DNA from: Lentisphaerota bacterium
Lineage (GTDB): Bacteria > Verrucomicrobiota > Lentisphaeria > Victivallales > Victivallaceae
DNA length: 64,000 nt
Direction: 5' to 3'
Assembly (NCBI GenBank): GCA_037144075.1
Contig: JBAWXM010000001.1
Location: 910-64,909, forward strand
Shown: positions 1 through 64,000 of the stretch, piece after piece
How the letters are laid out: each line of letters opens with the position of its first letter
Position numbering within the stretch: position 1 is the stretch's first letter
The notes under the pieces: model-generated
Told to the model about the DNA's origin: nothing
Databases searched by the model: none
Seen by the model: the letters and a program-made list of their open reading frames with translations, nothing else
Position numbers and translations under genes: made by a program

Positions 1-6
1 GATGAG

Positions 7-1677
7 TTGAAGAATAGACAGCCGCCTGCATCAGAGGCTGAAAAGGCGACTGCGGCCTGCAAAATTATAACACAAATGCAGACCATAATCGCCTTTGCCG
101 GCCCGGTTATCGCATTTGGCGCCGCCCAGCAGGCGGCCAAGAACAACGGCGTCAATATTTATGACTATCAGAAGCAATCCTCATCATCCGGCATGAACAA
201 CACGGTCAAGCAGGTGCAACTGGACGCCCTTAGCTACTATAATAATCTGGATATTAGTACCGCTACCGGGGAAATGCGTTACGGGGACGCATACCGGAAT
301 GGCATTGACGGCCGCTATCCCGGCTGGTGGGATGATTATCGCGGCATGCTGAAATCAGTGATCGATCAGGGCGTGGTAGTGCTTCCCAATGTCCGTATCG
401 GCATTGAAAGAGTTACGCCTTACGCGTTCAAAGACCGCATGTTTTATAAAGCGATAGAAGGTGAATGGTGGTGTTATGTTCCGTTGCGTTCCCTGCTTAA
501 GCAGCCTGATTCCTACTGGTCCGGCAAGTGGTGGCAGCAGATTCAGTACGACAACCCGAATTTTACTGGTCAAAGTGAAATATACAGTCTCGGAATAACT
601 TTTGCGAAAGATGATGAAGACGGTACTTATTATAACCAGGCACCCCCCTCCTGTTGGGACTACTATTTAAGTAAAGCAATTCCAGGTTACACTCAGGAAT
701 GGATCAAAAATACGTCTGGAGTTAAACAGCAAATCACCTGGTGTCTTTATGACGGGAGCTGGGGTTGGAATTCTGATAGAGAAGGTGAGATGCTTTCATG
801 GAACAGATCGCAAGGCGGATATCTGAGAGGCGAACTGGCAGACAACGTAAAGTATGACGGCGCGGTGGCTTATGCTGAATGCAGTCAGACCATTAACCTG
901 GTCAACAGTTTTGAATCAAAAATGGATGCTCCGACAGCCACCGAGGCAAATGCCTCGCTGAAAGGCAGTGTTCCTTCTCCGATCCGGACCAGAAGCGATA
1001 CGATTATCAATAACGGAGTTCCGGTTGGGAATGACTCGTCCCGGGACGGTTATCCCGCCGGCGTGATTGCCCGGGCGCTGGGGGAACTTAAACCATCCGG
1101 CAGCAAGTTGAAGCCTACTGATGCGCAAATCATTCTCCCTGCATTTAACAATGTTGCTCTTTTTCCGATCGCCATGTTTGCTGACAATATCAATTTATTG
1201 CGGAACACCGATGATCCGTTAAGCGCATTTATCATCTGGCTGAAAAGCGCGGATGATCTTTACACCCCAGCGGTTGCGCCGCCTGCCGGATCGCAGTTAT
1301 ATTGGGAGGCGGTTAAAAAACTTGATACAGAATCTTTCCGCAGAAGCGGTTATAATAATAAATTTGTCGCGGGTTCAGTCTCCAATGATGCGTATTTTTC
1401 TGACGCATACAAATACAGCGCCGGCAATCCCGACGGGGCAGGGTGGCTGCAGCAGGCATATATTTTTATTGATAGCGACCCTAAATACGCGGATGATCTG
1501 GTTAATAAAACCAAGACGGACAAATACAACTCCAATTATTTAAGATATTACAATATGAATTTTTACATTGTTATAGATAAAAGCGGTAAAGTCCGGACTA
1601 ATGAGCAGCAGCGCTGCGGAGGCGGATATGTGCCGTCGCCTTATTCAGGGCCCAGATCCGGTCCGCCAAGATTTTGA
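7..1677 (+). CDS. Hypothetical Trp/Tyr-rich protein, possibly 5'-truncated by the window edge; lies directly upstream of TadE-like genes
   Basis: 556-aa ORF from the track starting on TTG 6 nt from the window edge, so the true start is uncertain. Its stop overlaps the next ORF. I recognise no catalytic or family motif. The sequence is rich in W/Y/N/D. Confidence 0.4.
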   Translation: MKNRQPPASEAEKATAACKIITQMQTIIAFAGPVIAFGAAQQAAKNNGVNIYDYQKQSSSSGMNNTVKQVQLDALSYYNNLDISTATGEMRYGDAYRNGIDGRYPGWWDDYRGMLKSVIDQGVVVLPNVRIGIERVTPYAFKDRMFYKAIEGEWWCYVPLRSLLKQPDSYWSGKWWQQIQYDNPNFTGQSEIYSLGITFAKDDEDGTYYNQAPPSCWDYYLSKAIPGYTQEWIKNTSGVKQQITWCLYDGSWGWNSDREGEMLSWNRSQGGYLRGELADNVKYDGAVAYAECSQTINLVNSFESKMDAPTATEANASLKGSVPSPIRTRSDTIINNGVPVGNDSSRDGYPAGVIARALGELKPSGSKLKPTDAQIILPAFNNVALFPIAMFADNINLLRNTDDPLSAFIIWLKSADDLYTPAVAPPAGSQLYWEAVKKLDTESFRRSGYNNKFVAGSVSNDAYFSDAYKYSAGNPDGAGWLQQAYIFIDSDPKYADDLVNKTKTDKYNSNYLRYYNMNFYIVIDKSGKVRTNEQQRCGGGYVPSPYSGPRSGPPRF

Positions 1678-1691
1678 AGGAATTACAGGCT

Positions 1692-2351
1692 ATGAAAAAT
1701 ATAAAACAGCAGCAGGGCCAGGCGATTGTTGAAATGTGCGTTGGCATAATTGCCATTATGGCGGTTTTTCTGGGGCTGGTTTTTGTCGGCGGCATTGGCA
1801 TTACCAGCATTCAGACCCTGCTTGGCAACAAATCCGCTACGGAAATAACGTCCAGAGCAACCAATCAAGGCGGACAGGGATCCAATATATATGCATGGGA
1901 TTACGGCGATCAGGCAAACACGAAACCGGAAGCAGACGAATTCCAGGGACATCGACTGTTTACTCAGTCCAGCCGCCGCGACGACCTGGCGTTCACCCCG
2001 GATGACAAGATAATCGCCAATTCCGACCAGCCGGATCAGGCTTTTCAAAACCCGTTCAGCCTGATGAATCTTATGTTGAAGACAGATTTCAGCGAAGACA
2101 ACAAGTTACGGGATATACCAGCTTCAAGTTCAGGTTCAAGCGCATTTTATTTCCTGGGCGCGGCCAATCTGGTCAGCAGTCAGGGCACCGCAGGCAATGC
2201 CATATTTACGCTTGGAAAACAGGATGCTGATACTGCGGCAGGCATGAAACAGACATTCTCATCGCTTTTTGGCGTCAATGTGAATATGAATTTGCAATAT
2301 CCAGCCAATCAAGTCTATTATCCGGCCACCGGCAGCGCCGCAGGCAACTAA
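1692..2351 (+). CDS. TadE-like (Flp-pilus pseudopilin-type) protein
   Basis: The N-terminus MKNIKQQQGQAIVEMCVGIIAIMAVFLGLVFVGG has Gly followed by E at +5 and a hydrophobic helix, as in TadE/TadF-type pseudopilins. I prefer the ATG at 1692 over the TTG at 1674 in the track. It is a paralogue of 2652-3260. Confidence 0.5.
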   Translation: MKNIKQQQGQAIVEMCVGIIAIMAVFLGLVFVGGIGITSIQTLLGNKSATEITSRATNQGGQGSNIYAWDYGDQANTKPEADEFQGHRLFTQSSRRDDLAFTPDDKIIANSDQPDQAFQNPFSLMNLMLKTDFSEDNKLRDIPASSSGSSAFYFLGAANLVSSQGTAGNAIFTLGKQDADTAAGMKQTFSSLFGVNVNMNLQYPANQVYYPATGSAAGN

Positions 2352-2391
2352 ATACAGGGGGGCGGAAGTGAATCGAACAGGGAATTGTATT

Positions 2392-2426
2392 AACAGGGAT
2401 AGACAGGATAGACAGGATAAGAAAAG
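2392..2426 (+). repeat. Short interspersed repeat family A (AACAGGGATAGACAGGATAGACAGGATAAGAAAAG)
   Basis: The same motif recurs at 63742-63776. A degenerate version is at 10532-10554. All copies are intergenic and on the + strand. Confidence 0.7.
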
Positions 2427-2651
2427 TATTTATTTTTCCGTGTTTTTAGGAGTTGTAAAGAAATAAGTGGTTTTATACTGAGGGTATCGGGGAGAAATTT
2501 TTGGGTTGCCGGAGAGGAGCAAAGCCATAGCGTTGTAACGAACCGGCAAAGCCGAAAGTGCCACCGGGGCTCCAGTAGAAAGTACCAGTTATTTTTGAAC
2601 GACTCCTTAATGGTAAAATCTGTGGTCAATCAAATAATTTCGGGAAAAAGC

Positions 2652-3260
2652 ATGAATAAAATGAAACATTCGCAGGAAGGCCAGGCAATCATTGAAATGT
2701 GTGTTTGCGTGATTGCCATCCTGGTTGTTTTCCTGGGACTGATTTTTGTCGGCGGACTGGGAATATCCAACATGCAGAATTTAATTAAAGCTAAAGCCAG
2801 CGCCGAAACGCATTCCCGGGTATCGGACAAATCCTGGGACAGCGACGATATTTTCGCATGGGATTATCGCAGCCAGCAGCAGCAGCAGCGCCAGACTACC
2901 GAGCCGGATTTTTTTCCAGGCAGCCATCTTTTCTATAACAGCCGGGTCGGCGGTATCAACCCGTTTGCTGCAGACCGCGCGATAGTAGGCAATGTCAATG
3001 CCGTCAACCCCAGACCGGTTGCGCCTCCGGTTCCTGACGACTTTCAGAGTACGTTTCTCCGGGAACTGAGTCCCTCAAATCAGGCTAGAAAAAATGAAGC
3101 TGCGGCTGGCGGCATTTCCCGCAATATTCCCCCGTTGTTTGTCGGCGCCGAGGAAGTTACCGGCGGCAAGGAACCGGAAGAGTCGGCATTCCCTGACATG
3201 ATAGAGAGCGACGGACTCAAGGAAAAGTCCGGCAGAAATACCAAGCCCGCCGCGAAGTAA
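2652..3260 (+). CDS. TadE-like pseudopilin-type protein (paralogue of 1692-2351)
   Basis: MNKMKHSQEGQAIIEMCVCVIAILVVFLGLIFVGG has the same G-x4-E plus hydrophobic helix. It shares the IFAWDY/IYAWDY block with the upstream paralogue. The ATG at 2652 is preferred over the TTG at 2595. Confidence 0.5.
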   Translation: MNKMKHSQEGQAIIEMCVCVIAILVVFLGLIFVGGLGISNMQNLIKAKASAETHSRVSDKSWDSDDIFAWDYRSQQQQQRQTTEPDFFPGSHLFYNSRVGGINPFAADRAIVGNVNAVNPRPVAPPVPDDFQSTFLRELSPSNQARKNEAAAGGISRNIPPLFVGAEEVTGGKEPEESAFPDMIESDGLKEKSGRNTKPAAK

Positions 3261-3273
3261 AAGAATACAGGAT

Positions 3274-3480
3274 TTAACCACAAAGACACAAAGGCACAAA
3301 GAAATCCATTTTTTATTATGAAGAGCCGGATGAGGTTAAGGCAGATGAATAATATTTTCAGTGTTTTTCAGAGTGTTCCGCGGTTGAAGACGGTTTTTGA
3401 TTTTTACCTGAAAAAAGTTTTCTCTGTGTCTTGCTAACTCTCGGGTTAGTCCCGCGACTGCGGGATGTGTTTGTGGTTAA
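3274..3480 (+). mobile_element. MITE-like ~207-nt element, left copy, abutting the carbonic anhydrase stop codon
   Basis: It is the near-perfect reverse complement of 4438-4643 (about 4 mismatches by manual alignment). Its own ends are inverted: TTAACCACAAAGACAC ... GTGTTTGTGGTTAA. It contains an internal hairpin CCCGCGACTGCGGG. Confidence 0.75.
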
Positions 3481-4239
3481 TTACGGCTGGAAGAATTCGA
3501 TTTTGCCGCTTTCAAGGTCAGCGTAAGCTCCGACAATTTTCAGTTTGCCGGAAGCCGCCATTTTTCTGAGCGGCTCACTGCTTTGCAGCATTGCCCGGCA
3601 GACCAGCCGGATATTTTCTTTGTCGGCGTCGTCAATCAGTCTGTCTTCGGTAATGTTGGGGTCTTTTTTCCCGGCAATCAGAACTGCCGGGATCAGGCTG
3701 CACACTACGGAATTCAGCGCCGGCGTTGTGTTGCTTTCTGGCTGGCGCATAAGTTTTACCGCCGCCGTGACGGCGCCGCAGGAATGGTGTCCCATTACCA
3801 CGATCAACCGGCTTGTGGAGTGAAGCGCGGCATATTCAATGCTGCCAAGCGTGTCGGGGAATAGTTGATTGCCGGCATTCCGCACGACAAACAACTGTCC
3901 AAGTCCGGCGTCGAAAAATATTTCCGGCGGAAAACGTGAATCCGAACATGCAAGAATAGTGGCGAAAGGGGACTGCCCGTTGAGCAGTATTTTGCGTACG
4001 TCCTGGCCGACGCCAGGATCTTTCAGCCTGTTCGCCGTTGCATATCGCCGGTTTCCGGCTTTCAGCATTTCAAGCGCTTTTTCCGGCTGGATGACCACGA
4101 CATTCTGTCCGCCATTTTCCAAAAGCGCCGCGGCGTCTTTATCATTTTTCTGCTGGCGATTGAAATAAAGAGCCGCAAAAACAATAAGTCCGAGGACGGC
4201 TGTAACTATAAAAAAAACTGTAAGATTAGTTCTGCGCAT
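3481..4239 (-). CDS. Beta-class carbonic anhydrase with N-terminal membrane anchor/signal
   Basis: CSDSR ... VVRNAGN ... GHHSCGAV are the beta-CA zinc-ligand motifs (C-x-D-x-R, H-x-x-C). The N-terminal hydrophobic segment is LTVFFIVTAVLGLIVFAALYF. Confidence 0.9.
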   Translation of the reverse strand: MRRTNLTVFFIVTAVLGLIVFAALYFNRQQKNDKDAAALLENGGQNVVVIQPEKALEMLKAGNRRYATANRLKDPGVGQDVRKILLNGQSPFATILACSDSRFPPEIFFDAGLGQLFVVRNAGNQLFPDTLGSIEYAALHSTSRLIVVMGHHSCGAVTAAVKLMRQPESNTTPALNSVVCSLIPAVLIAGKKDPNITEDRLIDDADKENIRLVCRAMLQSSEPLRKMAASGKLKIVGAYADLESGKIEFFQP

Positions 4240-4262
4240 AATTTAGCAAGCTCCTGCAAAAA

Positions 4263-4298
4263 CAGAATTCAGGAGGAAGGAGTCAGGAGCCAGAATTG
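4263..4298 (+). repeat. Short interspersed repeat family D (CAGAATTCAGGAG...GTCAGGAGCCAGAATTG)
   Basis: A related AGTCAGAATTCAGAATTCAGGAGTCAGAATGG block occurs at 23688-23721. Confidence 0.5.
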
Positions 4299-4437
4299 AA
4301 GGCATAAAATTCTCCATCTTGAAATTATGAAATGTCATTGCTGTTGTCTTCATCTAGTTGTTTTATCCTCATCTTTATTATTTTTTTATAAAATAGACTC
4401 AATAACCTTAAAAAGCAATCTGAACCTGAGAACTTTA

Positions 4438-4643
4438 TAACCACAGAGATATCCCGCAGTCGCGGGACTAACCCGAGAGTTAGCAAGACACAGAGAAAAC
4501 TTTTTTCAGGTAAAAATCAAAAACCGTCTTCAACCGCGGAACACTCTGAAAAACACTGAAAATATTATTCATCTGCCTTAACCTCATCCGGCTCTTCATA
4601 ATAAAAAATGGATTTCTCTGTGCCTTTGTGTCTTTGTGGTTAA
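4438..4643 (-). mobile_element. MITE-like ~206-nt element, right copy (inverted relative to 3274-3480)
   Basis: It is the reverse complement of the left copy and ends 5 nt before the AraC gene stop codon. The track ORF 4480-4722 inside it is considered spurious. Confidence 0.75.
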
Positions 4644-4648
4644 TAAAT

Positions 4649-5512
4649 TCATCCCCTCTTTCCCTGGCGGAAGTGCACCGGTGAAGTGCCGATATACCGC
4701 TTGAATTGAGCTGAAAATTCATAAGGGGAGGAATAGCCCAGCCTGGCCGCTATTTCCGCGACCGGAATGCCGGGGCTGCCGAGCATTCCGCAGGCCATGT
4801 CCAGCCGGCGCCGGATCCGGTACTGCCACGGCGATATGCCGCAGCGCTCTTTAAACATTTTCCTGAAGTACTCATAACCCACTCCGTATTTCCGGCAGAA
4901 TTTGTTAAGGTCGCAATCCTGATCGAAATCGCTGCCGAGTATCCGGCAGGCCTCCTCAAAAACCAGCAGCCGGTCTTTCGCTTCCGGCGGCGCGTGCATC
5001 CTGCGGTGGCATTCGCCGAGCAGGCTTACTGCGCGTGAGACCAGTTCCGGCAGCATATCTTCATTCGCCGTTTTCAGCGCCTGGACAAAATCCCACACCT
5101 GCCATTTTAAATCGTCGTCCAGCGGCAGCGATGATACCGGCGAGCCGGCGCGGATAACCAGCATAGCGCTCAATGCCTGATACAGCAGCGGCCCCACTTC
5201 CAGGTAAAATTCGCTCCATTCGCTGTCCGGATCAACATAATTGGAATGAGACTTTTGCGGAAAACGCTGAAAACAGCTTCCCGGCCCCAACTGCCAGGTT
5301 TCGCCGTGGTCGTCAACGTAGCTGCCGCGGCCTTGCAGCGCCACCACCAGGACGTAGCGGGGAAAGCGAAAATTGACGTTGTCTGCCGTTACGCCGCCTT
5401 TGTACATGAATCCCGCGCCGATTCCTTCCCGCGAGCCGGTTCCGCCCATGGATCGGTATGCGGCTTCCCGATGCCTGGGAGGTACAAACGGAGTGTTTTT
5501 ACCATTTAACAT
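4649..5512 (-). CDS. AraC-family transcriptional regulator
   Basis: The C-terminal double HTH reads ...FCRKYGVGYEYFRKMFKERCGISPWQYR ... IAARLGYSSPYEFSAQFKRYIGTSPVHFRQ. It is divergent from the GH35/GH2 genes. Confidence 0.85.
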   Translation of the reverse strand: MLNGKNTPFVPPRHREAAYRSMGGTGSREGIGAGFMYKGGVTADNVNFRFPRYVLVVALQGRGSYVDDHGETWQLGPGSCFQRFPQKSHSNYVDPDSEWSEFYLEVGPLLYQALSAMLVIRAGSPVSSLPLDDDLKWQVWDFVQALKTANEDMLPELVSRAVSLLGECHRRMHAPPEAKDRLLVFEEACRILGSDFDQDCDLNKFCRKYGVGYEYFRKMFKERCGISPWQYRIRRRLDMACGMLGSPGIPVAEIAARLGYSSPYEFSAQFKRYIGTSPVHFRQGKRG

Positions 5513-5609
5513 ATCTTCATTACCATTAATGATATTTATTTAACTGAAAAATGACACTATATTCTATAAAATTCAAGTACCATTTTTATAATTATGCACG
5601 GATATTGTC

Positions 5610-10510
<4,901 letters not shown>

Positions 10511-10531
10511 AGAGGAAATGGATCGCATTTA

Positions 10532-10554
10532 AACAGGGCGGGCAGGATAAGAAA
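10532..10554 (+). repeat. Degenerate copy of repeat family A
   Basis: AACAGGGCGGGCAGGATAAGAAA lies immediately after the lacZ stop. Confidence 0.4.
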
Positions 10555-10598
10555 TGAATTAAAAGATCCTGTACGTCATGCATATTCATAAATGTATT

Positions 10599-11900
10599 TT
10601 AGTGTGGAACGATTGCGCCATGCGCCAGCAGCAGATTTTTAATGGAAGCGATATCGAGCTCCAATGAAGTTTTCTGCTGTCTGGCGGCCAGCGCCGCAAT
10701 CGCGCCGGCTGCCTGGCCTGTCGCCATGCAGGAAGCCTGCACCCGCAACGCCGAATTGGCTAACCGGTCGCTGGAAATACAACGTCCGGCGACCAGCAGC
10801 CGCCGGCTGCCGCGCGGTATCAGCGCACGCCGCGGAACTGTCGGTACCACGCCGGTTTCCAGCGGATGTCCCATCAAACCGGATGTTTTGTCGCAGCGGT
10901 GCAGATCCAGCTGATAAAATGCATAGCAGAGGGAATCATCCCAGCAACGGCCTGTGACATAATCATCAACCGTAATGGTGGCTTCTCCATCAATCACCGC
11001 GGTTTCGCGAATGCCGCACTGCGGAGCCATATATTCAAATTTCAGCATTTCCAGGCCGCGAAACTGCCTGAGGAAACGGTAAACGCGCAACACTGCCGCC
11101 CGGCCCAGACGTTCGACTATTGATTCGTCCATACTGGAAACCGCATCGGCTACTGGCACATGAATGCAATTTTCTCCATGGCATGACAGCAGATGCGCCA
11201 TTGATCTGGACATGCCGGTATCAAGATAACTCATTCTGCCGTCTGCAACGGCCTGCTTGTACGCGTTCTCCACTGCCGCCAGGTCAATAAGTTTCAGATC
11301 ATAACCGCCAAAGCGTACCATCGGCGTTCCCGGCTGCTTTTCAGTATTTTGTTTGATTCCGTACCCGGCCAAAGCGGTCAGGGTTGCATCGCCGGTGGCG
11401 TCAATAGCCGTATGGCAATGATATTCGACTGCTCCGGTTTTGGTCGCAACGGTAATTTTAACATGATCATCCAGCTCCTTTGCCGTTAACGGCATCGCAT
11501 GATAAAGCACGTCCACGCCGGAGGCGGTAAACGCCTCATCCAGCAGGCAGGCCCATAACGCCGGATTAACTTTAACTTGCAAATTCCAGTGCGGCAGATC
11601 ATAACGGCTGAAATCGGGCATAGCGCCATGTCCTTCGACAACCGCGGCGCTGACCAGTTCCCAGCCGATTCCTGAAATCACCTGTTTACCCCAGGCATGG
11701 AATAATCCGGGGAAATCAACTCCGCAAAGCGTTAAAGTTCCGCCCGGCATGCTGCTTTTTTCAATCAGCAGCGTTCTGGCTCCAGCTCTTGCGGCCTGCA
11801 GCGCCGCAATGCTTCCTGCCGATCCGGCGCCGGCCACGATCACATCGTAGCAATTATTCTTTTCGAGCATTTTTGCCCCGCTATTTAACATTCTGTCCAT
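10599..11900 (-). CDS. FAD-dependent oxidoreductase (GIDA/FAD_oxidored-like)
   Basis: The N-terminal Rossmann dinucleotide motif is YDVIVAGAGSAGSIAALQAARAGARTLLIEK. No signal peptide is seen. Confidence 0.7.
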   Translation of the reverse strand: MDRMLNSGAKMLEKNNCYDVIVAGAGSAGSIAALQAARAGARTLLIEKSSMPGGTLTLCGVDFPGLFHAWGKQVISGIGWELVSAAVVEGHGAMPDFSRYDLPHWNLQVKVNPALWACLLDEAFTASGVDVLYHAMPLTAKELDDHVKITVATKTGAVEYHCHTAIDATGDATLTALAGYGIKQNTEKQPGTPMVRFGGYDLKLIDLAAVENAYKQAVADGRMSYLDTGMSRSMAHLLSCHGENCIHVPVADAVSSMDESIVERLGRAAVLRVYRFLRQFRGLEMLKFEYMAPQCGIRETAVIDGEATITVDDYVTGRCWDDSLCYAFYQLDLHRCDKTSGLMGHPLETGVVPTVPRRALIPRGSRRLLVAGRCISSDRLANSALRVQASCMATGQAAGAIAALAARQQKTSLELDIASIKNLLLAHGAIVPH

Positions 11901-12012
11901 TAATTGTAAATTCCGGAATGCGGCAATTTATTTATGAAAATTCCATCCAGGCATTGTTTATGAAATAATTAAAATAGACGAATTCTATTCAATAAAAAGG
12001 GAGAAATCGCGA

Positions 12013-12639
12013 TTAATAATATATTTGTTTTTTGATGATCTCAAAAATATATTCGTGACCTTTGTGATTTGGGTGTATACCGTCGTGCAGCAGTTTAAAA
12101 TGCTCGTTGTTATTCTGCTCAAGAACGTCTTTTGACCAGATTGCATGTATGTCAATCAATTCAATATTGCAAGCCTCCCCGGCCTGCTTGACTATGTCTA
12201 TATATTCAGGCAGGAGTTCCCTGCGGCGTATACAATCTATGCCGCATGCATAATCCAGAGGATTTTGAGACAGCAGCAACAGCGGAATTTGGCTGTTCCG
12301 GCAAAACATGCACAGCTTGTTGAGCGCTGATTTAAATTGCTCCTGACCGGCTTTGCCGCGGCCGGAATCATTCATGCCGTACATTGCGGTGACAAAGTCC
12401 GGTTTGAACCGCCGGATCTTGTCAATGGCAAAGTTTGCGTCATCACTTAAAGAGCTGCCGCTGACAGCGGAATTTATAATGGTATATTTCCTTTTGGAAT
12501 ACGCATCACGTAACAGCTGGTCAAAATGCTGAAGGTAATTGTCATAGCCTTCAGTACAATGATTATACTCTGTTATGCTGTCGCCCAGCGCCAGCCAGAC
12601 AAAATATTCAGAGTTTTCTATAAGTTTTTTCAGATTCAT
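12013..12639 (-). CDS. SGNH/GDSL-family hydrolase (putative carbohydrate esterase)
   Basis: Block I is LALGDSITE, there is a GMND block, and block V is DGIHPN. Confidence 0.75.
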   Translation of the reverse strand: MNLKKLIENSEYFVWLALGDSITEYNHCTEGYDNYLQHFDQLLRDAYSKRKYTIINSAVSGSSLSDDANFAIDKIRRFKPDFVTAMYGMNDSGRGKAGQEQFKSALNKLCMFCRNSQIPLLLLSQNPLDYACGIDCIRRRELLPEYIDIVKQAGEACNIELIDIHAIWSKDVLEQNNNEHFKLLHDGIHPNHKGHEYIFEIIKKQIYY

Positions 12640-12685
12640 AATATTTCTTACGGCTTATCCAGTCTGCATTTATGAAAAATGAAGG

Positions 12686-15600
12686 TCAATTGAAAAACAG
12701 GTCCCGGAACAAGTACGGTTTTCTATGCGGTTCAGTCCCTTTCGGAGTCATCGTCAGGCCGGCCTTACGGCCTTTTCCGTCATTGTCGTTGACTCTGATG
12801 GCAAAGCCGACAGTTTCCCCTTCTGCGAATTTAACCATCGGCAAGCATTGGCGCGGGAATTTAATCTCATAGATGGTTTCGCCGTCTTTACGGGCGATTT
12901 GCACTTCCACTTCGCGATCAAGCCCGGTAGCCTGATTGGCTTCGCCGATATAACGGCCTTCACAACCTTTTTCAATCCAGGCCTGAGGTTTTCCTCCGGC
13001 CATGGAAATGGCGTAAACAATGTCGTCGCCATCAAATCCAGTATCGGACTCCGTCGCATTGTTAAGCTGATCGAAATATATCTGCAAAGAATCATAGTTC
13101 CATGCATTGGCCGGGGAGTCAGGATTGCAGGCGATATCATCTTTAACTTTGACCGCAACGGCAAAGTAATCTTTATTCCAGCCAATGGCGACCTGCGCAG
13201 AAAGATCTTTGATTCCATTATACGGATGCTGCGCATCCGGTTTGGCCGTCAAGTTTTCTTCGCCAAGCGCGATCCAGTGTGCATTCTGCCATTCATCCAG
13301 AAGACCGTCAACTTTAATCAGGTCAAGTCTGCCGACTAAAACCGGCGAGAGTTTAAATGTTTTCTTTACAAACACGTCGTTTGAACTTACGACAGCCGGA
13401 ACCATATAGCAGCTGTTATCATCCAGGATAAAGTTTCCCTGAAAGTCAATCTTAATGCTTTTTCCTGGATTTAAATCCGCGAATCCGGCCGTATTCCGGT
13501 CCAGTTGCCAGCCTGCCGGCAGTTCCGGAATGACCACCTTGCCGCTGACATTCTTGTTAAGCCGGTTGGTTACTGTAACAGACAATTTTTTACCTGTTGT
13601 CAGCGCCATATCTATCTTAAACGCCTCGCCCATCCCTAGAATATCGGCGGCCCTGATAGCATTAATAATTTCTTTTTCCCGGCATCCCGGTTTGAAACGA
13701 ATATAGACCGGCGCAGAAGAAACCGGCAATCCCTGCGCAAATTCTTCCTGAGTCAACTGGTTTCCCATCATATCATACGCCGCCAGATAACCATTCATTT
13801 TCATCCTGCCGCTGTGTTCCTGATTAATGGCGTTAACCGTCAGCAGCGGTCCGCCGGCGGCATCCGGGAAAAGGAATATTTTCAGTGCGCTGCCGGCTTC
13901 CAGCGGATACCCTTTGCCTGCGGTATTCAATAATCTGTTTGCTGCGCTGTACGCGGCAAAGGCATAATAAAGATAATACCGGTCATAACCGCCATAGCGG
14001 AAAAGAGTCAGCTGCGGACTGTATGCGCAATAAGGCACTCCGGCTGCGGCATGGTAAATATAGTTTCTGACGGTTCTTGCGCAGCTCTGGAGCTCTTCGC
14101 GATCTGGCAGATAGTAATCACGACTGCTTTCTTCGTCGGAGCCGTGCATGATGAATTTATTCGCCGCATAATATTGTTCTGTATTGATCATAGGGCCATG
14201 AAAATCATATCTGTCGAGTATTTTCCGGTATGCGCATAAATCATTATACACGTCAGGCAGATCCGGTGACGCGCGGTAGGAGTGGAAGGAAAAGATATCC
14301 ATATATTTGCCTGCTCCCAGCTTCATGGTTTCTTCCAGATATGCAAAATCATTCCCGTTCAGACAAACCCCGACCACCTGCAATTGCGGATTAACCTCCC
14401 TGATGGCCAGGTAAGCAGTTTGCAGCAATTGCACATATTTGGCCGGAGGCATCGTCTTCTCTCCTTTCCGCGGACCTTCGCGATGCCGCCAGAGATTAGG
14501 TTCGTTGGTAATCTCCCAGTATTTAATCTGATGCTGAAGCGGCACGACAACGGATTTCAAATATTCGCCATAGCGCTTAAGTGTCTGTCCGTCGATAACA
14601 TCATCATTAAGAACACGTTCAATGATATCCTTGGGAATATTATTAAAACAGGCCATCAAATCCTTCAATCCGCCTTGTATCTCGACTTCGCACCGCTGCC
14701 TGATTGAATCAATATAATTTTCCGGCGGAAGTGACTGCCATGCTTGATTCTTTAGAAAAAAACGGTTAATTCCTGTCCCCATCATTCTCATCAGCGGAGT
14801 TTCCTGCTTGATAATCCACTGCGGCAGATAACAGGTTTCATAACATACGCCGAACAGCGGCAGCCCGGGCGGTTCTGGAACTGGAGGCATGATCACGGCA
14901 TAACGTGATTGTCCGATGGAAATAAGCCTGCCCTGGTCATCGCCGGCTTTTGCTTCAAGTTCAAAAACGCCCAGCTTGCTATTCATCAATTTTACCGGTA
15001 GAACAGTGACCGGCGAAGAAGTATCGGCAGTCACGGTCTGTTCCCATACCTTTTTGCCACAGCTGTCTCTCGCGGATAAATCGATCCGCAATTTCTGCCG
15101 CATCTGGTTCTTCCGGACAATTTTCAACGTCATCTCAGCAGGTTCTTTATCTTGAATGAATATATTGCCGGAGACTGCAACAAAACCGATTTCAATTTCC
15201 GGCAACTGATAATCGGTTAAATCCCCCAGTTCCAATTGGATCTGATCGATAAGAACATTCCGTCCGTCAAAGCGGGCATATATCTTTTTCTGTTTCGAAT
15301 TATTCTTCCAGACACATGACAATGCTATCCGCGTCCAGTTTTCGGTTGATATTGATTTAATCTCTTTTACATATGACTTCCAGCCGGGGTCAAGCATGAA
15401 CATTTTCAAGCCGGCCTCTTTATCCGTTGCCTTGACATAAGCAGAGAGCGTATACTTGCTTCCCTCCTGCAAAGGGATACAGCCGCTGAACAAGGCGGTG
15501 TATTGATCTGCCAGAAAAAACGCGCAGGAGCCATCAACCCCAGCGCCGGGAATAATCCGGCATTCAGGAGCGTCGGCAACCGTTGCCGCCATCTGACAAC

Positions 15601-16639
15601 TGGCCGGAGCGAAAAAGTCGAGCATCCAGTTGTTCATTCCCAGTTCAAAACTAGAATTGCCCAGCAGATTGCGGCCGGAAGTTCCGGGTAACAGGGACGC
15701 CGTATCCCTGCCGGCCGCCGCCGGCGCCGGTTCTGCCGTCCAGTTCAGGCTTGCTCCGGAGAATTTTACATCGCCGTCGCCTTGCACATCAATTCTGCCC
15801 CAGCAGTACGGAACTTTAACTGGATTCCGGCATTTTAATGCGATTGAATATTTCTGCCATTCGCCGGATACAGGAAAAGTTTTTTTAGCCTGCCATTTAT
15901 AATCATTCCCCAGCAGAAACAGTTCAATCGTCATATTCGGAGACTCTGATCGAGCCCATAGTTCAAAGTTCATTTCCCCGCTGTCGGGCAGCGGAACCTT
16001 AAAAGCGCTTAAAGTGCGACATTTTTTGCCATCGCTTTTAATACATATTGTCCTGTCGCCGCTCTTGAACGTGCTGTCTTTAATTAATGTATAATCACCC
16101 TCGTTCCCATTATACTGCCAATGCCATCCCGGAGGTATTTCTCCAGGCGCCCCGCGGGCAAAATCCGCATTGGTCAGAAAGTTGCAATGCTCTTCGGGGC
16201 CGGTTTTCTCGACTTGGAGATTTTTGATTTTTATTTCTGTGCCGGCATTAACCGCTGCCGGAATATAGAAACGAATTCCGGCAGTGGAGTTTTCTTTGAC
16301 TTTGAAATAAATAGTCAAAGGAGACCAGTCTGAAAGAGGAGGAATTTGCTGAACAGGCTGACTTTCCAGTTTCCCGTCAATATCTGCCATTAAAATGTCC
16401 ATCGGCTTGATTCCGTCCGTCCGGTATTCCGCTGTAAGCTTATACCAGCCCGGGGAATATACTTCCGTAAATTTGCAGGAGGCCTCTAATTTATTTGCTG
16501 ATCCTTCGACTCTGGCGGTCAATTCGCCGCCCGCGCCGGTTTGAAAACCACGCAGCGTCTTTTCATTAATCACAGTTGCGCCTAGTCCCGCCATAATTCC
16601 GCTGGACAAGACCAGCAGCAGACATTTGGATAAAAACAT
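12686..16639 (-). CDS. Large secreted multidomain glycoside hydrolase (clan GH-A TIM barrel with CBM4_9-like and C-terminal CBM9-like modules)
   Basis: The signal-like start MFLSKCLLLVLSSGIMAG is the ATG at 16639; the track ORF extends to 16720. GNSSFELGMNNW and NADFARG resemble CBM4_9. YWEITNEPNLW is a typical GH-A acid/base block. The C-terminal DEWQNAHWIAL ... DSLQIYFD is CBM9-like. Confidence 0.6.
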   Translation of the reverse strand: MFLSKCLLLVLSSGIMAGLGATVINEKTLRGFQTGAGGELTARVEGSANKLEASCKFTEVYSPGWYKLTAEYRTDGIKPMDILMADIDGKLESQPVQQIPPLSDWSPLTIYFKVKENSTAGIRFYIPAAVNAGTEIKIKNLQVEKTGPEEHCNFLTNADFARGAPGEIPPGWHWQYNGNEGDYTLIKDSTFKSGDRTICIKSDGKKCRTLSAFKVPLPDSGEMNFELWARSESPNMTIELFLLGNDYKWQAKKTFPVSGEWQKYSIALKCRNPVKVPYCWGRIDVQGDGDVKFSGASLNWTAEPAPAAAGRDTASLLPGTSGRNLLGNSSFELGMNNWMLDFFAPASCQMAATVADAPECRIIPGAGVDGSCAFFLADQYTALFSGCIPLQEGSKYTLSAYVKATDKEAGLKMFMLDPGWKSYVKEIKSISTENWTRIALSCVWKNNSKQKKIYARFDGRNVLIDQIQLELGDLTDYQLPEIEIGFVAVSGNIFIQDKEPAEMTLKIVRKNQMRQKLRIDLSARDSCGKKVWEQTVTADTSSPVTVLPVKLMNSKLGVFELEAKAGDDQGRLISIGQSRYAVIMPPVPEPPGLPLFGVCYETCYLPQWIIKQETPLMRMMGTGINRFFLKNQAWQSLPPENYIDSIRQRCEVEIQGGLKDLMACFNNIPKDIIERVLNDDVIDGQTLKRYGEYLKSVVVPLQHQIKYWEITNEPNLWRHREGPRKGEKTMPPAKYVQLLQTAYLAIREVNPQLQVVGVCLNGNDFAYLEETMKLGAGKYMDIFSFHSYRASPDLPDVYNDLCAYRKILDRYDFHGPMINTEQYYAANKFIMHGSDEESSRDYYLPDREELQSCARTVRNYIYHAAAGVPYCAYSPQLTLFRYGGYDRYYLYYAFAAYSAANRLLNTAGKGYPLEAGSALKIFLFPDAAGGPLLTVNAINQEHSGRMKMNGYLAAYDMMGNQLTQEEFAQGLPVSSAPVYIRFKPGCREKEIINAIRAADILGMGEAFKIDMALTTGKKLSVTVTNRLNKNVSGKVVIPELPAGWQLDRNTAGFADLNPGKSIKIDFQGNFILDDNSCYMVPAVVSSNDVFVKKTFKLSPVLVGRLDLIKVDGLLDEWQNAHWIALGEENLTAKPDAQHPYNGIKDLSAQVAIGWNKDYFAVAVKVKDDIACNPDSPANAWNYDSLQIYFDQLNNATESDTGFDGDDIVYAISMAGGKPQAWIEKGCEGRYIGEANQATGLDREVEVQIARKDGETIYEIKFPRQCLPMVKFAEGETVGFAIRVNDNDGKGRKAGLTMTPKGTEPHRKPYLFRDLFFN

Positions 16640-16703
16640 TTTATAACCTTTATTTCTCATATGGTTCGCTATCTTTCTCAGTTCGTTCGCACAATGGAGA
16701 ATT

Positions 16704-18107
16704 TCAATGTTTGCCGGCATACGCCTTTACTTTCTGATGTACAGCCAGCGTCCGCTCAGCCAGTTCTTTCATCGTAATCTCCTGAAAACCGAACACCAGC
16801 GGTTTAACCGTATCGTTAAGCGGCGCTGCGAGTTTACCACCCATATTCCGGTATCCGGCAGCAGTTCCGGCTATGGATCCGGCGGTAGCTCCGTTGCAAT
16901 CGGTATCGAGTCCGCCCATCACGGCAATCCCGATAGTTCTGTCGCAATTCATCTGTCCGTAGAACAGACTCATCATCACAATCAGGGCGTTGTTGACAGT
17001 ATGACCGGCATGCATGCCGGCATAACGCTTTTCCAGTCTGGGCATAAAATCTTCAAATGTAGCGCATTCAGGAATCCAGTTCAGCGCTTCGCGAATAGCC
17101 GTGGACAGACGACAATGGCGGGGAATTTCCGAAAGTCCGATCTCCACCAGTTTGCCCGGAGAGTTTTCTACAAAAGCCGCCGCAATCACTGCCGCAACAA
17201 ACATCTCGCCGTAAATGCCGTTGGCTGTATGCGTCCAGCAAGCGTCGCGCCAGGCATATTCCGCCGCCAGTTCCGGGTTGCCTGCGCAGGCATATGCCCA
17301 GCCGTCAGCGCGAATCTGCGCTCCGATTCTTTCGCGGTAAGGATTGTTATGACGTCGCGTAAAGGCTGCTGTTACAGGAATAATATCCGCGGGAAGGTCC
17401 CGCAATCGCAATGGACGGACTAAATTATAATTCAAAATTGCCTGTGCTTCCGCTGTACAGACAGCCTTGTAAGGCAACGAACTGTTCCATGTGTCGGGAA
17501 TGTCATACCACTGGAAGTCCGGACCTTTCTCCTCCAGAACCTTCAAGCCGGTCAGCGAGTAATGAATATCGTCATCCGGCTCCATAAACTTGATATTTTC
17601 CCGCCATGAAAGCGGGCATCCCAGTTTAATGCCGTCTCCAGTGTCACTGCCGCTGAAGTAATAGTCCAGTTCCCAGTGTCCGCGGTTTTTCAGATAATAC
17701 CGGATGGCCTCGCGTCCATTCATGTCGCCATGCCCGCGCATGCCAAGTCCCTCAACCGGTTTGCCAAGTGCACAACCGGCGGCGCGACCGGTCCAGGCGC
17801 CGCGGAAACGGTCAAGCAAATCTTTATCATTTAGCGCCAGCGGTAATTGGCGGGGCCCGGAAGGACGTTCTTTTTTTATTTCTTCCAGTTCATTGGGTTG
17901 AATAAAATCAAACTCCGGATCACGGGGCAAGTTCTCAAGTTCCGCATATATTGCCCGTATCTTTTTTTCGTTGTATGCATCGTATACCGGATGCAGCATG
18001 GCTATTTGTTCCGTCACTTTCTCCGGAATGATATAGCCTTCATATTCGAGTTGTACCAGTTCATCGCGCAACAGCGATAATGGGTGAGTCCAGCCTGAGA
18101 TCAACAT
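16704..18107 (-). CDS. ADP-ribosylglycohydrolase-family protein (467 aa, N-terminal extension)
   Basis: The GLDTDCNGATAGSIAGTAAG motif plus a GAWTGRAAGCALG-type N-terminal block are characteristic of the ARH/DraG fold. Confidence 0.8.
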   Translation of the reverse strand: MLISGWTHPLSLLRDELVQLEYEGYIIPEKVTEQIAMLHPVYDAYNEKKIRAIYAELENLPRDPEFDFIQPNELEEIKKERPSGPRQLPLALNDKDLLDRFRGAWTGRAAGCALGKPVEGLGMRGHGDMNGREAIRYYLKNRGHWELDYYFSGSDTGDGIKLGCPLSWRENIKFMEPDDDIHYSLTGLKVLEEKGPDFQWYDIPDTWNSSLPYKAVCTAEAQAILNYNLVRPLRLRDLPADIIPVTAAFTRRHNNPYRERIGAQIRADGWAYACAGNPELAAEYAWRDACWTHTANGIYGEMFVAAVIAAAFVENSPGKLVEIGLSEIPRHCRLSTAIREALNWIPECATFEDFMPRLEKRYAGMHAGHTVNNALIVMMSLFYGQMNCDRTIGIAVMGGLDTDCNGATAGSIAGTAAGYRNMGGKLAAPLNDTVKPLVFGFQEITMKELAERTLAVHQKVKAYAGKH

Positions 18108-18173
18108 AATTACAATTCCTTAGTTTTTAGCATTAAAAACCTTAATATTCCTATTTTTGCAGGTTATTCATAT

Positions 18174-19358
18174 CTATATGAAAAACAGTGCGCCAGCCAT
18201 GTCATCGTAAGCCGGAAGTGCTTCCAGGATGCGCAAGTACTTGTCATCACAATAATTTAGCGCGGCGATATAAAGTACCGGATTGAGCTTTTCCGGAGCG
18301 AAAGCATAAATTTCCGGGAAAGTCCATGGTTTCACGCCGGATGCGAATCCGGCCAGAAAATCAACACTGCGCCGTATGCTGGTCCCGTTGCTGGTCTGGT
18401 AGTTGAACAGATCCGCTCCGTATTCCTGCGCAATCGTGGCGGCAGCCATAAAAGCGCTGATACAGAAAATGGAGTACCCCCATGACTGAGTGCGTTTTAA
18501 TTCCTCAGGGATGCTGCCGTCCGCGCATATCTGGACTGATATCCGTACTTTGGCCTGCGCTATATACTCTTCGACAATGGCATCCAGACGGCACCACGCC
18601 GCCAGCTTCATGGCCAGTGCGATATACCATATCCCGTGATTATTAGGGGCGTTCTTTTCGTCCTGCCCGATTTTGCTCTGCCGCAGCCAGTCGAGATACG
18701 ATGTCATCCAGCTTTTCATGCCATCCTTATCCGAAGCCGTCAAGGACCTTGAATCTTTCAGCATGGTCATCGCATCGATTACCTGAATAAAAATATGGGT
18801 TTCAATAATGCCGGCATCTCTGCCGGTGTTGATCCCGGGAATCGCCTGTCCGAAATTCAGGTGTGGATTCATGGCGGCGCCGGGATTGAGAAACCAGTGG
18901 CGCAGCAGCTCGACTGCTTTTGCCGCCGCAGCGTCGTCCCGCGTGAAAAAAAACAGCATGGAGAAGGCATAGATACTTGAAATCATCCGGTTCATTTTTT
19001 TATGGTCGGAGGATTCCGATACCGCCTCCGGATTAAACTCGCCGTCTTTCCGGATATAAGGCAGACCGCCGGGCAAAGCAGGATCGGGAAACCAGTATGG
19101 CGCCTGGCTGTAATAATCATGAATGCTGCCGCCCGGGGGTAATATCAATTTATCGATCGCAACGCTTTCAGGCTGATAATCGCGGAGTCGTTTGAATCCG
19201 GCCACGTCCTTCACAATGTCAATCCTGACCGGGTCGCCTTGCTGATATGCGGAATAAGCCCGTTCGAGAATTACGGGAGACAAGGAAAAGACCTGCCGTG
19301 CAAAAATCTCACTGGAATTTATTTTGGTTTGTTCTTTTTTTAGACGTGCTGTTTTCAT
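18174..19358 (-). CDS. Alginate-lyase-family (PL5-like / PF05426-like) polysaccharide lyase
   Basis: APNNHGIWY and [23 protein letters not shown] resemble the NNH...W and DG..P.E..R...Y blocks of the alginate lyase family. The 4-nt overlap (ATGA) with the upstream prepilin-like gene implies an operon. Confidence 0.55.
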
Positions 19359-20056
19359 TTGTTGTAAGTAATGATTAACGGATCAGTCTGGTATGCGCCG
19401 AGAAAATTGGCTTGAGAATAATCCGGTTTGAAGGTATATGCTTGAACATGCCCGTCGCAATGAGCCATGTTCGTCTGTTTAGTCATGTGATTATTCCAGC
19501 CGGTATAACCGACCCGGAACGAATATTTATCATAAGTATCGGTATCGCCTCTGCCACAGGTAATCAGGCTCACTTTGCTGGGATTTTTCGTTTTGCTCAT
19601 GGTCAAATGCGGATAGGAATTCCCCGATTTCCCGAAGACATGGGAATTTGCCAGATAGCCAGGATAATTGATGGTCCTGACGACAATCTCCGTACAGAAC
19701 AGCACCGGATACTGGCTGGCTCTGACCGGATTGACTTTTATTCCCAGATATGTGCTGTATCTGTTTGCCTGCCACCATCCGGTCGCATACAATTCTGTTC
19801 CGGTGGAATTAGGCCATACTCCGTAAAAACCCCGGTTGTCGTCTGCATACTGTTGCGAAACCAACCCTATCTGTTTCAGATTGCTGGTGCAGGATATCTG
19901 GCGCGCCACCTGCCGGGCCCGGTTGAGCGCAGGCAGCAGCATGGCGGCTAAAATTGCTATGATCGCTATCACCACGAGGAGTTCAATGAGTGTAAAATTG
20001 AGTTGTTTCTGCACTGCTAGATTCTTTGCCAGTTGATTTTTTAAAACATTTTTCAT
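19355..20056 (-). CDS. Prepilin-type N-terminal domain protein (DUF1559 / H-X9-DG-like pseudopilin-like)
   Basis: ...[48 protein letters not shown] at the N-terminus. The C-terminal motif is [17 protein letters not shown]. Confidence 0.85.
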
Positions 20057-20167
20057 TTCTCAATTCCCTTTCTTTTTAATTCAAAAATTCAATTGCCGCT
20101 TATTATCATTTAATACCCGTCTGCTCTCTTCTTTCAGGACTGTTGACTGAACTCCTGATTTGCGACC

Positions 20168-21220
20168 TTACCGGTCATGGTTGCATTTGGTACATGACTG
20201 ACGAACCTCTAGCGTCACCGGAAATTCCGGTTGAGAAATATTTTTTACCGTCTTCGAGTTAATTATCTCGATAAGTCTTTCCGCGGCATAGGCTCCGGTT
20301 GCGGCATTGTCATATTTCAGCGATGTGATGCCGGGAGAAAGAAAATCAAAAATTTCGTAATTATAATTACTGATCATGCTCAGGTCTTTCGGACAGCTCA
20401 TGCCGTACTTTGCCATTTCTTTTAAGATGCCCAGGCAGGTCTGCGGATTGGTAATTACCGCCGACGGGCGTTGTTTCTCGGAAAAATTAAAATAACTGGA
20501 GAAGAAAATTGAGGCAGCAGAGGCATCGCATTTGCAGTCCGGGGTAAAAACCGAATGGATTTTAATGCGGCCGGCCAGCGAACTTTGGCGGACATGATCT
20601 TCAAACTGTTCGGTAATATTCCGCGTATATTGACCGCCGCTATTGAGGAACATGACCTCGCGGTGTCCAAGCAGCGCCAGGTATTCCAGCGCCAGTATCC
20701 GGCCGCGGAGCATGTCGGGACCGAACACCGGAAGAGTACTGCCGTCGGCTTTGCCGGTGAATCCAACCCTGACGCATGGAACGTTCATTTGCTCAAACAG
20801 TTTCAGCATTCCGTCGGAGATCGCGTTGCTGATAATCAGACCGTCAATGCTCCGTTCGGTCACGCCGCGCGGAAAAACAAAATTAACGGTCTTTTCCGGG
20901 TTGCAGCAGTGAACCATTAAACTGTAATTATGTTTGCTGCAAGTGTCATCGATCCCGTTGAGTAATTCGGCGTAAAAAGGATTTGACCAGCGCTGCGCCG
21001 CATATTCCGGAACGATAAAACCGATATTGTAAGTCCTGCTGGTCACCAGCGCGCGGGCCGCTGCATTGGGGCGGTAGCCAAGTTTTTCCGCGGCGTCCCA
21101 GACCCGCTGCCTGGCTGCCGGTGTAAACGTTTCAGACTTGGGACGTTTGTTCAGAACCAGAGATACCGTGGACGGCTGCACTCCAGCCAGTTCCGCCACA
21201 TCTTTTAATTGTACTCTCAT
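20168..21220 (-). CDS. LacI-family transcriptional regulator
   Basis: The N-terminal HTH is MRVQLKDVAELAGVQPSTVSLVLNKRP, followed by a periplasmic-binding-protein-like sugar-binding fold. Confidence 0.88.
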   Translation of the reverse strand: MRVQLKDVAELAGVQPSTVSLVLNKRPKSETFTPAARQRVWDAAEKLGYRPNAAARALVTSRTYNIGFIVPEYAAQRWSNPFYAELLNGIDDTCSKHNYSLMVHCCNPEKTVNFVFPRGVTERSIDGLIISNAISDGMLKLFEQMNVPCVRVGFTGKADGSTLPVFGPDMLRGRILALEYLALLGHREVMFLNSGGQYTRNITEQFEDHVRQSSLAGRIKIHSVFTPDCKCDASAASIFFSSYFNFSEKQRPSAVITNPQTCLGILKEMAKYGMSCPKDLSMISNYNYEIFDFLSPGITSLKYDNAATGAYAAERLIEIINSKTVKNISQPEFPVTLEVRQSCTKCNHDR

Positions 21221-21416
21221 GACGCTTCACTCTGGTTAACAGTTAAGAAAAACGATTTACTTGATAAATAGATTATACATCAAAAACAAATTTTTGTCAA
21301 TACTCGATTATCATATTATTGAAATTTAATTTATCTATCAGGTTAATACAGCATGTTTACGCTCATTTCTGCAATAATATTCCGATAAATCCTTTAACCC
21401 TTGAGAAAATAGCATA

Positions 21417-21445
21417 TTGACAAAAATAAGAATGTAGAGTATTAT
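21417..21445 (+). promoter_or_regulatory. Sigma70-like promoter for the 21506 operon (TTGACA-17-TATTAT)
   Basis: TTGACA at 21417-21422, a 17-nt spacer and TATTAT at 21440-21445, about 60 nt upstream of the start codon. Confidence 0.55.
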
Positions 21446-21449
21446 ATTA

Positions 21450-21476
21450 GAAAAACGTTTTTCCTGCATGATGCAG
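21450..21476. promoter_or_regulatory. Two adjacent perfect palindromes (GAAAAACGTTTTTC and CTGCATGATGCAG): LacI-type operator candidates
   Basis: They lie directly downstream of the -10 element. The AACGTT core is typical of LacI/GalR-family operators, and a LacI gene is divergent at 20168-21220. Confidence 0.5.
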
Positions 21477-21505
21477 AAACAGTTGCAAAGGCATGATAAG
21501 GATTT

Positions 21506-22531
21506 GTGATGAAAGAAAAATATTCCAGAAAAGTTCTGCTGGCAGTACCCGTGGACTATGGACGTTTTAACGAATTGTGGACGCAAGAATCTGCGGCTTG
21601 TGCCGCTTCCCTGGATCTTCAAGTTCATTTTATGGACAGGACACCTTTAAGTTTGTCCGGCTGGAATCAGGCGTTGGCCGGTTATCCGGCCATAATTACT
21701 TCCTGGTGTACTCCGCCGCTGAACCGGGAGGTGCTGGACGGCAATAAGGACATAGCTCTGATTGCGCATGCAGCCGGTTCAGTCGCTGATCTGGCCGCGG
21801 AATTGCCGCGGCCTGATATTATGCTGACTACCGCCAATTCCATCATGGGCGCGTCTGTTGCCGAATGGTGTATGGCGATGACCTGGGCGGGGTTGGCCAG
21901 TCTGGTCAAATATGCTAACTTCGGCGGTTTGCGGCCGCTAAACTGGAATAAAGTTACCGCCGACTTCCGCAATATCCGCAACTCGGCAGTCGGGATCTGG
22001 GGTTATGGTAATATCAGCGCTGAATACATCCGCATTTTAGAGGCTTTTTTTCCTGCGAAAATTATGGTGCACAGCAGTCATTTCCGTCCAGGCGAAGAGG
22101 ACATTGAGTCTGCCGCGCTGGAAGATATTTTCTCTCAGGCGGATGTTGTTGTTCTGTTAGCCGCGCTTACCACGTTGAATGAGGGCCGGATTGACGCCAG
22201 ACTGCTGCGACTGCTCAAACCCGGCGCCGTGCTGCTCAATCCGGGCCGCGGCCGGCTCATTGATGAAAATGCGTTGATCGACGCACTTAATCAAAACCGC
22301 TTCACTTATATCTCGGATGTATTTCACCAGGAACCCCTGCCTGATAATAATCGCCTTCAGCAATTTTCCAATGTCATATTAACGCCTCATTGCGCGGGGC
22401 GGAATACTGGTCAGTTCGTTCCTGCGATGCTTCAGGAGGTGAGCAGGTTCTACAATGGCGAACTCCTGAAGTATGCGGTTTCAAGCGAGCGGCTGAAAAC
22501 AATGACCAGCAACAGGTTGAATTATGAATAA
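21506..22531 (+). CDS. D-isomer-specific 2-hydroxyacid dehydrogenase family protein
   Basis: The NAD-binding motif is GIWGYGNISAEY. Also present are LLNPGRGRLIDENALIDAL and TPHCAG near the C-terminus. Confidence 0.8.
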   Translation: MMKEKYSRKVLLAVPVDYGRFNELWTQESAACAASLDLQVHFMDRTPLSLSGWNQALAGYPAIITSWCTPPLNREVLDGNKDIALIAHAAGSVADLAAELPRPDIMLTTANSIMGASVAEWCMAMTWAGLASLVKYANFGGLRPLNWNKVTADFRNIRNSAVGIWGYGNISAEYIRILEAFFPAKIMVHSSHFRPGEEDIESAALEDIFSQADVVVLLAALTTLNEGRIDARLLRLLKPGAVLLNPGRGRLIDENALIDALNQNRFTYISDVFHQEPLPDNNRLQQFSNVILTPHCAGRNTGQFVPAMLQEVSRFYNGELLKYAVSSERLKTMTSNRLNYE

Positions 22532-23360
22532 CACGACTCCGCATCTCTCTTTTGCCGCTGACCGGCTTCGGTGGTGTTTCTCTTCGCTCGGCTGCGCAGA
22601 TTTCAGTCTGGATGAAATCATTGCCCTTGCACGAATCAATGGTATTAAGGCGATTGAACTGAGAGCGTTTTCCGGTTCTCTGGATCTACCCGGACTTTTT
22701 GATGAGTATAAAGCAGGCGCTCCGGATCAATATCGCGCCATCATTGAATCCGGAATCATCAAACTGATTGATACATCTTTCAACTTAGCCGGATCTGAAG
22801 AACCTGATTTTGATTATATTCTCAAACTGGCGCGACTGGCCGATGAATTGCACGTTCCTTACTGCCGCGTTTTCGGCGGGTTTGAATACAGCAGGAATCC
22901 GCAGCGGGAAACTCTGAACCAGGCTGCTCAAACTTTGCAGCAATGGAACAAAATCAGAAAGACTTATCAGCTTAACTGCCAGCTGGCGGTTGAAACCCAT
23001 GACGGCTTTTCATCCGCCGCCAACTGCATTCGCTTCTTCTATGCCGCCGGACAGACTATGCCCGTGGTCTGGGATACCCATCACACATGGCGCTGCGGCG
23101 GAGAATCTTTTACTGACAGTTTGACATTGCTGGGAGAAAGTATCGTCCATGTTCACGTTAAAGACAGTGTTAAAGCCGCTGATGGGAAAATCCGGAATGT
23201 TCTGCCGGGTCATGGAGATATTCCAATAAAATGTCTGCTTGCCTTGTTGCGCGAAATGAATTTTCAGTGTCCAGTGTCACTGGAGTGGGAACGATTATGG
23301 GAACCTGAACTCCCGCCATTGGCAGATGCGTTGAGTGCTGTTAGCAGCAACTGGCTTTAA
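22524..23360 (+). CDS. Sugar phosphate isomerase/epimerase (xylose-isomerase-like TIM barrel)
   Basis: GIKAIELR, LAVETHDG and VHVHVKD blocks are present. It overlaps the upstream gene by 8 nt. Confidence 0.75.
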   Translation: MNNTTPHLSFAADRLRWCFSSLGCADFSLDEIIALARINGIKAIELRAFSGSLDLPGLFDEYKAGAPDQYRAIIESGIIKLIDTSFNLAGSEEPDFDYILKLARLADELHVPYCRVFGGFEYSRNPQRETLNQAAQTLQQWNKIRKTYQLNCQLAVETHDGFSSAANCIRFFYAAGQTMPVVWDTHHTWRCGGESFTDSLTLLGESIVHVHVKDSVKAADGKIRNVLPGHGDIPIKCLLALLREMNFQCPVSLEWERLWEPELPPLADALSAVSSNWL

Positions 23361-23687
23361 CATTGTATATTTGATCGATGATACACGAAAAGTTATTTGA
23401 GATTAATGGTAATTATGTTCCTCTGATTAATGGCCAGTACAGGACTCAATTAAAAATGGAGTGAAATGGTATGCTCATCATTCTCCAGTCACGATAGAAC
23501 ATCGCAGTATATCAATTGAAAATTAAAGAATTGTGCGAACCTTTTATGCACCGGTGATTAATAATACAAACCGTTATCCCTTTTAAATAAGGATCAGTAA
23601 AACAAAATAGCTGTCGTTGCAAAGTTCATCTGAAAATATCGAGACTAATCTCTTTAAGGCGGGCTTTGCCCGCAATCCAAAAGACAT

Positions 23688-23721
23688 GGAGTCAGAATTC
23701 AGAATTCAGGAGTCAGAATGG
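23688..23721 (+). repeat. Repeat family D copy
   Basis: GGAGTCAGAATTCAGAATTCAGGAGTCAGAATGG, related to 4263-4298. Confidence 0.5.
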
Positions 23722-24381
23722 GAACCGGAAATTAAAAAAACAGTGGAACAGTTGCAATGGCGGATAACCCAATGGAGGGTTGTGCTCCGTCACAACCTTC
23801 TTTCGATCCCGGTCACGACAGAGCGGCCCATTCATTAATGCAGCTACTTGATAAACAGACAGTTTAATATGACAATTTTAAAAACGTTTAAAACATAGAA
23901 GTCTAAAACAAAGATACTAAAGTTTGCCGCCGGCTTCGCGCTGCCATTCGGATACCCGCGCATCAAAATCCTTGTCTGAAACCGGCTCAATCGCAAACTC
24001 TTTTGTCAGTGGAATACCTTTAGAGTCCGAAGCCCCTTTTACAAGGGAGAGCAAGTCAACTTTGTTTTCTTTGCATACTGTTAGCGGCCTTACATCAAGC
24101 AGAAGTGTTTTTCCGTTATTTATCAGCTGACCTATCGAGGTCTCCTCTTTACTGGCGGCGCCGGCGTTTTGTGCCAGGTCGACAGAACCGGTTAGTGAAC
24201 TCGTCTTGATTCACCCGTTCCGCAGTTGGTCACCCATATCCCCCGTTACAATCGCAAAATAAGGACAGCGCCTCGCGCCGGTGATTATTCATCGAGCAAC
24301 TGGTGACGCGAAGGGTGTCGGGATTCGTAAGCTGAAAAGAAATATTCTCATTCTTTTTTGCTGATTTTTATTGTTCAGGTA

Positions 24382-24410
24382 TTGACAGATTAAATTTTGT
24401 ATGTTATAAT
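24382..24410 (+). promoter_or_regulatory. Consensus sigma70-like promoter (TTGACA-17-TATAAT) of the regulator/prepilin-like/GHL10 locus
   Basis: TTGACA at 24382-24387 and TATAAT at 24405-24410. It overlaps an 8-bp inverted repeat, AATGTTAA (24408-24415) and TTAACATT (24432-24439). Confidence 0.6.
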
Positions 24411-24442
24411 GTTAATAAAATAAATTAAAAGTTAACATTGCT

Positions 24443-25531
24443 ATGAATGTGTTGCAGGAAAATATATATAAGTACTTGCTGGATAGCATTTCCGCAGGCA
24501 AACTGTGCAAGGACGACCGCATTCCAACAGAAAATGAGTTGGGAGAGATGTTCAACACCAACCGGATGAATGCGCATTTTGCGATTAAGGAGTTGGAGCG
24601 ATCGGGGGTTCTGCGGCGGAATAAGGGGCAGGGAACTTTTGTCCGCCATGTACCGAGAATTTATTCACTTGGCAAGTTAAAGAGTGTCGCCACCAGGCGT
24701 ATTTGTGTGCTTAATCTGTGCTATTCCAGGTCATCACAGGTACATTGGAATAACCGGATCATCAATGCGCTGGAAGAAACATTAAGGGAATCGGATATTG
24801 AGATAGCCTATAATGATGTTTCCGGGTTCCAGACATTGGAGGAATACAAAGAATTACTGGAGACATTGCTTCTGGAGGGCTGCAACGGCCTGATTATTAT
24901 TGACAATGGTGAAAATGATTTTTTAATTGATCACATGGAAATATTTTTTAAATTCCATAATAATGTTTATATTTTTGACCGCGGGTTCAAGCAGTGGCAG
25001 GATATGCCGTATAATGTGGTTTCGATGAATATATTTGGCGAAGGCTTAATTGCCGCCGAATATCTGCTAATGAAAGGCTATGTTGATGTGATTTTTTGTA
25101 AAAACTGCGAGGATGAGCATTGGTTGCGGGAGCGGATTCGCGGCATGCAGTTTGGTTTTAATCGCGGACAATGTAAAAAAGAAATGGTAATTTGCGAAGT
25201 CAGTGAAAATGGCATAAACTGTGATTTGATGCAAAAAATAAAAGCTGCGCCGGGAAAATATACGCTGGCTGTCCAAAACGACTTTCTGGCGGCGAGAATA
25301 ATTGATTATTGCTCATCCGCCGGTCTTAAGGTCGGCAAGGATTTCAGAACCATTTCCTTTGACGACAGCGCTGAATTGAGGAACTATGACCTGACCACTG
25401 TTTCTCCGGCGCTGGAGCGCATCGGCAAATACCTGGCGGCAATCGTCAAAAAAAATGTGGACAAGAATGACTGCAAAGAGATTTTATGCGTTAAAATTAA
25501 TTCGGAATTAGTCGTAAGAAGTTCGTGTTAA
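24443..25531 (+). CDS. GntR-type HTH fused to LacI/PBP-like sugar-binding domain regulator
   Basis: DRIPTENELGEMFNTNRMNAHFAIKELERSGVLRRNKGQGTFV is a GntR winged helix. The C-terminal part is PBP-like (GLIIIDNG ... ISFDD). Confidence 0.8.
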   Translation: MNVLQENIYKYLLDSISAGKLCKDDRIPTENELGEMFNTNRMNAHFAIKELERSGVLRRNKGQGTFVRHVPRIYSLGKLKSVATRRICVLNLCYSRSSQVHWNNRIINALEETLRESDIEIAYNDVSGFQTLEEYKELLETLLLEGCNGLIIIDNGENDFLIDHMEIFFKFHNNVYIFDRGFKQWQDMPYNVVSMNIFGEGLIAAEYLLMKGYVDVIFCKNCEDEHWLRERIRGMQFGFNRGQCKKEMVICEVSENGINCDLMQKIKAAPGKYTLAVQNDFLAARIIDYCSSAGLKVGKDFRTISFDDSAELRNYDLTTVSPALERIGKYLAAIVKKNVDKNDCKEILCVKINSELVVRSSC

Positions 25532-25560
25532 AATAATCATCAACCAAATGGAGGCTTTGT

Positions 25561-26313
25561 ATGATTAAAAAGAAAAGTTTTACGCTCATTGAACTGCTGG
25601 TAGTTGTAGCTATTATTGCGATTTTAGCCGGTATGCTGCTGCCTGCACTGGGAAAGGCTAGAGAGAAAGCGAAAACCACTAAATGCATTAACAACATGAA
25701 GCAGCTTGGCAATGGTATGTCATTCTATTTTGTTGATTACAGCGACTGTGTGCCTCAGCCGTTGTCAACGGACGGCAGCACATTGAATACGCAATGGGAT
25801 TATCTGATCAGGACATATGTAGGATTGCCGGCATCCGCCGTTAACGGTGTCGGTGGTTATCCGCGCGGGGAAAAGAGCGTCTATCATTGTCCGGCAGGCC
25901 GCAGTTACGATGTTCAGAGCTGCCGCAGCTATGCGATTAACGACTATTTATATCCGCTGCAGGCTGGTCAGCTTAATTTTGCCAAAGTTTCCAGATGCAA
26001 ATTTCCGTCTAAAGTTCCATTGCTTGGAGAGTTATGTCAGAGATGGAACAGCGCGACTGCCGCTTACGGAGATGGTCAATTGTTTGGTCATTACAGAAAC
26101 GGGGTAAAAATGACCGGCGGCGAATCCAGTACCGGAACTAATGGCGGAAGTTATGAAGTAGCCTGGCGTCATGCACGGAAAGGCAATGTTTTATCTTTGT
26201 CCGGAGATGTAAAAATTTACGGAGCAATACCGTATGGCGTTTATGACCAGACCCTGTGGTGGCCGAAAGATCTCTGGTGGTATACTAATAATAACGGAAC
26301 TCGGGGATATTAG
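25561..26313 (+). CDS. Prepilin-type N-terminal domain protein (pseudopilin-like)
   Basis: [50 protein letters not shown]. It starts 30 nt after the regulator stop. Confidence 0.85.
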
Positions 26314-26363
26314 GCAATCAGATAACAGACATTATAAATTTTCATAAAAATACAGGAGAAAAA

Positions 26364-28121
26364 ATGCATTATGTCAAAATAAAGAAGCTTCGTTGTGTAT
26401 TAGTTGCGGTTGGTATCCTTGGAGCAAGCCACGCAGATATACTGGCAGACGATGCCACCGATGAGTCCATACCGGAATTTGCCGCCTCGATTTATTCACC
26501 GAATACAAAATGGACGGTAACACCGTCGGCAGCGTTGATCAAGGAGGAGGATATTAACGATGTGGACCATGGCAAAGGAAAAAGTTTTACTATTGACATG
26601 TCAAAAGTCACTGATCGTTTTACCATTCGCCTGAGCGGTTTCAGCGCTGATATCAGCCAGGCGGGATGGGCGGGCGCATGGATGAAAGTCAGTAACCGGG
26701 AGCCGTTTTCTGCAGTGAATATCTATGCGTTTACAGCGAAAGGATGTTTCAAGAGATCGCTGCAATACTTGGGTAGTATTGAAAGTCCATGGCTGGAATT
26801 GGGCGTCAGCGCGGCGTTGGCATCCAATAAAAATTATTATGAAGGCAGTCCGAAATGGGACGAGCCGCTTCAAGCAATTAACTTTTGCGGTTGGAAATCT
26901 AAAAGTATTTCCACTGTTAAAGAGTGGCGGACAACTGTAACAATTGCCGGTTTTGCGGCGGACAAACGTTCCGGAGTGGAAAAGGAATTCACCATTCCCA
27001 AGGCGGAACAGGCGATGAAGAAACCTGTCAGACGCAATGTTAACGGTGTATTGCTGGAAACCCGTCCGCTGTTAGTTGAGACCGGCGTATGGCTGGACGA
27101 TGGAGTTGATGTAGCGCTGGACAAGACGGAACGTTCTGGACATAATGTTTTTGTTCCTTGCGTATGGCGCGGAATTGGTACGATCTACCGTTCTGAGAAT
27201 GAGCAGAAAATTGATTACCGTTATGAAAAATACTTCATCGGCGACAAGGATCCAATCAAGGAATTGATTGAAAAGGCGCATGCCAGAGGCATCGAGGTTC
27301 ATGCCTGGTTCTGTGTGGCTATGAATAATGCTGGATATGCTCCATATCATCCAGAATTCAAGGAGCCAGGGTCGCCTGCAAATGCTTTTGACATGCAGAA
27401 TCCGGCATTTCGAAATTTCATTGTCAAAGAAATTGTGGATTTTGTTAAAAAATACAACGTGGATGGAATCTGTCTCGATTATATCCGCACCGCCGGGATT
27501 TCTTTCAGCAAAACTGCTGCTGAAATTTATCAGCAGAAATATGGTACCGACATAAGTGAATTGAAAGGAACAAACTGGATGTCCGATCCGGCATTAAACA
27601 AGCGTTTACTGGACTGGCAGGAAGCGGCGGTTTCGGATGTGGTAAAACGCGTCAGTGAAGGTGTCCGTGCGATTAAACCGGGATTGATTATCACTACTTG
27701 CGGCTTGCCCTTGCCGAAACCGCAGTTGCACGAAGAGGGGCGGAATGAATGGCTCTGGCTGGAAAAAGGCTGGATTGATGTTGCTTATGATATGGATTAC
27801 GGTTCCGCGCCGGGCGCAAAACTGTTACAGGTCAGAGCCGCTCAACCCGCATATGCCGACCGTTATGCCAAAATGCTTGGTATTTACAGCCGGTTTCCCA
27901 GCGCAAAGAACATCATTAAGGTTGAGGGTGATATGCTGGGGTCGCGTTCAGGAACAGGTTATGCCAATGCCGTTGAATATTCACTCAGAAAATTTTATGG
28001 TACTGGCGGCGTGGCCACTTACTGGTATGAAAACCTGAATAAAGAAATCTCGGATGCGCTGAAGACCGGTACATACAAAGAAAAAGCACTGCCTGCATGG
28101 AAAGAGAACTATAAAAAGTAG
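26364..28121 (+). CDS. Secreted protein with C-terminal glycoside-hydrolase-like family 10 (GHL10/DUF187-like) TIM barrel
   Basis: A signal-like N-terminus is present. GIEVHAWFCV and YNVDGICLDYIRTAG resemble the GHL10 (YngK-like) blocks. Confidence 0.5.
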   Translation: MHYVKIKKLRCVLVAVGILGASHADILADDATDESIPEFAASIYSPNTKWTVTPSAALIKEEDINDVDHGKGKSFTIDMSKVTDRFTIRLSGFSADISQAGWAGAWMKVSNREPFSAVNIYAFTAKGCFKRSLQYLGSIESPWLELGVSAALASNKNYYEGSPKWDEPLQAINFCGWKSKSISTVKEWRTTVTIAGFAADKRSGVEKEFTIPKAEQAMKKPVRRNVNGVLLETRPLLVETGVWLDDGVDVALDKTERSGHNVFVPCVWRGIGTIYRSENEQKIDYRYEKYFIGDKDPIKELIEKAHARGIEVHAWFCVAMNNAGYAPYHPEFKEPGSPANAFDMQNPAFRNFIVKEIVDFVKKYNVDGICLDYIRTAGISFSKTAAEIYQQKYGTDISELKGTNWMSDPALNKRLLDWQEAAVSDVVKRVSEGVRAIKPGLIITTCGLPLPKPQLHEEGRNEWLWLEKGWIDVAYDMDYGSAPGAKLLQVRAAQPAYADRYAKMLGIYSRFPSAKNIIKVEGDMLGSRSGTGYANAVEYSLRKFYGTGGVATYWYENLNKEISDALKTGTYKEKALPAWKENYKK

Positions 28122-28375
28122 TGGTTAGCTTATTTGGCAAAACCGGGAAACCGACATAGTTTCGCCGGGAACTGGTTCGGCGCGATTGAGTCCGGCGCTG
28201 GGGTGACTAATTAATTTCGTCATCAAGAAAAGTATTTAGTTTTGCTGATGAAAGTCAATGCAGTAGAATGGCATTAGAGTAAATTGAAAGCGGAAATTCA
28301 TACCGTATTGAGAATGACTGTGACTAATTAATTTTAGAAAAACAATCAATTTGTATTTACTTTGAAAAGGATATC

Positions 28376-29443
28376 GTGTCAGAACGAAATTTAAGTCCGC
28401 AGAATATGTTTATGGCGCTGGTCAAAGATTACACGCCTGCAATGGCATATACCGGAGGCGATGTTGAAGCTTGGCGGCAAAAGACGCTGCCGGAAGTTTT
28501 AAGAACACTCGGAAATCCACCGCCACCAATTGCCGGATTAAACCCGGAGTTGCTAGTTGAATGGCGACACGAAGGTTTATTGAAGCAGAAATGGCTGATT
28601 GATGTCTCCAAACATATTTCGGCAACTTTTTTGATCAATCGGCCTGAGGATATTCCGACCGGGCAGAAATTACCAGCGTTATTTTGTTGTCACGGACATG
28701 GTCCGGATGGCAAGGAACCGGTAATGGGTAACGATTCGTCGCCCGGACTGAAAAATGATATTGAACGACTCAACTACGATTACGGACAGCAGATGGCTCA
28801 GGCCGGATTTGTTACATTTGCCATAGACTGGATTGGTTTCGGAGAACGCAATGATTCAAAGAAGCCCAATCATTATAATCATGCTTCTGGCGGGCGCGAC
28901 TGGTGCAATTTATATTATCTACATGCCACCATGTTGGGCATGACTTCACTGGGGATCAATATTGCTCACGGACGCGCAGCTACTGATTTTGCCTGTACTT
29001 TTGAACACGTTGACCCAGCGCGACTGGGGGTTATGGGGCTTAGTGGTGGAGGTACAATGGCGCTATGGCTCAGTTTATGCGATGAACGATTTAAAGCTAC
29101 TGAAATTATCTGCTACAGCGATCTTTGGAGTTGCTTTGGAATCCGTGACGTCAACTACTGTGGCATGCAGATTGCACCAGGCTTGTTCAATCTGGTGGAT
29201 GTGCCGGACCTTCAGGGGTTATTGGCTCCGCGACCATTGCTGGTTGATGTCGGAATTTACGATGAAACATTCAAAATAGATTCTGCAAATGTATGCTGTC
29301 ACAAAGTTCAAATGATTTATGAGCAAGCCGGAGCCGGAGATAAATTCGAACAGGACTTGTTTCCGGGCGCGCATAAATGGAGCGGTCGTAAATCTCTTGA
29401 TTTTTTTAACCGTTATTTGAAAGTTACGGAGAAATCAGTGTAA
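28376..29443 (+). CDS. Alpha/beta hydrolase (carbohydrate-esterase-like)
   Basis: The nucleophile elbow is GLSGGG within VMGLSGGGTMALW. The fold looks dienelactone-hydrolase/acetyl-esterase-like. The start codon is GTG, preceded by AAAGGA. Confidence 0.6.
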   Translation: MSERNLSPQNMFMALVKDYTPAMAYTGGDVEAWRQKTLPEVLRTLGNPPPPIAGLNPELLVEWRHEGLLKQKWLIDVSKHISATFLINRPEDIPTGQKLPALFCCHGHGPDGKEPVMGNDSSPGLKNDIERLNYDYGQQMAQAGFVTFAIDWIGFGERNDSKKPNHYNHASGGRDWCNLYYLHATMLGMTSLGINIAHGRAATDFACTFEHVDPARLGVMGLSGGGTMALWLSLCDERFKATEIICYSDLWSCFGIRDVNYCGMQIAPGLFNLVDVPDLQGLLAPRPLLVDVGIYDETFKIDSANVCCHKVQMIYEQAGAGDKFEQDLFPGAHKWSGRKSLDFFNRYLKVTEKSV

Positions 29444-29603
29444 TTTTGTAGCCTTTAACGAACACAGAATCTCCTTACGTCCGTAATTAATCGCTCTGCC
29501 TGGAGAACAGGATGGACTTCCACGCCATGGCGCTGGTCGTAGATTCGAAAACTAAAGCTAATACACTAAATACAAAAGCGATAATACCCGAAGGAAATTA
29601 ATT

Positions 29604-31760
29604 ATGAAACCCAAAATTGAAAAAAATGTTAATGCCGAATCAGCTCTCCGTCAGATATCATCAGAGGCTCTGTCAAAGTTCATTAATAGTCGTCGACAGA
29701 TTCATTTTGATTTTCACACTCCGGATTCCATGCCGGACTTTTTGAAGAATTTTTCGGCGGATGAATTTGTGAAAATACTTAAAGCGGCAAACGTGCTGGG
29801 AATTAAATTTTTCGCAAAATGCCACTACGGTAACAGTTATTACTTTACCGGAGCGGGCAAACGCCATCCGCAATTAAAATTTGATTTGCTGCGGGAAATA
29901 ATTGACGTCTGCCGGAATAACGATATCTTATGCTATATCTATTATTCCGTGCTTAGCGACCAGGATGCGGCGCGAAAACATCCGGAGTGGCGACAGGTAA
30001 CAGAAACGGGTGAACCGGCATATTTATCCATGCAGCTCTGTCCGAATTCAAAGTATGTTGATGAATTGTTTGTTCCGCAAATTGAGGAATTATGCAAGGA
30101 ATACAAAACGGACGGTTTTTTCTTAGATATTGTATTTCCCATAACGGACAAAATGACCTGTTTTTGTCCTGAGTGCCGTCGCAAATTTAAGCAGCAGACC
30201 GGTATGGATCTGTCAAAAGAACTAATTCTGCGCGAACCGCGGTTGCTGAATGCGTTTATGGTACGGAGTACGGCGCAGATGATGGAAAAAATTACCGCGG
30301 CGAGGGATTTGTATGCTCCAGAGATGCTGATTATATCCAACCATGGTTGTGTGCTGGAGCAATTCAAATACGACGATGAACATCCTTTAATATATGCTTC
30401 AGACGTCGGCTGTTCTGAAGCTCAGCCTAGTGTTCTCGGCAATTACGCCGTGCATGAGCATTACGGCCGGTATTTCGCGGCAAAAGGTATTCCATTTGAA
30501 ATTATTCCGGTAATTTTCATGTGGGGTTGGGGCGAGCATACATTGAAGCCGCTGGCACAGATGAACTATGAAAATGCGCTGATTATATCGCATGGCGGGG
30601 TAATCAATCTCGGCGACCATTTCGCGGCTGACGGCAAGTTACATCCAAAAGTATATGAGCGCATAGGCCAGTCATTCGCTTTCGTTAAAGAGCGTGAACA
30701 GTTCCTGGTTGATGCCGTCCCTGTGCGATATGCCGCAGTGTTAAACCGTGCGGATGATGTCTATTTCAATCGTGCCGTCCATGGTGCAGAAAAAATGCTG
30801 GCTGATGTCCAGATTCAGACAGATGTTATTGACAATACGATGCTTGATTGTTTGGATAGGTATAAAATACTCATTATTCCTGACCGGACAGTAAATAAAG
30901 GCAGCTTATCGCGACCTGGCTCTTTTCTCTACGGTATTCCACCGATGCCTGAAAGCAGCGTCGGGAAGATAGCTCAATGGGTAGAGGATGGAGGCCGGCT
31001 TATTGTTACCGGCAATGCGTTTGATGGAGAGGCGGGAAATTCATTAGTCGAGCAATTGCTGGGAGTGCGGATCAAAGGTCGGGCTGCTGATTTCGGGTAT
31101 ATTGTCGGGCATTGCGGAAATGTTCCGGACGCTTATGATGGTTTTCCGCTGCAAATCCGTTCGACAATTTTTGAGGCGGAAACTATTGGAGCAAAAGTCA
31201 TTATTCACTGGGAGAAGAAAGCGTGTCCTGTTGATTCATCCGAGCAACTCATGCATGCCCCGATCTATCCACCCGGCGGAGGCGCTGGCGGCGAATTTTT
31301 ATTCCGCAACCGCTACGGCAAAGGGGAGGTAATATATTTTGCCGCGCCGCTGTTTCTCGATTACACGCAAACGAATCATCCCTGGTTGAAAGAAATATTT
31401 CTGCATGTGACCAAGGATATTTTCCACGATTCACCAGTTGTTCTAAACGATTCGTTGCCGTCATTGCGTACCAATCTCCGGCGAAGACACGATGGAACAT
31501 TGTTCCTTGACTTGATGTATGCGCATATTGAACAGCCGGTGATGCAATACCATGATGCATTTGGACGTTCAAATTATCCGGTTATTGAGCGGGAATATCC
31601 GCTAAAGGATGTTATGATCACTGTCCGCGGGGTCCGTGCAAAAACTGTTACGCTGGAACCTGGCAATAGAAAAGTTGTATGGCATCAAAAAGGTAATAGT
31701 CTGGTGATAGCGGTTCAGGAAATAAGAACATACGATATTCTGTGCATCGCGCCGGAATAA
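29604..31760 (+). CDS. Putative glycoside hydrolase (GHL6-like N-terminal TIM barrel plus GH42-type trimerisation/GATase-like domain)
   Basis: HFDFHTPDS ... FFAKCHYGNSYY ... DGFFLDIV resemble GHL6. No signal peptide is seen. Confidence 0.5.
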   Translation: MKPKIEKNVNAESALRQISSEALSKFINSRRQIHFDFHTPDSMPDFLKNFSADEFVKILKAANVLGIKFFAKCHYGNSYYFTGAGKRHPQLKFDLLREIIDVCRNNDILCYIYYSVLSDQDAARKHPEWRQVTETGEPAYLSMQLCPNSKYVDELFVPQIEELCKEYKTDGFFLDIVFPITDKMTCFCPECRRKFKQQTGMDLSKELILREPRLLNAFMVRSTAQMMEKITAARDLYAPEMLIISNHGCVLEQFKYDDEHPLIYASDVGCSEAQPSVLGNYAVHEHYGRYFAAKGIPFEIIPVIFMWGWGEHTLKPLAQMNYENALIISHGGVINLGDHFAADGKLHPKVYERIGQSFAFVKEREQFLVDAVPVRYAAVLNRADDVYFNRAVHGAEKMLADVQIQTDVIDNTMLDCLDRYKILIIPDRTVNKGSLSRPGSFLYGIPPMPESSVGKIAQWVEDGGRLIVTGNAFDGEAGNSLVEQLLGVRIKGRAADFGYIVGHCGNVPDAYDGFPLQIRSTIFEAETIGAKVIIHWEKKACPVDSSEQLMHAPIYPPGGGAGGEFLFRNRYGKGEVIYFAAPLFLDYTQTNHPWLKEIFLHVTKDIFHDSPVVLNDSLPSLRTNLRRRHDGTLFLDLMYAHIEQPVMQYHDAFGRSNYPVIEREYPLKDVMITVRGVRAKTVTLEPGNRKVVWHQKGNSLVIAVQEIRTYDILCIAPE

Positions 31761-31868
31761 CGTCAATCGGTTACAACAAAAATTGAAAGTGTTCGATGTG
31801 AGTGTAGAAAGATAGTAAATACCGATAGGGATTAGGGGAGCGTAGTTGTAGTATAAGGAATAAATATT

Positions 31869-32208
31869 TTGAAAGTATTACTGCATGTAAATTATTATGA
31901 AGGCAAAGGCCGGCTAAAAAAAAATATTTGAATTGGCTAGCCAATATGGCTATGACGGGGTTGAGTTGCGCCGAAAATACGCATTCGATGATCTTGATCA
32001 AACCAGCTACCAACTGGAAGTAGCGGCGCTCAAGGCACATTATCCGACTATGGAGGTCGTTTTTGGCGGTGCAATTGATTTTTGTAGCGGGAAAAAAGAT
32101 GAAGTAGAAAAAACACCGGCGAATATCTGCACTTTCTTGAATGGCATACTCGCCGCAAAAGAAGATATGGAATATATGCGTTCGCTGAAAGAGTATTTCA
32201 ATACCTGA
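31869..32208 (+). pseudogene. Frameshifted and truncated sugar-phosphate isomerase/epimerase fragment
   Basis: LKVLLHVNYYEGKGRLKK (frame 0) joins IFELASQYGYDGVELRRKY... (frame +1) across an A9 run at 31916-31924. The reading frame stops after about 110 codons, whereas intact family members are about 270 aa. Confidence 0.6.
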
Positions 32209-32335
32209 AAGGCTCCCATGTCCATGCGCATACACACTGGAGTTCATGAATGAGATTGAATCGGATATCGCATAAATTAAATGGAAAATCAAAATATTAC
32301 ATCATAATAACTTATTGAGAAAGGATGTAAATTTC

Positions 32336-33526
32336 ATGAAACAAATAAAAATTGGAGTCGTAGGTACTTGCGGGCGCGGAATAATAGCCAAATATCTTCA
32401 TGATAAAAATGGAAGATCTATTGTAATCGCCGGAGCTGACACGAATAAAGAGGCGCTAACTAAATTCAAAGCAGAGATCAGCCCAGACGCCTTTACAACA
32501 ACTGATTATAATGAAATGCTGAAAATTGATGAGATTGACGCAATAGTAGTGACTTCTCCAGATTTCACCCATGAAGAATATGTTTTGAAAGCTTTTAAAG
32601 CTGGGAAACATGTCTTTTGTGAAAAGCCAATGGCAATAACAACAGATGGATGTGATAAAATGCTCAAGGCCTGGCACGAAAGCGGAAAACAGTTCATGAT
32701 AGGCTTTAATATGCGCTACATGAACATGTTCCGTGTTATGAAAGACATAGTTGACTCAGGCACAATAGGAGAAATAAAGGTTGTATGGGTGCGTCATTTT
32801 GTTGGAAGTGGCGGAATGTTTTACTATCACGACTGGCATGCACAACGGAAATATTCGACAAGTCTGCTTCTGCAGAAAGCCTCTCATGATATCGACATGA
32901 TTCACTGGATAACCGGGAGATACACAAAACGGGCGATGGGGTTCGGAAGCCTTGATTACTATGGTGGCGACAAACCTGATAATTTGCGCTGTACACAATG
33001 TGGTGATAAAGATTCCTGTGTTGAATATGAGTATAAACCGCTGAGGGTCGGCAACAAGTGGGAAATGTGTGCTTTCAGAAAAGAAATCGATGTTGAGGAT
33101 AGCAGTACAATTTTATTAGAACTTGATGGCGGAATCAAGGCGACGTATATGCAATGTCACTACACCCCTGATTACTATAGAAATTATACTTTTATCGGCA
33201 CTGAAGGCAGGCTTGAAAACCTTGATGATGGCTCGAAAGTATCAGTAAAATTAAGAGACCGGTCAAAACGCTGGAAAAACTTTGCAGATCAAATTTATGA
33301 AATTAGACCGGTTAAAGGAGATGACGAAGGACATAATGGCGCTGATTCTGTGATTTGCAAGGACTTTATTGACATGATTGTCGGAGGCAAGCATCCTGTT
33401 GCCACGCCACTTGCGGGAAGAATGAGTGTCGCTACAGCTTGTGCTGCAACATATTCCATTAGAAATGGGAATAAAATGGTTGAGATCCCGCCATTGCCTG
33501 TTTCAATCAGAAATAAAGTGTTTTAG
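32336..33526 (+). CDS. Gfo/Idh/MocA-family NAD(P)-dependent oxidoreductase
   Basis: MKQIKIGVVGTCGRG is the Rossmann start. The EKPMA motif is present within HVFCEKPMAIT. Confidence 0.85.
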   Translation: MKQIKIGVVGTCGRGIIAKYLHDKNGRSIVIAGADTNKEALTKFKAEISPDAFTTTDYNEMLKIDEIDAIVVTSPDFTHEEYVLKAFKAGKHVFCEKPMAITTDGCDKMLKAWHESGKQFMIGFNMRYMNMFRVMKDIVDSGTIGEIKVVWVRHFVGSGGMFYYHDWHAQRKYSTSLLLQKASHDIDMIHWITGRYTKRAMGFGSLDYYGGDKPDNLRCTQCGDKDSCVEYEYKPLRVGNKWEMCAFRKEIDVEDSSTILLELDGGIKATYMQCHYTPDYYRNYTFIGTEGRLENLDDGSKVSVKLRDRSKRWKNFADQIYEIRPVKGDDEGHNGADSVICKDFIDMIVGGKHPVATPLAGRMSVATACAATYSIRNGNKMVEIPPLPVSIRNKVF

Positions 33527-33546
33527 GTTCACTATAATAGTACAAA

Positions 33547-35526
33547 ATGAATATATCACCCATTAATTCGCAAATAAATGTTTCTGTTACGCCAGTCAGT
33601 AAAACTTATCACTGTGGCACTTTGACTTATACCAAAATTGGGTTATTTGTACTTTTTGCCTGGCTATTGTGGGGCGATTTCTGTTTTACCATGATGGAAG
33701 CGGTAGTACCGAGCATATTGCCACTGAAATTAAAAAGCCTCGGTTGTTCAAACTGGCTAATGGGACTGATCCTTACCACCGCTCCCGGTATTTTGAATAT
33801 GACCGTCTGCCCGTATGTCAGTTTTAAAAGCGACAGGTATCGTAGCAAATGGGGTCGTCGTATCCCGTTCATTATCTGGACAATGCCGTTTCTCTGCGGG
33901 AGTCTGGCATTAATGGGGCTGGGCGATGATATTTGCGGGGCGCTCCAGAGGAACTCGGAATTTTTGAGAAGTTTCGCGCCGGCGACTATTACTATTGCGC
34001 TGATCGCAATTTTTCTGATTATGTTCCAATTTTTTAACATGTTTGTCAACTCTGTATTCTGGTATCTGTTCAACGATGTGGTTCCCGCGCAGTTTCTGGC
34101 TCGTTTTATGGGATTGTTACGAATTGTTGGCACTGGCGCCGGAGCGTTGTACAACTTCTTTATTTTTAAATATGCAGAATCACACATGCGTGAGATCTTT
34201 ATCGGCGCTTCGGTTCTGTATTTTGTCGGGTTTGGAATTGCCTGTCTGATGATCAGGGAAGGCGAGTATCCGCCGCCGGAAGGCGAAAGCGAGAATTCAA
34301 ACAAAGGACTGAACGGCATTATCACTTTTTTCCAGGAATCATTTTCTCATAAATTTTACTGGTTCAGATTTCTTTCCACTTCATTTGCCGCCATTGCCGG
34401 CGCAATCGGCGCGTTCAATATTTTCTTCAACCGTGAAATGGGGCTTTCTCTAGACCAGATCGGCAAGATTAGCGCCATCAGTTCAATTTCGATGATGGCG
34501 GCAATGTATTTCATGGCCATATTTGTGGACAGGTGGCATCCGTTGCGTATCACCGTTTATGGCGCAGTATTCGGCGTGCTCGGCAGTCTTATGTCCATGG
34601 TGTGGATTTTCGTAACCCTGCCGGGCGACTATTTTTTCTGGCTGAATCTTGGCAATGCCGTGATAGGAGCGTTTTTGGGAGCATTAGTTGGAGTTGCCGG
34701 ATTTCCAACCGAAATGCGGATATTCCCACAGTCAAGATTCGGTCAGTTCTGTTCGGCGCAGGCGATGCTCCGTTCAACCTTCACTGTGATTTTCGGAATG
34801 TTGGCCGGATTGTTTATTGACCTGATCAGAAACCTATGTCATGGTTCTGACTACGCCTACCGTTTTATTTTCTTATGGACAACCTTTTTTTCCGCAATTA
34901 GCGCAATATTCCTGGTAAAGGTGTATATCGAATGGCATCGGATGGGTGGCGACAAGCATTTTCATCCACCCGCGCCATGGAGTCCGGGCGGTATAGAGGA
35001 AATGCCGCTGGTGCCGATTGTCGGTCCCCAGACCAAATGGCTGAATGTCTCCTTCAGGTTGTTTGACGGAATAATGGGATTATCGGTACTGAGCATTCCA
35101 ATTTTAATGTGGTTGATGTATATAAAACACCAGATGTTCGCATTCAAGTGGTATGGACTGGCAGTATTGCCACTGTGCATAGGTGGTTGGCTGTGCTGGA
35201 TTGTACTGAAACAGAAGATCAGGTGCGATGTGGCAGCGGCAAAGTCAGGTTCGCCGTTACGCAACGGCATTCCGCATCATGGCATGCTGATTATGCTAGG
35301 CAGTAAATTTCTGCTTGCCGTCGGCGTCTGGGTTTGTCAGGTGCTGGTAACGGTTTACCTGAATATGGAATGCGGTTCAATTGTGTTTGGCATTGCGAAT
35401 GGACTTACCAACTTTCTGCTGATTGGAGCATTGTATCTGATGTGCAGAATTGAACATGGATTTTCCGTAACGGTCGATGAAAAGTATGAGGCGATTGATA
35501 ATATTTCAACGCCGGTCGCAATATGA
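33547..35526 (+). CDS. MFS/GPH-family sugar transporter with ~200-aa extra C-terminal membrane domain
   Basis: The SDRYRSKWGRRIPFI loop motif is typical of glycoside-pentoside-hexuronide-type MFS proteins. Multiple hydrophobic helices are present. At 659 aa it is longer than typical MFS proteins of about 450 aa. Confidence 0.7.
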   Translation: MNISPINSQINVSVTPVSKTYHCGTLTYTKIGLFVLFAWLLWGDFCFTMMEAVVPSILPLKLKSLGCSNWLMGLILTTAPGILNMTVCPYVSFKSDRYRSKWGRRIPFIIWTMPFLCGSLALMGLGDDICGALQRNSEFLRSFAPATITIALIAIFLIMFQFFNMFVNSVFWYLFNDVVPAQFLARFMGLLRIVGTGAGALYNFFIFKYAESHMREIFIGASVLYFVGFGIACLMIREGEYPPPEGESENSNKGLNGIITFFQESFSHKFYWFRFLSTSFAAIAGAIGAFNIFFNREMGLSLDQIGKISAISSISMMAAMYFMAIFVDRWHPLRITVYGAVFGVLGSLMSMVWIFVTLPGDYFFWLNLGNAVIGAFLGALVGVAGFPTEMRIFPQSRFGQFCSAQAMLRSTFTVIFGMLAGLFIDLIRNLCHGSDYAYRFIFLWTTFFSAISAIFLVKVYIEWHRMGGDKHFHPPAPWSPGGIEEMPLVPIVGPQTKWLNVSFRLFDGIMGLSVLSIPILMWLMYIKHQMFAFKWYGLAVLPLCIGGWLCWIVLKQKIRCDVAAAKSGSPLRNGIPHHGMLIMLGSKFLLAVGVWVCQVLVTVYLNMECGSIVFGIANGLTNFLLIGALYLMCRIEHGFSVTVDEKYEAIDNISTPVAI

Positions 35527-35699
35527 TATTCATTTATTCATGATTAAGTGCTTAATGCCAATTGTGGTATTTCTTTAATAGCAGCGTGGCTCCGGAATGT
35601 AAAAATTATAATGAAGTTTGACACAATGAGATAAAGGCATCAACACCCATAGCGGCATTGCCAAGTACTCAAAAGTTATACAGAAGTTATACGTACGAT

Positions 35700-35922
35700 G
35701 TTGAAAATCAACACAAAAACTGGAGGTAAAAAATAAAACCATAGGATGATTGTATCTAAATCTTGGGTTTCTTACTGAAAACAGCCGTTTGCCCAAATAA
35801 AATCATGCTCAACGCATGACTGGCAGAAAAAATGGTAAATAAGGAATCAGATATCTACCGTCAACGACAAAAAAACAGTAAAAAAAAACGAAAGTGAGAA
35901 AATAAAAATCTTACGGAATTAA
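35700..35922 (-). repeat. Conserved ~225-nt element E, copy 1, ending 25 nt upstream of the GH4 start codon
   Basis: It is the reverse complement of 45435-45659 at roughly 80 percent identity by eye. It contains TCATGC-N5-GCATGA at 35803-35819. Confidence 0.7.
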
Positions 35923-35947
35923 CATCACAAAATTAAGGATTGATAAT

Positions 35948-37294
35948 ATGGGTTCAATGAATGGTTCAAAAATAGTAATGGTTGGTGGTGGCAGTTATAA
36001 CTGGTGTCCTCGTCTTATCAGTGACATGGTACAGACCCCGGAACTGGAAAAGAGCGAGGTCATCTTACTTGATCCCAATCTTAAAGCGGCGCAAGAGGTA
36101 AAAGCTGCTGCCGAAAAGATTGCCGCTTCATTTAAACGCAAATTTAAATTTATCGCGACCTCTGATGAAAACTCCGCTTTCAAGGGGGCTGATTTCGTCG
36201 TGATTACGATTTCCACTGGCGGACTGGAGATGATGCGGCATGATCTGGTCATTCCTGACAAGTATGGGATTTATCAAACTGTCGGAGATTCTGTTGGACC
36301 CGGTGGGTGGTCACGGACATTGCGTAACGTGCCGGTGTTTGTTAAAATGGCACAGAAGATTGAAAAATTATCTCCAGGTGCGATTATTCTGAATTATACG
36401 AATCCGATGGCCGCCCTGACCGGGGCTATCGTTGCGGTTTCTTCGCTCCGTACTGTTGGCTTGTGCCACGGTGTTTTCGGTACTTACCGGATGCTGGAAA
36501 GCATTTTTGGAGTAACGGAGAAAGATATTGCGATGAACTTCTGTTGCGTCAACCATTTTTTCTGGGTGCTGGATTTTAAAATCAAAGGACAGGATGGTTA
36601 TGCCATGCTAAAACGCAAACTTGGCGGAAAATCGCTGGACAGTGTATTGCAAAGCGATATCGACAATGCAGGCTTTTTACATTCCAACCATCTGCTTTGC
36701 GATGAACTGCTGAGAGAATACGGGTATCTGACCTATGTTGGCGACCGTCATACTTGTGAATTCTTTAATGTTTACCTGACCGACAAAAAAATGATGAAGC
36801 GCTTTAAACTGGTCAGGACTTCTGTCGAGGAGCGTTATGCCAGCCTGGAGCGTGGACGGCAGATGACGCTTGATTTAGCTACTGGTAAAAATGCTCCAAC
36901 AGCCAGAAGCCGCGAAACTGCAGTGGATATCATGAAATCATTTGTTACCAACCAGCCGTTTGTTGATGTTGTCAATATGCCGAACATTGGACAGATTGAT
37001 AATCTGCCGCGCGGCGCAGTAGTCGAAACGCTCGGCTTGGTCAATTCCCGCGGTTTTAGCCCGATCTCTGCTGGACCATTGCCAGAACAGCTACTGCCAC
37101 TAGTAGAACCGCATTGCCGGGTACAGCAAATGACGCTGGACGCGGCGCTAAAAGGGGACAAGGAACTTGCATTGCAAGCGTTGATGCTCGATCCGTTATG
37201 TGCAAATCAACCGCCATCGGATATCCGCAAGATGGGGCTGGAACTTATAAAGGCAACCCAAGCTTGGCTTCCACAATTCCAGTTTGGTAGATAG
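35948..37294 (+). CDS. GH4 family NAD/Mn-dependent glycosidase (alpha-galactosidase/alpha-glucosidase type)
   Basis: KIVMVGGGSYNWCPRLISDM, NYTNPMAALTGA and VGLCHGV are canonical GH4 blocks. Confidence 0.88.
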   Translation: MGSMNGSKIVMVGGGSYNWCPRLISDMVQTPELEKSEVILLDPNLKAAQEVKAAAEKIAASFKRKFKFIATSDENSAFKGADFVVITISTGGLEMMRHDLVIPDKYGIYQTVGDSVGPGGWSRTLRNVPVFVKMAQKIEKLSPGAIILNYTNPMAALTGAIVAVSSLRTVGLCHGVFGTYRMLESIFGVTEKDIAMNFCCVNHFFWVLDFKIKGQDGYAMLKRKLGGKSLDSVLQSDIDNAGFLHSNHLLCDELLREYGYLTYVGDRHTCEFFNVYLTDKKMMKRFKLVRTSVEERYASLERGRQMTLDLATGKNAPTARSRETAVDIMKSFVTNQPFVDVVNMPNIGQIDNLPRGAVVETLGLVNSRGFSPISAGPLPEQLLPLVEPHCRVQQMTLDAALKGDKELALQALMLDPLCANQPPSDIRKMGLELIKATQAWLPQFQFGR

Positions 37295-37296
37295 CA

Positions 37297-38082
37297 ATGA
37301 AAAAAATATTTTACGGCAAAACTGAAGTCGTTTTATGTGACGATGCAGGTGATCTTGGAAAAAAATCAGCAGGCACGGTTGCGAAAACGATGAGGATGGT
37401 GCTCGCGGAGAAAGGAAAACTACGGTTAGTTCTGGCGGCAGGTGAAAGTCAAAGCACATTCCTGAATGCACTGGCTTGTGAAGCCGGGATAGATTGGAGC
37501 CGAGTTGAATGTTTCAATATTGATGATTTCTGGGACGTTCGCATGCCGGAAAAATTCACCTGCGGTTATCAAACGACAAAAGAATTGTATAATAAAATAA
37601 ATGCAGGATCGGTAAATCTTGTTCGTTATGATGCCGTTGATCCGGAAGCTGAATGTCTGAGATTTGAAAAATTATTGAGAGCAAAACCGATAGATATTTT
37701 ATGTCAGGGAATTGGAACTTCTGGTCATCTTGCATTGAACGAACCTTTTGATGTTGATTTCAATGATGAAAAATGGGTGAGGCTTGTAAACGTCGCTGAG
37801 CAATCTAAAAAGCAGCTCCGGGCAGATCCCAATTTTAAAGAGTTAGGCTACATTCCGGAAAAAGGGATAACTATGACAATTCCGGCAATTCTGTCGGCGA
37901 GGCATTGTTATACGATGGTTCCACTGAAACTGAAGAAGCAGATACTCACCAGGCTTGCTGCGGCTGATGTCCAGTCAGAGGCTCTTCCGGCAACGGTACT
38001 GCTGAATGTAAACAGCACCATTTTTGTGGATATGGATTCGTGTCCTGACGCATGGAAAGACAAAGTATATATTAAACAGTAA
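37297..38082 (+). CDS. Glucosamine-6-phosphate deaminase / 6-phosphogluconolactonase family protein (NagB-like)
   Basis: LVLAAGESQSTFLNAL and QGIGTSGHLALNEP match the NagB GIGxNGHIAFNEP block. Confidence 0.8.
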   Translation: MKKIFYGKTEVVLCDDAGDLGKKSAGTVAKTMRMVLAEKGKLRLVLAAGESQSTFLNALACEAGIDWSRVECFNIDDFWDVRMPEKFTCGYQTTKELYNKINAGSVNLVRYDAVDPEAECLRFEKLLRAKPIDILCQGIGTSGHLALNEPFDVDFNDEKWVRLVNVAEQSKKQLRADPNFKELGYIPEKGITMTIPAILSARHCYTMVPLKLKKQILTRLAAADVQSEALPATVLLNVNSTIFVDMDSCPDAWKDKVYIKQ

Positions 38083-38098
38083 ATGGGGATAAAAGGTT

Positions 38099-38257
38099 AT
38101 GAAGAAACATTTTTCTAAAACACTTTTGGGGATAGGTGCGCATCATGACGATTGCGAATACGCCGCATTTGGCAGCGATTCTATTTCCTGCAATAATCTG
38201 GTGATAGCAGTTCAGGAAACCAGAACATACGATATTCTGCGTATTGTTCCGGAATAG
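38099..38257 (+). pseudogene. 52-codon chimeric remnant: PIG-L/LmbE deacetylase N-terminus fused to the last ~20 codons of a GHL6-like paralogue
   Basis: MKKHFSKTLLGIGAHHDDCEYAAFG matches the AHPDD.E motif type. It is followed by NNLVIAVQETRTYDILRIVPE, and nt 38195-38257 are near-identical to 31698-31760, the 3' end of the 29604-31760 gene. Confidence 0.65.
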
Positions 38258-38604
38258 AACTCTGTTCAAAATATTTTGATTTATGCCTGCAATGCATTTT
38301 TATCTGGGAGGCGTTCAAAAATAACCTCATACCGATTCGCAATCTTAAAGCAAGTAACGACAAGAGCAATTTTGAGAATTATTTGGGAGCGGCGACGGAA
38401 ACCCTATATGAATATCGGGGTACGGAGCCGTTTTCAAATAAACACAATAGGGCATTGCCGCAAAGCGGTTGCGTTTCCGCCATGCCGGATACGTGCTGTA
38501 CGAGCTCAGGCGCTACCCTGGTAGCGCCAGCCTCACCCGGCCCGGCAAAGACGGAATCAGCAAAAGGCCTGCAAGGCTGAATAATTATTAAAAGGTGTAT
38601 AATT

Positions 38605-39774
38605 ATGAATTCAAAAGAACGAGTGAGGGCGGCTATCGCCAAACAGCCGGTTGACCGGGTGCCGCTGGGTTTTTATCTGGTTGACCATGATACTATTTCC
38701 AAGGTAATCGGACGCCCTACATATCTCCGTAACCGTGTGGCGCAGAAAATCGCCTACTGGGAAGGACGTCGCGATGAAGTCGTGGGGAGCATGAAAGCCG
38801 ATATCACGGACTTCTATAAAAAGATAGACTGCGCTGATCTGCTGACATTTAAAGAAGGCCAGCTGGAGGGCGTCGCGGTGCCTCCCAAAGGTTTTAAACC
38901 GGAAAATCCGCCGCGCAAAATTGATGAGAATACATATGAGGAAGCCGACGGCAGTATCTGGAAATTCTCCCCGGATGCCAATGATGTCGCGCTTATTCCT
39001 CACTTTAAAGTGTCTGACGAGTTGAAAGAATATACGGTCGGGGAATTTGCCGGCCGCATTCCGCCGGCCATCCCGGATCCATCCTGTTTTGAATATGCTG
39101 ACCATCTGGTTGCTACATTCGGTAAAGATCGATATATCGCCGGTTTTTCCGGCGGGCTGGTCGCTATCACGCTGCTGGACGGTACCGAAAAAGGCCTGAT
39201 GACGCTGGCGCTGCAGCCGGACGAGATCAAGGCATGCAACGAACAGCGGGTTTTTCAGCAGAATTTTCTGGATGATTATTACATCCGTCCCGGAGTTGAC
39301 GGCGTGCTGACAGAATACGATATGGCCGGCACTAACGGCCCGCTGGTTTCGCCGTCCATGTTCCGCGAACTCTGTTTCCCGTATTACCGGAAGCGGATAC
39401 AGCATATTAAACAATACGTTCCGCAGGTGATCCTGCATAACTGCGGCAATAATCTGCCGATTATGGACATGCTGGTTGATGGCGGCATTGACGCTTATGA
39501 ATCAATTCAGACGAATTCCGCGATGAACGTGAAAGCGCTGGTCAAAAGCTATGGCAGCCGTCTATGCGTGTGGGGTGCGGTGGCGCTGGAATGGCTGATT
39601 AGCGGTACGCCCGACGATGCGCGGCGCGAAGTGCGCCGTTGTTTCGAAGATGCCAAAGACGCTACCGGATTCATCCTTGGTCCGAGCCACTCCATCGCGT
39701 TCGGGACTAAGTATGACAACTTTATGGCGATGCTGGATGAATTTGTAAAACTGCGCGATAGAATAGACTATTGA
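38605..39774 (+). CDS. Uroporphyrinogen-decarboxylase (URO-D) family protein, MtaA/CmuA-like
   Basis: The length and the VILHNCGN ... IDAYESIQ blocks resemble URO-D-fold methyltransferase/decarboxylase family members found outside haem operons. Confidence 0.6.
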   Translation: MNSKERVRAAIAKQPVDRVPLGFYLVDHDTISKVIGRPTYLRNRVAQKIAYWEGRRDEVVGSMKADITDFYKKIDCADLLTFKEGQLEGVAVPPKGFKPENPPRKIDENTYEEADGSIWKFSPDANDVALIPHFKVSDELKEYTVGEFAGRIPPAIPDPSCFEYADHLVATFGKDRYIAGFSGGLVAITLLDGTEKGLMTLALQPDEIKACNEQRVFQQNFLDDYYIRPGVDGVLTEYDMAGTNGPLVSPSMFRELCFPYYRKRIQHIKQYVPQVILHNCGNNLPIMDMLVDGGIDAYESIQTNSAMNVKALVKSYGSRLCVWGAVALEWLISGTPDDARREVRRCFEDAKDATGFILGPSHSIAFGTKYDNFMAMLDEFVKLRDRIDY

Positions 39775-40292
39775 ATTATCAGGAATAAAACACCGCCATC
39801 TCGAATGTTTTATTAACTCGACAGAGGATCGACTATATAACGTGGTTGGAGATTTCGGTTAGGCGAAGGTAAGTTAGCTCAAGTGAATTATTACTATCCG
39901 TCTGCGCTTGAGTCAGGAAGTGATTACTCATCACATTCCGGAGAGTTAGGGAAGACATGGCTTTGCAGATCATATGCTGATAGACGCATTTTTCAAGGGA
40001 CTCAAAGGCGAAGAGTAAAATAGTTCATCGATTGAACATGGTAGGTGGTCAACTACCATCGGTCAGGCTGTGGAACTATTACGTCGCGAAGAACGTACCG
40101 TAAAATTCACAGAGGTGTTCCAGTAATTCAGGAAATCGCCTGCAGTATTAAAATTTGATGATGATTAATTACGCTTTGATTTCTGAATACGCTGTTTTGT
40201 ATTTGATACCTATGTGCTCTGTCCGTGGTATTTCATTGTCTTTTTTTACCGTTATTATTGCTGGATTTGCAACCGATATTTCCTGTGGAAGA

Positions 40293-40616
40293 TATTCTCG
40301 CACACAAAGGCACGAAGCGAATGGCAGATTGTTTGCTTTGCGTCTTTGTGAGAGAAACAATCCAGAGTTCCAGAGCTACGCCCGGTATTACCGCAACGGA
40401 TTTCAATCTGCTGGCTTGATGAATTAAAAAGAACTGTTCAATAGGAACGGAACATATAAATCCAATATCCAATATCCAACACGGAATATTCAATGTCCAT
40501 GTTTACTACCGTGCTTCCACGGTTGGATATTGTGTGTTGAAATGAGTTCATATCGGTACGAGCAGTATCAGCCCGGCTTATATCTTTGTCAGGCAGCATT
40601 ACCCGGGCGGTTTTTT
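40293..40616 (+). repeat. Composite intergenic repeat C, copy 1
   Basis: It shares TATTCTCGCAC..CAAAGGCAC.AAGCGAATGGCAGA and AATATCCAATATCCAACACGGAATAT.CAATGTCCA with 54057-54577. It has an internal inverted repeat, CAATATCCAAC/GTTGGATATTG. It ends in CCCGGGCGG-TTTTTT. Confidence 0.65.
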
Positions 40617-40643
40617 AGATACCATCGCTGAAAAGATGATTTA

Positions 40644-41366
40644 CTACTCGTTATAAGCCAGGTATTTGTAGGCCTCAATCGGCAATATTTTACCCTGATA
40701 GTATTGCTGACCATGCTGATTGGATGGTTTCATGCATTCCGCGATACTGCGTTTAAGCCTGAATGAACCGTCCTGCTGTAAGTTAAGTTCGTCTGCCATG
40801 GGGAATAAAATGGAGTTATTCTTATCAATGAACTGTTGAATTTCAGGTGCTATGTTCTTTATTGTCGGCACCATAAGAATAAATGGTTTCTGGTGCGAAA
40901 GATATATCGAACTTATGGTATCAGCGAATACTGCCGGAGCAGTCCGGTAAGTGATATAAACCTCCGTGCCGGAATAGTCCCCAAGATGGCAGACATGCTT
41001 GTGTTCCTTTTGGCGGTCTTCTTCATACTTGATATTCAGTGAAGTACAAAGCGATTGATGAAAGGCTTCCCGGCGCAATGCATAAATGAGAATGTCCCGG
41101 AACTTGAGCTGTATTGGATCAGCTTGGTTCTGCGGACATACTGCCGTAATGTCGGAAGGTGAATTCTCCACCACCTGCCGCAGATAACCATGCTCACATG
41201 GTACCGGGCAATTTAGCAACTTGACGCGACGGCCATCTACCCTCAAGTAATGGGTATAGAAAGTGTTAAAACGATGCCAGCCAGACAAACTGTGCTGCCA
41301 CTCTTTCCATGCCGCTTCCTGCTCTGGCAACTCCTCTAAATAGTACCAGAAAATACGGTCGCTCAT
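40644..41366 (-). CDS. Hypothetical protein (240 aa), orphan gene
   Basis: A clean ORF with no antisense competitor. I recognise no motif. A Cys cluster CPVPCEHG...AVCPQ is present. It is isolated from neighbours by 300-nt and 870-nt non-coding stretches. Confidence 0.5.
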   Translation of the reverse strand: MSDRIFWYYLEELPEQEAAWKEWQHSLSGWHRFNTFYTHYLRVDGRRVKLLNCPVPCEHGYLRQVVENSPSDITAVCPQNQADPIQLKFRDILIYALRREAFHQSLCTSLNIKYEEDRQKEHKHVCHLGDYSGTEVYITYRTAPAVFADTISSIYLSHQKPFILMVPTIKNIAPEIQQFIDKNNSILFPMADELNLQQDGSFRLKRSIAECMKPSNQHGQQYYQGKILPIEAYKYLAYNE

Positions 41367-41665
41367 GATATTTTCTCCTCTTAAAAATATCGGCTATGAT
41401 AATTCCGCTAAAATTATCGATGACAAAACATATTATCGTTTCGTAAATATGTCTTTGTCGAGTGCTTACCTAAAAACGTTTAACTCCCTGCTTAATTTGT
41501 CCGCCGGTAGCTAGGAATTCTATTGTTTGTCGGCGAAATTGGGACACTCTAGATCAGCAAAATTAGAACATTTTCAATCGGCGTCGACACTCGACTGCCT
41601 CAGGGTGCGTCCGACAAGAGTATCGGGCGTACCATGGGCAAGCCGACGGTCGACCTGCGCGACAG

Positions 41666-44041
41666 CTACTTCACCCGCTCAATAATCCCAATCCCGCCCT
41701 GCGGCAGGCGCAGTTCGGTGTATGTCATCCCCTTGATCTCTCGCTGCGGGGCATTGAAGTCCTTCACTGGCAGGCCGTCTGGCGTATAGACGAAGACTCT
41801 CACCTTGCTCTTGTCGCCCCAGCCGAACAGCCCCGACTTCGCAGTCAGGATGCGCTCTTGGCCGATGAGATACCCCGCGTGCAATTCAATGGGGGTGAAT
41901 GGGAACAGGTGGGCCGCAGCGGTCGGGTGGGTCAACTGCACCTTGTCCAATACGTAGTAATGATACCACAGCCCCCCGTTCTGCAGATGGGAGCGGATGC
42001 TGGGGACGATGTCCAGTTCGCTGTGCACCTTGTCCGGCGAGCTTATCCCCAGCGGGGTGTACAGGTGGGCGTTACGCAGTTTGATCGGGTTCCACGCCTC
42101 GATGAAGCGCGGGAAGTGCAGCTTCGTCATCGTCTCGGTGACCGGCTGGGTGTTGCCGATCAGTATCTTGCCCGCATCGAGTACCCGCTTGGCCTGCTGT
42201 ACCTGATAGGCCTGGCAGTACAGAGGCGTGAAGGCCACCTTCTCCTGGACGGTCTGGGTCTGCTTGTTGGGTATCGCCGTATGGCCGTCGCTGAGGCCGT
42301 AGGCAATGTCCTTCGCGCTGTACGTCAGTTCATCCCAGTAGACACCATCGAACCCGAGTTGGTCGAGCACTAGGTCGAAGGTCTTATTCATCTCCCTGCC
42401 ATACGCGTTGGTCGTGGTCGGCAGGAATAGCCAGAAGGTGGGTTTCCAGTTCCCGGCGGGGTAGCTCAGTTGCTTGCCGTCAGCTCCGAGATGGGCCGCG
42501 TCTTTGTAGGCCTTGACCGCGTCATCCAGCCGCGTGATGTAGACATGGAGGTACTGCAGCACCTTAGTTCCGGGGACTGCCGCACGTATGCGGTCGGCCT
42601 GGTCCTTCAGGCGCTGTTGCTCCCCGGTTTCCTTCAGAAAGGCGAGGCCGTGCGAGAGCACTCCCGGTTCGGGCCTCGGAATCTCCAGGGTGACGATCCG
42701 TGCGTCAGCAAGCCATGACTTCAGCTCCTTCTTTTTCGTCGGATGCGGGGCGAACGCGAAGGGGCCAGGGAGGGTGAAATTCGTGCCCCAGTTGCGGCGC
42801 ACGGCATTCACGAAGTCATAGTAGCCGCCATTCGGCACCGGATAGATCGACCAGCGCACCTCGTACGTCGCGCCGGGTTCCAGCATGAAGTATTCGTCCA
42901 GGAGCCCGCACTCGGCGGGCGTGGTGGTGGCCACCTGCGCCGACTGGGCGCGGAAGACATCATCCTCGGCGACCAACCCCAGCGCATCATCGCCCGAACG
43001 CACCAGCACTGTCGGGTTGTCGCCGCCGACATCATTTCCCTGCCCGATATGCGAGCGCAGGCCGTGGACGAAGACCTCGGGCTTGCTTAGTCCAGTGGTT
43101 GAGATCATGTGCTTGAAGCTGAGGTACAGGTCGGTCTTAGTGAGGTTCTTGATCGTGTCGCTTATGGCAATGTGATCAGACAATGAGGTGATGGTGCGCG
43201 TCACGTGATAGGACTTGCCGGAGGCAACCAGTTGCGGCACCCCGCGCAGGTTTACGAGAACAGGGTTCCATGCCCCTTCCTGCGTCGGCGTGGCCGAGCC
43301 GAGAGCATTCCACCCGGCGTTCGGATACGAAAACTTGCTGCTGACGGTGAGGGTAAGCTTGCCGACGCTGACTTGCATCCCGCCACCGGGGAGAAACTCC
43401 AGGTGGTAGGCGACCTTGCTGCGGTCAATCGGCGCGATCACTGGCAACGGGGCACTCGGGTCCTCGAAGACCACCGAGTTCACCTTTGGCGGGGCGTCCA
43501 CCAGGGCCACGTCCCTCAGCAGCAGGTCATTCGTTATGTCCCCCCGGCTATGCCGAATGCTAATCTCATTGCCTCCCGCCTTGAGCAGCCCGGCGAGGTT
43601 GAGCACGAAGTCATAGGCATGACCACCGACCAGACAGGCCGGCTTGTCGTCGCGGTTGCAGGCCTCGTAATCTGGGGAGTAGACCACCCGCCACCTATTG
43701 TTGCCGAACCAGTCCAGCTCGAGCCCGTCGAGCATCTCGGTTTCCGGGGGCTTGTTCAGGAGACATCGGGTCTCGACGGGCGTCCCGTTGACCTTGATCT
43801 GCATGGAGAAGGTTGAGCCAATGAGCGACTGCGAGTCAAGCCTCGCCAAAAACGACAGCGCAAGCTTGCGCTGCAGCATCTCAGGAGTCACGGTGACGGT
43901 GAAAGTCTGGGCTGTGTTGGGCGTCATGCGGGCGTCGCGGGTGATAGGGACGATGACGGCGGCATGGGCGGGAAGGGCGGGAAGAGCCGCTGCCAGGATG
44001 AGAAGCAAGGCACGGAGATACCGGTTCATATTGAACTCCAA
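41666..44041 (-). CDS. Secreted 791-aa protein of unknown function (possible glycoside-hydrolase-like barrel), strongly GC-rich relative to flanks
   Basis: The signal peptide is MNRYLRALLLILAAALPALPAHAAV. The LDQLGFDGVYWDELTYS block is reminiscent of GHL-type TIM barrels. The many long antisense ORFs are typical of high-GC coding DNA. Confidence 0.6.
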   Translation of the reverse strand: MEFNMNRYLRALLLILAAALPALPAHAAVIVPITRDARMTPNTAQTFTVTVTPEMLQRKLALSFLARLDSQSLIGSTFSMQIKVNGTPVETRCLLNKPPETEMLDGLELDWFGNNRWRVVYSPDYEACNRDDKPACLVGGHAYDFVLNLAGLLKAGGNEISIRHSRGDITNDLLLRDVALVDAPPKVNSVVFEDPSAPLPVIAPIDRSKVAYHLEFLPGGGMQVSVGKLTLTVSSKFSYPNAGWNALGSATPTQEGAWNPVLVNLRGVPQLVASGKSYHVTRTITSLSDHIAISDTIKNLTKTDLYLSFKHMISTTGLSKPEVFVHGLRSHIGQGNDVGGDNPTVLVRSGDDALGLVAEDDVFRAQSAQVATTTPAECGLLDEYFMLEPGATYEVRWSIYPVPNGGYYDFVNAVRRNWGTNFTLPGPFAFAPHPTKKKELKSWLADARIVTLEIPRPEPGVLSHGLAFLKETGEQQRLKDQADRIRAAVPGTKVLQYLHVYITRLDDAVKAYKDAAHLGADGKQLSYPAGNWKPTFWLFLPTTTNAYGREMNKTFDLVLDQLGFDGVYWDELTYSAKDIAYGLSDGHTAIPNKQTQTVQEKVAFTPLYCQAYQVQQAKRVLDAGKILIGNTQPVTETMTKLHFPRFIEAWNPIKLRNAHLYTPLGISSPDKVHSELDIVPSIRSHLQNGGLWYHYYVLDKVQLTHPTAAAHLFPFTPIELHAGYLIGQERILTAKSGLFGWGDKSKVRVFVYTPDGLPVKDFNAPQREIKGMTYTELRLPQGGIGIIERVK

Positions 44042-44192
44042 GTGATAGTGTAATAGTTTAGTTTCAAGAAAATCCTTTTTCTGAAAAATACCGTATTTTT
44101 TCAGACCTGTCTGATTTGTTCTTCAAGTGTACAAGTTTAGTGAGCCTTTTGCAAAATAAATTGCATTCCCCCTGTTGATAACTTCATTTTCA

Positions 44193-44215
44193 ATCATGAA
44201 ACTAATTTTCATGAT
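44193..44215. promoter_or_regulatory. Perfect 9-bp inverted repeat ATCATGAAA-N5-TTTCATGAT (operator candidate) upstream of 41666-44041
   Basis: Seen directly in the sequence. It lies about 150 nt upstream of the start codon at 44041 on the - strand. Confidence 0.35.
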
Positions 44216-44458
44216 CCGATTGCCATTTTTCTTGAGAAAACAGCAAAAATAGTTGCTTTCCTGGCGAGAACCTCCTTGCGGCATTTTACCGGGCTTGTTT
44301 TCGTCAAAGATTTAGTCCCGAAAAGGTGTTACCCCCGAAATGTCCATTCGTTAATTATGTGGTTGCATCCTGCATCAACTGATTGACTTCGGACGCCGCA
44401 GCTGGCAGTACAGATCACCCGCATATAGAATTTGTTAGCAGACGCATGTTTTTTCCCT

Positions 44459-45244
44459 TTAATCGCGGTCAAAATGATTATTGATGTCACCTCTGTAGGG
44501 TCCTCTAGTGAACGGGGCAAAGAGGTATGGATTGTTGGTAGTGGCATAGGCGGGGGGCGGACAGGTTCCGGGACTTTTCACCGCCGAAACGTTGCCGCCG
44601 ACCCAAAGAACATTGACCGCACCTTGATGTCGAGCGTCAATATTAGCGTAGGAGTCTCCATCCGGTGCGTTATAATAGGCGAGCAACGCGTAGTACCCAT
44701 AGCGTTGGCCATCAATCCCCAAATAGCTGCTGTGCATCTTTGATGAGTCTAGTGTCAGAATAGTTGCCGATGGTTTTTTAATCTGAGTAATCTTGGCCGG
44801 AATCTTAGTATTGCCGGAGTAATATGCGGAGCTCCCGAGCCATAAATAATTATAGCCGTAATCCGGATTATCCGCTACGGAGCCTGACCAATTACCACTT
44901 TTAAAATACCTGGCGTAACCATTGGAAGTACCCGGACATAGCATGATGGAACCATTCACTAAATATTTCATGCTTAACGGATTGTTGCCATCCTTTCCCG
45001 CAAATACTTTTACCCAATTGGTAGTAGCGCCAGTAGGGCCCTGCAAATGAGGTGGAAAATAGTCATTAAAATCCCCCTGATACTGAGCAAACACATTTCC
45101 GAGTTGCTTTTGATTGTTGATGCACTGAATGGCGCGCGCTTTCCCTCGGGCTTTGTTGAGAGCAGGCAGCAGCATTGATGCCAGGATTGCGATGATGGCG
45201 ATGACAACCAGCAATTCTATAAGTGTGAATACATGCCTTTTCAT
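44459..45244 (-). CDS. Prepilin-type N-terminal domain protein (pseudopilin-like)
   Basis: [49 protein letters not shown] from the ATG at 45244. The track ORF start at 45400 adds 52 implausible residues that run through non-coding repeats. Confidence 0.85.
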
Positions 45245-45434
45245 TTCTGAGTCTCTTGTATTTGGTTCGTAAAGATTTAGTCCCAAAAAGTTGTTACCCC
45301 AGAAAAAAGTTGACCTTTTTTTGAGCCGACTAGTTTGTTGTTCATGTTTCATCATCTTTTTTTGAACCCATTCAATTTTATTGTTAACATCTATTGACAA
45401 AAACTACTCATCATTCTGTTGTAATGACTATAAC

Positions 45435-45659
45435 TTAATTCCGTGAGAGATTTTTGTTAATTTTCTCACTTTTGTTTTTTGACTGTTTTTTTCAGTCGTT
45501 GACGGTTGATTTTTGATTAGATTTTACCAAATTTTCTGCCAGTCATGCATCCGGCATGATTTTATTCCGGCAAATGGTTATTTTTCGTCAAAAACCCAAA
45601 AATTTAGATACAATCATCCTGTGGTCTTATTTTTTGCCTCCTGTTTTTGGGTTGATTTT
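45435..45659 (+). repeat. Conserved ~225-nt element E, copy 2; overlaps the last ~15 codons of the regulator gene
   Basis: It matches the reverse complement of 35700-35922. It contains TCATGC-N5-GCATGA at 45543-45559. It has the same orientation relative to the downstream gene (44459-45244) as copy 1 has to the GH4 gene. Confidence 0.7.
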
Positions 45660-46744
45660 AGTTCTGTACTTTGTCTTCTGATTAATTTAAACGGGATCAG
45701 CCGCGGTTTCCCTTTGCTGATGACAGGGTCAAACCATTTATCCGGTTCCTGAAGCATTTCAACCGCCATTTTTGCTGATTTTGCGTAACCGAAATCGATG
45801 GTCGATAGTGGTGGATTCAGCAGCCGCGCGTCCGGATATCCGCTGAGCCCCATCACTGCGACATCTTTCGGAATGCGCAGTTTTAATTCTCTCAGCGCAT
45901 CATAAACATAGATAGCGTAGAAATCTGAAAAACACAGGATTGCAGTCGGTCTGGTTGCCTGATTTGAGCAAAACGCTTTAGTCGTCTCAATGACATCCGT
46001 CCGGTCAAAATTTACTGTACGAATCAATGATTCGTCAGGAGTAACATGGTATTTCTTTAATAATTGCAATGTCTCCTGCAGAGAGTAACCCCGAAAATTG
46101 GAGGTGGAATGGCCGATCAATCCAATACGCTTGTGTCCAAGTTCGGACAGATACGCGATTGCGGCTTCCCAGCCGTCTTTCTCAGTAAAAGAGATACAAG
46201 CGAGGCCTGTATTTTTCGCGTCATCCATCCTGCCGGGGGCAATCACTATTGGAACTCCGGCAGCTCTCATTTTTGCCAGAATTGGCTCATTGCCGATAAA
46301 ATAGCTCATCAAAGCAACGATGCCGATGATATGATTGGATTTGGCAAATTCCCGGATATCGGATTCGGAAAACATATTTATCGCGGCATTGGTCGTTATA
46401 AATACCTTTAACTGCTTTTCCGTGGCGTACCGACATATCTCCGGTACAATATAATGCCAAGTCTGTTCAAAGCCGCTATCCGTACCGTGAATTACCATGA
46501 TGGTGGCAGCGTCCGTAGTTGCGCCGTCCGGATATACAAACGTGCCTTTGCCGCGAATCCGCTTTATAAATCCCTCCTGCTCCAATTGGTAGAGCGAAGC
46601 CCGTAGCGTTATCCTGCCTACTCCGAGTTTCCTGGACAGTTCCGGCTCGGAAGGCAGTTTTCTTCCCGATTGTAACCTGCCGGAAGTGATATCCCGCTTG
46701 AGCATAAGATAAATTTTGTCTTTTTTAAATTCTAGCATTTCCAT
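45614..46744 (-). CDS. GntR-type HTH fused to LacI/PBP-like sugar-binding domain regulator
   Basis: RKLPSEPELSRKLGVGRITLRASLYQLEQEGFIKRIRGKGTFV is followed by a PBP-like domain. The C-terminal tail ELKSTQKQEAKNKTTG is encoded by element E. Confidence 0.8.
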   Translation of the reverse strand: MEMLEFKKDKIYLMLKRDITSGRLQSGRKLPSEPELSRKLGVGRITLRASLYQLEQEGFIKRIRGKGTFVYPDGATTDAATIMVIHGTDSGFEQTWHYIVPEICRYATEKQLKVFITTNAAINMFSESDIREFAKSNHIIGIVALMSYFIGNEPILAKMRAAGVPIVIAPGRMDDAKNTGLACISFTEKDGWEAAIAYLSELGHKRIGLIGHSTSNFRGYSLQETLQLLKKYHVTPDESLIRTVNFDRTDVIETTKAFCSNQATRPTAILCFSDFYAIYVYDALRELKLRIPKDVAVMGLSGYPDARLLNPPLSTIDFGYAKSAKMAVEMLQEPDKWFDPVISKGKPRLIPFKLIRRQSTELKSTQKQEAKNKTTG

Positions 46745-46789
46745 ACTTTAACTCCTGACCAAAGCTCTTCGCATGTTCTATCATGTTCT

Positions 46790-46818
46790 ATAATATATGA
46801 AAATAGCAAAAAAGTCAA
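46790..46818 (-). promoter_or_regulatory. Sigma70-like promoter of the 45614-46744 regulator (TTGACT-17-TATTAT on the - strand)
   Basis: The reverse complement reads TTGACT (46818-46813), a 17-nt spacer, then TATTAT (46795-46790). The same architecture and flanking sequence are seen at 50821-50849 and 53875-53902. Confidence 0.55.
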
Positions 46819-47071
46819 TAAGCGGTTATCACAAACCAGCAAAAAAGAATGAAAATAAATTTTAAAAGTGGAAAAATATCGATCAGCCGTTGTGCCGCAA
46901 ATAGCTCGTTAGCCAATCTTGCAATCCAGTTTATACAGAAACTGTTTCACCCGCATTTATACATCAAGAGAGTATGCTCGACGACGCATATTGTCCATTG
47001 GCGTAATTAAAACATTTTCAATCTGCATTGCATAAGTGGCGAACTTCAGTATCATTTAAAGTTTTGTGCTC

Positions 47072-48799
47072 TTACTTGCATATCAGATCAATGTCAACAA
47101 AATAAGGAGTGACTTGAATTGCATCAATCAGTAATTCATCAGGCGATATAATTCCAGCTTGATTGGCATCGCTCACGGTTAAAATACAATCACCGCCGGT
47201 ATAACGGAATACTATTTTTACACTGTTCCAATATTTTTCCGGTTTAGTGAAATCGGGGAATACACGTTCGGTCTTACTGATAATTTCACAGTTTGTTAGA
47301 TTTACATTAAGGCAATATTTGTTATAACCATTAATTCCTGGAACTGTAACGTTAGTCATCAATGAATACATCTTACCAGCTTCCAGATTTTTTAGCGGTT
47401 GGCTAATACTATTAACACTATTTTTATTTTTCATAAAGCTAAGCAACCGCAAGCGGTTGCCCGGGAAATAAAAACCTGTAAAATTCCACTCTTTGGGCCC
47501 CTTTATGCTGACACTTTTTTCACTAGCCATATTTACCGTCCAATTTTCTAATTTATTGCTCCAGTCGGGATTAGTCAAAATTTTTGGTTCAATCACAAAG
47601 CCATATTGCTGCGAAAGCATCGTGGTATTGCCTTCAATGGCATAATGACGCAGAAGCGCTGCATACCAGCGTAATATTTCCGGGTCAGTATAGTGCGCCC
47701 TCCAAAACGATAACCCCATCACCCCTTTGACTGCGGGATTATTAGCAAAAAGATGCATCTGCATATCTAAAAAAACTTTGAAATCCACATTGTAGTTCAA
47801 GTTGGCATACTCAAAAATGGCAGGACAAATCATGATATTCTTGAAAGCTTCGGAATTAATTTTCAAGAAGCCGGACAGCCGATCAGTAATGCGACCATTT
47901 AACTCATTAAGATAGTTATCATTTGAGTTGGCGTAGGCCTCCCAGACTAATACTCCATTACCGGCAATTATAGCATCCAGCAGGGGTTTATTATCGATAA
48001 TTCTGCTATTCCATGGTATCCCCAAAAAGGCGTAAAACCTGACTTTCTTGTTTTTGTCCACAAAAGTACGGATATCCGATATGGTTTGCGGTTCAAAACC
48101 CAGACCTGGCTGGGTATAGCCAAAATCAGCAGTATCCCCTTTGTGCCCGGACGGAGTTACAAATTCGTCAACTATAATGCCGTTTAGATTGGGACGCTTG
48201 TCACTCTCCGTCAACCATGTGGTTAAACGGCCATTTACATTCTTAATCAAGTCAGACATAGCGATAACTTTTTTGTCCTCTCGCTGCCATTGTGCAAGTT
48301 CAGGATTGACCGGAGTATTACATATAACCGCGTTAAAATTCCGCAATACTGTTTGGCGTAAATAATTCCAGTTGTATAAATACAATCCTTCTCGATAATT
48401 TTTCTTATCGGTAGTAAGTAAGTAAGGATCACTTGCGGGGGCGCTGAAATTACCATTCATAGAACAAAATAAAATTTCTGGTACGGTACGTACAACTAAT
48501 GGAGAGGCAAGATCATTTCCAGTAACTGTGTAACGTCCCATGGGCAGTTCGGCAAAACCTTCCCCTCTATCCATTGTCACCGTGTATTCTTTGGTACAGC
48601 TTAGCTTTAACGAAGCAACAGTTTGAGAAGTTTTAAAATAAACCCACCCATGACGCGGATTATCAAAGGTAACGACACTATCGTTATTACTAATTTTTAG
48701 ATCAAGTAACAATTGGCTAAAATTATTGTCCCCAAAAATTTTTACGCTGTTAAGCATCATTCCTAGAATCAATACAAGTAAAAACCAGTTCTTTCTCAT
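47072..48799 (-). CDS. Secreted protein of unknown function (about 575 aa)
   Basis: The signal-like start is MRKNWFLLVLILGMMLNSVKIFG, from the ATG at 48799; the track ORF begins 11 codons earlier at 48832. I recognise no family motif. It occupies the enzyme slot of a regulator/prepilin-like module. Confidence 0.6.
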   Translation of the reverse strand: MRKNWFLLVLILGMMLNSVKIFGDNNFSQLLLDLKISNNDSVVTFDNPRHGWVYFKTSQTVASLKLSCTKEYTVTMDRGEGFAELPMGRYTVTGNDLASPLVVRTVPEILFCSMNGNFSAPASDPYLLTTDKKNYREGLYLYNWNYLRQTVLRNFNAVICNTPVNPELAQWQREDKKVIAMSDLIKNVNGRLTTWLTESDKRPNLNGIIVDEFVTPSGHKGDTADFGYTQPGLGFEPQTISDIRTFVDKNKKVRFYAFLGIPWNSRIIDNKPLLDAIIAGNGVLVWEAYANSNDNYLNELNGRITDRLSGFLKINSEAFKNIMICPAIFEYANLNYNVDFKVFLDMQMHLFANNPAVKGVMGLSFWRAHYTDPEILRWYAALLRHYAIEGNTTMLSQQYGFVIEPKILTNPDWSNKLENWTVNMASEKSVSIKGPKEWNFTGFYFPGNRLRLLSFMKNKNSVNSISQPLKNLEAGKMYSLMTNVTVPGINGYNKYCLNVNLTNCEIISKTERVFPDFTKPEKYWNSVKIVFRYTGGDCILTVSDANQAGIISPDELLIDAIQVTPYFVDIDLICK

Positions 48800-48948
48800 T
48801 TGCCATTCTTTCTTTTGTTGCGTTACTCTCATTATTTTTTAAATTTATGCTTTCCCAATAAACTACCATAATACCGGGATATTTTTCCCTGACTTATGTT
48901 AATTTCATTTTACCATTAACTTCATAAAAAAAGATTTATCAAAATCTA

Positions 48949-49641
48949 TTACGGTAGTTGTCCAAGCTCTTTGACGCCTTTAATTGGATCCCAGAATAAA
49001 TAAACACTAGCGCTGCCATAAGGATAATTGGTTGCAGATTTTACTACTAGATCAAAAGACTCCGATTTAACATGTCCATCGCAGTAAACTGCGTTAATCA
49101 TTTTGCCATGCCGCGCTAGGTCAGTAAGCAAATAATCATAAGCCGCAGCACCAGTAAAATATGGGGGCGCTATAGATGAGTTAGGAGTCGCGCTAGTTAT
49201 CTTAAATCGACCTCCATCCATAATAAGCATGTGTTTCGCTGGTGTTTTAATTTTGGCAATAGCAAGCTCGGCTACAAAATGATTAATTGCATAACTCGTG
49301 TTGTGGCCGCTTAAGTTAGGATTTACATAAGCCGGGCATTGGTAGATCATTTTATTTTTAGCTAAATCATCGAGACCCAAAAGTGGCGAAGTAAGAGCGA
49401 CCCAGTTGGTAGTGTTCCACAAAGGGGAGCTATATCGGGTATCGTTGCAATACGGCATATATTTAGTGTTATCGGCATACATTTGACTAGCTAAACCTAT
49501 ATTTTTCAGGTTGCTAACGCATGCAATTGAACGAGCTTTTATCCGCGCATTGTTAAGCGCAGGCAGCAGCATCGCCGCAAGAATTGCTATAATAGCAATC
49601 ACTACCAAGAGTTCTATAAGTGTAAAATTATTGTTTTTCAT
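48949..49641 (-). CDS. Prepilin-type N-terminal domain protein with exact H-X9-DG motif
   Basis: [49 protein letters not shown] at the N-terminus. The C-terminal motif is [16 protein letters not shown] (H-X9-DG). Confidence 0.88.
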
Positions 49642-49810
49642 AGTAAAAGCCTCCCAATTTAACGTGTTTTATTTTTTTATTTCGTAAGCGTCTAATTATA
49701 ACAAATTAGCTTCGCAAAGCTAACTTAGAAGAAAACAATTCTTTTAGAACTTAAGGTCTTCTATTTTTTGCCATTCATATTTATTTGTAATGGTACTCCA
49801 ATTTATTGCT

Positions 49811-50785
49811 CTATGCTTTAAACAAATTTTTCACGGAATCACGGATTATCAATCTGTTTGGCAACATTTTTATCTGAAACGAAAGTTCTTTATTGCTGGT
49901 CTTCTGGGTTACCTGCCGGATCAGCTCCAGCATCTCATCCGCGATGGCAAAAACATCCTGATCGATGGTGGTCTGAGGAGGTGAAAGCCAACGGGAAAGT
50001 TCATCTTTTTCATAGCCGATCACAGACAAATCTTCCGGTATTCTGACATTCAGCAGGTTCAGACAGTAGGCTGCCTCGGCGGTCAGGCTTTCCCCGCTGA
50101 TAATCAATGCTGTAGGGTGATCCTTCAGCAGAATTGCTATCAATTCAACTAGAGACTGCTTCTTGGGGTAGTATACGTATTCCTTTAACGGCTGAAGGCT
50201 ATGCTTTGTCATGGTTTCCACATACCCGCGCAGCCGTTCATGCCCAGCCCATATGTCAATCCTATCCAGTAAAAGCGTAATCCGCTTATGCCCGTTTTCG
50301 ATCAAATGTTCAGTTGCCAATTCGATCCCCTGTGCATGGTCGGAACGAACCAAGTGGCAGTATTGGCTTTTAAGATTGACTGCCAGCAGAGGTATCGGCA
50401 ATTTTCTGAACCTGGCTTCTTCCAGTTCAAGTTTTTTCTCGTCGATAATTAAAATCGCTGCTTTAGTATGTGGTCCCAGCAGCTCGACATCTTTAAGTTC
50501 AACCGTTCTGACTTGATAACCGAAACGCGTAAATTCCGTAATTATCGCTATTACTAGCATTAGATAAAATCCGTCAAGAGCCCTGAATTTGTTCATGCTG
50601 TCAACAACAATCGCGATATTCTCCTGCGCCGCAACCTGTTTCGGCATGTAATTCATTTCTCGTGCAAAATGAAGAATCTGCTCCTTCACGCTATTACTAA
50701 CACCAGCTCTACGATTAAAAACACGCGATACGGTAGCTTTGGACACCCCGCACTTTTCTGCAATCAAATTTATATTAGCTTTCAT
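49811..50785 (-). CDS. LacI-family transcriptional regulator
   Basis: The HTH is MKANINLIAEKCGVSKATVSRVFNRRAGVS, followed by a PBP-like domain. Confidence 0.88.
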   Translation of the reverse strand: MKANINLIAEKCGVSKATVSRVFNRRAGVSNSVKEQILHFAREMNYMPKQVAAQENIAIVVDSMNKFRALDGFYLMLVIAIITEFTRFGYQVRTVELKDVELLGPHTKAAILIIDEKKLELEEARFRKLPIPLLAVNLKSQYCHLVRSDHAQGIELATEHLIENGHKRITLLLDRIDIWAGHERLRGYVETMTKHSLQPLKEYVYYPKKQSLVELIAILLKDHPTALIISGESLTAEAAYCLNLLNVRIPEDLSVIGYEKDELSRWLSPPQTTIDQDVFAIADEMLELIRQVTQKTSNKELSFQIKMLPNRLIIRDSVKNLFKA

Positions 50786-50820
50786 AAATACAATACCTTT
50801 AACGAAACCTTTTCTATGTT

Positions 50821-50849
50821 ATTATAAACCATTCCATTAAAAAAGTCTA
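50821..50849 (-). promoter_or_regulatory. Sigma70-like promoter of the 49811-50785 LacI gene (TAGACT-17-TATAAT on the - strand)
   Basis: TATAAT is the reverse complement of 50821-50826 and TAGACT the reverse complement of 50844-50849, with a 17-nt spacer. Confidence 0.5.
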
Positions 50850-50939
50850 TAGGCTTTTTTAATAATCAGCAAAAAAAACTAAAAATAATTCAGCACCAGT
50901 TTAAAAATAATTGATGCATCGCTAAATTCTTCTTTGAAT

Positions 50940-53507
50940 TCACGAGAGAATTTCGTTGATCAGTCCTCTTTTATTCTTGACAGTTTCGTCACGTTTCCCA
51001 GACATCTCTCTAATATGAACAATAATATCATTCAATGACGAAGATAAAATATTTTCAGTCAGATCTTTTTCAAAGCGTAAAACTTTCTCGTCCCCTGGCA
51101 TCAGATCAAAAAAATTGTCATCCGGCAGAAAAGCATCAGCATCGATTCTTACGCTAAAAGCAGGAATATTTGTTTGGATTTTTAACTCTCTCCTGCTACA
51201 GGAGGTAATTTTTATTTTCGGTCTCTGAACTGATTTTCTCTCCCAGTAAAATGGCGCAAATCTGAATTCTTCACCGCTTAACCCCTTATATGAACTGAAA
51301 AGTTTAGTCCTGCGTGACACGATTTCCCCATTATTATTTTTCAATGTGGCACAAACAAATGACGCCAGTGATTCCCAAGGCCAGGAACATGTGGTATTGA
51401 AATATCCTACTTTCATTGAAGTTCCAGATTTTATGGAAACATTTTTCGCATAACCAGCGTCCAGACATCCTGCGGTAAACATATATCTGCCGTAATCCAC
51501 TATTCCCTTGAATACTTCTTTTGAAAGATTGCTCACCCACACGGAAAGTCCCCCTTCCTCATCTTTTAGCGAAACGGAAATCGGCGAGAAAGCGCGTTTC
51601 ATGTAATAAAACATTGCCTTTCGGCGCAGGTAATAATCATGCACTGTCCAGCCGGAAGTAGGCCAGCAATCATTGTACATCCAGAATAACGCACCGGAAC
51701 ATATCCTGATATTGCGTCGGTAAGCGTCAACCATTGACGCCATATGCTCCCCGTGCAGCCGCTGTACGGCTTCTATGTACATTGGCAGTGGAAGCTTTTC
51801 CGGGGTTAAAGTTATATATTTTTTTGCCACGGCAAGCTCGCGCGTTTCAAATAAATCATTGCAATGATGCCGATATACGGGCGATTCCAAAGACAGGTTT
51901 TCCGGCGAAAGGTACTGTTTTACAGATTCAATATCGGGCGGGGAATTCCAGCAGTAAAACTCTGTCATCATTCTGCCGATGGCGGAAGTTCCTATGCGAA
52001 TGTCCGTATTCTCTTCGTTAGTCAAGCCAGCCAGCAGATTATGCGTATCGCCCTCTTGATCACTACGCTGAAATCTCCCACCATAAGGACTGGCTGATCG
52101 ATAAATTGCTCCAGGAATGAATTTTTTGATCATTTCCGGCAATGCTTTGTCCCATATTCTCGCCCCGTAAAAATGAGGAATGCGAACCGAATATACGTCT
52201 TCATAGGCATCATGGATTTCATTGTTCCCGCACCACATTACAATCGATGGGTGATTTCTCAGAATTTTTATACTCTTTTCGGCTTCCTCAAGACAGTTGG
52301 CAAAAAACTTTTCATCATCGTCGGGATAAAGAGCGCATGCATACATAAAATCCTGCCAAATCATGATACCCATTTCATCGCATAAATCATAGAACTTTCT
52401 AGATTCATAGATGCCGCCGCCCCAAACTCTTAACATGTTAAAGTTACAATTAATTGCCTCCCTTAATAGATATTCTCGCTTTGCATCGCCTATCCGCGCA
52501 ACGATTGAATCTGCGGGAACCCAGTTTGCGCCTTTACAGAATACTCTATGTCCGTTAACTTCCAAAACAAAGCTCCTCCCCCCTTCCTTGAGTGGTTTTT
52601 GCAGTAACCTTATTTTCCTTATTCCAAACCGGGTATGCCATATTTTGCTTGCAGCAGGAACCACAATCTCAAAAACATAAAGCTTCGGGCTTCCCGCGCC
52701 GACAGGAAACCAAAGGACCGGATTATTGATTATAAAGATATTTTCATTCAACCCCTTCTTGAGTTTAATGTTTCTGGAGCATACAACCTTCTCGTCAAGA
52801 GAAATTCTCAATTCCGCATCTATGCCGATATCATTTACAGGGTTGAAAGTAAAGGAAGTACAGATTCTGGCAGTCTTAAGATTCTGGTTCAGCACTGATG
52901 ATGCATGAATATCCTCCATATAGCCAAGCTCCGTAACTTCAAGTTTCACTTCTCGCCAAATACCGCAAGTTATCAACCGGGGCGCCCAATCCCATTTGAA
53001 GCAAAACTGTGGCTTGCGAAGCCATATCCGCCGGTATGAATTATCAGTTCCGGCGTATCTTGCAATATCTTTCGTTGCCACAGTATCAAGACCGTTACTG
53101 ATCTTTACCAGAAGGGTATTGCAATCTTTCTTTAATGCAGAAGAGACATCAAATTTATGTGGAACAAAGGCATTCTCCGTTTTTCCGAGAAAATATCCGT
53201 TCAGATAAATTTCCGCAATACAATCAAGTCCGTCGAATACCAGCATTGCCGTAAAATCATTTTTGGGCATATCAAAATTAAATTTCTTTCGATAGCACCA
53301 AAGGCGATTTTCAATTTTTTCAGTTTCATCCGTTCCCAAATCGTGCAGCGGCTCAGTCATTAGTCCATTATTAATGAGGTCAAGATGTACATCGCCGGGA
53401 ACTTCCGCCTTGAACCATTTACCGCCGGGAACAAAATCGCGGATGCCGTTTTTCTGCACCGGTTCTTGCCAGTTAAATTCCCACGTTCCATTAAGTATAA
53501 TATCCAT
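50940..53507 (-). CDS. GH2 beta-mannosidase-type glycoside hydrolase (855 aa)
   Basis: FCFKWDWAP, GANWVPAD and LRNHPSIVMWCGNNEI (the GH2 acid/base block) are present. The domain order is typical of beta-mannosidases. No signal peptide is seen. Confidence 0.85.
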   Translation of the reverse strand: MDIILNGTWEFNWQEPVQKNGIRDFVPGGKWFKAEVPGDVHLDLINNGLMTEPLHDLGTDETEKIENRLWCYRKKFNFDMPKNDFTAMLVFDGLDCIAEIYLNGYFLGKTENAFVPHKFDVSSALKKDCNTLLVKISNGLDTVATKDIARYAGTDNSYRRIWLRKPQFCFKWDWAPRLITCGIWREVKLEVTELGYMEDIHASSVLNQNLKTARICTSFTFNPVNDIGIDAELRISLDEKVVCSRNIKLKKGLNENIFIINNPVLWFPVGAGSPKLYVFEIVVPAASKIWHTRFGIRKIRLLQKPLKEGGRSFVLEVNGHRVFCKGANWVPADSIVARIGDAKREYLLREAINCNFNMLRVWGGGIYESRKFYDLCDEMGIMIWQDFMYACALYPDDDEKFFANCLEEAEKSIKILRNHPSIVMWCGNNEIHDAYEDVYSVRIPHFYGARIWDKALPEMIKKFIPGAIYRSASPYGGRFQRSDQEGDTHNLLAGLTNEENTDIRIGTSAIGRMMTEFYCWNSPPDIESVKQYLSPENLSLESPVYRHHCNDLFETRELAVAKKYITLTPEKLPLPMYIEAVQRLHGEHMASMVDAYRRNIRICSGALFWMYNDCWPTSGWTVHDYYLRRKAMFYYMKRAFSPISVSLKDEEGGLSVWVSNLSKEVFKGIVDYGRYMFTAGCLDAGYAKNVSIKSGTSMKVGYFNTTCSWPWESLASFVCATLKNNNGEIVSRRTKLFSSYKGLSGEEFRFAPFYWERKSVQRPKIKITSCSRRELKIQTNIPAFSVRIDADAFLPDDNFFDLMPGDEKVLRFEKDLTENILSSSLNDIIVHIREMSGKRDETVKNKRGLINEILS

Positions 53508-53697
53508 AATTGCATTCTCCAGTTTACAGTTAAAATTTACAATCCCAAAGGCGTCCTCTGGGCGGTTGTGCCATCGCCTGGGGGCGCAGAATCACCTTGT
53601 AACCAAACCTATCCTATAGTACATCAAAATTACAAGTTCATATCATCATGTATAATGGCATTACATGTCATGAACCTGACCAATTTGGTAATACCAC

Positions 53698-53822
53698 TTC
53701 ATGTAATTGATTGCTCTTGCAAAATGAAGAATCTGCTCCAGCACCCCATTAACTAATACCGACTCTACGATTAAATACACGCAAAACGGTAGCTGCGCTC
53801 CTTTGCATTTACCTGTGATCAT
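53698..53822 (-). pseudogene. Degraded 5' fragment of a LacI-family regulator gene (paralogue of 49811-50785)
   Basis: The - strand reads ...AATVLRVFNRRVGIS, then a stop, then after a frame change VLEQILHFARAINYM. Compare ATVSRVFNRRAGVS...EQILHFAREMNYM in the intact gene. The upstream promoter region is also duplicated. Confidence 0.7.
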
Positions 53823-53874
53823 ATATATTTAGCCCTAATAAATATAATACTCACAGAGAAACCATTTCTATATT

Positions 53875-53902
53875 ATTATAAACCCTTTCATAAAACAGTC
53901 AA
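53875..53902 (-). promoter_or_regulatory. Sigma70-like promoter retained upstream of the LacI remnant (TTGACT-16-TATAAT on the - strand)
   Basis: TATAAT is the reverse complement of 53875-53880 and TTGACT the reverse complement of 53897-53902. Transcription would proceed toward the beta-mannosidase gene. Confidence 0.5.
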
Positions 53903-54056
53903 TAGGCTGTGTTAACAATCATCAAAAAAGAATGAGAATAATTTTTTTCAGCTTACGAATCCCGACAACCATCGCATCGCCAATGGCCGACGAACAATCA
54001 TCGGCGCGAGGCACTTTCCTGCTGCTGCGCTTGTAACGGGGCATTTCCGGGGAACG

Positions 54057-54577
54057 TATTCTCGCACGAAGACACAAAGGCACAAAGCGAATGGCAGAGT
54101 ATTCTTATGTAGCAACAGCCTGCCAATACTGAGTGGCGACCCCGGGAAGTCCCGCCCGCCTGACGGGAGAATATTCAATATCCAATATCCAACACGGAAT
54201 ATCCAATGTCCAAGTGAAAAGCGCAACAGCCGATATTTTATCGTTCCATACGGTTTAAACGAGTGCTGAGTCTGGCTTTCGTCAGGCAACGCCTGACTTT
54301 GGACTGCGGCGACCCTGCGCCGCTTTGGTTCTGCTGTAGAATTTCCATATCTCGGTATCAACTGAATATTCGCGACATCATACCATCCGAGGGAGAGAAT
54401 ATCCAATAACCAACACGAAATATCCAATAACCAACACGGAATATCCAATATCCAAGTGAAATGGTTATCCCTTGTTTGCCGGTTTAAACTGCTGCCAAAT
54501 CTTATCTTTCGCCTGACATTGGATTGCGGCGCAATCATTAACGCCGGTCAGGCTCGGCACTCCCGGGGGCGTTTTTT
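54057..54577 (+). repeat. Composite intergenic repeat C, copy 2, with an internal ~218-nt tandem duplication
   Basis: It starts like copy 1 (TATTCTCGCACGAAGACACAAAGGCACAAAGCGAATGGCAGA). The units beginning GAGAATAT(T/C)CAATA at 54167 and 54385 each carry the AATATCCAA...CCAACACGGAATATCCAAT core followed by GGTTTAAAC...CTGAC.TTGGA.TGCGGCG. It ends in CCCGGGGGCG-TTTTTT. Confidence 0.7.
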
Positions 54578-54658
54578 CGCTGATTATGTTTTATCTACAA
54601 GATATAATTGGCTTAAATCGTTAATGATTAATATTTTAGCGGTATTAATATCAAAAGT

Positions 54659-56314
54659 TCAATATACTTTGATGGAGTCTAAATAGACTCTGATATCCTG
54701 TGCCATGCTGGTTCCTGATGGCCATTCCGGTTGTGCATATAGTCCTCCAAAAGCGAATTTTCGCAATATCTTCTTCTCTAAAATACAATGATGTTCATTT
54801 ACAAAAATCTCAAAATGCTTAGCAGTTAAAATTAATTTAAACTTTACCTCTCCGCGCTTAACTTTATTTTCAAGAACGTATTTTTTACCATCGACGGTTT
54901 TTAATACTATACTGTCAGCTAAAAATTCTTTGTCATATTCTGCCTCGACGACCAACCCGTTACGGGTCTTTCCGCCGATAGAGAATAGCGGGAAATTTTC
55001 TTCGTCCCGTCGATAAAATAATTGCATCGTAAATTCAAAATTTACTTTTTCCGCCATGTTAAGTGCTTCGGACAGTACCACTCCAAGCGTAGCCTCTTTT
55101 AAGCTTAATGACGCAATCTGCCCGCTTATAAACCGCAAACCATTTCGTCCGGCACGCGGCAATAAGAACGGGCGGTCAAATTTTGGCAGTGGCGTGACTT
55201 TCGCCCCCATGATAGTGCTTGGATAGGTATAGGCCAAATATAGTGAATTATTTTCAACAAAACCATTGGGATAGAATGCAATGCCGCTTTCCGGTTGCAC
55301 CAATGGTCCTGGCAGCATAAGATCAACCTCGCCGCCAGGTGCGAAAAATAACGCAAGTTTATGGCGGTCGTGAGGAATACGCTGCGGCAATCCTGCAGGC
55401 CAATCATTCATGACCATTAAAATTGAATCCCTGGCATTGATTTGGCTCAAAGTGAAATTTCGTGAATATATTGTGTCGATTTCCACCGGACGGCATCTGC
55501 TCCATGTCTTTCCTCCGTCGCAACTGACCGCATGTAAAAGCATTTGTTCCGGCCTGGCATAATGGTCAAGCGCGGGGTTATCCTGTGTTGTAGAATTTCT
55601 GATCAGTAATTCGAGTGAGCCATCCTGGCGCTCAAACACCGCCGGTTCCCAAATTGAAGTTTTTTCTGGTCCGATCCCGTCCGGTAAAGTTCCAATTTCA
55701 GTTTTGGTCTGAGCCGCAATTGGTTCGCTCCATTGCCAGCTATTACCGTCATCAAAACTCATTAACAATGCGGCAAAACAGGTATTCCCGACGAGATACT
55801 GTCCGCTCCTGTTAGGTAAACTGCACGGGAAGATCATCACTCCCTTTGAGGTGATTAATCCGTGGTTTGTCGGAAATCCTGTCTCATCGTGCGCCAAAAC
55901 ATCAGGTACATTTTTAACCTCTTTATTTTTCCAATGCACCCCGTCTGTAGACTCTGACACGAACACCCGGCGCGTAAGCATATCGCACCATGCACAAAAA
56001 AGTTTTTCGTCCTTGAAATTGATGAAGGATGGTTGCCACTGATTGTCGCATTTCACCGGATTTTGACAATTCTCTTCTGATGAGAAAAGTTTTATTGGCG
56101 AAGTCCATGTTTGAAAGTCGTCGCTGATGCTTAAAAAGTTATATTGCCCGGATACTCCCTCTTTCGGTAATTCATTCGCATTCCATCCGGCGAAGTATTT
56201 ATCTTTAAATTTTACAATGTCCACGTCATGATTATACCGCAAACATGGCTGCATGTTTGCTTTCGGGACATAAATCGGGAAAAACTCAACTTCCGGCTGA
56301 TAAATCTCTAACAT
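54659..56314 (-). CDS. BNR/Asp-box repeat glycoside hydrolase (sialidase-like beta-propeller) with C-terminal beta-sandwich
   Basis: Four Asp-box-like motifs are present: SDDFQTW, STDGVHW, FDDGNSW and SCDGGKTW. Confidence 0.65.
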   Translation of the reverse strand: MLEIYQPEVEFFPIYVPKANMQPCLRYNHDVDIVKFKDKYFAGWNANELPKEGVSGQYNFLSISDDFQTWTSPIKLFSSEENCQNPVKCDNQWQPSFINFKDEKLFCAWCDMLTRRVFVSESTDGVHWKNKEVKNVPDVLAHDETGFPTNHGLITSKGVMIFPCSLPNRSGQYLVGNTCFAALLMSFDDGNSWQWSEPIAAQTKTEIGTLPDGIGPEKTSIWEPAVFERQDGSLELLIRNSTTQDNPALDHYARPEQMLLHAVSCDGGKTWSRCRPVEIDTIYSRNFTLSQINARDSILMVMNDWPAGLPQRIPHDRHKLALFFAPGGEVDLMLPGPLVQPESGIAFYPNGFVENNSLYLAYTYPSTIMGAKVTPLPKFDRPFLLPRAGRNGLRFISGQIASLSLKEATLGVVLSEALNMAEKVNFEFTMQLFYRRDEENFPLFSIGGKTRNGLVVEAEYDKEFLADSIVLKTVDGKKYVLENKVKRGEVKFKLILTAKHFEIFVNEHHCILEKKILRKFAFGGLYAQPEWPSGTSMAQDIRVYLDSIKVY

Positions 56315-56322
56315 GACAACCT

Positions 56323-57009
56323 CTAATATTTTACTGAAATTACATTTTTGCCGACATTCAACGGTACTTTAAAACCATTATACAATACATTAACTTCAAC
56401 ATTCCTGCCGTTACAGATTACGCTTTGCGGTCTTATTGACTTTCCCAGCACCAGCAGAGCCTGTGAGTTGGCGTCTAATTCCAAAGTCATCTGCCGTAAC
56501 ATGGGATCATAAATGCCGTTCATCAATCGCGAATCGCGTATTTCGGATATTGCCGGAGCATTGTGCTTGTTCCAAATCACCGTGCCAAGCTGGAAAGGCG
56601 TACATACTCCCGGCCAGTTGCTGCGGAGAAAATCCCCTTTTATCTTCAACGTTTCAAGCGTCCAATTCTCCAGAGGGACATTCGTATCATGGTACAACAT
56701 GGCCAGCGGTTGAAAGTATGGACTTGTCATGATATTGCCTTTCCCGCTTTTCACCAGTGAGGGAATTGCATATTCATCAAGATAATTATTAACTTCCGCA
56801 TCGGCGTATTTTAAGTAAAGCTGATTCAAGCAGCCTGGATACCCTTGCGAAAAATCAAAGAGATCCATGGCATTGATAAAATTAAAGCTATTGGATGGGA
56901 AACGCATATTTTTAAACCCTTCTTCGCCAAATCCGGTAATAACACCCAGTTCATTCACGTTCTGCTCGTTAACGGATTGGGCAATATATTCCTTAAATGA
57001 CAACCGCAT
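56323..57009 (-). CDS. Hypothetical protein (228 aa)
   Basis: The ORF lies 9 nt upstream of the BNR gene on the same strand. I recognise no motif. Confidence 0.45.
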   Translation of the reverse strand: MRLSFKEYIAQSVNEQNVNELGVITGFGEEGFKNMRFPSNSFNFINAMDLFDFSQGYPGCLNQLYLKYADAEVNNYLDEYAIPSLVKSGKGNIMTSPYFQPLAMLYHDTNVPLENWTLETLKIKGDFLRSNWPGVCTPFQLGTVIWNKHNAPAISEIRDSRLMNGIYDPMLRQMTLELDANSQALLVLGKSIRPQSVICNGRNVEVNVLYNGFKVPLNVGKNVISVKY

Positions 57010-57096
57010 CGCCGTCGCGAGCTTTTATCCGACAGCAGCCGGACGAAAATATGATCTGAAAACCGTTTGACGCAACTGGACATTTTTCTTCTCCTT

Positions 57097-57759
57097 CTAT
57101 CTGACCCTTTCCACCGTAAGATCGCGCAGGTACACTGTTCCTTCCCCGCCGGTAATCCCAAGCAGCAGGGTGATTTTATCGCACCCGAAAGGGAGCGAGG
57201 TTTTGAAAGAGACATTCAGCCAATCGAAGGAACCCGTAAGCGCCTTGGCGGAGGGCCATTGAACTTTATCATTTACATTGAAATAAGCTCCGACACGACT
57301 ACCGCCGTCCGGTCGCGTTTCCTTGATGTTTTCTCCTTTCACCATGCAGGCAACAAGGATCATGCTGTTCTCTGGAACACTCAGCGTAATGCGGGCACAT
57401 TCGGCGCCGGGGCTGCTAAGTTTGAACACTTTTCGCCCGTCTAGCACGATCACTTCGATTTTCCCTTTAGTGCCTTCAAAACCCTTCTCCGAATCCAACG
57501 GGTTTTGAAAAATCACTTCCGTTTCGACAGCTCTCTTTTCCTCCCTGGGATTTGCGGAAGGAGCCAACGTTACCTGTGCCGCCTTTTCCAGGGTTTCCGC
57601 AGACAAGCGCAGTTTCTGATTTTCCTCCTTCAGTGCCAGTAAATTCTCTTTTTCCTGTTCGACTTTTTTCTGTGCTTCCTGAAAAGATACGAGTTCGTCC
57701 GCTCCCAGAGATATCCCGACCAGCGTGATGCCGATAATCAGATATTTTTTCATGATCAA
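57097..57759 (-). CDS. Secreted/anchored protein with N-terminal coiled coil and C-terminal CBM-like beta-sandwich
   Basis: KKYLIIGITLVGISLG is the signal or anchor. It is followed by the heptad-like stretch ELVSFQEAQKKVEQEKENLLALKEENQKLRLSAETLEKAAQ. Confidence 0.55.
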   Translation of the reverse strand: MIMKKYLIIGITLVGISLGADELVSFQEAQKKVEQEKENLLALKEENQKLRLSAETLEKAAQVTLAPSANPREEKRAVETEVIFQNPLDSEKGFEGTKGKIEVIVLDGRKVFKLSSPGAECARITLSVPENSMILVACMVKGENIKETRPDGGSRVGAYFNVNDKVQWPSAKALTGSFDWLNVSFKTSLPFGCDKITLLLGITGGEGTVYLRDLTVERVR

Positions 57760-57769
57760 TCCTTTCGGT

Positions 57770-60700
57770 TTAATTCTTCAGTGGTACTATCGGTACTTTG
57801 TCCAGGCCGGGTGAGGATGCATAATCGCGCGGTCCACTAAGATCAATCTTCTTCTTTCTTCCGGCCCACTCGAATTCGTAGATCCCTTTTCCATTCAAAA
57901 TAAACCAGGCGAGTCCTTTTTCGTCAGCCCTGACCCCATAGCGGCGCCCGTCTGACAGCGTGGTATAGACGTCGACATCGGGCTCGGCGACCACGATCAC
58001 TTCGGCGATCTGCGGATCGGCCAACGGCGGCTGCGGGATCAGCGAATCGCGATAAGCGTCATTCACCGCGTTACGCACATGCGAGAGATATTTCCCGCTG
58101 CTCCAATTGATGCCCATGTAGCCGAAACCGTAGATCTCGTTGCGTTGGTATTCGGGACGAATACCTCGGCCGGAAGCGGATGGCCAGTTTATCCTGATAT
58201 AAGGATATTCATTTTCGGGCCTGCCGTTGTGCCAGTTTGCCGGACGTTCGGCGCGCTGTTTTTTCGGTACTTCGGTTACGCCCCAGGGGGAACCGCTGCC
58301 GTCGGCCTTGAGTTCGACGAATCCGTCCAGACTGAGTCCCATGTAGATTGCGGCGGGAATGCCCTGTTCACGGTAAAGGCGGACCGTTTCCCGGATCTGC
58401 TTCGCCTTCTTTTCCACCCGGGGGGATTCCGGGCCGGGCCAGTCGCCCCAGACATAGGAACAGTACAAGGTCTCGCCGAACAGCGCCGGACGATATTCGA
58501 ACTTTCGCTGCCAGTCGTAGACGAACCAGTCTTTGTGGAATTCCGGGTAATGAACGTTGGCAGGGGTATCCGCTCTGAAGCGGTAGTGTCCGGAATCATA
58601 GGTACAGGAATCGCCGTCGCGGGTGACAATCAGTTCCGGATCGAGTGATTTGACGAATTCGTAATAGGTGTCGGCGATGTCGTCCACGATCTCATTGCGT
58701 TTTTCTAGTCCACGCGAATCGCAGCCTGGCGTTACCAGTTCATTGTCGATCGACCAGATCAGGATGCTGGGGTGATTGCGCATGAGCCGATGCCAGTTGC
58801 GGTAGTTATTCAGATTCAGCTTATGGAAGGAACTCCTGCGGAAAGCGTCAGCGGAACCGAATTGTTTTATCAATGAAGAATCTTTCTTGCGGGAGAAATC
58901 CCCTTGAGGATAGAGCTGGGCGATCAGGAACATGCCGTAGCGGTCGGCCGCCTCGGCCACATCGGGGCGGGTGTGGCAATAGGCGTCGTGCAGCCGCAGG
59001 ATATTGATGTTGTCGTGACGGAGCAACGGGAAGATCACCTCGCGGGCTTTGCCCACGGCGAAAGTCCTCACTCCAAGGTCGCCCTGAAGCTGGAAACGTT
59101 TGCCGTTGTAAAAGAAGTCCAGCCCGTGAATCCAGAATTCGCGGAAACCGAAGCTGTCCACTTTACGGTCGACGAGTCTATCGTCAATGTAGAGATCGCT
59201 CACCAGATCGTAGAGGCAGGGATTTTCCAGTGAATAGAGTTCCGGATCGCGCCATTTTGCCTCCTGGTCTACGATGGTGACTTCATCGGGGGCAAGCCGG
59301 CCGGATTTTTCCGGGAAGCGGAATTTTACGTGGTCGTTGCGGACGGCATACTGAAGTAGTTTATAGGAGACCGGGGTCTTTTCCGGATTGAAGATCTCCG
59401 AGGTCAGCAGCAATGACGCTTTGCGCCACGATGGCCGAATCCAGACGTCGGCGACATGCACCGGGTTGCGATATTCCAGCCGCAGATCGCCGACGATCCC
59501 GTAACAACTGGCTTCCTGATCAGTGATGAGGGGGGTGACGGAATAGTCGATCCGAAGCGTATTTTTATCTTTTTTCAGATTCTTTAATTTCATTTCGACC
59601 AAGCCGACCGTGCCGGAATATTTGCCGCAACTGGCACCATTGCAGAACACTTCGGCGTTGCCGATAATGTTGTCGCAGACGAAATAGACATCGCCACCAG
59701 TGCCGTCAAAGGTGAAATCCTGTTCGAAGGTGACTTTTTTACTGCATATCAGTTCGTTGAACACGCAGTCCTTATAACCTGGAAGCGGACACATTTTGAC
59801 GGAAAAACGGTTTTTCTGGTTCGAGTAGATGTCGTCTGGGTAGTTCCAGAGACGATAGTAGGGGCCGTACATCTCAAGCGGCAATCGTAACGAGGAATCC
59901 AGTTTTTCCTGCTTTTCTCCCGCCCGCCAGACCCCATTCAGGAGGAGCGAGGAACGCAGTCCGGGCGCAGGTTTGAATCTTTCATCAATTGATGCGGCTG
60001 CATCCTTTTCGGCTTCTTTCCTGATCTTTGCATAATTATCCTCGGCGCTCTTTCGGGCAAGTTCAAGCTCCCGCTTCGCCTTGTTCAGACGATCGCGGTT
60101 AGCGGCGAGTTCAGACCGCAACGCCTCCTGCTGCCTTTTCAAAACTTCGGCCTCACGTTCCAGCTTGGCGCGTTGTTGCTTCAGGGTGGTGCGGGAATAG
60201 ACTTGCAGTTGACGTGACAACTCGGCAACATCTTTGCCGTCGGCATCGAAAACGCGACAGCACAACTCGACGTTTCCAGCGCGGAGCGGCACTTCCAATT
60301 CCCAGGTTCCGTCGTTTGTCAGTGTCGTCTGCTTTTCGCCGAGTTTGAGTGTGTATGGGTTTTGATCCGGCGCGAAGAAACGTATATTCAATTGCATTTT
60401 TTTGTCGTCGTCATACAAGGTTTTGGCAGGTACGTTGAAGTTGACGGCAAAACCGTTGTCGTAAGCCTCCGCGCCGAGCTTCCGAGCAGGAGAATCGGCA
60501 TAGAGCTTCACATTATCGAGTACCGAACCGTCAGGCTTTTCCAGCGTCAGGCAGAAGCCGCAGTCAAAAATGCGATCGACCACCTTCAACAACAATAGAT
60601 TCAGACCACGTTTCAGCTTAGCTTTGTAGACGAAACGCGGGGTGGCATCCTGACAGGTTGGAGCACGTCCAATCATCTCCCCGTTCAGATATAACTTGTG

Positions 60701-61156
60701 ATCGTCATCGCTGCCCAGTCTGATTCTTATCTCCTGTGCGCGGGGCGACTCGATATAGCAAGCAGCAAAAAAAACGAAATGATCCTTGATCGGCGGAAAC
60801 ACCTCGTCCATGAGAATTTTGCGTGGATTGGAAAAACTCATTTCCTTCCATTCGGAAGTAATGGTGCGGCTGTTGCGCACGCCCCATTCGTTTGTCACGT
60901 CGAGGGCCACGATCATCTTTGACTCGTCGGCCAGAAAGACGGTTTCGTATTTTTTCCCCGGCACCGGTCTTGCGTTCGCTTCACCATTCAAAAAATCGGT
61001 ATCCAGTCCGGTTCCGCCATCCTGGCCTTTGACCTCGTAGCTGGGAAAGGGACCGCAGATGAGCCAGCGGGAAATAAAACCATCATTGTCGCCAGCGCAA
61101 ACGCCAAGGGCGCATATAGCAATCAGGCAGTTAACTATCAGCATTTTCATTTTCAA
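57770..61156 (-). CDS. Secreted GH2-family glycoside hydrolase (1128 aa) with N-terminal lectin-like domain and internal coiled-coil insert
   Basis: A signal peptide is present. MRNHPSILIWSIDNELV is the GH2 NHPS..WS..NE acid/base block. The coiled-coil-like segment spans about aa 322-390 (nt 59987-60193). Confidence 0.8.
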   Translation of the reverse strand: MKMKMLIVNCLIAICALGVCAGDNDGFISRWLICGPFPSYEVKGQDGGTGLDTDFLNGEANARPVPGKKYETVFLADESKMIVALDVTNEWGVRNSRTITSEWKEMSFSNPRKILMDEVFPPIKDHFVFFAACYIESPRAQEIRIRLGSDDDHKLYLNGEMIGRAPTCQDATPRFVYKAKLKRGLNLLLLKVVDRIFDCGFCLTLEKPDGSVLDNVKLYADSPARKLGAEAYDNGFAVNFNVPAKTLYDDDKKMQLNIRFFAPDQNPYTLKLGEKQTTLTNDGTWELEVPLRAGNVELCCRVFDADGKDVAELSRQLQVYSRTTLKQQRAKLEREAEVLKRQQEALRSELAANRDRLNKAKRELELARKSAEDNYAKIRKEAEKDAAASIDERFKPAPGLRSSLLLNGVWRAGEKQEKLDSSLRLPLEMYGPYYRLWNYPDDIYSNQKNRFSVKMCPLPGYKDCVFNELICSKKVTFEQDFTFDGTGGDVYFVCDNIIGNAEVFCNGASCGKYSGTVGLVEMKLKNLKKDKNTLRIDYSVTPLITDQEASCYGIVGDLRLEYRNPVHVADVWIRPSWRKASLLLTSEIFNPEKTPVSYKLLQYAVRNDHVKFRFPEKSGRLAPDEVTIVDQEAKWRDPELYSLENPCLYDLVSDLYIDDRLVDRKVDSFGFREFWIHGLDFFYNGKRFQLQGDLGVRTFAVGKAREVIFPLLRHDNINILRLHDAYCHTRPDVAEAADRYGMFLIAQLYPQGDFSRKKDSSLIKQFGSADAFRRSSFHKLNLNNYRNWHRLMRNHPSILIWSIDNELVTPGCDSRGLEKRNEIVDDIADTYYEFVKSLDPELIVTRDGDSCTYDSGHYRFRADTPANVHYPEFHKDWFVYDWQRKFEYRPALFGETLYCSYVWGDWPGPESPRVEKKAKQIRETVRLYREQGIPAAIYMGLSLDGFVELKADGSGSPWGVTEVPKKQRAERPANWHNGRPENEYPYIRINWPSASGRGIRPEYQRNEIYGFGYMGINWSSGKYLSHVRNAVNDAYRDSLIPQPPLADPQIAEVIVVAEPDVDVYTTLSDGRRYGVRADEKGLAWFILNGKGIYEFEWAGRKKKIDLSGPRDYASSPGLDKVPIVPLKN

Positions 61157-61216
61157 GATTTTTCCAATCCTTTTATTGATCAGCTCATTTGCATTTGATT
61201 TAATTTTACCGTATTA

Positions 61217-61549
61217 TCAGGACAATCCTGCCGCTACCTCGAACTCCCATGATACTAGAAACTTGCCATCATCCAGGAATTTAACTGTTCTGATCGTTTT
61301 AACTTCAGGCTTTACCCATGTATGGATGATTTCTTTAGCATTTTGTAGCAAATCAGGAGTGCCGGACATTGGATCAGAGACTTTCTTCCAGTTTTCATCC
61401 ATGATTGTCAAAGTGTCATCGACCAGTACCGGTGCGTTATTTTCGGTTATACGCAACTTGCCATTATCGCTAAAACCGACCTTCAAATCCCCGGAATACG
61501 CCGCTAAGTTCAATAGTGACATTAACGTCATCAACAGCATTTTTTTCAT
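61217..61549 (-). CDS. Small secreted protein (110 aa), unknown function
   Basis: The signal-like start is MKKMLLMTLMSLLNLAAYSG. It lies between the prepilin-like gene and the GH2-like gene on the same strand. Confidence 0.45.
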   Translation of the reverse strand: MKKMLLMTLMSLLNLAAYSGDLKVGFSDNGKLRITENNAPVLVDDTLTIMDENWKKVSDPMSGTPDLLQNAKEIIHTWVKPEVKTIRTVKFLDDGKFLVSWEFEVAAGLS

Positions 61550-61613
61550 AACTATCCTTGATATCCAGCAGTGGTGAATTTTTATTTTGACTTATCTATT
61601 CATCAAAGCAACT

Positions 61614-62339
61614 CTACATGTTTTTCCAGAAAATGGCGGCATTGCCAACCGTGGCTACGCTGCCGTTTATCGGGATATTATCCCGGCGTTTAGCGGCAAC
61701 ATGCCCGTCAACAAAACCGATATTGGCACCGGAAAGACCTAAGTGACGCCAGAATGCGCCGGTGCCATCGACCATTCCGTCCGAAGTTTCACGCTGATTG
61801 GCCATGCCGTCCGGCCAACTGCCCACTTTGCTTATATCAAAAATCAGCGCTGTCGCGGTAGGCATTCTCATTTTATTAAAATTGCGAATGATCAGTCCGC
61901 TGGTGCTATTGCCGTTACCGTTGTTTTCAGTCGCAACATTGGTATTGATCCCGTAATGAATTGACGCCTTGGTTTCGTCAAACTCTTTCGAACTGGGGCA
62001 GGCAAATGGGCCAATCGGGCGTTTTGTTCCTCCACCAGTGGTATACAATACAGGATTTATCGTCGGATTATAAATCCTCATTAACGCATCCTGCCACTTC
62101 CCGGCGGTGTTGCTGCTGCCGTTCGCAAAATTTCCCTTATTCGCCGGAACGAGTTTATAGGTGTCAACATACATTATTATATATAAGGCCACCTGTTTTA
62201 AGTTGTTTGAACACTTAGTCTCTTTAGCCTTTTCCCTGGCTTTATTCAATGCAGGAAGCAGCATTGATGCCAGAATTGTGATGATAGATATGACAACCAG
62301 TAATTCTATGAGCGTAAATAAGTTAAACTTGCACTTCAT
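61614..62339 (-). CDS. Prepilin-type N-terminal domain protein (pseudopilin-like)
   Basis: [51 protein letters not shown] at the N-terminus. The C-terminal motif is [18 protein letters not shown]. Confidence 0.85.
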
Positions 62340-62513
62340 TGTAGTTGCTCCTTTATTGCATTTATGATTGATTTGGATTGCTTGCTGTTTATAAGTTTAC
62401 AATTAAATCCGTCATAAAGCAATAGCCTGTTTGTTAACACAGAAGACACTTATTAACTATAATGACATTTGTAATTATTGTATTTGTCCTTTTGGTTAAG
62501 TCATGTCGGAAAA

Positions 62514-63431
62514 TTATTTCATATGTGTTGCACGGTATTCTCGCGGGTACATGCCAAATTTACGTTTAAATGCTACCGAAAATTGCTGAAGTGAACTAAA
62601 TCCGGTAGATTTACTTAAATCGGTTATTTCAGTTGTGCTGTTAAGCAGGAGATTCAAGGCGCGTTCAAGACGCGATTCGAGCATGTACTGGTTAATGGTT
62701 TTATTCTCGGAAGCTTTAAAAATACGGTTAAGTTGACGACCGCTAAGGTGAAACATATCCTCAAAGTCAGACAGATACACTGGACGGTTGATATAATTTT
62801 CTATTCTCAGTTTTATTTCTCCGACGAGATTGGATGTTTTGTCCAGCGCCCATAGTTCGGCATGGAAGTTTTTGAATAAGGCTGGATCAAAATTTAGCTG
62901 GATCATCTTTAAAAGCAGTTCCTGGAAGCGCATTTTTACAATATTTGCACTCAATTCCGAAGTATCGCCAACATAGCTGGAAATAAATTCAAAATCACGA
63001 AAAAAGTCACCTGGCAATTTTACTTGATAAGAGCTTTTTTTTATCAGGCTGTCAAAATGCATCAACTGCTTTATTCCTGATTTGTTTATCGGTTCACAGT
63101 TAAAAAACACTGAGAAAATAATACTGCCCTCGGAGATTTCATGTTGATGCAAGAGAAGCGGAGGGTAAAAAAAACCTTTCTTATGCTCCACATGCAGTGA
63201 TAGCTTGCGGCCGTCGATTAAAGTAGACATTTCCCCGGCAAACATGACTGAAAACTCATAATTTGGACGTTGATGTTCGTCAATGACGTATTTGTGATCA
63301 AAGATATTAGTCTTGAAACTTAACGTTTTGATCTCGAAGTTACCTATTTTGAAAGTTGGTAAGCTATCGATAATATCAATCATGGCTAGATTGGCTGCTT
63401 CGAACTTATCTCTTTGCTCTGGCGTTATCAT
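62514..63431 (-). CDS. AraC-family transcriptional regulator
   Basis: The C-terminal HTH pair reads DMFHLSGRQLNRIFKASENKTINQYM ... LSKSTGFSSLQQFSVAFKRKFGMYPREYR. Confidence 0.85.
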   Translation of the reverse strand: MITPEQRDKFEAANLAMIDIIDSLPTFKIGNFEIKTLSFKTNIFDHKYVIDEHQRPNYEFSVMFAGEMSTLIDGRKLSLHVEHKKGFFYPPLLLHQHEISEGSIIFSVFFNCEPINKSGIKQLMHFDSLIKKSSYQVKLPGDFFRDFEFISSYVGDTSELSANIVKMRFQELLLKMIQLNFDPALFKNFHAELWALDKTSNLVGEIKLRIENYINRPVYLSDFEDMFHLSGRQLNRIFKASENKTINQYMLESRLERALNLLLNSTTEITDLSKSTGFSSLQQFSVAFKRKFGMYPREYRATHMK

Positions 63432-63741
63432 TATTCTTTTTGAACTTGCTCTATTAATGTTTTACGATTGCTTCAAGTATTAACCTAAATTGCCCCTGTC
63501 GATTTTCAATCTGAACTGAAATGAAACAACAAAAAAAGTAATCACCCATTTTTAACGAACTCATAGCGGATTCACTTTTAGTGGAATAAGTTGAAACAGA
63601 TAACTTTGTATTTAGTCATAATAATATTATTGCAAAGCACTTAAGAATATTGTGTTGACAAATTCACTATATGTAGATACGCGACGCTTCAGATTCTGAA
63701 ACGCTAAAATTCTAAATTTATCGTATAGGAATTTGTATTTT

Positions 63742-63956
63742 AACAGGGATAGACAGGATATGCAGGATAAGAAAAACCGTTTCATCCCGCAGGCGCGGGA
63801 ACATGAAGGTAATGAAGAAAATACATGTAGTCAGTGAATGCATGCGGCGTAACCGCATTCATCCGCTGACTCCGTTTTTTGTTCCTATTTCGTGTCTTTT
63901 TGTGTTTTTCGTGGTAAGAAATGGATTCCTCTGTGCCTTTGTGTCTTTGTGGTTAA
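63742..63956 (+). repeat. Chimeric repeat: family A motif plus a partial MITE-like element
   Basis: It starts with AACAGGGATAGACAGGATATGCAGGATAAGAAAAA and contains the CCCGCAGGCGCGGG hairpin. It ends AAATGGATTCCTCTGTGCCTTTGTGTCTTTGTGGTTAA, matching the outer end of 4438-4643. The interior differs. Confidence 0.6.
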
Positions 63957-64000
63957 AGTCCCGGCACGGCCGGTTAAGTATATAAAAATTAAGACAAAAC

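Follow-up and report, generated by a model that had tools for sequence, protein, structure and literature searches.

The beta-carbonic anhydrase (CA) gene in the 64,000-nt stretch of Lentisphaerota DNA analysed here (the window) is bracketed by two near-identical inverted arms, which probably (with a probability of about 0.75) are sister gene-less copies of a dispersed hairpin-forming repeat with inverted octamer-array ends, located beside a resident CA gene. The features of the locus are collected in Table 1.

Table 1. Features of the CA locus and of the related composite repeat (positions in the window).
Feature	Position	Strand	Remarks
TadE-like pseudopilin gene	2595..3260	+	convergent with CA; stop 13 nt before the left arm
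Left arm, gene-less hairpin element	3274..3480	+	plain head at the left end, hairpin-bearing head at the right end
Plain head (module A) of left arm	3274..3307	+	TTAACCAC, three 8-nt CACAAAG-type units and AAATCC
Body of left arm	3308..3417	+	in this genome only the two arms have it; 39-codon ORF, probably not a gene
Hairpin-bearing head (module B) of left arm	3418..3480	+	inverted octamer array with a nested double hairpin inside, 3434-3449 and 3450-3465
Beta-carbonic anhydrase gene	3481..4239	-	PF00484; N-terminal hydrophobic segment
CA upstream region, likely promoter region	4240..4436	-	outside any repeat
Right arm, same element inverted	4437..4643	-	hairpin-bearing head 4437-4499, plain head 4610-4643
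AraC-family regulator gene	4649..5512	-	same strand as CA, upstream of CA
Composite repeat	63742..63956	-	42-nt plain head in common with the arms; otherwise other arrays and palindromes

Structure of the arms

In a base-by-base comparison, the segments 3274-3480 and 4437-4643 are inverted copies of each other that differ at 5 of 207 positions (pairs 3299/4618, 3467/4450, 3469/4448, 3471/4446, and 3480/4437), while a repeat search delimits the arms as 3274-3479 and 4438-4643 (206 nt, 98% complementary). No difference between the arms is observed within 3300-3466, and the similarity breaks off sharply at both element termini; the sequences outside the arm pair are unrelated (GGAT... on one side, TAAAT... 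on the other). A preliminary description had proposed near-identical inverted arms of ~207 nt, each with its own terminal inverted repeats (TIRs) and an internal GC hairpin, and all of this is borne out, as is the spacing it gave: there is no gap between the left arm and the CA stop at 3481, and 5 nt separate the end of the right arm from the AraC stop at 4649.

The terminal inverted repeat of each arm, TTAACCACAAAGACA / TGTGTTTGTGGTTAA (15 nt, 93%), continues as array-level complementarity in the predicted fold. At the arm ends, 8-base CACARAG units form inverted arrays that start with TTAACCAC, and one of the ends contains the nested double hairpin, formed in the left arm by the two GC hairpins listed in Table 1. 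For the left arm as RNA, the predicted fold has an energy of -54.6 kcal/mol (z = -3.9), its outer stem consisting of the two octamer arrays paired with each other. The 207 nt of the arms contain no transposase and no conserved ORF. The 39-codon ORF of the body was considered as a gene and set aside (~1 synonymous and 8 non-synonymous changes with respect to the copy in the metagenome contig L221, counted by hand). An Rfam scan of 2500-5500 gave sub-threshold snoRNA-like matches on both arms (Afu_198, E ~0.2), which were taken as chance.

The carbonic anhydrase gene and its neighbourhood

The product of the CA gene is a beta-carbonic anhydrase (Pfam PF00484, E 3.9e-35), and the match is the only one of its kind in the genome. 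The AraC-type neighbour is matched by PF12833, PF00165, and PF02311, the TadE-like pseudopilin ORF has no Pfam match, and the large gene adjacent to the pseudopilin shows a faint PF13400 Tad match. The CA upstream region contains one weak sigma-70-like match (4338-4309) and can be aligned with the related genomes G001, G002, and G003 and with L221 as far as the element boundary.

G001-G004 each have a CA orthologue (77-81% amino-acid identity) whose locus and orientation correspond to those of the CA gene described here. The order and orientation of the pseudopilin, CA, and AraC genes are kept in the congeners G002, G003, and G004 and in L221; G001 keeps the AraC gene and the orientation and has a different left neighbour of CA, and the metagenome contig L223 spans the pseudopilin-CA side only. 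Judged from this gene order, the comparison shows CA as a resident chromosomal gene and not as mobile cargo. Since the neighbours and orientation of CA are kept in nearly all relatives, with or without the arms, and the arms hold no transposase, the composite transposon or mobile CA cassette suggested in the preliminary description fails.

A dispersed repeat family with octamer-array ends

The head of the arms is present in about 80-130 copies in the genome, mostly intergenic. Its 16-nt sequence gives 82 genomic matches at 0-1 mismatch, compared with 2 for a reversed-pattern control, and 14 of the 82 (17%) lie inside long ORFs, which make up 86% of the genome. About 17 paired elements of the TTAA..TTAA type are found, 103-371 nt long and with unrelated bodies. 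Module B occurs in ~35 copies in the source genome, with further copies in G001-G004. Every one of the five species of the genus has the modules; 36 genomes from other genera have none. More than 118 contigs, distributed over many phyla, contain a 28-nt degenerate pattern, which takes the form of arm-loop-arm hairpins in most cases. The elements described here have ends of tandem ~8-nt units of the CRCRRAG type, two to three per end, inverted relative to each other and variably spaced. Heads lie within 300 nt of a contig end in 27% of cases (7% expected), and the octamer-array repeats account for part of the assembly fragmentation in the genus.

The segment 63742-63956, previously regarded as a more divergent partial copy of the arms, has only a 42-nt head (63915-63956) in common with them; the remainder consists of unrelated repeat modules.

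Filled and empty sites in related lineages

The left arm is missing from the orthologous site in G002, G004, and L223, where a short spacer is found instead. In L221 it is present at the identical position; its identity to the arms described here is 91%, against only 83% for the adjacent CA gene. Shared ancestry followed by precise loss in other lineages is indistinguishable from independent site-specific insertion. The filled site of L221 reads GGAT[TTAACC..GTGGTT]AACTACGG (element in single brackets) and the empty site of G002 and L223 reads GGATAACTACGG. The difference between them is exactly 202 nt, with an ambiguity of at most 1 nt and with no footprint. No target-site duplication (TTAA or TA) is seen at this one clean filled/empty locus, for which the lineages compared are 88-96% identical, and in 17 paired elements the flanking bases beyond TTAA do not match. 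The exact 202-base difference in the absence of a target duplication indicates that the element is not a classical MITE. The earlier label "MITE-like" holds for a dispersed, inverted-repeat-bounded, intergenic family that is polymorphic for presence and absence, but not for the expected TTAA/TA target duplication. Filled and empty orthologous sites among species were found at seven loci in all (the left CA site and six others), most of the other cross-species empty sites being too diverged for base-exact placement of the junctions.

The right site behaves differently from species to species in its interior only. Its left boundary, GAACTT/TATAAC (the slash marks the junction), is common to G002, G003, and L221, and its right boundary, GTGGTTAA/TAAA, is common to L221; between these fixed boundaries the interior is different in every species examined, or the element is missing. 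Fixed boundaries with different interiors are observed also at the C75 and C647 loci. The comparison shows that the two intergenic sites beside CA were colonised separately: occupation of the right site goes back to the common ancestor of several species, and the left element belongs to the source species and one other lineage, being absent from the others.

Origin of the near-identity of the arms

When the arm is compared with the genome by BLAST, arm positions 43-137 (the 95-nt body) are found in the two arms only, and the same holds for the full 207-nt element. This body, present just twice in the genome, indicates recent duplication or gene conversion, in agreement with the preliminary suggestion, and the arms can be described as sister copies. 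Given that the right site has fixed boundaries but a species-specific interior, local copying or gene conversion is the most likely source of the near-identity. The interior of one element would have been copied into the other, the likely route being gene conversion primed in the shared terminal arrays; since the element ends are palindromic, such copying would be possible in either orientation. Three of the five arm mismatches are located in the outermost octamer of the right arm, which matches the orthologous sequence in G002, G003, and L221, and this divergent octamer may be the remnant of an older resident element. The positions 3381 and 4536, which differ together in L232, were considered as proof of gene conversion and rejected, because the collapse of an assembler bubble (k55-type assembly) could mimic this pattern. 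The identity of the arms may be slightly overestimated, as SPAdes-type assemblies could collapse the central part of the arms; in a MEGAHIT k141 contig of the locus the arms are identical at 192 of 199 positions.

Association with GxxExxY (PF13366) genes

Each of the five PF13366 genes of the source genome either lies between inverted arrays or has complete hairpins at its flanks. A strict array detector finds arrays on both flanks of 2 of the 5, compared with 3 of 14,420 control ORFs; it catches only two because the other arrays have periods of 9-10 nt or just two units. The ends TTAACCACAAAG...CTTTGTGGTTAA surround a PF13366 gene at C265:6229-6676 in the source genome and at G004:C2. The C265 unit (448 nt), which is the only cassette with TTAACCAC ends in the source genome, is decayed: a deletion of 15 nt has removed the GLLES motif, and there is a frameshift in the 3' part. 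The cassette of the sister species G004 carries a GxxExxY gene between exactly the ends of the arms and is intact. At G003:C79 a GxxExxY gene is bracketed by hairpin-bearing arms (91% identity to module B over 66 nt). Similar GxxExxY proteins at C36 and C33 are surrounded by different array types, so a strict cognate relationship between protein and arm is not evident.

The gene-carrying members of the family hold a predicted small GxxExxY PD-(D/E)XK nuclease gene (PF13366) between identical ends, and the link between GxxExxY genes and arrays appears as an association by co-location only. A putative role of the nuclease would be to act on the arrays and to help the elements to spread or to swap their interiors. 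In the literature searched, no paper links PF13366 to such repeats, the array strings appear in no paper, and GxxExxY, PF13366, and TIGR04256 are mentioned in passing only. A broader proposal, which we regard as tentative and rather doubtful in its full extent, is that the octamer-array elements are a distinct cross-phylum kind of selfish DNA serviced by GxxExxY PD-(D/E)XK nucleases. Such elements would enter and leave sites precisely and with no target duplication, and at occupied sites interiors would be exchanged through gene conversion, which the nuclease would trigger and the palindromic arrays would prime, whichever the orientation. On this view the CA locus would be caught in the act: the interior of one element would have been overwritten with that of its neighbour, the old outermost octamer being left as a scar.

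Alternative explanations

The exact bracketing of one gene by two small, apparently non-coding arms with TIRs and multicopy heads could be attributed to classical MITEs that a DDE transposase moves and that jointly make up a composite transposon or an excisable CA cassette. This is extremely improbable, as the synteny and orientation of CA are maintained in every relative, with arms or not (only the left neighbour in G001 differs), the 202-nt filled/empty difference comes with no TTAA or TA duplication, and unrelated sequence lies outside the arm pair. In addition, no transposase is bounded by the heads: the only head pair with good ends and more than 0.4 kb apart encloses a GxxExxY gene, and in this fragmented assembly no head pair 0.7-3 kb apart with both ends at 0-1 mismatch was found that could represent an autonomous transposase element. 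A gene and its upstream region flanked by near-identical inverted repeats also recall a programmed switch, in which recombination between the 206-bp arms would flip the 958-bp CA segment and control its expression, and homologous recombination across such repeats is physically possible. Nevertheless, a single orientation is observed in four contigs of the same species and wherever a related genome or contig spans the locus, relatives do without the left arm, and no recombinase is present among the immediate neighbours checked (pseudopilins, AraC, GH35). Inversion would carry the promoter region along with the gene, and is thus not an obvious expression switch; we consider this reading very improbable.

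The arms could instead be kept because they are useful, as bidirectional terminator or insulator hairpins that separate convergent and tandem genes, or through AraC-CA read-through transcripts in which arm pairs with arm and provides a substrate for RNase III. The stable predicted fold, a terminator-like hairpin with a T-rich tail at 3449-3466, the position straight after the stops of three genes, and the conservation of the L221 arm above that of the adjacent coding sequence are in line with such a role. It is nonetheless unlikely, since G002, G004, and L223 manage with the short spacer at the left site, the interiors of the right site are freely replaced, and the 4 terminator-like matches in the region are not above the control (shuffled mean of 2.9); usefulness of this kind would also be compatible with a selfish origin. 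With 693 contigs in a metagenome-assembled genome, heads often at contig ends, and short Logan contigs that break within both arms, a chimeric or duplicated repeat produced by the assembly might be suspected. However, three independent contigs are collinear with the locus and encode an identical CA protein (99.97%, 100%, and 97.7% identity, one of them being the MEGAHIT k141 contig), and a fourth (99% identity) spans the left arm. An artefact is contradicted by the recurrence of the structure in independent contigs of different samples, some with SPAdes and some with MEGAHIT names, in which the arms differ at 5-7 positions, and by the left arm at the same site in a related lineage; the probability of this explanation is close to negligible.

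Comparison with known systems

The Correia elements of Neisseria are MITEs that originate from DDE-type transposition and have a duplicated TA target. Like the arms, they are 100-400 nt long, intergenic, and bounded by TIRs, and their transcripts form hairpins; unlike them, the arms show no duplication at the filled/empty pair, and no transposase with the same ends is found. A composite transposon resembles the CA locus in the bracketing of a single gene by two inverted copies of one repeat, but the arms encode no transposase, CA is syntenic in arm-less relatives, and no duplication flanks the unit. The REP/REPIN sequences with their RAYT genes are alike in several respects: they are short, palindromic, dispersed in intergenic regions, and free of target duplication, their gene-less copies far outnumber the gene-carrying ones, and a small enzyme gene is flanked by the repeats. 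Their enzyme is a Y1 HUH transposase, whereas that of the octamer-array elements is a GxxExxY protein of the PD-(D/E)XK fold, and the arms are arrays of tandem units, whereas REP is a single palindrome. A RAYT/IS200 partner was considered and rejected, the Y1_Tnp (PF01797) genes of the genus being flanked by IS200-type hairpins or by a different REP-like palindrome and not by octamer arrays.

The arm ends have the same design as the "class 2 predicted global regulator binding sites" of Geobacter metallireducens (Aklujkar et al. 2009, PMC2700814), which occur in pairs, one on each strand, with a variable distance between them. Each of those sites contains three tandem repeats with the consensus TCTCCGTS[Y], and the sites are multicopy and listed beside genes (PMC2700814). 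The reverse complement of this consensus is an octamer of the CACGGAGA type. They are presented as putative regulator sites of one genome, and mobility, a cargo gene, or spread across phyla is not noted (PMC2700814). The arms described here differ in their unit, CACARAG with the TTAACCAC tag, and in the nested double hairpin at one end.

Significance

For the CA locus itself the outcome is deflationary: CA is not mobile cargo, and there is no sign of a switch; the only likely effect of the elements would be that strong hairpins follow the pseudopilin, CA, and AraC genes. The locus is of wider value for the clean natural-history data that it provides on a repeat design that is very widespread and has hardly been described; among these data, the exact 202-base difference between filled and empty sites and the fixed boundaries with interiors swapped between species are of note. 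Several species of the genus have a specific GxxExxY subfamily with TTAACCAC ends, of which one species retains an intact form and the source genome a decayed one. The vague label "MITE-like" is thereby converted into testable statements on how these elements may move and on the function of the PF13366 family.

The inverted repeat around the carbonic anhydrase gene

A repeat search of the window finds 3274-3479 and 4438-4643 to be an inverted repeat of 206 nt with 98% complementarity, which confirms the near-identical inverted arms of ~207 nt noticed in the preliminary description around the beta-carbonic anhydrase (CA) gene. Over 207 positions the arms differ at five: 3299/4618, a cluster of three (3467/4450, 3469/4448 and 3471/4446), and the final base (3480/4437). 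Identity is complete at 3300-3466, and the likeness ends precisely at each terminus. The content between the arms consists of the CA gene and 198 nt of DNA upstream of it.

Features of the CA locus and copies of the second repeat family (window coordinates unless a contig is named)
Feature	Position	Strand	Remarks
Beta-carbonic anhydrase gene	3481-4239	minus	PF00484, E 3.9e-35; between the arms
AraC-type gene			ends 5 nt past the right arm
TadE-like pseudopilin gene			ends 13 nt ahead of the left arm
Plain end of left arm	3274-3307		TTAACCAC, then three 8-nt CACAAAG-type units
Other end of left arm	3418-3480		inverted array, broken after the outer unit by two small hairpins
Small hairpins in left-arm array	3434-3449 and 3450-3465
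Second-family copies, this genome	C8:9573-9790, C17:16850-17035, C208:7910-8090
Second-family positions, window	63957-63985 and ~63742-63765

The genome comprises 5.7 Mb in 693 contigs (the window is C1:910-64909), and contigs encoding the identical CA protein were recovered from other assemblies. Three are collinear with the window including both arms, an NCBI contig of 120 kb (99.97% identity across 6.8 kb), an ENA contig of 92 kb (100%) and a MEGAHIT-named k141 contig (97.7%), and an assembly artefact is thereby rejected. One more metagenome contig, 99% identical, spans the left arm together with its flanks. Two 1-kb Logan contigs terminate within both arms, the behaviour expected when a short-read assembly graph contains an inverted repeat.

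The same-species contig L232 differs from the window at 2 of 6,759 nt, 3381 (C>T) and 4536 (G>A), which mirror each other in the two arms; either gene conversion between the arms or collapse of a polymorphism by the assembler may account for the pair. At these positions the k141 contig (L234) carries T in the left arm only. Its CA gene and right arm are nearly identical to the window, and 43 of its 48 differences are found in the AraC gene from 4808 on (4808-5336), 42 of them from 5002 on, which suggests a recombination breakpoint within that gene.

Anatomy and distribution of the elements

Each arm is an inverted-repeat element in its own right. Its RNA is predicted to fold into a single long hairpin, with the two arrays paired as the outer stem (-54.6 kcal/mol, z = -3.9, equalled by none of 200 shuffles). 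The 95-nt interior is present genome-wide in the two arms only. A 39-codon ORF of the arm was rejected as a gene, its protein sequence not being conserved in the copy on L221, a contig from a related lineage (~1 synonymous and 8 non-synonymous changes, counted by hand).

The 16-nt head, the array end of the element, has 82 matches in the genome at 0-1 mismatch (2 for a reversed-pattern control), and the window has three occurrences of the head motif where 0.05 would be expected by chance. About 17 heads belong to paired TTAA...TTAA elements, 103-371 nt long and unrelated in their interiors. Coding sequence is avoided by the heads: 14 of the 82 are within ORFs of at least 150 codons, though such ORFs span 86% of the genome. 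Near contig ends they are enriched (27% vs 7% expected) and contribute to assembly fragmentation, which makes the copy number a minimum. The four remaining species of the genus (G001-G004) all contain the modules; 36 genomes representing other genera of this family and order gave no match at E <= 1e-5.

The degenerate 28-mer TTAACCACARAGRCACARAGRCACARAG was found in more than 118 contigs, from Acidobacteriota, Planctomycetota, Pseudomonadota, Cyanobacteriota, Chloroflexota, Lentisphaeria/Victivallis and others; by our estimate, far less than one match is expected by chance in the searched collection. For 55 of 84 heads the partner arm lies at most 300 nt away, giving the usual arm-loop-arm hairpin. 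The flanking motif of this genome recurs in two Lentisphaeria contigs carrying the 28-mer, one of the indications of a Lentisphaeria-like organism. In Geobacter metallireducens, the same array design as at the arm ends here is recorded as 'class 2 predicted global regulator binding sites' (PMC2700814).

Five genes of the GxxExxY family (PF13366, small PD-(D/E)XK nucleases) occur in this genome, three within one arm pair and two flanked by a complete hairpin on either side; the array type is not constant across them. With a strict array detector (three units, period 8) both flanks were positive for 2 of the 5, against 3 of 14,420 control ORFs. The gene unit at C265:6229-6676 has exactly the ends of the CA arms (TTAACCACAAAG...CTTTGTGGTTAA), and its PF13366 gene shows a loss of 15 nt (GLLES motif) and a 3'-end frameshift. 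This protein subfamily is intact, with the same ends, in G004 (contig C2), is also present in G001, and in G003 carries one stop codon, with hairpin-bearing arms 91% identical to the CA arm end. No link between PF13366 and such repeats was found in the literature searched. Y1 transposase genes occur in the genus with flanking repeats of other kinds. A RAYT-like one has REP-like palindromes on both sides (GTTCCGTTAGGAAC; CCCCGGATTTTAATCCGGGG), and another Y1-like fragment adjoins a GTCAGACAGGAATGTCTGAC palindrome (C153:8200-9250, C490:2200-3100 of this genome).

A second repeat family, with ends TATAGGAATTTGTAT... and ...AGTCCCGGCGCAGCC(GGTTAA), has an octamer-array element lodged in several of its copies at an internal TTAA; beside the CA gene of G003 it occurs without one. 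Comparison with G002 shows the entire composite to be inserted after ATTTAA. An octamer head at C166:9616-9860 has the 3' end of a gene on both sides, the inner one being an 89-nt copy (98% identical); the genes next to it are tandem paralogues.

History of the two sites

CA orthologues in G002, G003 and G004 (77-81% amino-acid identity across orthologues) show the order AraC-CA-pseudopilin with unchanged orientation; G001 has another left neighbour. The left site is without an element in G002, G004 and the related contig L223, and in G003 holds an unrelated REP-like element, the GTCAGACAGGAATGTCTGAC palindrome. In G001 (L035, ~440 nt past the CA stop) a small ORF (MESSSKHYIGYSSDLRQRLLDHNAGK...) is found that may resemble a GIY-YIG nuclease; in front of it lie two directly repeated copies of TCGTCTAAGAG(T/A)GAATATGTATTATAC. 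The spot after the CA stop carries different selfish-looking inserts in different species.

L221, a separate lineage (83-90% identity to this genome, 88-96% to G002), is occupied at precisely the position of the left arm by an element of 203 nt that shares 91% identity with the arms of the window. Its filled site, GGAT[TTAACC...GTGGTT]AACTACGG, has flanks matching the empty site of G002 and L223, GGATAACTACGG. Filled and empty sites differ by exactly 202 nt, with an ambiguity of at most 1 nt, and hence neither a target duplication nor a footprint is seen. The first unit at both ends of the left arm has changed (CACAAAG to CACAGAG) between this genome and L221, which fits maintenance of arm complementarity.

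At the right site, the boundary between GAACTT and TATAAC is common to this genome, G002, G003 and L221, and that between GTGGTTAA and TAAA to this genome and L221; the interiors are different in each of the four, and the element is missing in G001 and G004. The loci on C16, C75, C647, C257, C528 and C166 are filled in this genome, G002 and G003 and empty in G001 and G004, sometimes with identical boundaries and different interiors. The right-element interiors of G002 (L032) and L221 contain dense short tandem arrays (GGACTGATA x8, GTTTTAG x7, TTCTGACTCC, GGATATT). Upstream of the pseudopilin gene, a 165-nt stretch (2448-2610) is 92% identical to L221:3165-3329, which in that contig separates the CA upstream region from the right-hand element; it is probably another relocated or repeated intergenic module.

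Origin of the paired arms

Each arm is a gene-less hairpin element of the octamer-array type, and the two form a local pair. To this extent the preliminary description holds; its composite transposon, or mobile CA cassette, is contradicted by the synteny and constant orientation of the CA gene in G002-G004 and by the absence of the left element in G002, G004 and L223. No sign of arm-CA-arm moving as a unit was seen in the relatives compared, no recombinase is among the nearby genes, and no spanning contig has an inverted variant of the locus. A classical MITE, as also proposed, disagrees with the filled and empty left sites (L221 vs G002 and L223), which differ without target duplication. From the sequence comparisons, the CA gene is resident, and the two sites flanking it were colonised separately, long ago.

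The outermost octamer of the right arm (ATAACCACAGAGATAT) agrees with the orthologous sequences of other species, while the remainder equals the left arm; from this octamer with a left-arm remainder we infer that the right interior was overwritten, either by left-arm sequence or, together with the left arm, from one source. Gene conversion beginning in the shared arrays would be the likely mechanism. With palindromic ends a copied interior could land in either orientation, and the inverted arrangement therefore needs no special explanation.

Terminator-like matches show no excess over shuffled controls. The hairpins may have a structural or regulatory side-effect, such as the pairing of one arm with the other in an AraC-CA read-through transcript. 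The octamer-array hairpin class is hardly described in the literature, and the CA locus mainly adds clues to its mechanism.

Follow-up and report, generated by a model that had tools for sequence, protein, structure and literature searches.

Pilin-like DUF1559 genes as locus-specific components between sugar-type regulators and exported proteins in a gut Lentisphaerota genome

Proteomics published in 2026 on a Verrucomicrobiota isolate placed a pulG-like pseudopilin, one with 67 paralogues, in an alginate cluster; most genes over-expressed on alginate came from that cluster, and the authors suggested T2SS export of the lyases (PMC13274419). In cultured Lentisphaerae, T2SS genes go up on laminarin (PMC11361711, supplement). 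Gold-labelled dextran attaches to pili-like fibres in Planctomycetes (PMC5394234), and in Caldicellulosiruptor bescii xylan induces the major type IV pilin, which binds xylan as well as cellulose (bioRxiv 10.1101/614800). An older paper termed the DUF1559 family solute-binding (PMC2754498), and its Pfam name is SBP_bac_10.

Here, we analysed a 64,000-nt stretch of DNA (the window) for which an earlier note had described five modules of a sugar-type regulator, a prepilin-like gene and genes for secreted enzymes or other secreted proteins. The five modules are hosted by a gut Lentisphaerota genome. ORFs, Pfam and TIGR02532 confirmed the five prepilin-like genes and their regulators, and the downstream enzyme families were also as described (Table 1; Pfam Alginate_lyase, ADP_ribosyl_GH, GDSL, GHL10, Abhydrolase_7, GHL6, GH2 and BNR_2). 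However, the 1344-aa protein of module i, which the note had labelled GH-A, has only CBM9 and CBM4_9 as Pfam matches. In all five modules a same-strand regulator (LacI, GntR/PBP or AraC type) stands directly 5' of the prepilin-like gene, an adjacency reached by 2 of 10^6 label shuffles over the window set (42 genes, 6 sugar regulators, 5 prepilin-like genes). Based on our own N-terminal heuristic for signal peptides (not SignalP), each module encodes at least one exported protein, and the gene directly 3' of the prepilin-like gene is exported in 4/5 modules, the exception being module i. Many of the downstream enzymes have no signal peptide, however, so that the note's description of them as secreted was overstated. 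As the note had stated, no secretion or pilus machinery sits in the modules: the T2SS/T4P ATPase, platform, secretin and peptidase families matched no window ORF of at least 150 aa, and no machinery gene was present in the window or the 6.5 kb preceding it.

Table 1. Features of the five modules (window coordinates; export, marked exported or SP for signal peptide, by N-terminal heuristic)
Module	Feature	Position	Strand	Basis
i	Regulator, LacI family	20168-21220	-	Pfam LacI, Peripla_BP_3, Peripla_BP_1
i	Prepilin-like DUF1559, 233 aa	19355-20056	-	PF07596 30 bits; N_methyl; TIGR02532
i	Downstream block	12013-19358	-	Pfam; heuristic
i	Alginate-lyase-like	18174-19358	-	Pfam; no SP
i	ADP-ribosylglycohydrolase	16704-18107	-	Pfam; no SP
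i	CBM9/CBM4_9 protein, 1344 aa	12686-16720	-	Pfam; SP from internal start
i	GDSL esterase	12013-12639	-	Pfam; no SP
ii	Regulator, GntR HTH + Peripla_BP_3	24443-25531	+	Pfam
ii	Prepilin-like DUF1559, 250 aa	25561-26313	+	N_methyl 30.3 bits; TIGR02532
ii	Downstream block	26364-38082	+	Pfam; heuristic
ii	GHL10, exported	26364-28121	+	Pfam; heuristic
ii	Abhydrolase_7 esterase	28376-29443	+	Pfam; no SP
ii	GHL6	29604-31760	+	Pfam; no SP
ii	GFO/IDH/MocA	32315-33526	+	Pfam
ii	MFS transporter	33547-35526	+	Pfam
ii	GH4	35948-37294	+	Pfam
ii	NagB-like	37297-38082	+	Pfam
iii	Regulator, GntR HTH + Peripla_BP_3	45614-46744	-	Pfam
iii	Prepilin-like DUF1559, 261 aa from ATG at 45244	44459-45244	-	PF07596 32.2 bits
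iii	791-aa protein, exported	41666-44041	-	Heuristic
iv	Regulator, LacI family	49811-50785	-	Pfam
iv	Operator-like palindrome AAATTAGCTTCGCAAAGCTAACTT	49703-49726		Palindrome scan; 10-nt arms, 1 mismatch
iv	Prepilin-like DUF1559, 230 aa	48949-49641	-	Pfam; NCBIfam
iv	586-aa protein (575 aa from second Met), exported	47072-48832	-	Heuristic; AF2 + Foldseek
v	Regulator, AraC family	62514-63431	-	Pfam HTH_18, HTH_AraC
v	Prepilin-like DUF1559, 241 aa	61614-62339	-	PF07596 38 bits
v	Downstream block	54659-61549	-	Pfam; ORF list; heuristic
v	Small 110-aa protein, exported	61217-61549	-	Heuristic
v	GH2-like, 1128 aa, exported	57770-61156	-	Pfam; heuristic
v	220-aa protein, exported	57097-57759	-	Heuristic
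v	228-aa protein of no named family	56323-57009	-	ORF list; no SP
v	BNR_2 protein	54659-56314	-	Pfam; no SP

The five genes encode paralogues, each specific to its operon, of the pilin-like DUF1559/H-X9-DG family of PVC bacteria. All five proteins match PF07596 (DUF1559/SBP_bac_10; module ii at 21.2 bits, slightly below cutoff) and N_methyl in Pfam, and they also clear the TIGR02532 model for prepilin N-termini. Their N-terminus consists of a short basic leader, ending in KQLN in module i and reading MIKKKS, MKRHV, MKNNN and MKCKFNL in modules ii-v, followed by FTLIELL. Behind the leader comes a 24-residue hydrophobic helix, and the first ~45 residues correspond to the alpha1 helix of type IV pilins, including Phe+1, Glu+5 and Pro+22. 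The module i gene shares 4 nt with the gene after it, the module ii gene starts 29 nt past its regulator, and the NCBI gene call for module iii is likewise 261 aa. Identity among the five is 67-84% over the first 45 residues and 19-27% over the remainder. The globular parts had been described as unrelated; this was overstated, as all five carry an H-X9-11-[D/G/S]G-x-V motif (H-X10-DG in module i and H-X11-DG in module v by alignment, strict H-X9-DG in module iv) and common Cys-Pro, Tyr and Asn positions. The helix-coding DNA is 62-71% identical with scrambled synonymous codons, indicating selection on the protein rather than gene conversion, and the first ~45 residues are thus held near-invariant at the protein level across thousands of paralogues. 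While the full-length module iv protein has at least 7,984 relatives, its globular domain by itself has 22 among 1.84 billion representatives. In each of the five proteins the ~180-residue globular domain is private to the operon. An AF2 model of the module iv protein (pLDDT 78) shows a helix (residues 8-59) and a small beta-sheet, and its best Foldseek matches, although weak, are type IV pilins. The modelled fold is that of a pilin and not of a two-lobed periplasmic binding protein.

Gene neighbourhoods were compared in 80 related loci from other genomes, which were chosen for similarity to one window protein and have crude gene calls. Peripla_BP_3 or AraC regulators (Pfam) made up 19/88 upstream neighbours versus at most 4/150 random same-locus genes (Fisher p = 3e-6). 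Within Lentisphaerota, a sugar regulator was found at -1 in 17/42 cases and at +1 to +3 in 0/107, whereas regulator-then-pilin order occurred in 1/35 Verrucomicrobiota and 0/10 Planctomycetota cases; the neighbourhood of regulator, pilin and exported protein was not seen in the loci compared from these two phyla. Placing the regulator before the pilin-like gene characterises Lentisphaerota and not PVC bacteria at large. By the same heuristic, the Lentisphaerota +1 gene was signal-peptide-like in 14/20 cases versus 19/120 in the background (p = 2e-6), the share being 70% at +1 and ~32% at +2/+3. Exported +1 neighbours in these loci are 600-1290 aa long, lie 4-60 nt 3' of the pilin-like gene and match, in Pfam, heparinase II/III, GH123+Laminin_G, DUF4838+CBM9, CBM4_9+CBM9 or pectate-lyase-like families. 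The full triplet was present in 11/42 Lentisphaerota cases, and regulated runs included an exported protein in 15/17 cases with a pilin-like gene and 1/4 without. Behind a sugar-responsive regulator, the pilin-like gene comes first among the structural genes, and in Lentisphaerota a gene for a large, Sec-exported, glycan-active protein usually starts a few to ~100 nt downstream of it. Because its position is this specific across Lentisphaerota, after a regulator and immediately before a gene for an exported CAZyme, our data support a locus-specific component, not a random neighbour. The note's interpretation is thus partly supported, also by the co-divergence in module iv. Its comparison with SusD of Bacteroidota PULs holds conceptually only; there are no SusC/SusD genes.

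The module iv 586-aa protein has no Pfam match. Its AF2 model (pLDDT 85.7, pTM 0.89) predicts a TIM barrel between two beta-sandwiches, with Foldseek matches to GH5+CBM, GH101, GH98, GH51 and GH30, and the protein is predicted to resemble TIM-barrel glycoside hydrolases. At E <= 1e-10 the family comprises only 13 members. The homologue is directly preceded by a prepilin-like gene in eight loci (L090, L094-L096, L098, L099, L101, L138), and a pilin-like gene is immediately upstream in 9/10 distinct close or gut-type contexts. For four orthologues whose enzymes are 35-43% identical, the pilin globular domains score 78-97 bits against that of the window; the other pairs among the 258 scored in Lentisphaerota reach at most 69 bits. 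The regulator in these contexts is LacI, GntR, AraC or none adjacent. Together, these data support joint inheritance and divergence of pilin-like gene and enzyme while the regulator is swapped. More distant relatives outside this lineage have a pilin-like neighbour in only 6/58 cases, indicating that the enzyme has no intrinsic requirement for such a neighbour. Pilin domains that are moderately alike (60-70 bits) also adjoin unrelated enzymes.

Gly or Ala occupies the -1 position of the prepilin cleavage site in 5/44 Lentisphaerota copies versus 45/45 in Verrucomicrobiota and Planctomycetota. In Lentisphaerota the residue is unconstrained (R, S, T, K, N, H and others; N, S, V, N and L in modules i-v), the canonical Gly/Ala having been lost. 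Prepilin peptidase reportedly requires Gly at -1 (Strom and Lory 1991), and canonical prepilin peptidases need Gly/Ala there. It may therefore be that the Lentisphaerota copies never undergo cleavage or assembly.

We tentatively favour, with a probability of about 0.4, a model where each pilin-like protein is an operon-specific adaptor for its cognate exported enzyme. The invariant helix would plug every paralogue into one common partner encoded elsewhere in the genome. This partner could be a T2SS or a type IV pilus-like assembly platform, or else the remaining subunits of a single pseudopilus. The private globular domain would bind the enzyme in the periplasm, coupling it to outer-membrane export and/or keeping it on a cell-surface fibre. 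As each operon would be induced by its own sugar, enzyme and adaptor would be supplied together. In favour of the adaptor we counted the regulator position, the exported +1 neighbour, the co-inheritance in module iv, the shared helix with a private domain, the pilin-like fold, and the published pulG-like pseudopilin and laminarin data. We counted against the adaptor the missing machinery nearby, the -1 Gly/Ala loss, the unexported module i neighbour, the 6/58 distant relatives and the similar pilin domains beside unrelated enzymes. The layout recurs across the phylum and suggests a testable role for the huge DUF1559 family of unknown function.

Alternatively, the private domain could bind the operon's target glycan instead of the enzyme, with the paralogues sitting in a retractile type IV pilus-like fibre that brings polysaccharide to the cell, a SusD-like function. 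The pilin-like fold and alpha1 helix, one paralogue per sugar-regulated operon, the dextran-binding Planctomycetes fibres and the C. bescii pilin all fit such a subunit, and pilin and enzyme would also co-diverge if both track the same glycan. However, the concentration of signal peptides at +1 fits a protein partner better, the neighbouring enzymes have their own CBMs, loss of Gly at -1 speaks against canonical processing and fibre assembly, and neither a retraction ATPase nor a secretin is nearby, making this reading unlikely.

Given the missing Gly at -1, the N-terminus might instead be only a signal-anchor, and the uncleaved protein an inner-membrane tether that makes no fibre. Its periplasmic domain would keep the cognate Sec-exported enzyme in place beside transporters, by retention, chaperoning or positioning, or would bind oligosaccharide there. 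A short basic leader in front of a 24-residue hydrophobic helix has the classic form of an N-in anchor, operons that combine MFS or SSF transporters with both exported and cytoplasmic enzymes fit periplasmic processing, and the solute-binding label agrees. Nonetheless, near-invariance of alpha1, including Glu+5 and Pro+22, over thousands of paralogues exceeds the needs of an anchor and points to a conserved protein partner, the model has a pilin fold, and the peptidase of this phylum may have relaxed specificity; we consider a tether improbable. It is very improbable that DUF1559 genes are so numerous as to land in many operons as duplication by-products, or serve as general envelope proteins under shared control with nutrient acquisition: although the family is very large, additional copies occur ~1 per 38 kb in Lentisphaerota flanks, 20/42 Lentisphaerota copies (our gene calls) have neither regulator nor exported neighbour and the loci compared from the sister phyla show no such neighbourhood, regulators lie upstream only, exported proteins peak at +1, the window shows 5/5 and the module iv pair co-diverges despite regulator change.

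Two modules carry further features. In module iv, the palindrome AAATTAGCTTCGCAAAGCTAACTT lies between regulator and prepilin-like gene and adjoins a TGnTATAAT -10 element, consistent with a putative operator. The module iii 791-aa protein has no match in Pfam, NCBIfam or PDB sequences, and its gene forms a sharp GC island (GC 0.59-0.64 versus 0.41-0.46 in the flanks).

From sequence alone, the earlier note had described five modules (i–v) in the window, in each of which a sugar-type regulator is followed by a prepilin-like gene and then by genes for secreted glycan enzymes or other secreted proteins. ORF calls and Pfam searches bore out this layout: the five prepilin-like genes lie where they were claimed to be, each with a sugar-type regulator on the same strand directly 5′ (see table). 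Of the 42 genes counted in the window, 6 encode sugar regulators and 5 are prepilin-like; a same-strand regulator stood ahead of all five in only 2 of 10^6 label shuffles. The downstream families were also those expected from the note (Alginate_lyase, ADP_ribosyl_GH, GDSL, GHL10, Abhydrolase_7, GHL6, GH2-like and BNR_2), and Pfam further assigned CBM9/CBM4_9 domains to a 1344-aa downstream protein. Module ii additionally encodes an MFS transporter, a GH4 enzyme and a NagB-like enzyme, and the 791-aa protein of module iii and the 586-aa protein of module iv had no family match. As the note had stated, the modules carry no type II secretion (T2SS) or type IV pilus (T4P) machinery: ATPase, platform protein, secretin and prepilin peptidase were unmatched in all window ORFs of at least 150 aa, and pilus or secretion machinery genes were absent also from the 6.5 kb preceding the window.

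Positions of the prepilin-like genes, their regulators and a recurrent pair of accessory gene families (L092 and L093 are related loci outside the window)
Feature	Module or locus	Coordinates	Strand	Basis
Prepilin-like gene	i	19355-20056	-	ORF listing + translation
Prepilin-like gene	ii	25561-26313	+	ORF listing + translation
Prepilin-like gene	iii	44459-45244	-	ORF listing + translation
Prepilin-like gene	iv	48949-49641	-	ORF listing + translation
Prepilin-like gene	v	61614-62339	-	ORF listing + translation
LacI regulator	i	20168-21220	as prepilin-like gene	Pfam
GntR+Peripla_BP_3 regulator	ii	24443-25531	as prepilin-like gene	Pfam
GntR+Peripla_BP_3 regulator	iii	45614-46744	as prepilin-like gene	Pfam
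LacI regulator	iv	49811-50785	as prepilin-like gene	Pfam
AraC regulator	v	62514-63431	as prepilin-like gene	Pfam
ADP-ribosylglycohydrolase-family / AP_endonuc_2 sites	window	16704-18107, 22524-23360		
ADP-ribosylglycohydrolase-family / AP_endonuc_2 site	L092	16854-17822		
ADP-ribosylglycohydrolase-family / AP_endonuc_2 site	L093	16226-18714		

All five prepilin-like proteins open with Met, a K/R-rich stretch of 4–20 aa and FTLIELLVV.AII.ILA.MLLPAL, giving a short basic leader followed by a hydrophobic α1-N of ~20 residues with Phe at +1 and Glu at +5. The NCBIfam prepilin N-terminal model TIGR02532 scored 18.8–22.0 bits in all five (cutoff 16.3), and one protein exceeded the cutoff of Pfam N_methyl, the other four coming within 3 bits of it. 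PF07596 (DUF1559, SBP_bac_10) scored 30, 32.2, 35 and 38 bits in four proteins and 21.2 bits, slightly under the cutoff of 23.3, in that of module ii, with alignments spanning only profile positions 2–33 to 2–79 of 268. NCBI names the window proteins 'DUF1559 domain-containing protein', and the JGI name for homologues is 'prepilin-type processing-associated H-X9-DG protein'. Matches to GspG, PilA, ComGC and similar models were confined to the N-terminal ~55 residues and fell far under the cutoffs. We therefore rejected GspG orthology: the GspG model TIGR01710 gave 27–33 bits against an equivalog cutoff of 88.85, aligning residues 2–65 of its 134 positions, and the window proteins are 230–260 aa long.

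The near-invariant N-terminus described in the note held up, with 67–84% pairwise identity among the five over residues 1–45. Its description of the globular parts as unrelated needs correction: these are divergent (19–27% identity) but have in common a C-terminal H-X9-11-(D/G/S)G-x-V motif. The strict H-X9-DG form is found in the module iv protein only, the other four having H-X10-DG, H-X11-DG, H-X9-GG or H-X9-SG at the aligned site, and an NCBIfam scan of the five reported no H-X9-DG model. In an alignment of 89 sequences, Cys41, Tyr55, Trp80, Cys102-Pro103, Tyr117, His178, Asn183 and Asp188-Gly189 were invariant or nearly so. These common features suggest that the five are very divergent paralogues with a single fold. 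An AlphaFold2 model of the module iv protein (pLDDT 78, pTM 0.77) has a helix at residues 8–59, a variable region and a small antiparallel sheet of 4–5 strands; the top Foldseek matches in the PDB were type IV pilins, although weak (best E = 0.13, TM 0.2–0.35), and sequence-profile matches to the PDB were limited to α1 of PilA, geopilin, PilE and GspG. The Pfam identifier SBP_bac_10 would imply a solute-binding protein, which we rejected because the predicted long helix with a small sheet is not two-lobed; binding-protein structures were absent among the listed Foldseek matches. For neither the pilin globular domain nor the 791-aa protein did sequence and fold searches of the PDB point to a function. 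By their N-terminus and probable fold, the window proteins would thus belong to the pilin-like superfamily, although they lack its Gly at −1.

The two parts of the protein differ sharply in how widely they are found. Full-length searches with the module iv protein returned at least 7,984 relatives, versus 22 for its 180-residue globular part among 1.84 billion cluster representatives (8 at E ≤ 1e-10), so the α1 helix is common to the paralogues and the head private. The 135-nt segments encoding the helix are 62–71% identical among the five genes, with scrambled synonymous codons, which rules out a DNA-level recombination or gene-conversion element in the 5′ coding segment. Invariance of the helix thus reflects selection at the protein level, and this in turn argues for a conserved protein partner.

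A class III signal peptide has Gly, or rarely Ala or Ser, at −1, and Strom and Lory reportedly found in 1991 that canonical prepilin peptidases require Gly at this position. The −1 residues of the five window proteins are N, S, V, N and L. Gly or Ala was present at −1 in 18 of 120 close homologues and, by phylum, in 5/44 Lentisphaerota proteins versus 35/35 from Verrucomicrobiota and 10/10 from Planctomycetota; the remaining Lentisphaerota proteins have almost any residue there (R, S, T, K, N, H, D, P and others). Phe+1, Glu+5 and Pro+22 are kept despite this loss. Either this phylum has a peptidase of relaxed specificity, or the proteins are uncleaved and anchored in the inner membrane. The loss of Gly/Ala at −1 in Lentisphaerota went unmentioned in the literature searched, and it makes the processing of pilins in this phylum a question of its own.

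Which downstream proteins are exported was judged with an in-house heuristic of N-terminal hydrophobicity and charge rather than with SignalP. Signal-peptide-like N-termini were called for 12686-16720, 26364-28121, 41666-44041 (the 791-aa protein), 47072-48832 (the 586-aa protein), 57770-61156, 57097-57759 and the small ORF 61217-61549, and none for the ORFs at 18174, 16704, 12013, 28376, 29604, 54659 and 56323. The proposal that the downstream genes encode secreted enzymes therefore holds by this heuristic for seven ORFs and fails for seven others, and every module mixes exported and cytoplasmic proteins; in 4/5 modules, the gene directly 3′ of the prepilin-like gene is one of those called exported. 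The sixth sugar regulator of the window, an AraC-type gene on the minus strand (4649-5512), is transcribed away from two β-galactosidase genes, GH35 and GH2 (5610-10510). Neither enzyme has a signal peptide and a prepilin-like gene is missing from the unit, which fits with the prepilin-like gene accompanying exported proteins. In a small sample of regulated runs, an exported protein was present in 15/17 with a prepilin-like gene versus 1/4 without.

The note had suggested neighbourhood enrichment in relatives as a check. A search for the conserved N-terminal peptide, with each species represented by a single genome, yielded 80 loci, picked by similarity to one window protein (by record title, 32 Lentisphaerota, 29 Verrucomicrobiota and 10 Planctomycetota), in which our own, crude ORF-based gene calls gave 102 prepilin-like genes. 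By Pfam, the upstream neighbour carried Peripla_BP_3 in 13/88 cases (8 with GntR, 3 with LacI) and AraC HTH_18 in 6/88, compared with at most 1 and 3, respectively, for 150 random genes from the same loci (Fisher p = 3e-6). In a jackhmmer-based positional profile, a regulator stood at −1 in 17/42 Lentisphaerota cases, 13 of them on the same strand, and at +1, +2 or +3 in 0/107; at −1 the counts were 1/35 in Verrucomicrobiota and 0/10 in Planctomycetota. The upstream regulator is hence a trait of Lentisphaerota and strictly directional. On the other side, 14/20 same-strand +1 genes of at least 150 aa in Lentisphaerota were signal-peptide-like by our heuristic, against 19/120 genes more than three positions away (p = 2e-6) and ~32% at +2/+3. 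These +1 genes are large (600–1290 aa) and start 4–60 nt past the prepilin-like gene. Ten are glycan-active by Pfam, with matches to heparinase II/III-like, GH123_N+Laminin_G_3, DUF4838+CBM9+GH67N, CBM4_9+CBM9, heparinase II+F5/8 type C and pectate-lyase-like families. Even with these noisy gene calls, 11/42 Lentisphaerota cases had the strict triplet (regulator, prepilin-like gene, exported protein). The layout reappeared under independent gene calls with precomputed Pfam annotation, for instance as LacI / DUF1559 / Hepar_II_III / SSF transporter or as LacI / DUF1559 / three unknowns / AP_endonuc_2 / rhamnosidase. In these Lentisphaerota loci, enrichment was thus seen on both sides of the prepilin-like gene: the operon architecture is real, statistically supported and lineage-wide, and it is built from a known but uncharacterised family.

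In module iv, the 586-aa protein is one of a small family, with 13 members at E ≤ 1e-10. Its AlphaFold2 model (pLDDT 85.7, pTM 0.89) comprises an N-terminal β-sandwich, a central TIM barrel and a C-terminal β-sandwich, with Foldseek matches to GH5+CBM, GH101, GH98, GH51 and GH30 structures, and it is therefore very probably a new glycoside-hydrolase-like protein. No Pfam family covers it, and five acidic residues, among which the catalytic ones may lie, show little or no variation (D211, E212, E287, E374 and E389); it is therefore a candidate for a new GH family.

This enzyme-like protein repeatedly follows a prepilin-like gene. The closest homologue of the window prepilin-like protein with enough context, at locus L090, likewise has a 586-aa homologue behind it, 41% identical to that of the window. 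In five further contexts of 586-aa homologues, a prepilin-like gene is directly 5′ in four (L094, L095, L096 and L098) and not in the fifth (L097, a sediment metagenome). In four orthologues, whose enzymes are 35–43% identical, the pilin globular domains with the helix removed scored 78–97 bits and 31–36% identity to that of the window; otherwise, the best of 258 scored Lentisphaerota globular-domain pairs reached 69 bits. This targeted analysis was used because an all-against-all comparison of pilin-domain and enzyme similarity over 27 Lentisphaerota pairs contained one homologous enzyme pair and was too sparse. The regulator ahead of the pair varies: the window has LacI, three loci (L094, L095 and L098) have GntR, L096 has an AraC gene in divergent orientation, and L090 has no adjacent regulator. 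When metagenomes were scanned for relatives of the 586-aa protein, a two-sequence alignment gave no matches; a second scan, built on 14 sequences, found the pair or the full triplet in gut-type loci (L099, L101 and L138/140/142) and no prepilin-like gene 5′ of the relative in L100. Among distant enzyme relatives (23–28% identity, mostly on sediment or freshwater contigs), a prepilin-like neighbour was present in 6/58 with an upstream gene called, so the pairing is a lineage-specific habit and not an intrinsic need of the enzyme family. In module iv, where this was tested, the prepilin-like gene and the enzyme form a conserved core that is co-inherited and co-diverging.

Between the LacI and prepilin-like genes of module iv, a 24-nt palindrome (AAATTAGCTTCGCAAAGCTAACTT, 49703-49726) adjoins a TGnTATAAT element. 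The two are candidates for operator and promoter, and their position suggests that the prepilin-like gene may head the regulated transcript. Our own scan of the other four regulator-to-pilin gaps found no equally clear palindrome, a repeat search returned no operator palindromes in any of the regulator-to-pilin gaps, and counts from a consensus promoter/terminator scan of 44–51 kb were not above those of shuffles.

The model best supported by these data, to which we assign a probability of roughly 0.4, is that of an operon-specific adaptor: the invariant helix would dock into a shared T2SS- or T4P-like machine, or a common pseudopilus, encoded elsewhere, and the private head would bind the exported enzyme of its own operon, to bring it out of the cell and/or display it on the surface. 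Its basis is the location of the gene behind a sugar regulator and its tight spacing to an exported glycan-active protein, together with the co-inheritance and co-divergence of the module iv pair and a shared helix bearing a private head. A protein that stays uncleaved in the inner membrane as a tether or chaperone of the enzyme is kept alive by the missing Gly at −1, and we consider it unlikely. Also improbable is a subunit of a glycan-capture fibre: the peak of exported proteins falls specifically at +1, not across the operon at large, and the enzymes bear CBMs of their own, both of which point to a protein partner more than to a free glycan binder. That there is no specific coupling at all seems very improbable beside the co-divergence in module iv. 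Extending the adaptor model, it is possible, if doubtful, that these operons form a cartridge-type system for export or display, in which each glycan operon brings its own pilin-like adaptor, which would fit its invariant helix into one shared machine and recognise one exported enzyme through its private domain; with Gly at −1 abandoned, processing would then be non-canonical.

Planctomycetota, Verrucomicrobiota and Lentisphaerota are major degraders of complex glycans in gut, rumen and ocean, and to our knowledge they lack the SusC/SusD systems that account for glycan use in Bacteroidota. The earlier note had likened the prepilin-like genes to SusD, a TPR-rich lipoprotein acting with the TonB-dependent SusC. 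What stands of this parallel is the logic: each glycan locus has one divergent envelope protein of its own, which is non-catalytic and under common regulation with the enzymes. The proteins are not homologous, and no window ORF of at least 150 aa matched the TonB-dependent receptor or SusD families, so the likeness is an analogy only; with adjacent SusC and SusD genes missing, the loci were not classed as polysaccharide utilization loci of the Bacteroidota type. If true, the cartridge system would be the PVC counterpart of SusC/SusD logic and would provide a function for DUF1559, which ranks among the largest paralogous families still uncharacterised in PVC bacteria.

DUF1559/H-X9-DG genes number tens to hundreds per genome in the same three phyla. 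Their expansion in PVC bacteria is known and their function is not (PMC10632474, PMC2754498); Planctopirus limnophila has 68 paralogues, two of them essential (PMC10632474), and Rhodopirellula baltica has 74 (PMC2754498). The window proteins resemble this family in their prepilin-type helix and C-terminal His...Asp-Gly motif. Unlike DUF1559 proteins of the sister phyla, Lentisphaerota copies lack Gly/Ala at −1, and the fixed position between a regulator and an exported CAZyme is peculiar to Lentisphaerota. Papers searchable for DUF1559, H-X9-DG or pseudopilin with Lentisphaerae or Victivallis gave no description of this architecture.

Minor T2SS pseudopilins are thought to contact secreted substrates, and the enzyme-export role proposed here is the same idea. 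With T2SS pseudopilins (GspG/PulG and minor GspH-K), the window proteins have in common a class III-type N-terminus, Glu+5, a hydrophobic α1 and, as modelled, a pilin-like fold; unlike GspG, which occurs once within the gsp operon, they are found one per catabolic operon, away from gsp machinery and without Gly at −1. The nearest precedent is a remark on Verruconatronum alginivorum (Verrucomicrobiota), in which a pulG-like pseudopilin with 67 paralogues lies inside a polysaccharide-lyase alginate cluster, the source of most genes over-expressed on alginate, and for which the authors suggested T2SS export of the lyases in 2026 (PMC13274419). It was made in passing on one cluster in a different phylum, is likened here by description, and comes with no regulator/pilin/exported-enzyme rule and no pairing or co-divergence with a specific enzyme. 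Pilin-type proteins or fibres induced by, and binding, polysaccharides include the xylan-binding CbPilA of Caldicellulosiruptor bescii (bioRxiv 10.1101/614800) and dextran-binding fibres of Planctomycetes (PMC5394234). CbPilA is, however, the one major pilin of a complete T4P locus and the composition of the fibres is unknown, unlike the dozens of operon-specific paralogues here, each paired with an exported enzyme. In cultured Lentisphaerae, T2SS genes are up-regulated during growth on laminarin (PMC11361711 supplement). The rule of one pilin-like gene and one exported enzyme per sugar-regulated operon gives this anonymous family a testable hypothesis and names specific gene pairs, for example that of 48949-49641 and 47072-48832. 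As a marker, the pilin-like gene could further help to find new exported CAZymes, the 586-aa and 791-aa proteins without family assignment being examples.

The gene for the 791-aa protein is a GC island with sharp edges (0.59–0.64 versus 0.41–0.46 on both flanks), which suggests recent horizontal acquisition into the slot 3′ of a prepilin-like gene; GC is also raised (0.54) in the GH2-like gene 57770-61156. In two Logan contigs from other assemblies (L003 and L004), the LacI/prepilin-like/586-aa unit of module iv is identical and its neighbour is a LacI-type regulator rather than the GntR of module iii, so reshuffling between close strains seems to involve whole modules. Genes of the ADP-ribosylglycohydrolase family and AP_endonuc_2, a xylose-isomerase-like TIM barrel, recur in or beside prepilin-containing sugar operons on unrelated Lentisphaerota contigs. 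A Tad-type pseudopilin-like gene cluster is present at 7-3260 of the window and at 10980-15060 of locus L179. In the window cluster, with no ATPase gene found nearby, ORF 7-1677 covers the C-terminal portion of a protein of 640 aa that matches PF13400 (Tad) faintly, and ORFs 1674-2351 and 2595-3260 have the N-termini G|QAIVEM and G|QAIIEM, in which Gly at −1 is kept. A further N_methyl gene (207 aa) lies ~6 kb 5′ of the window.
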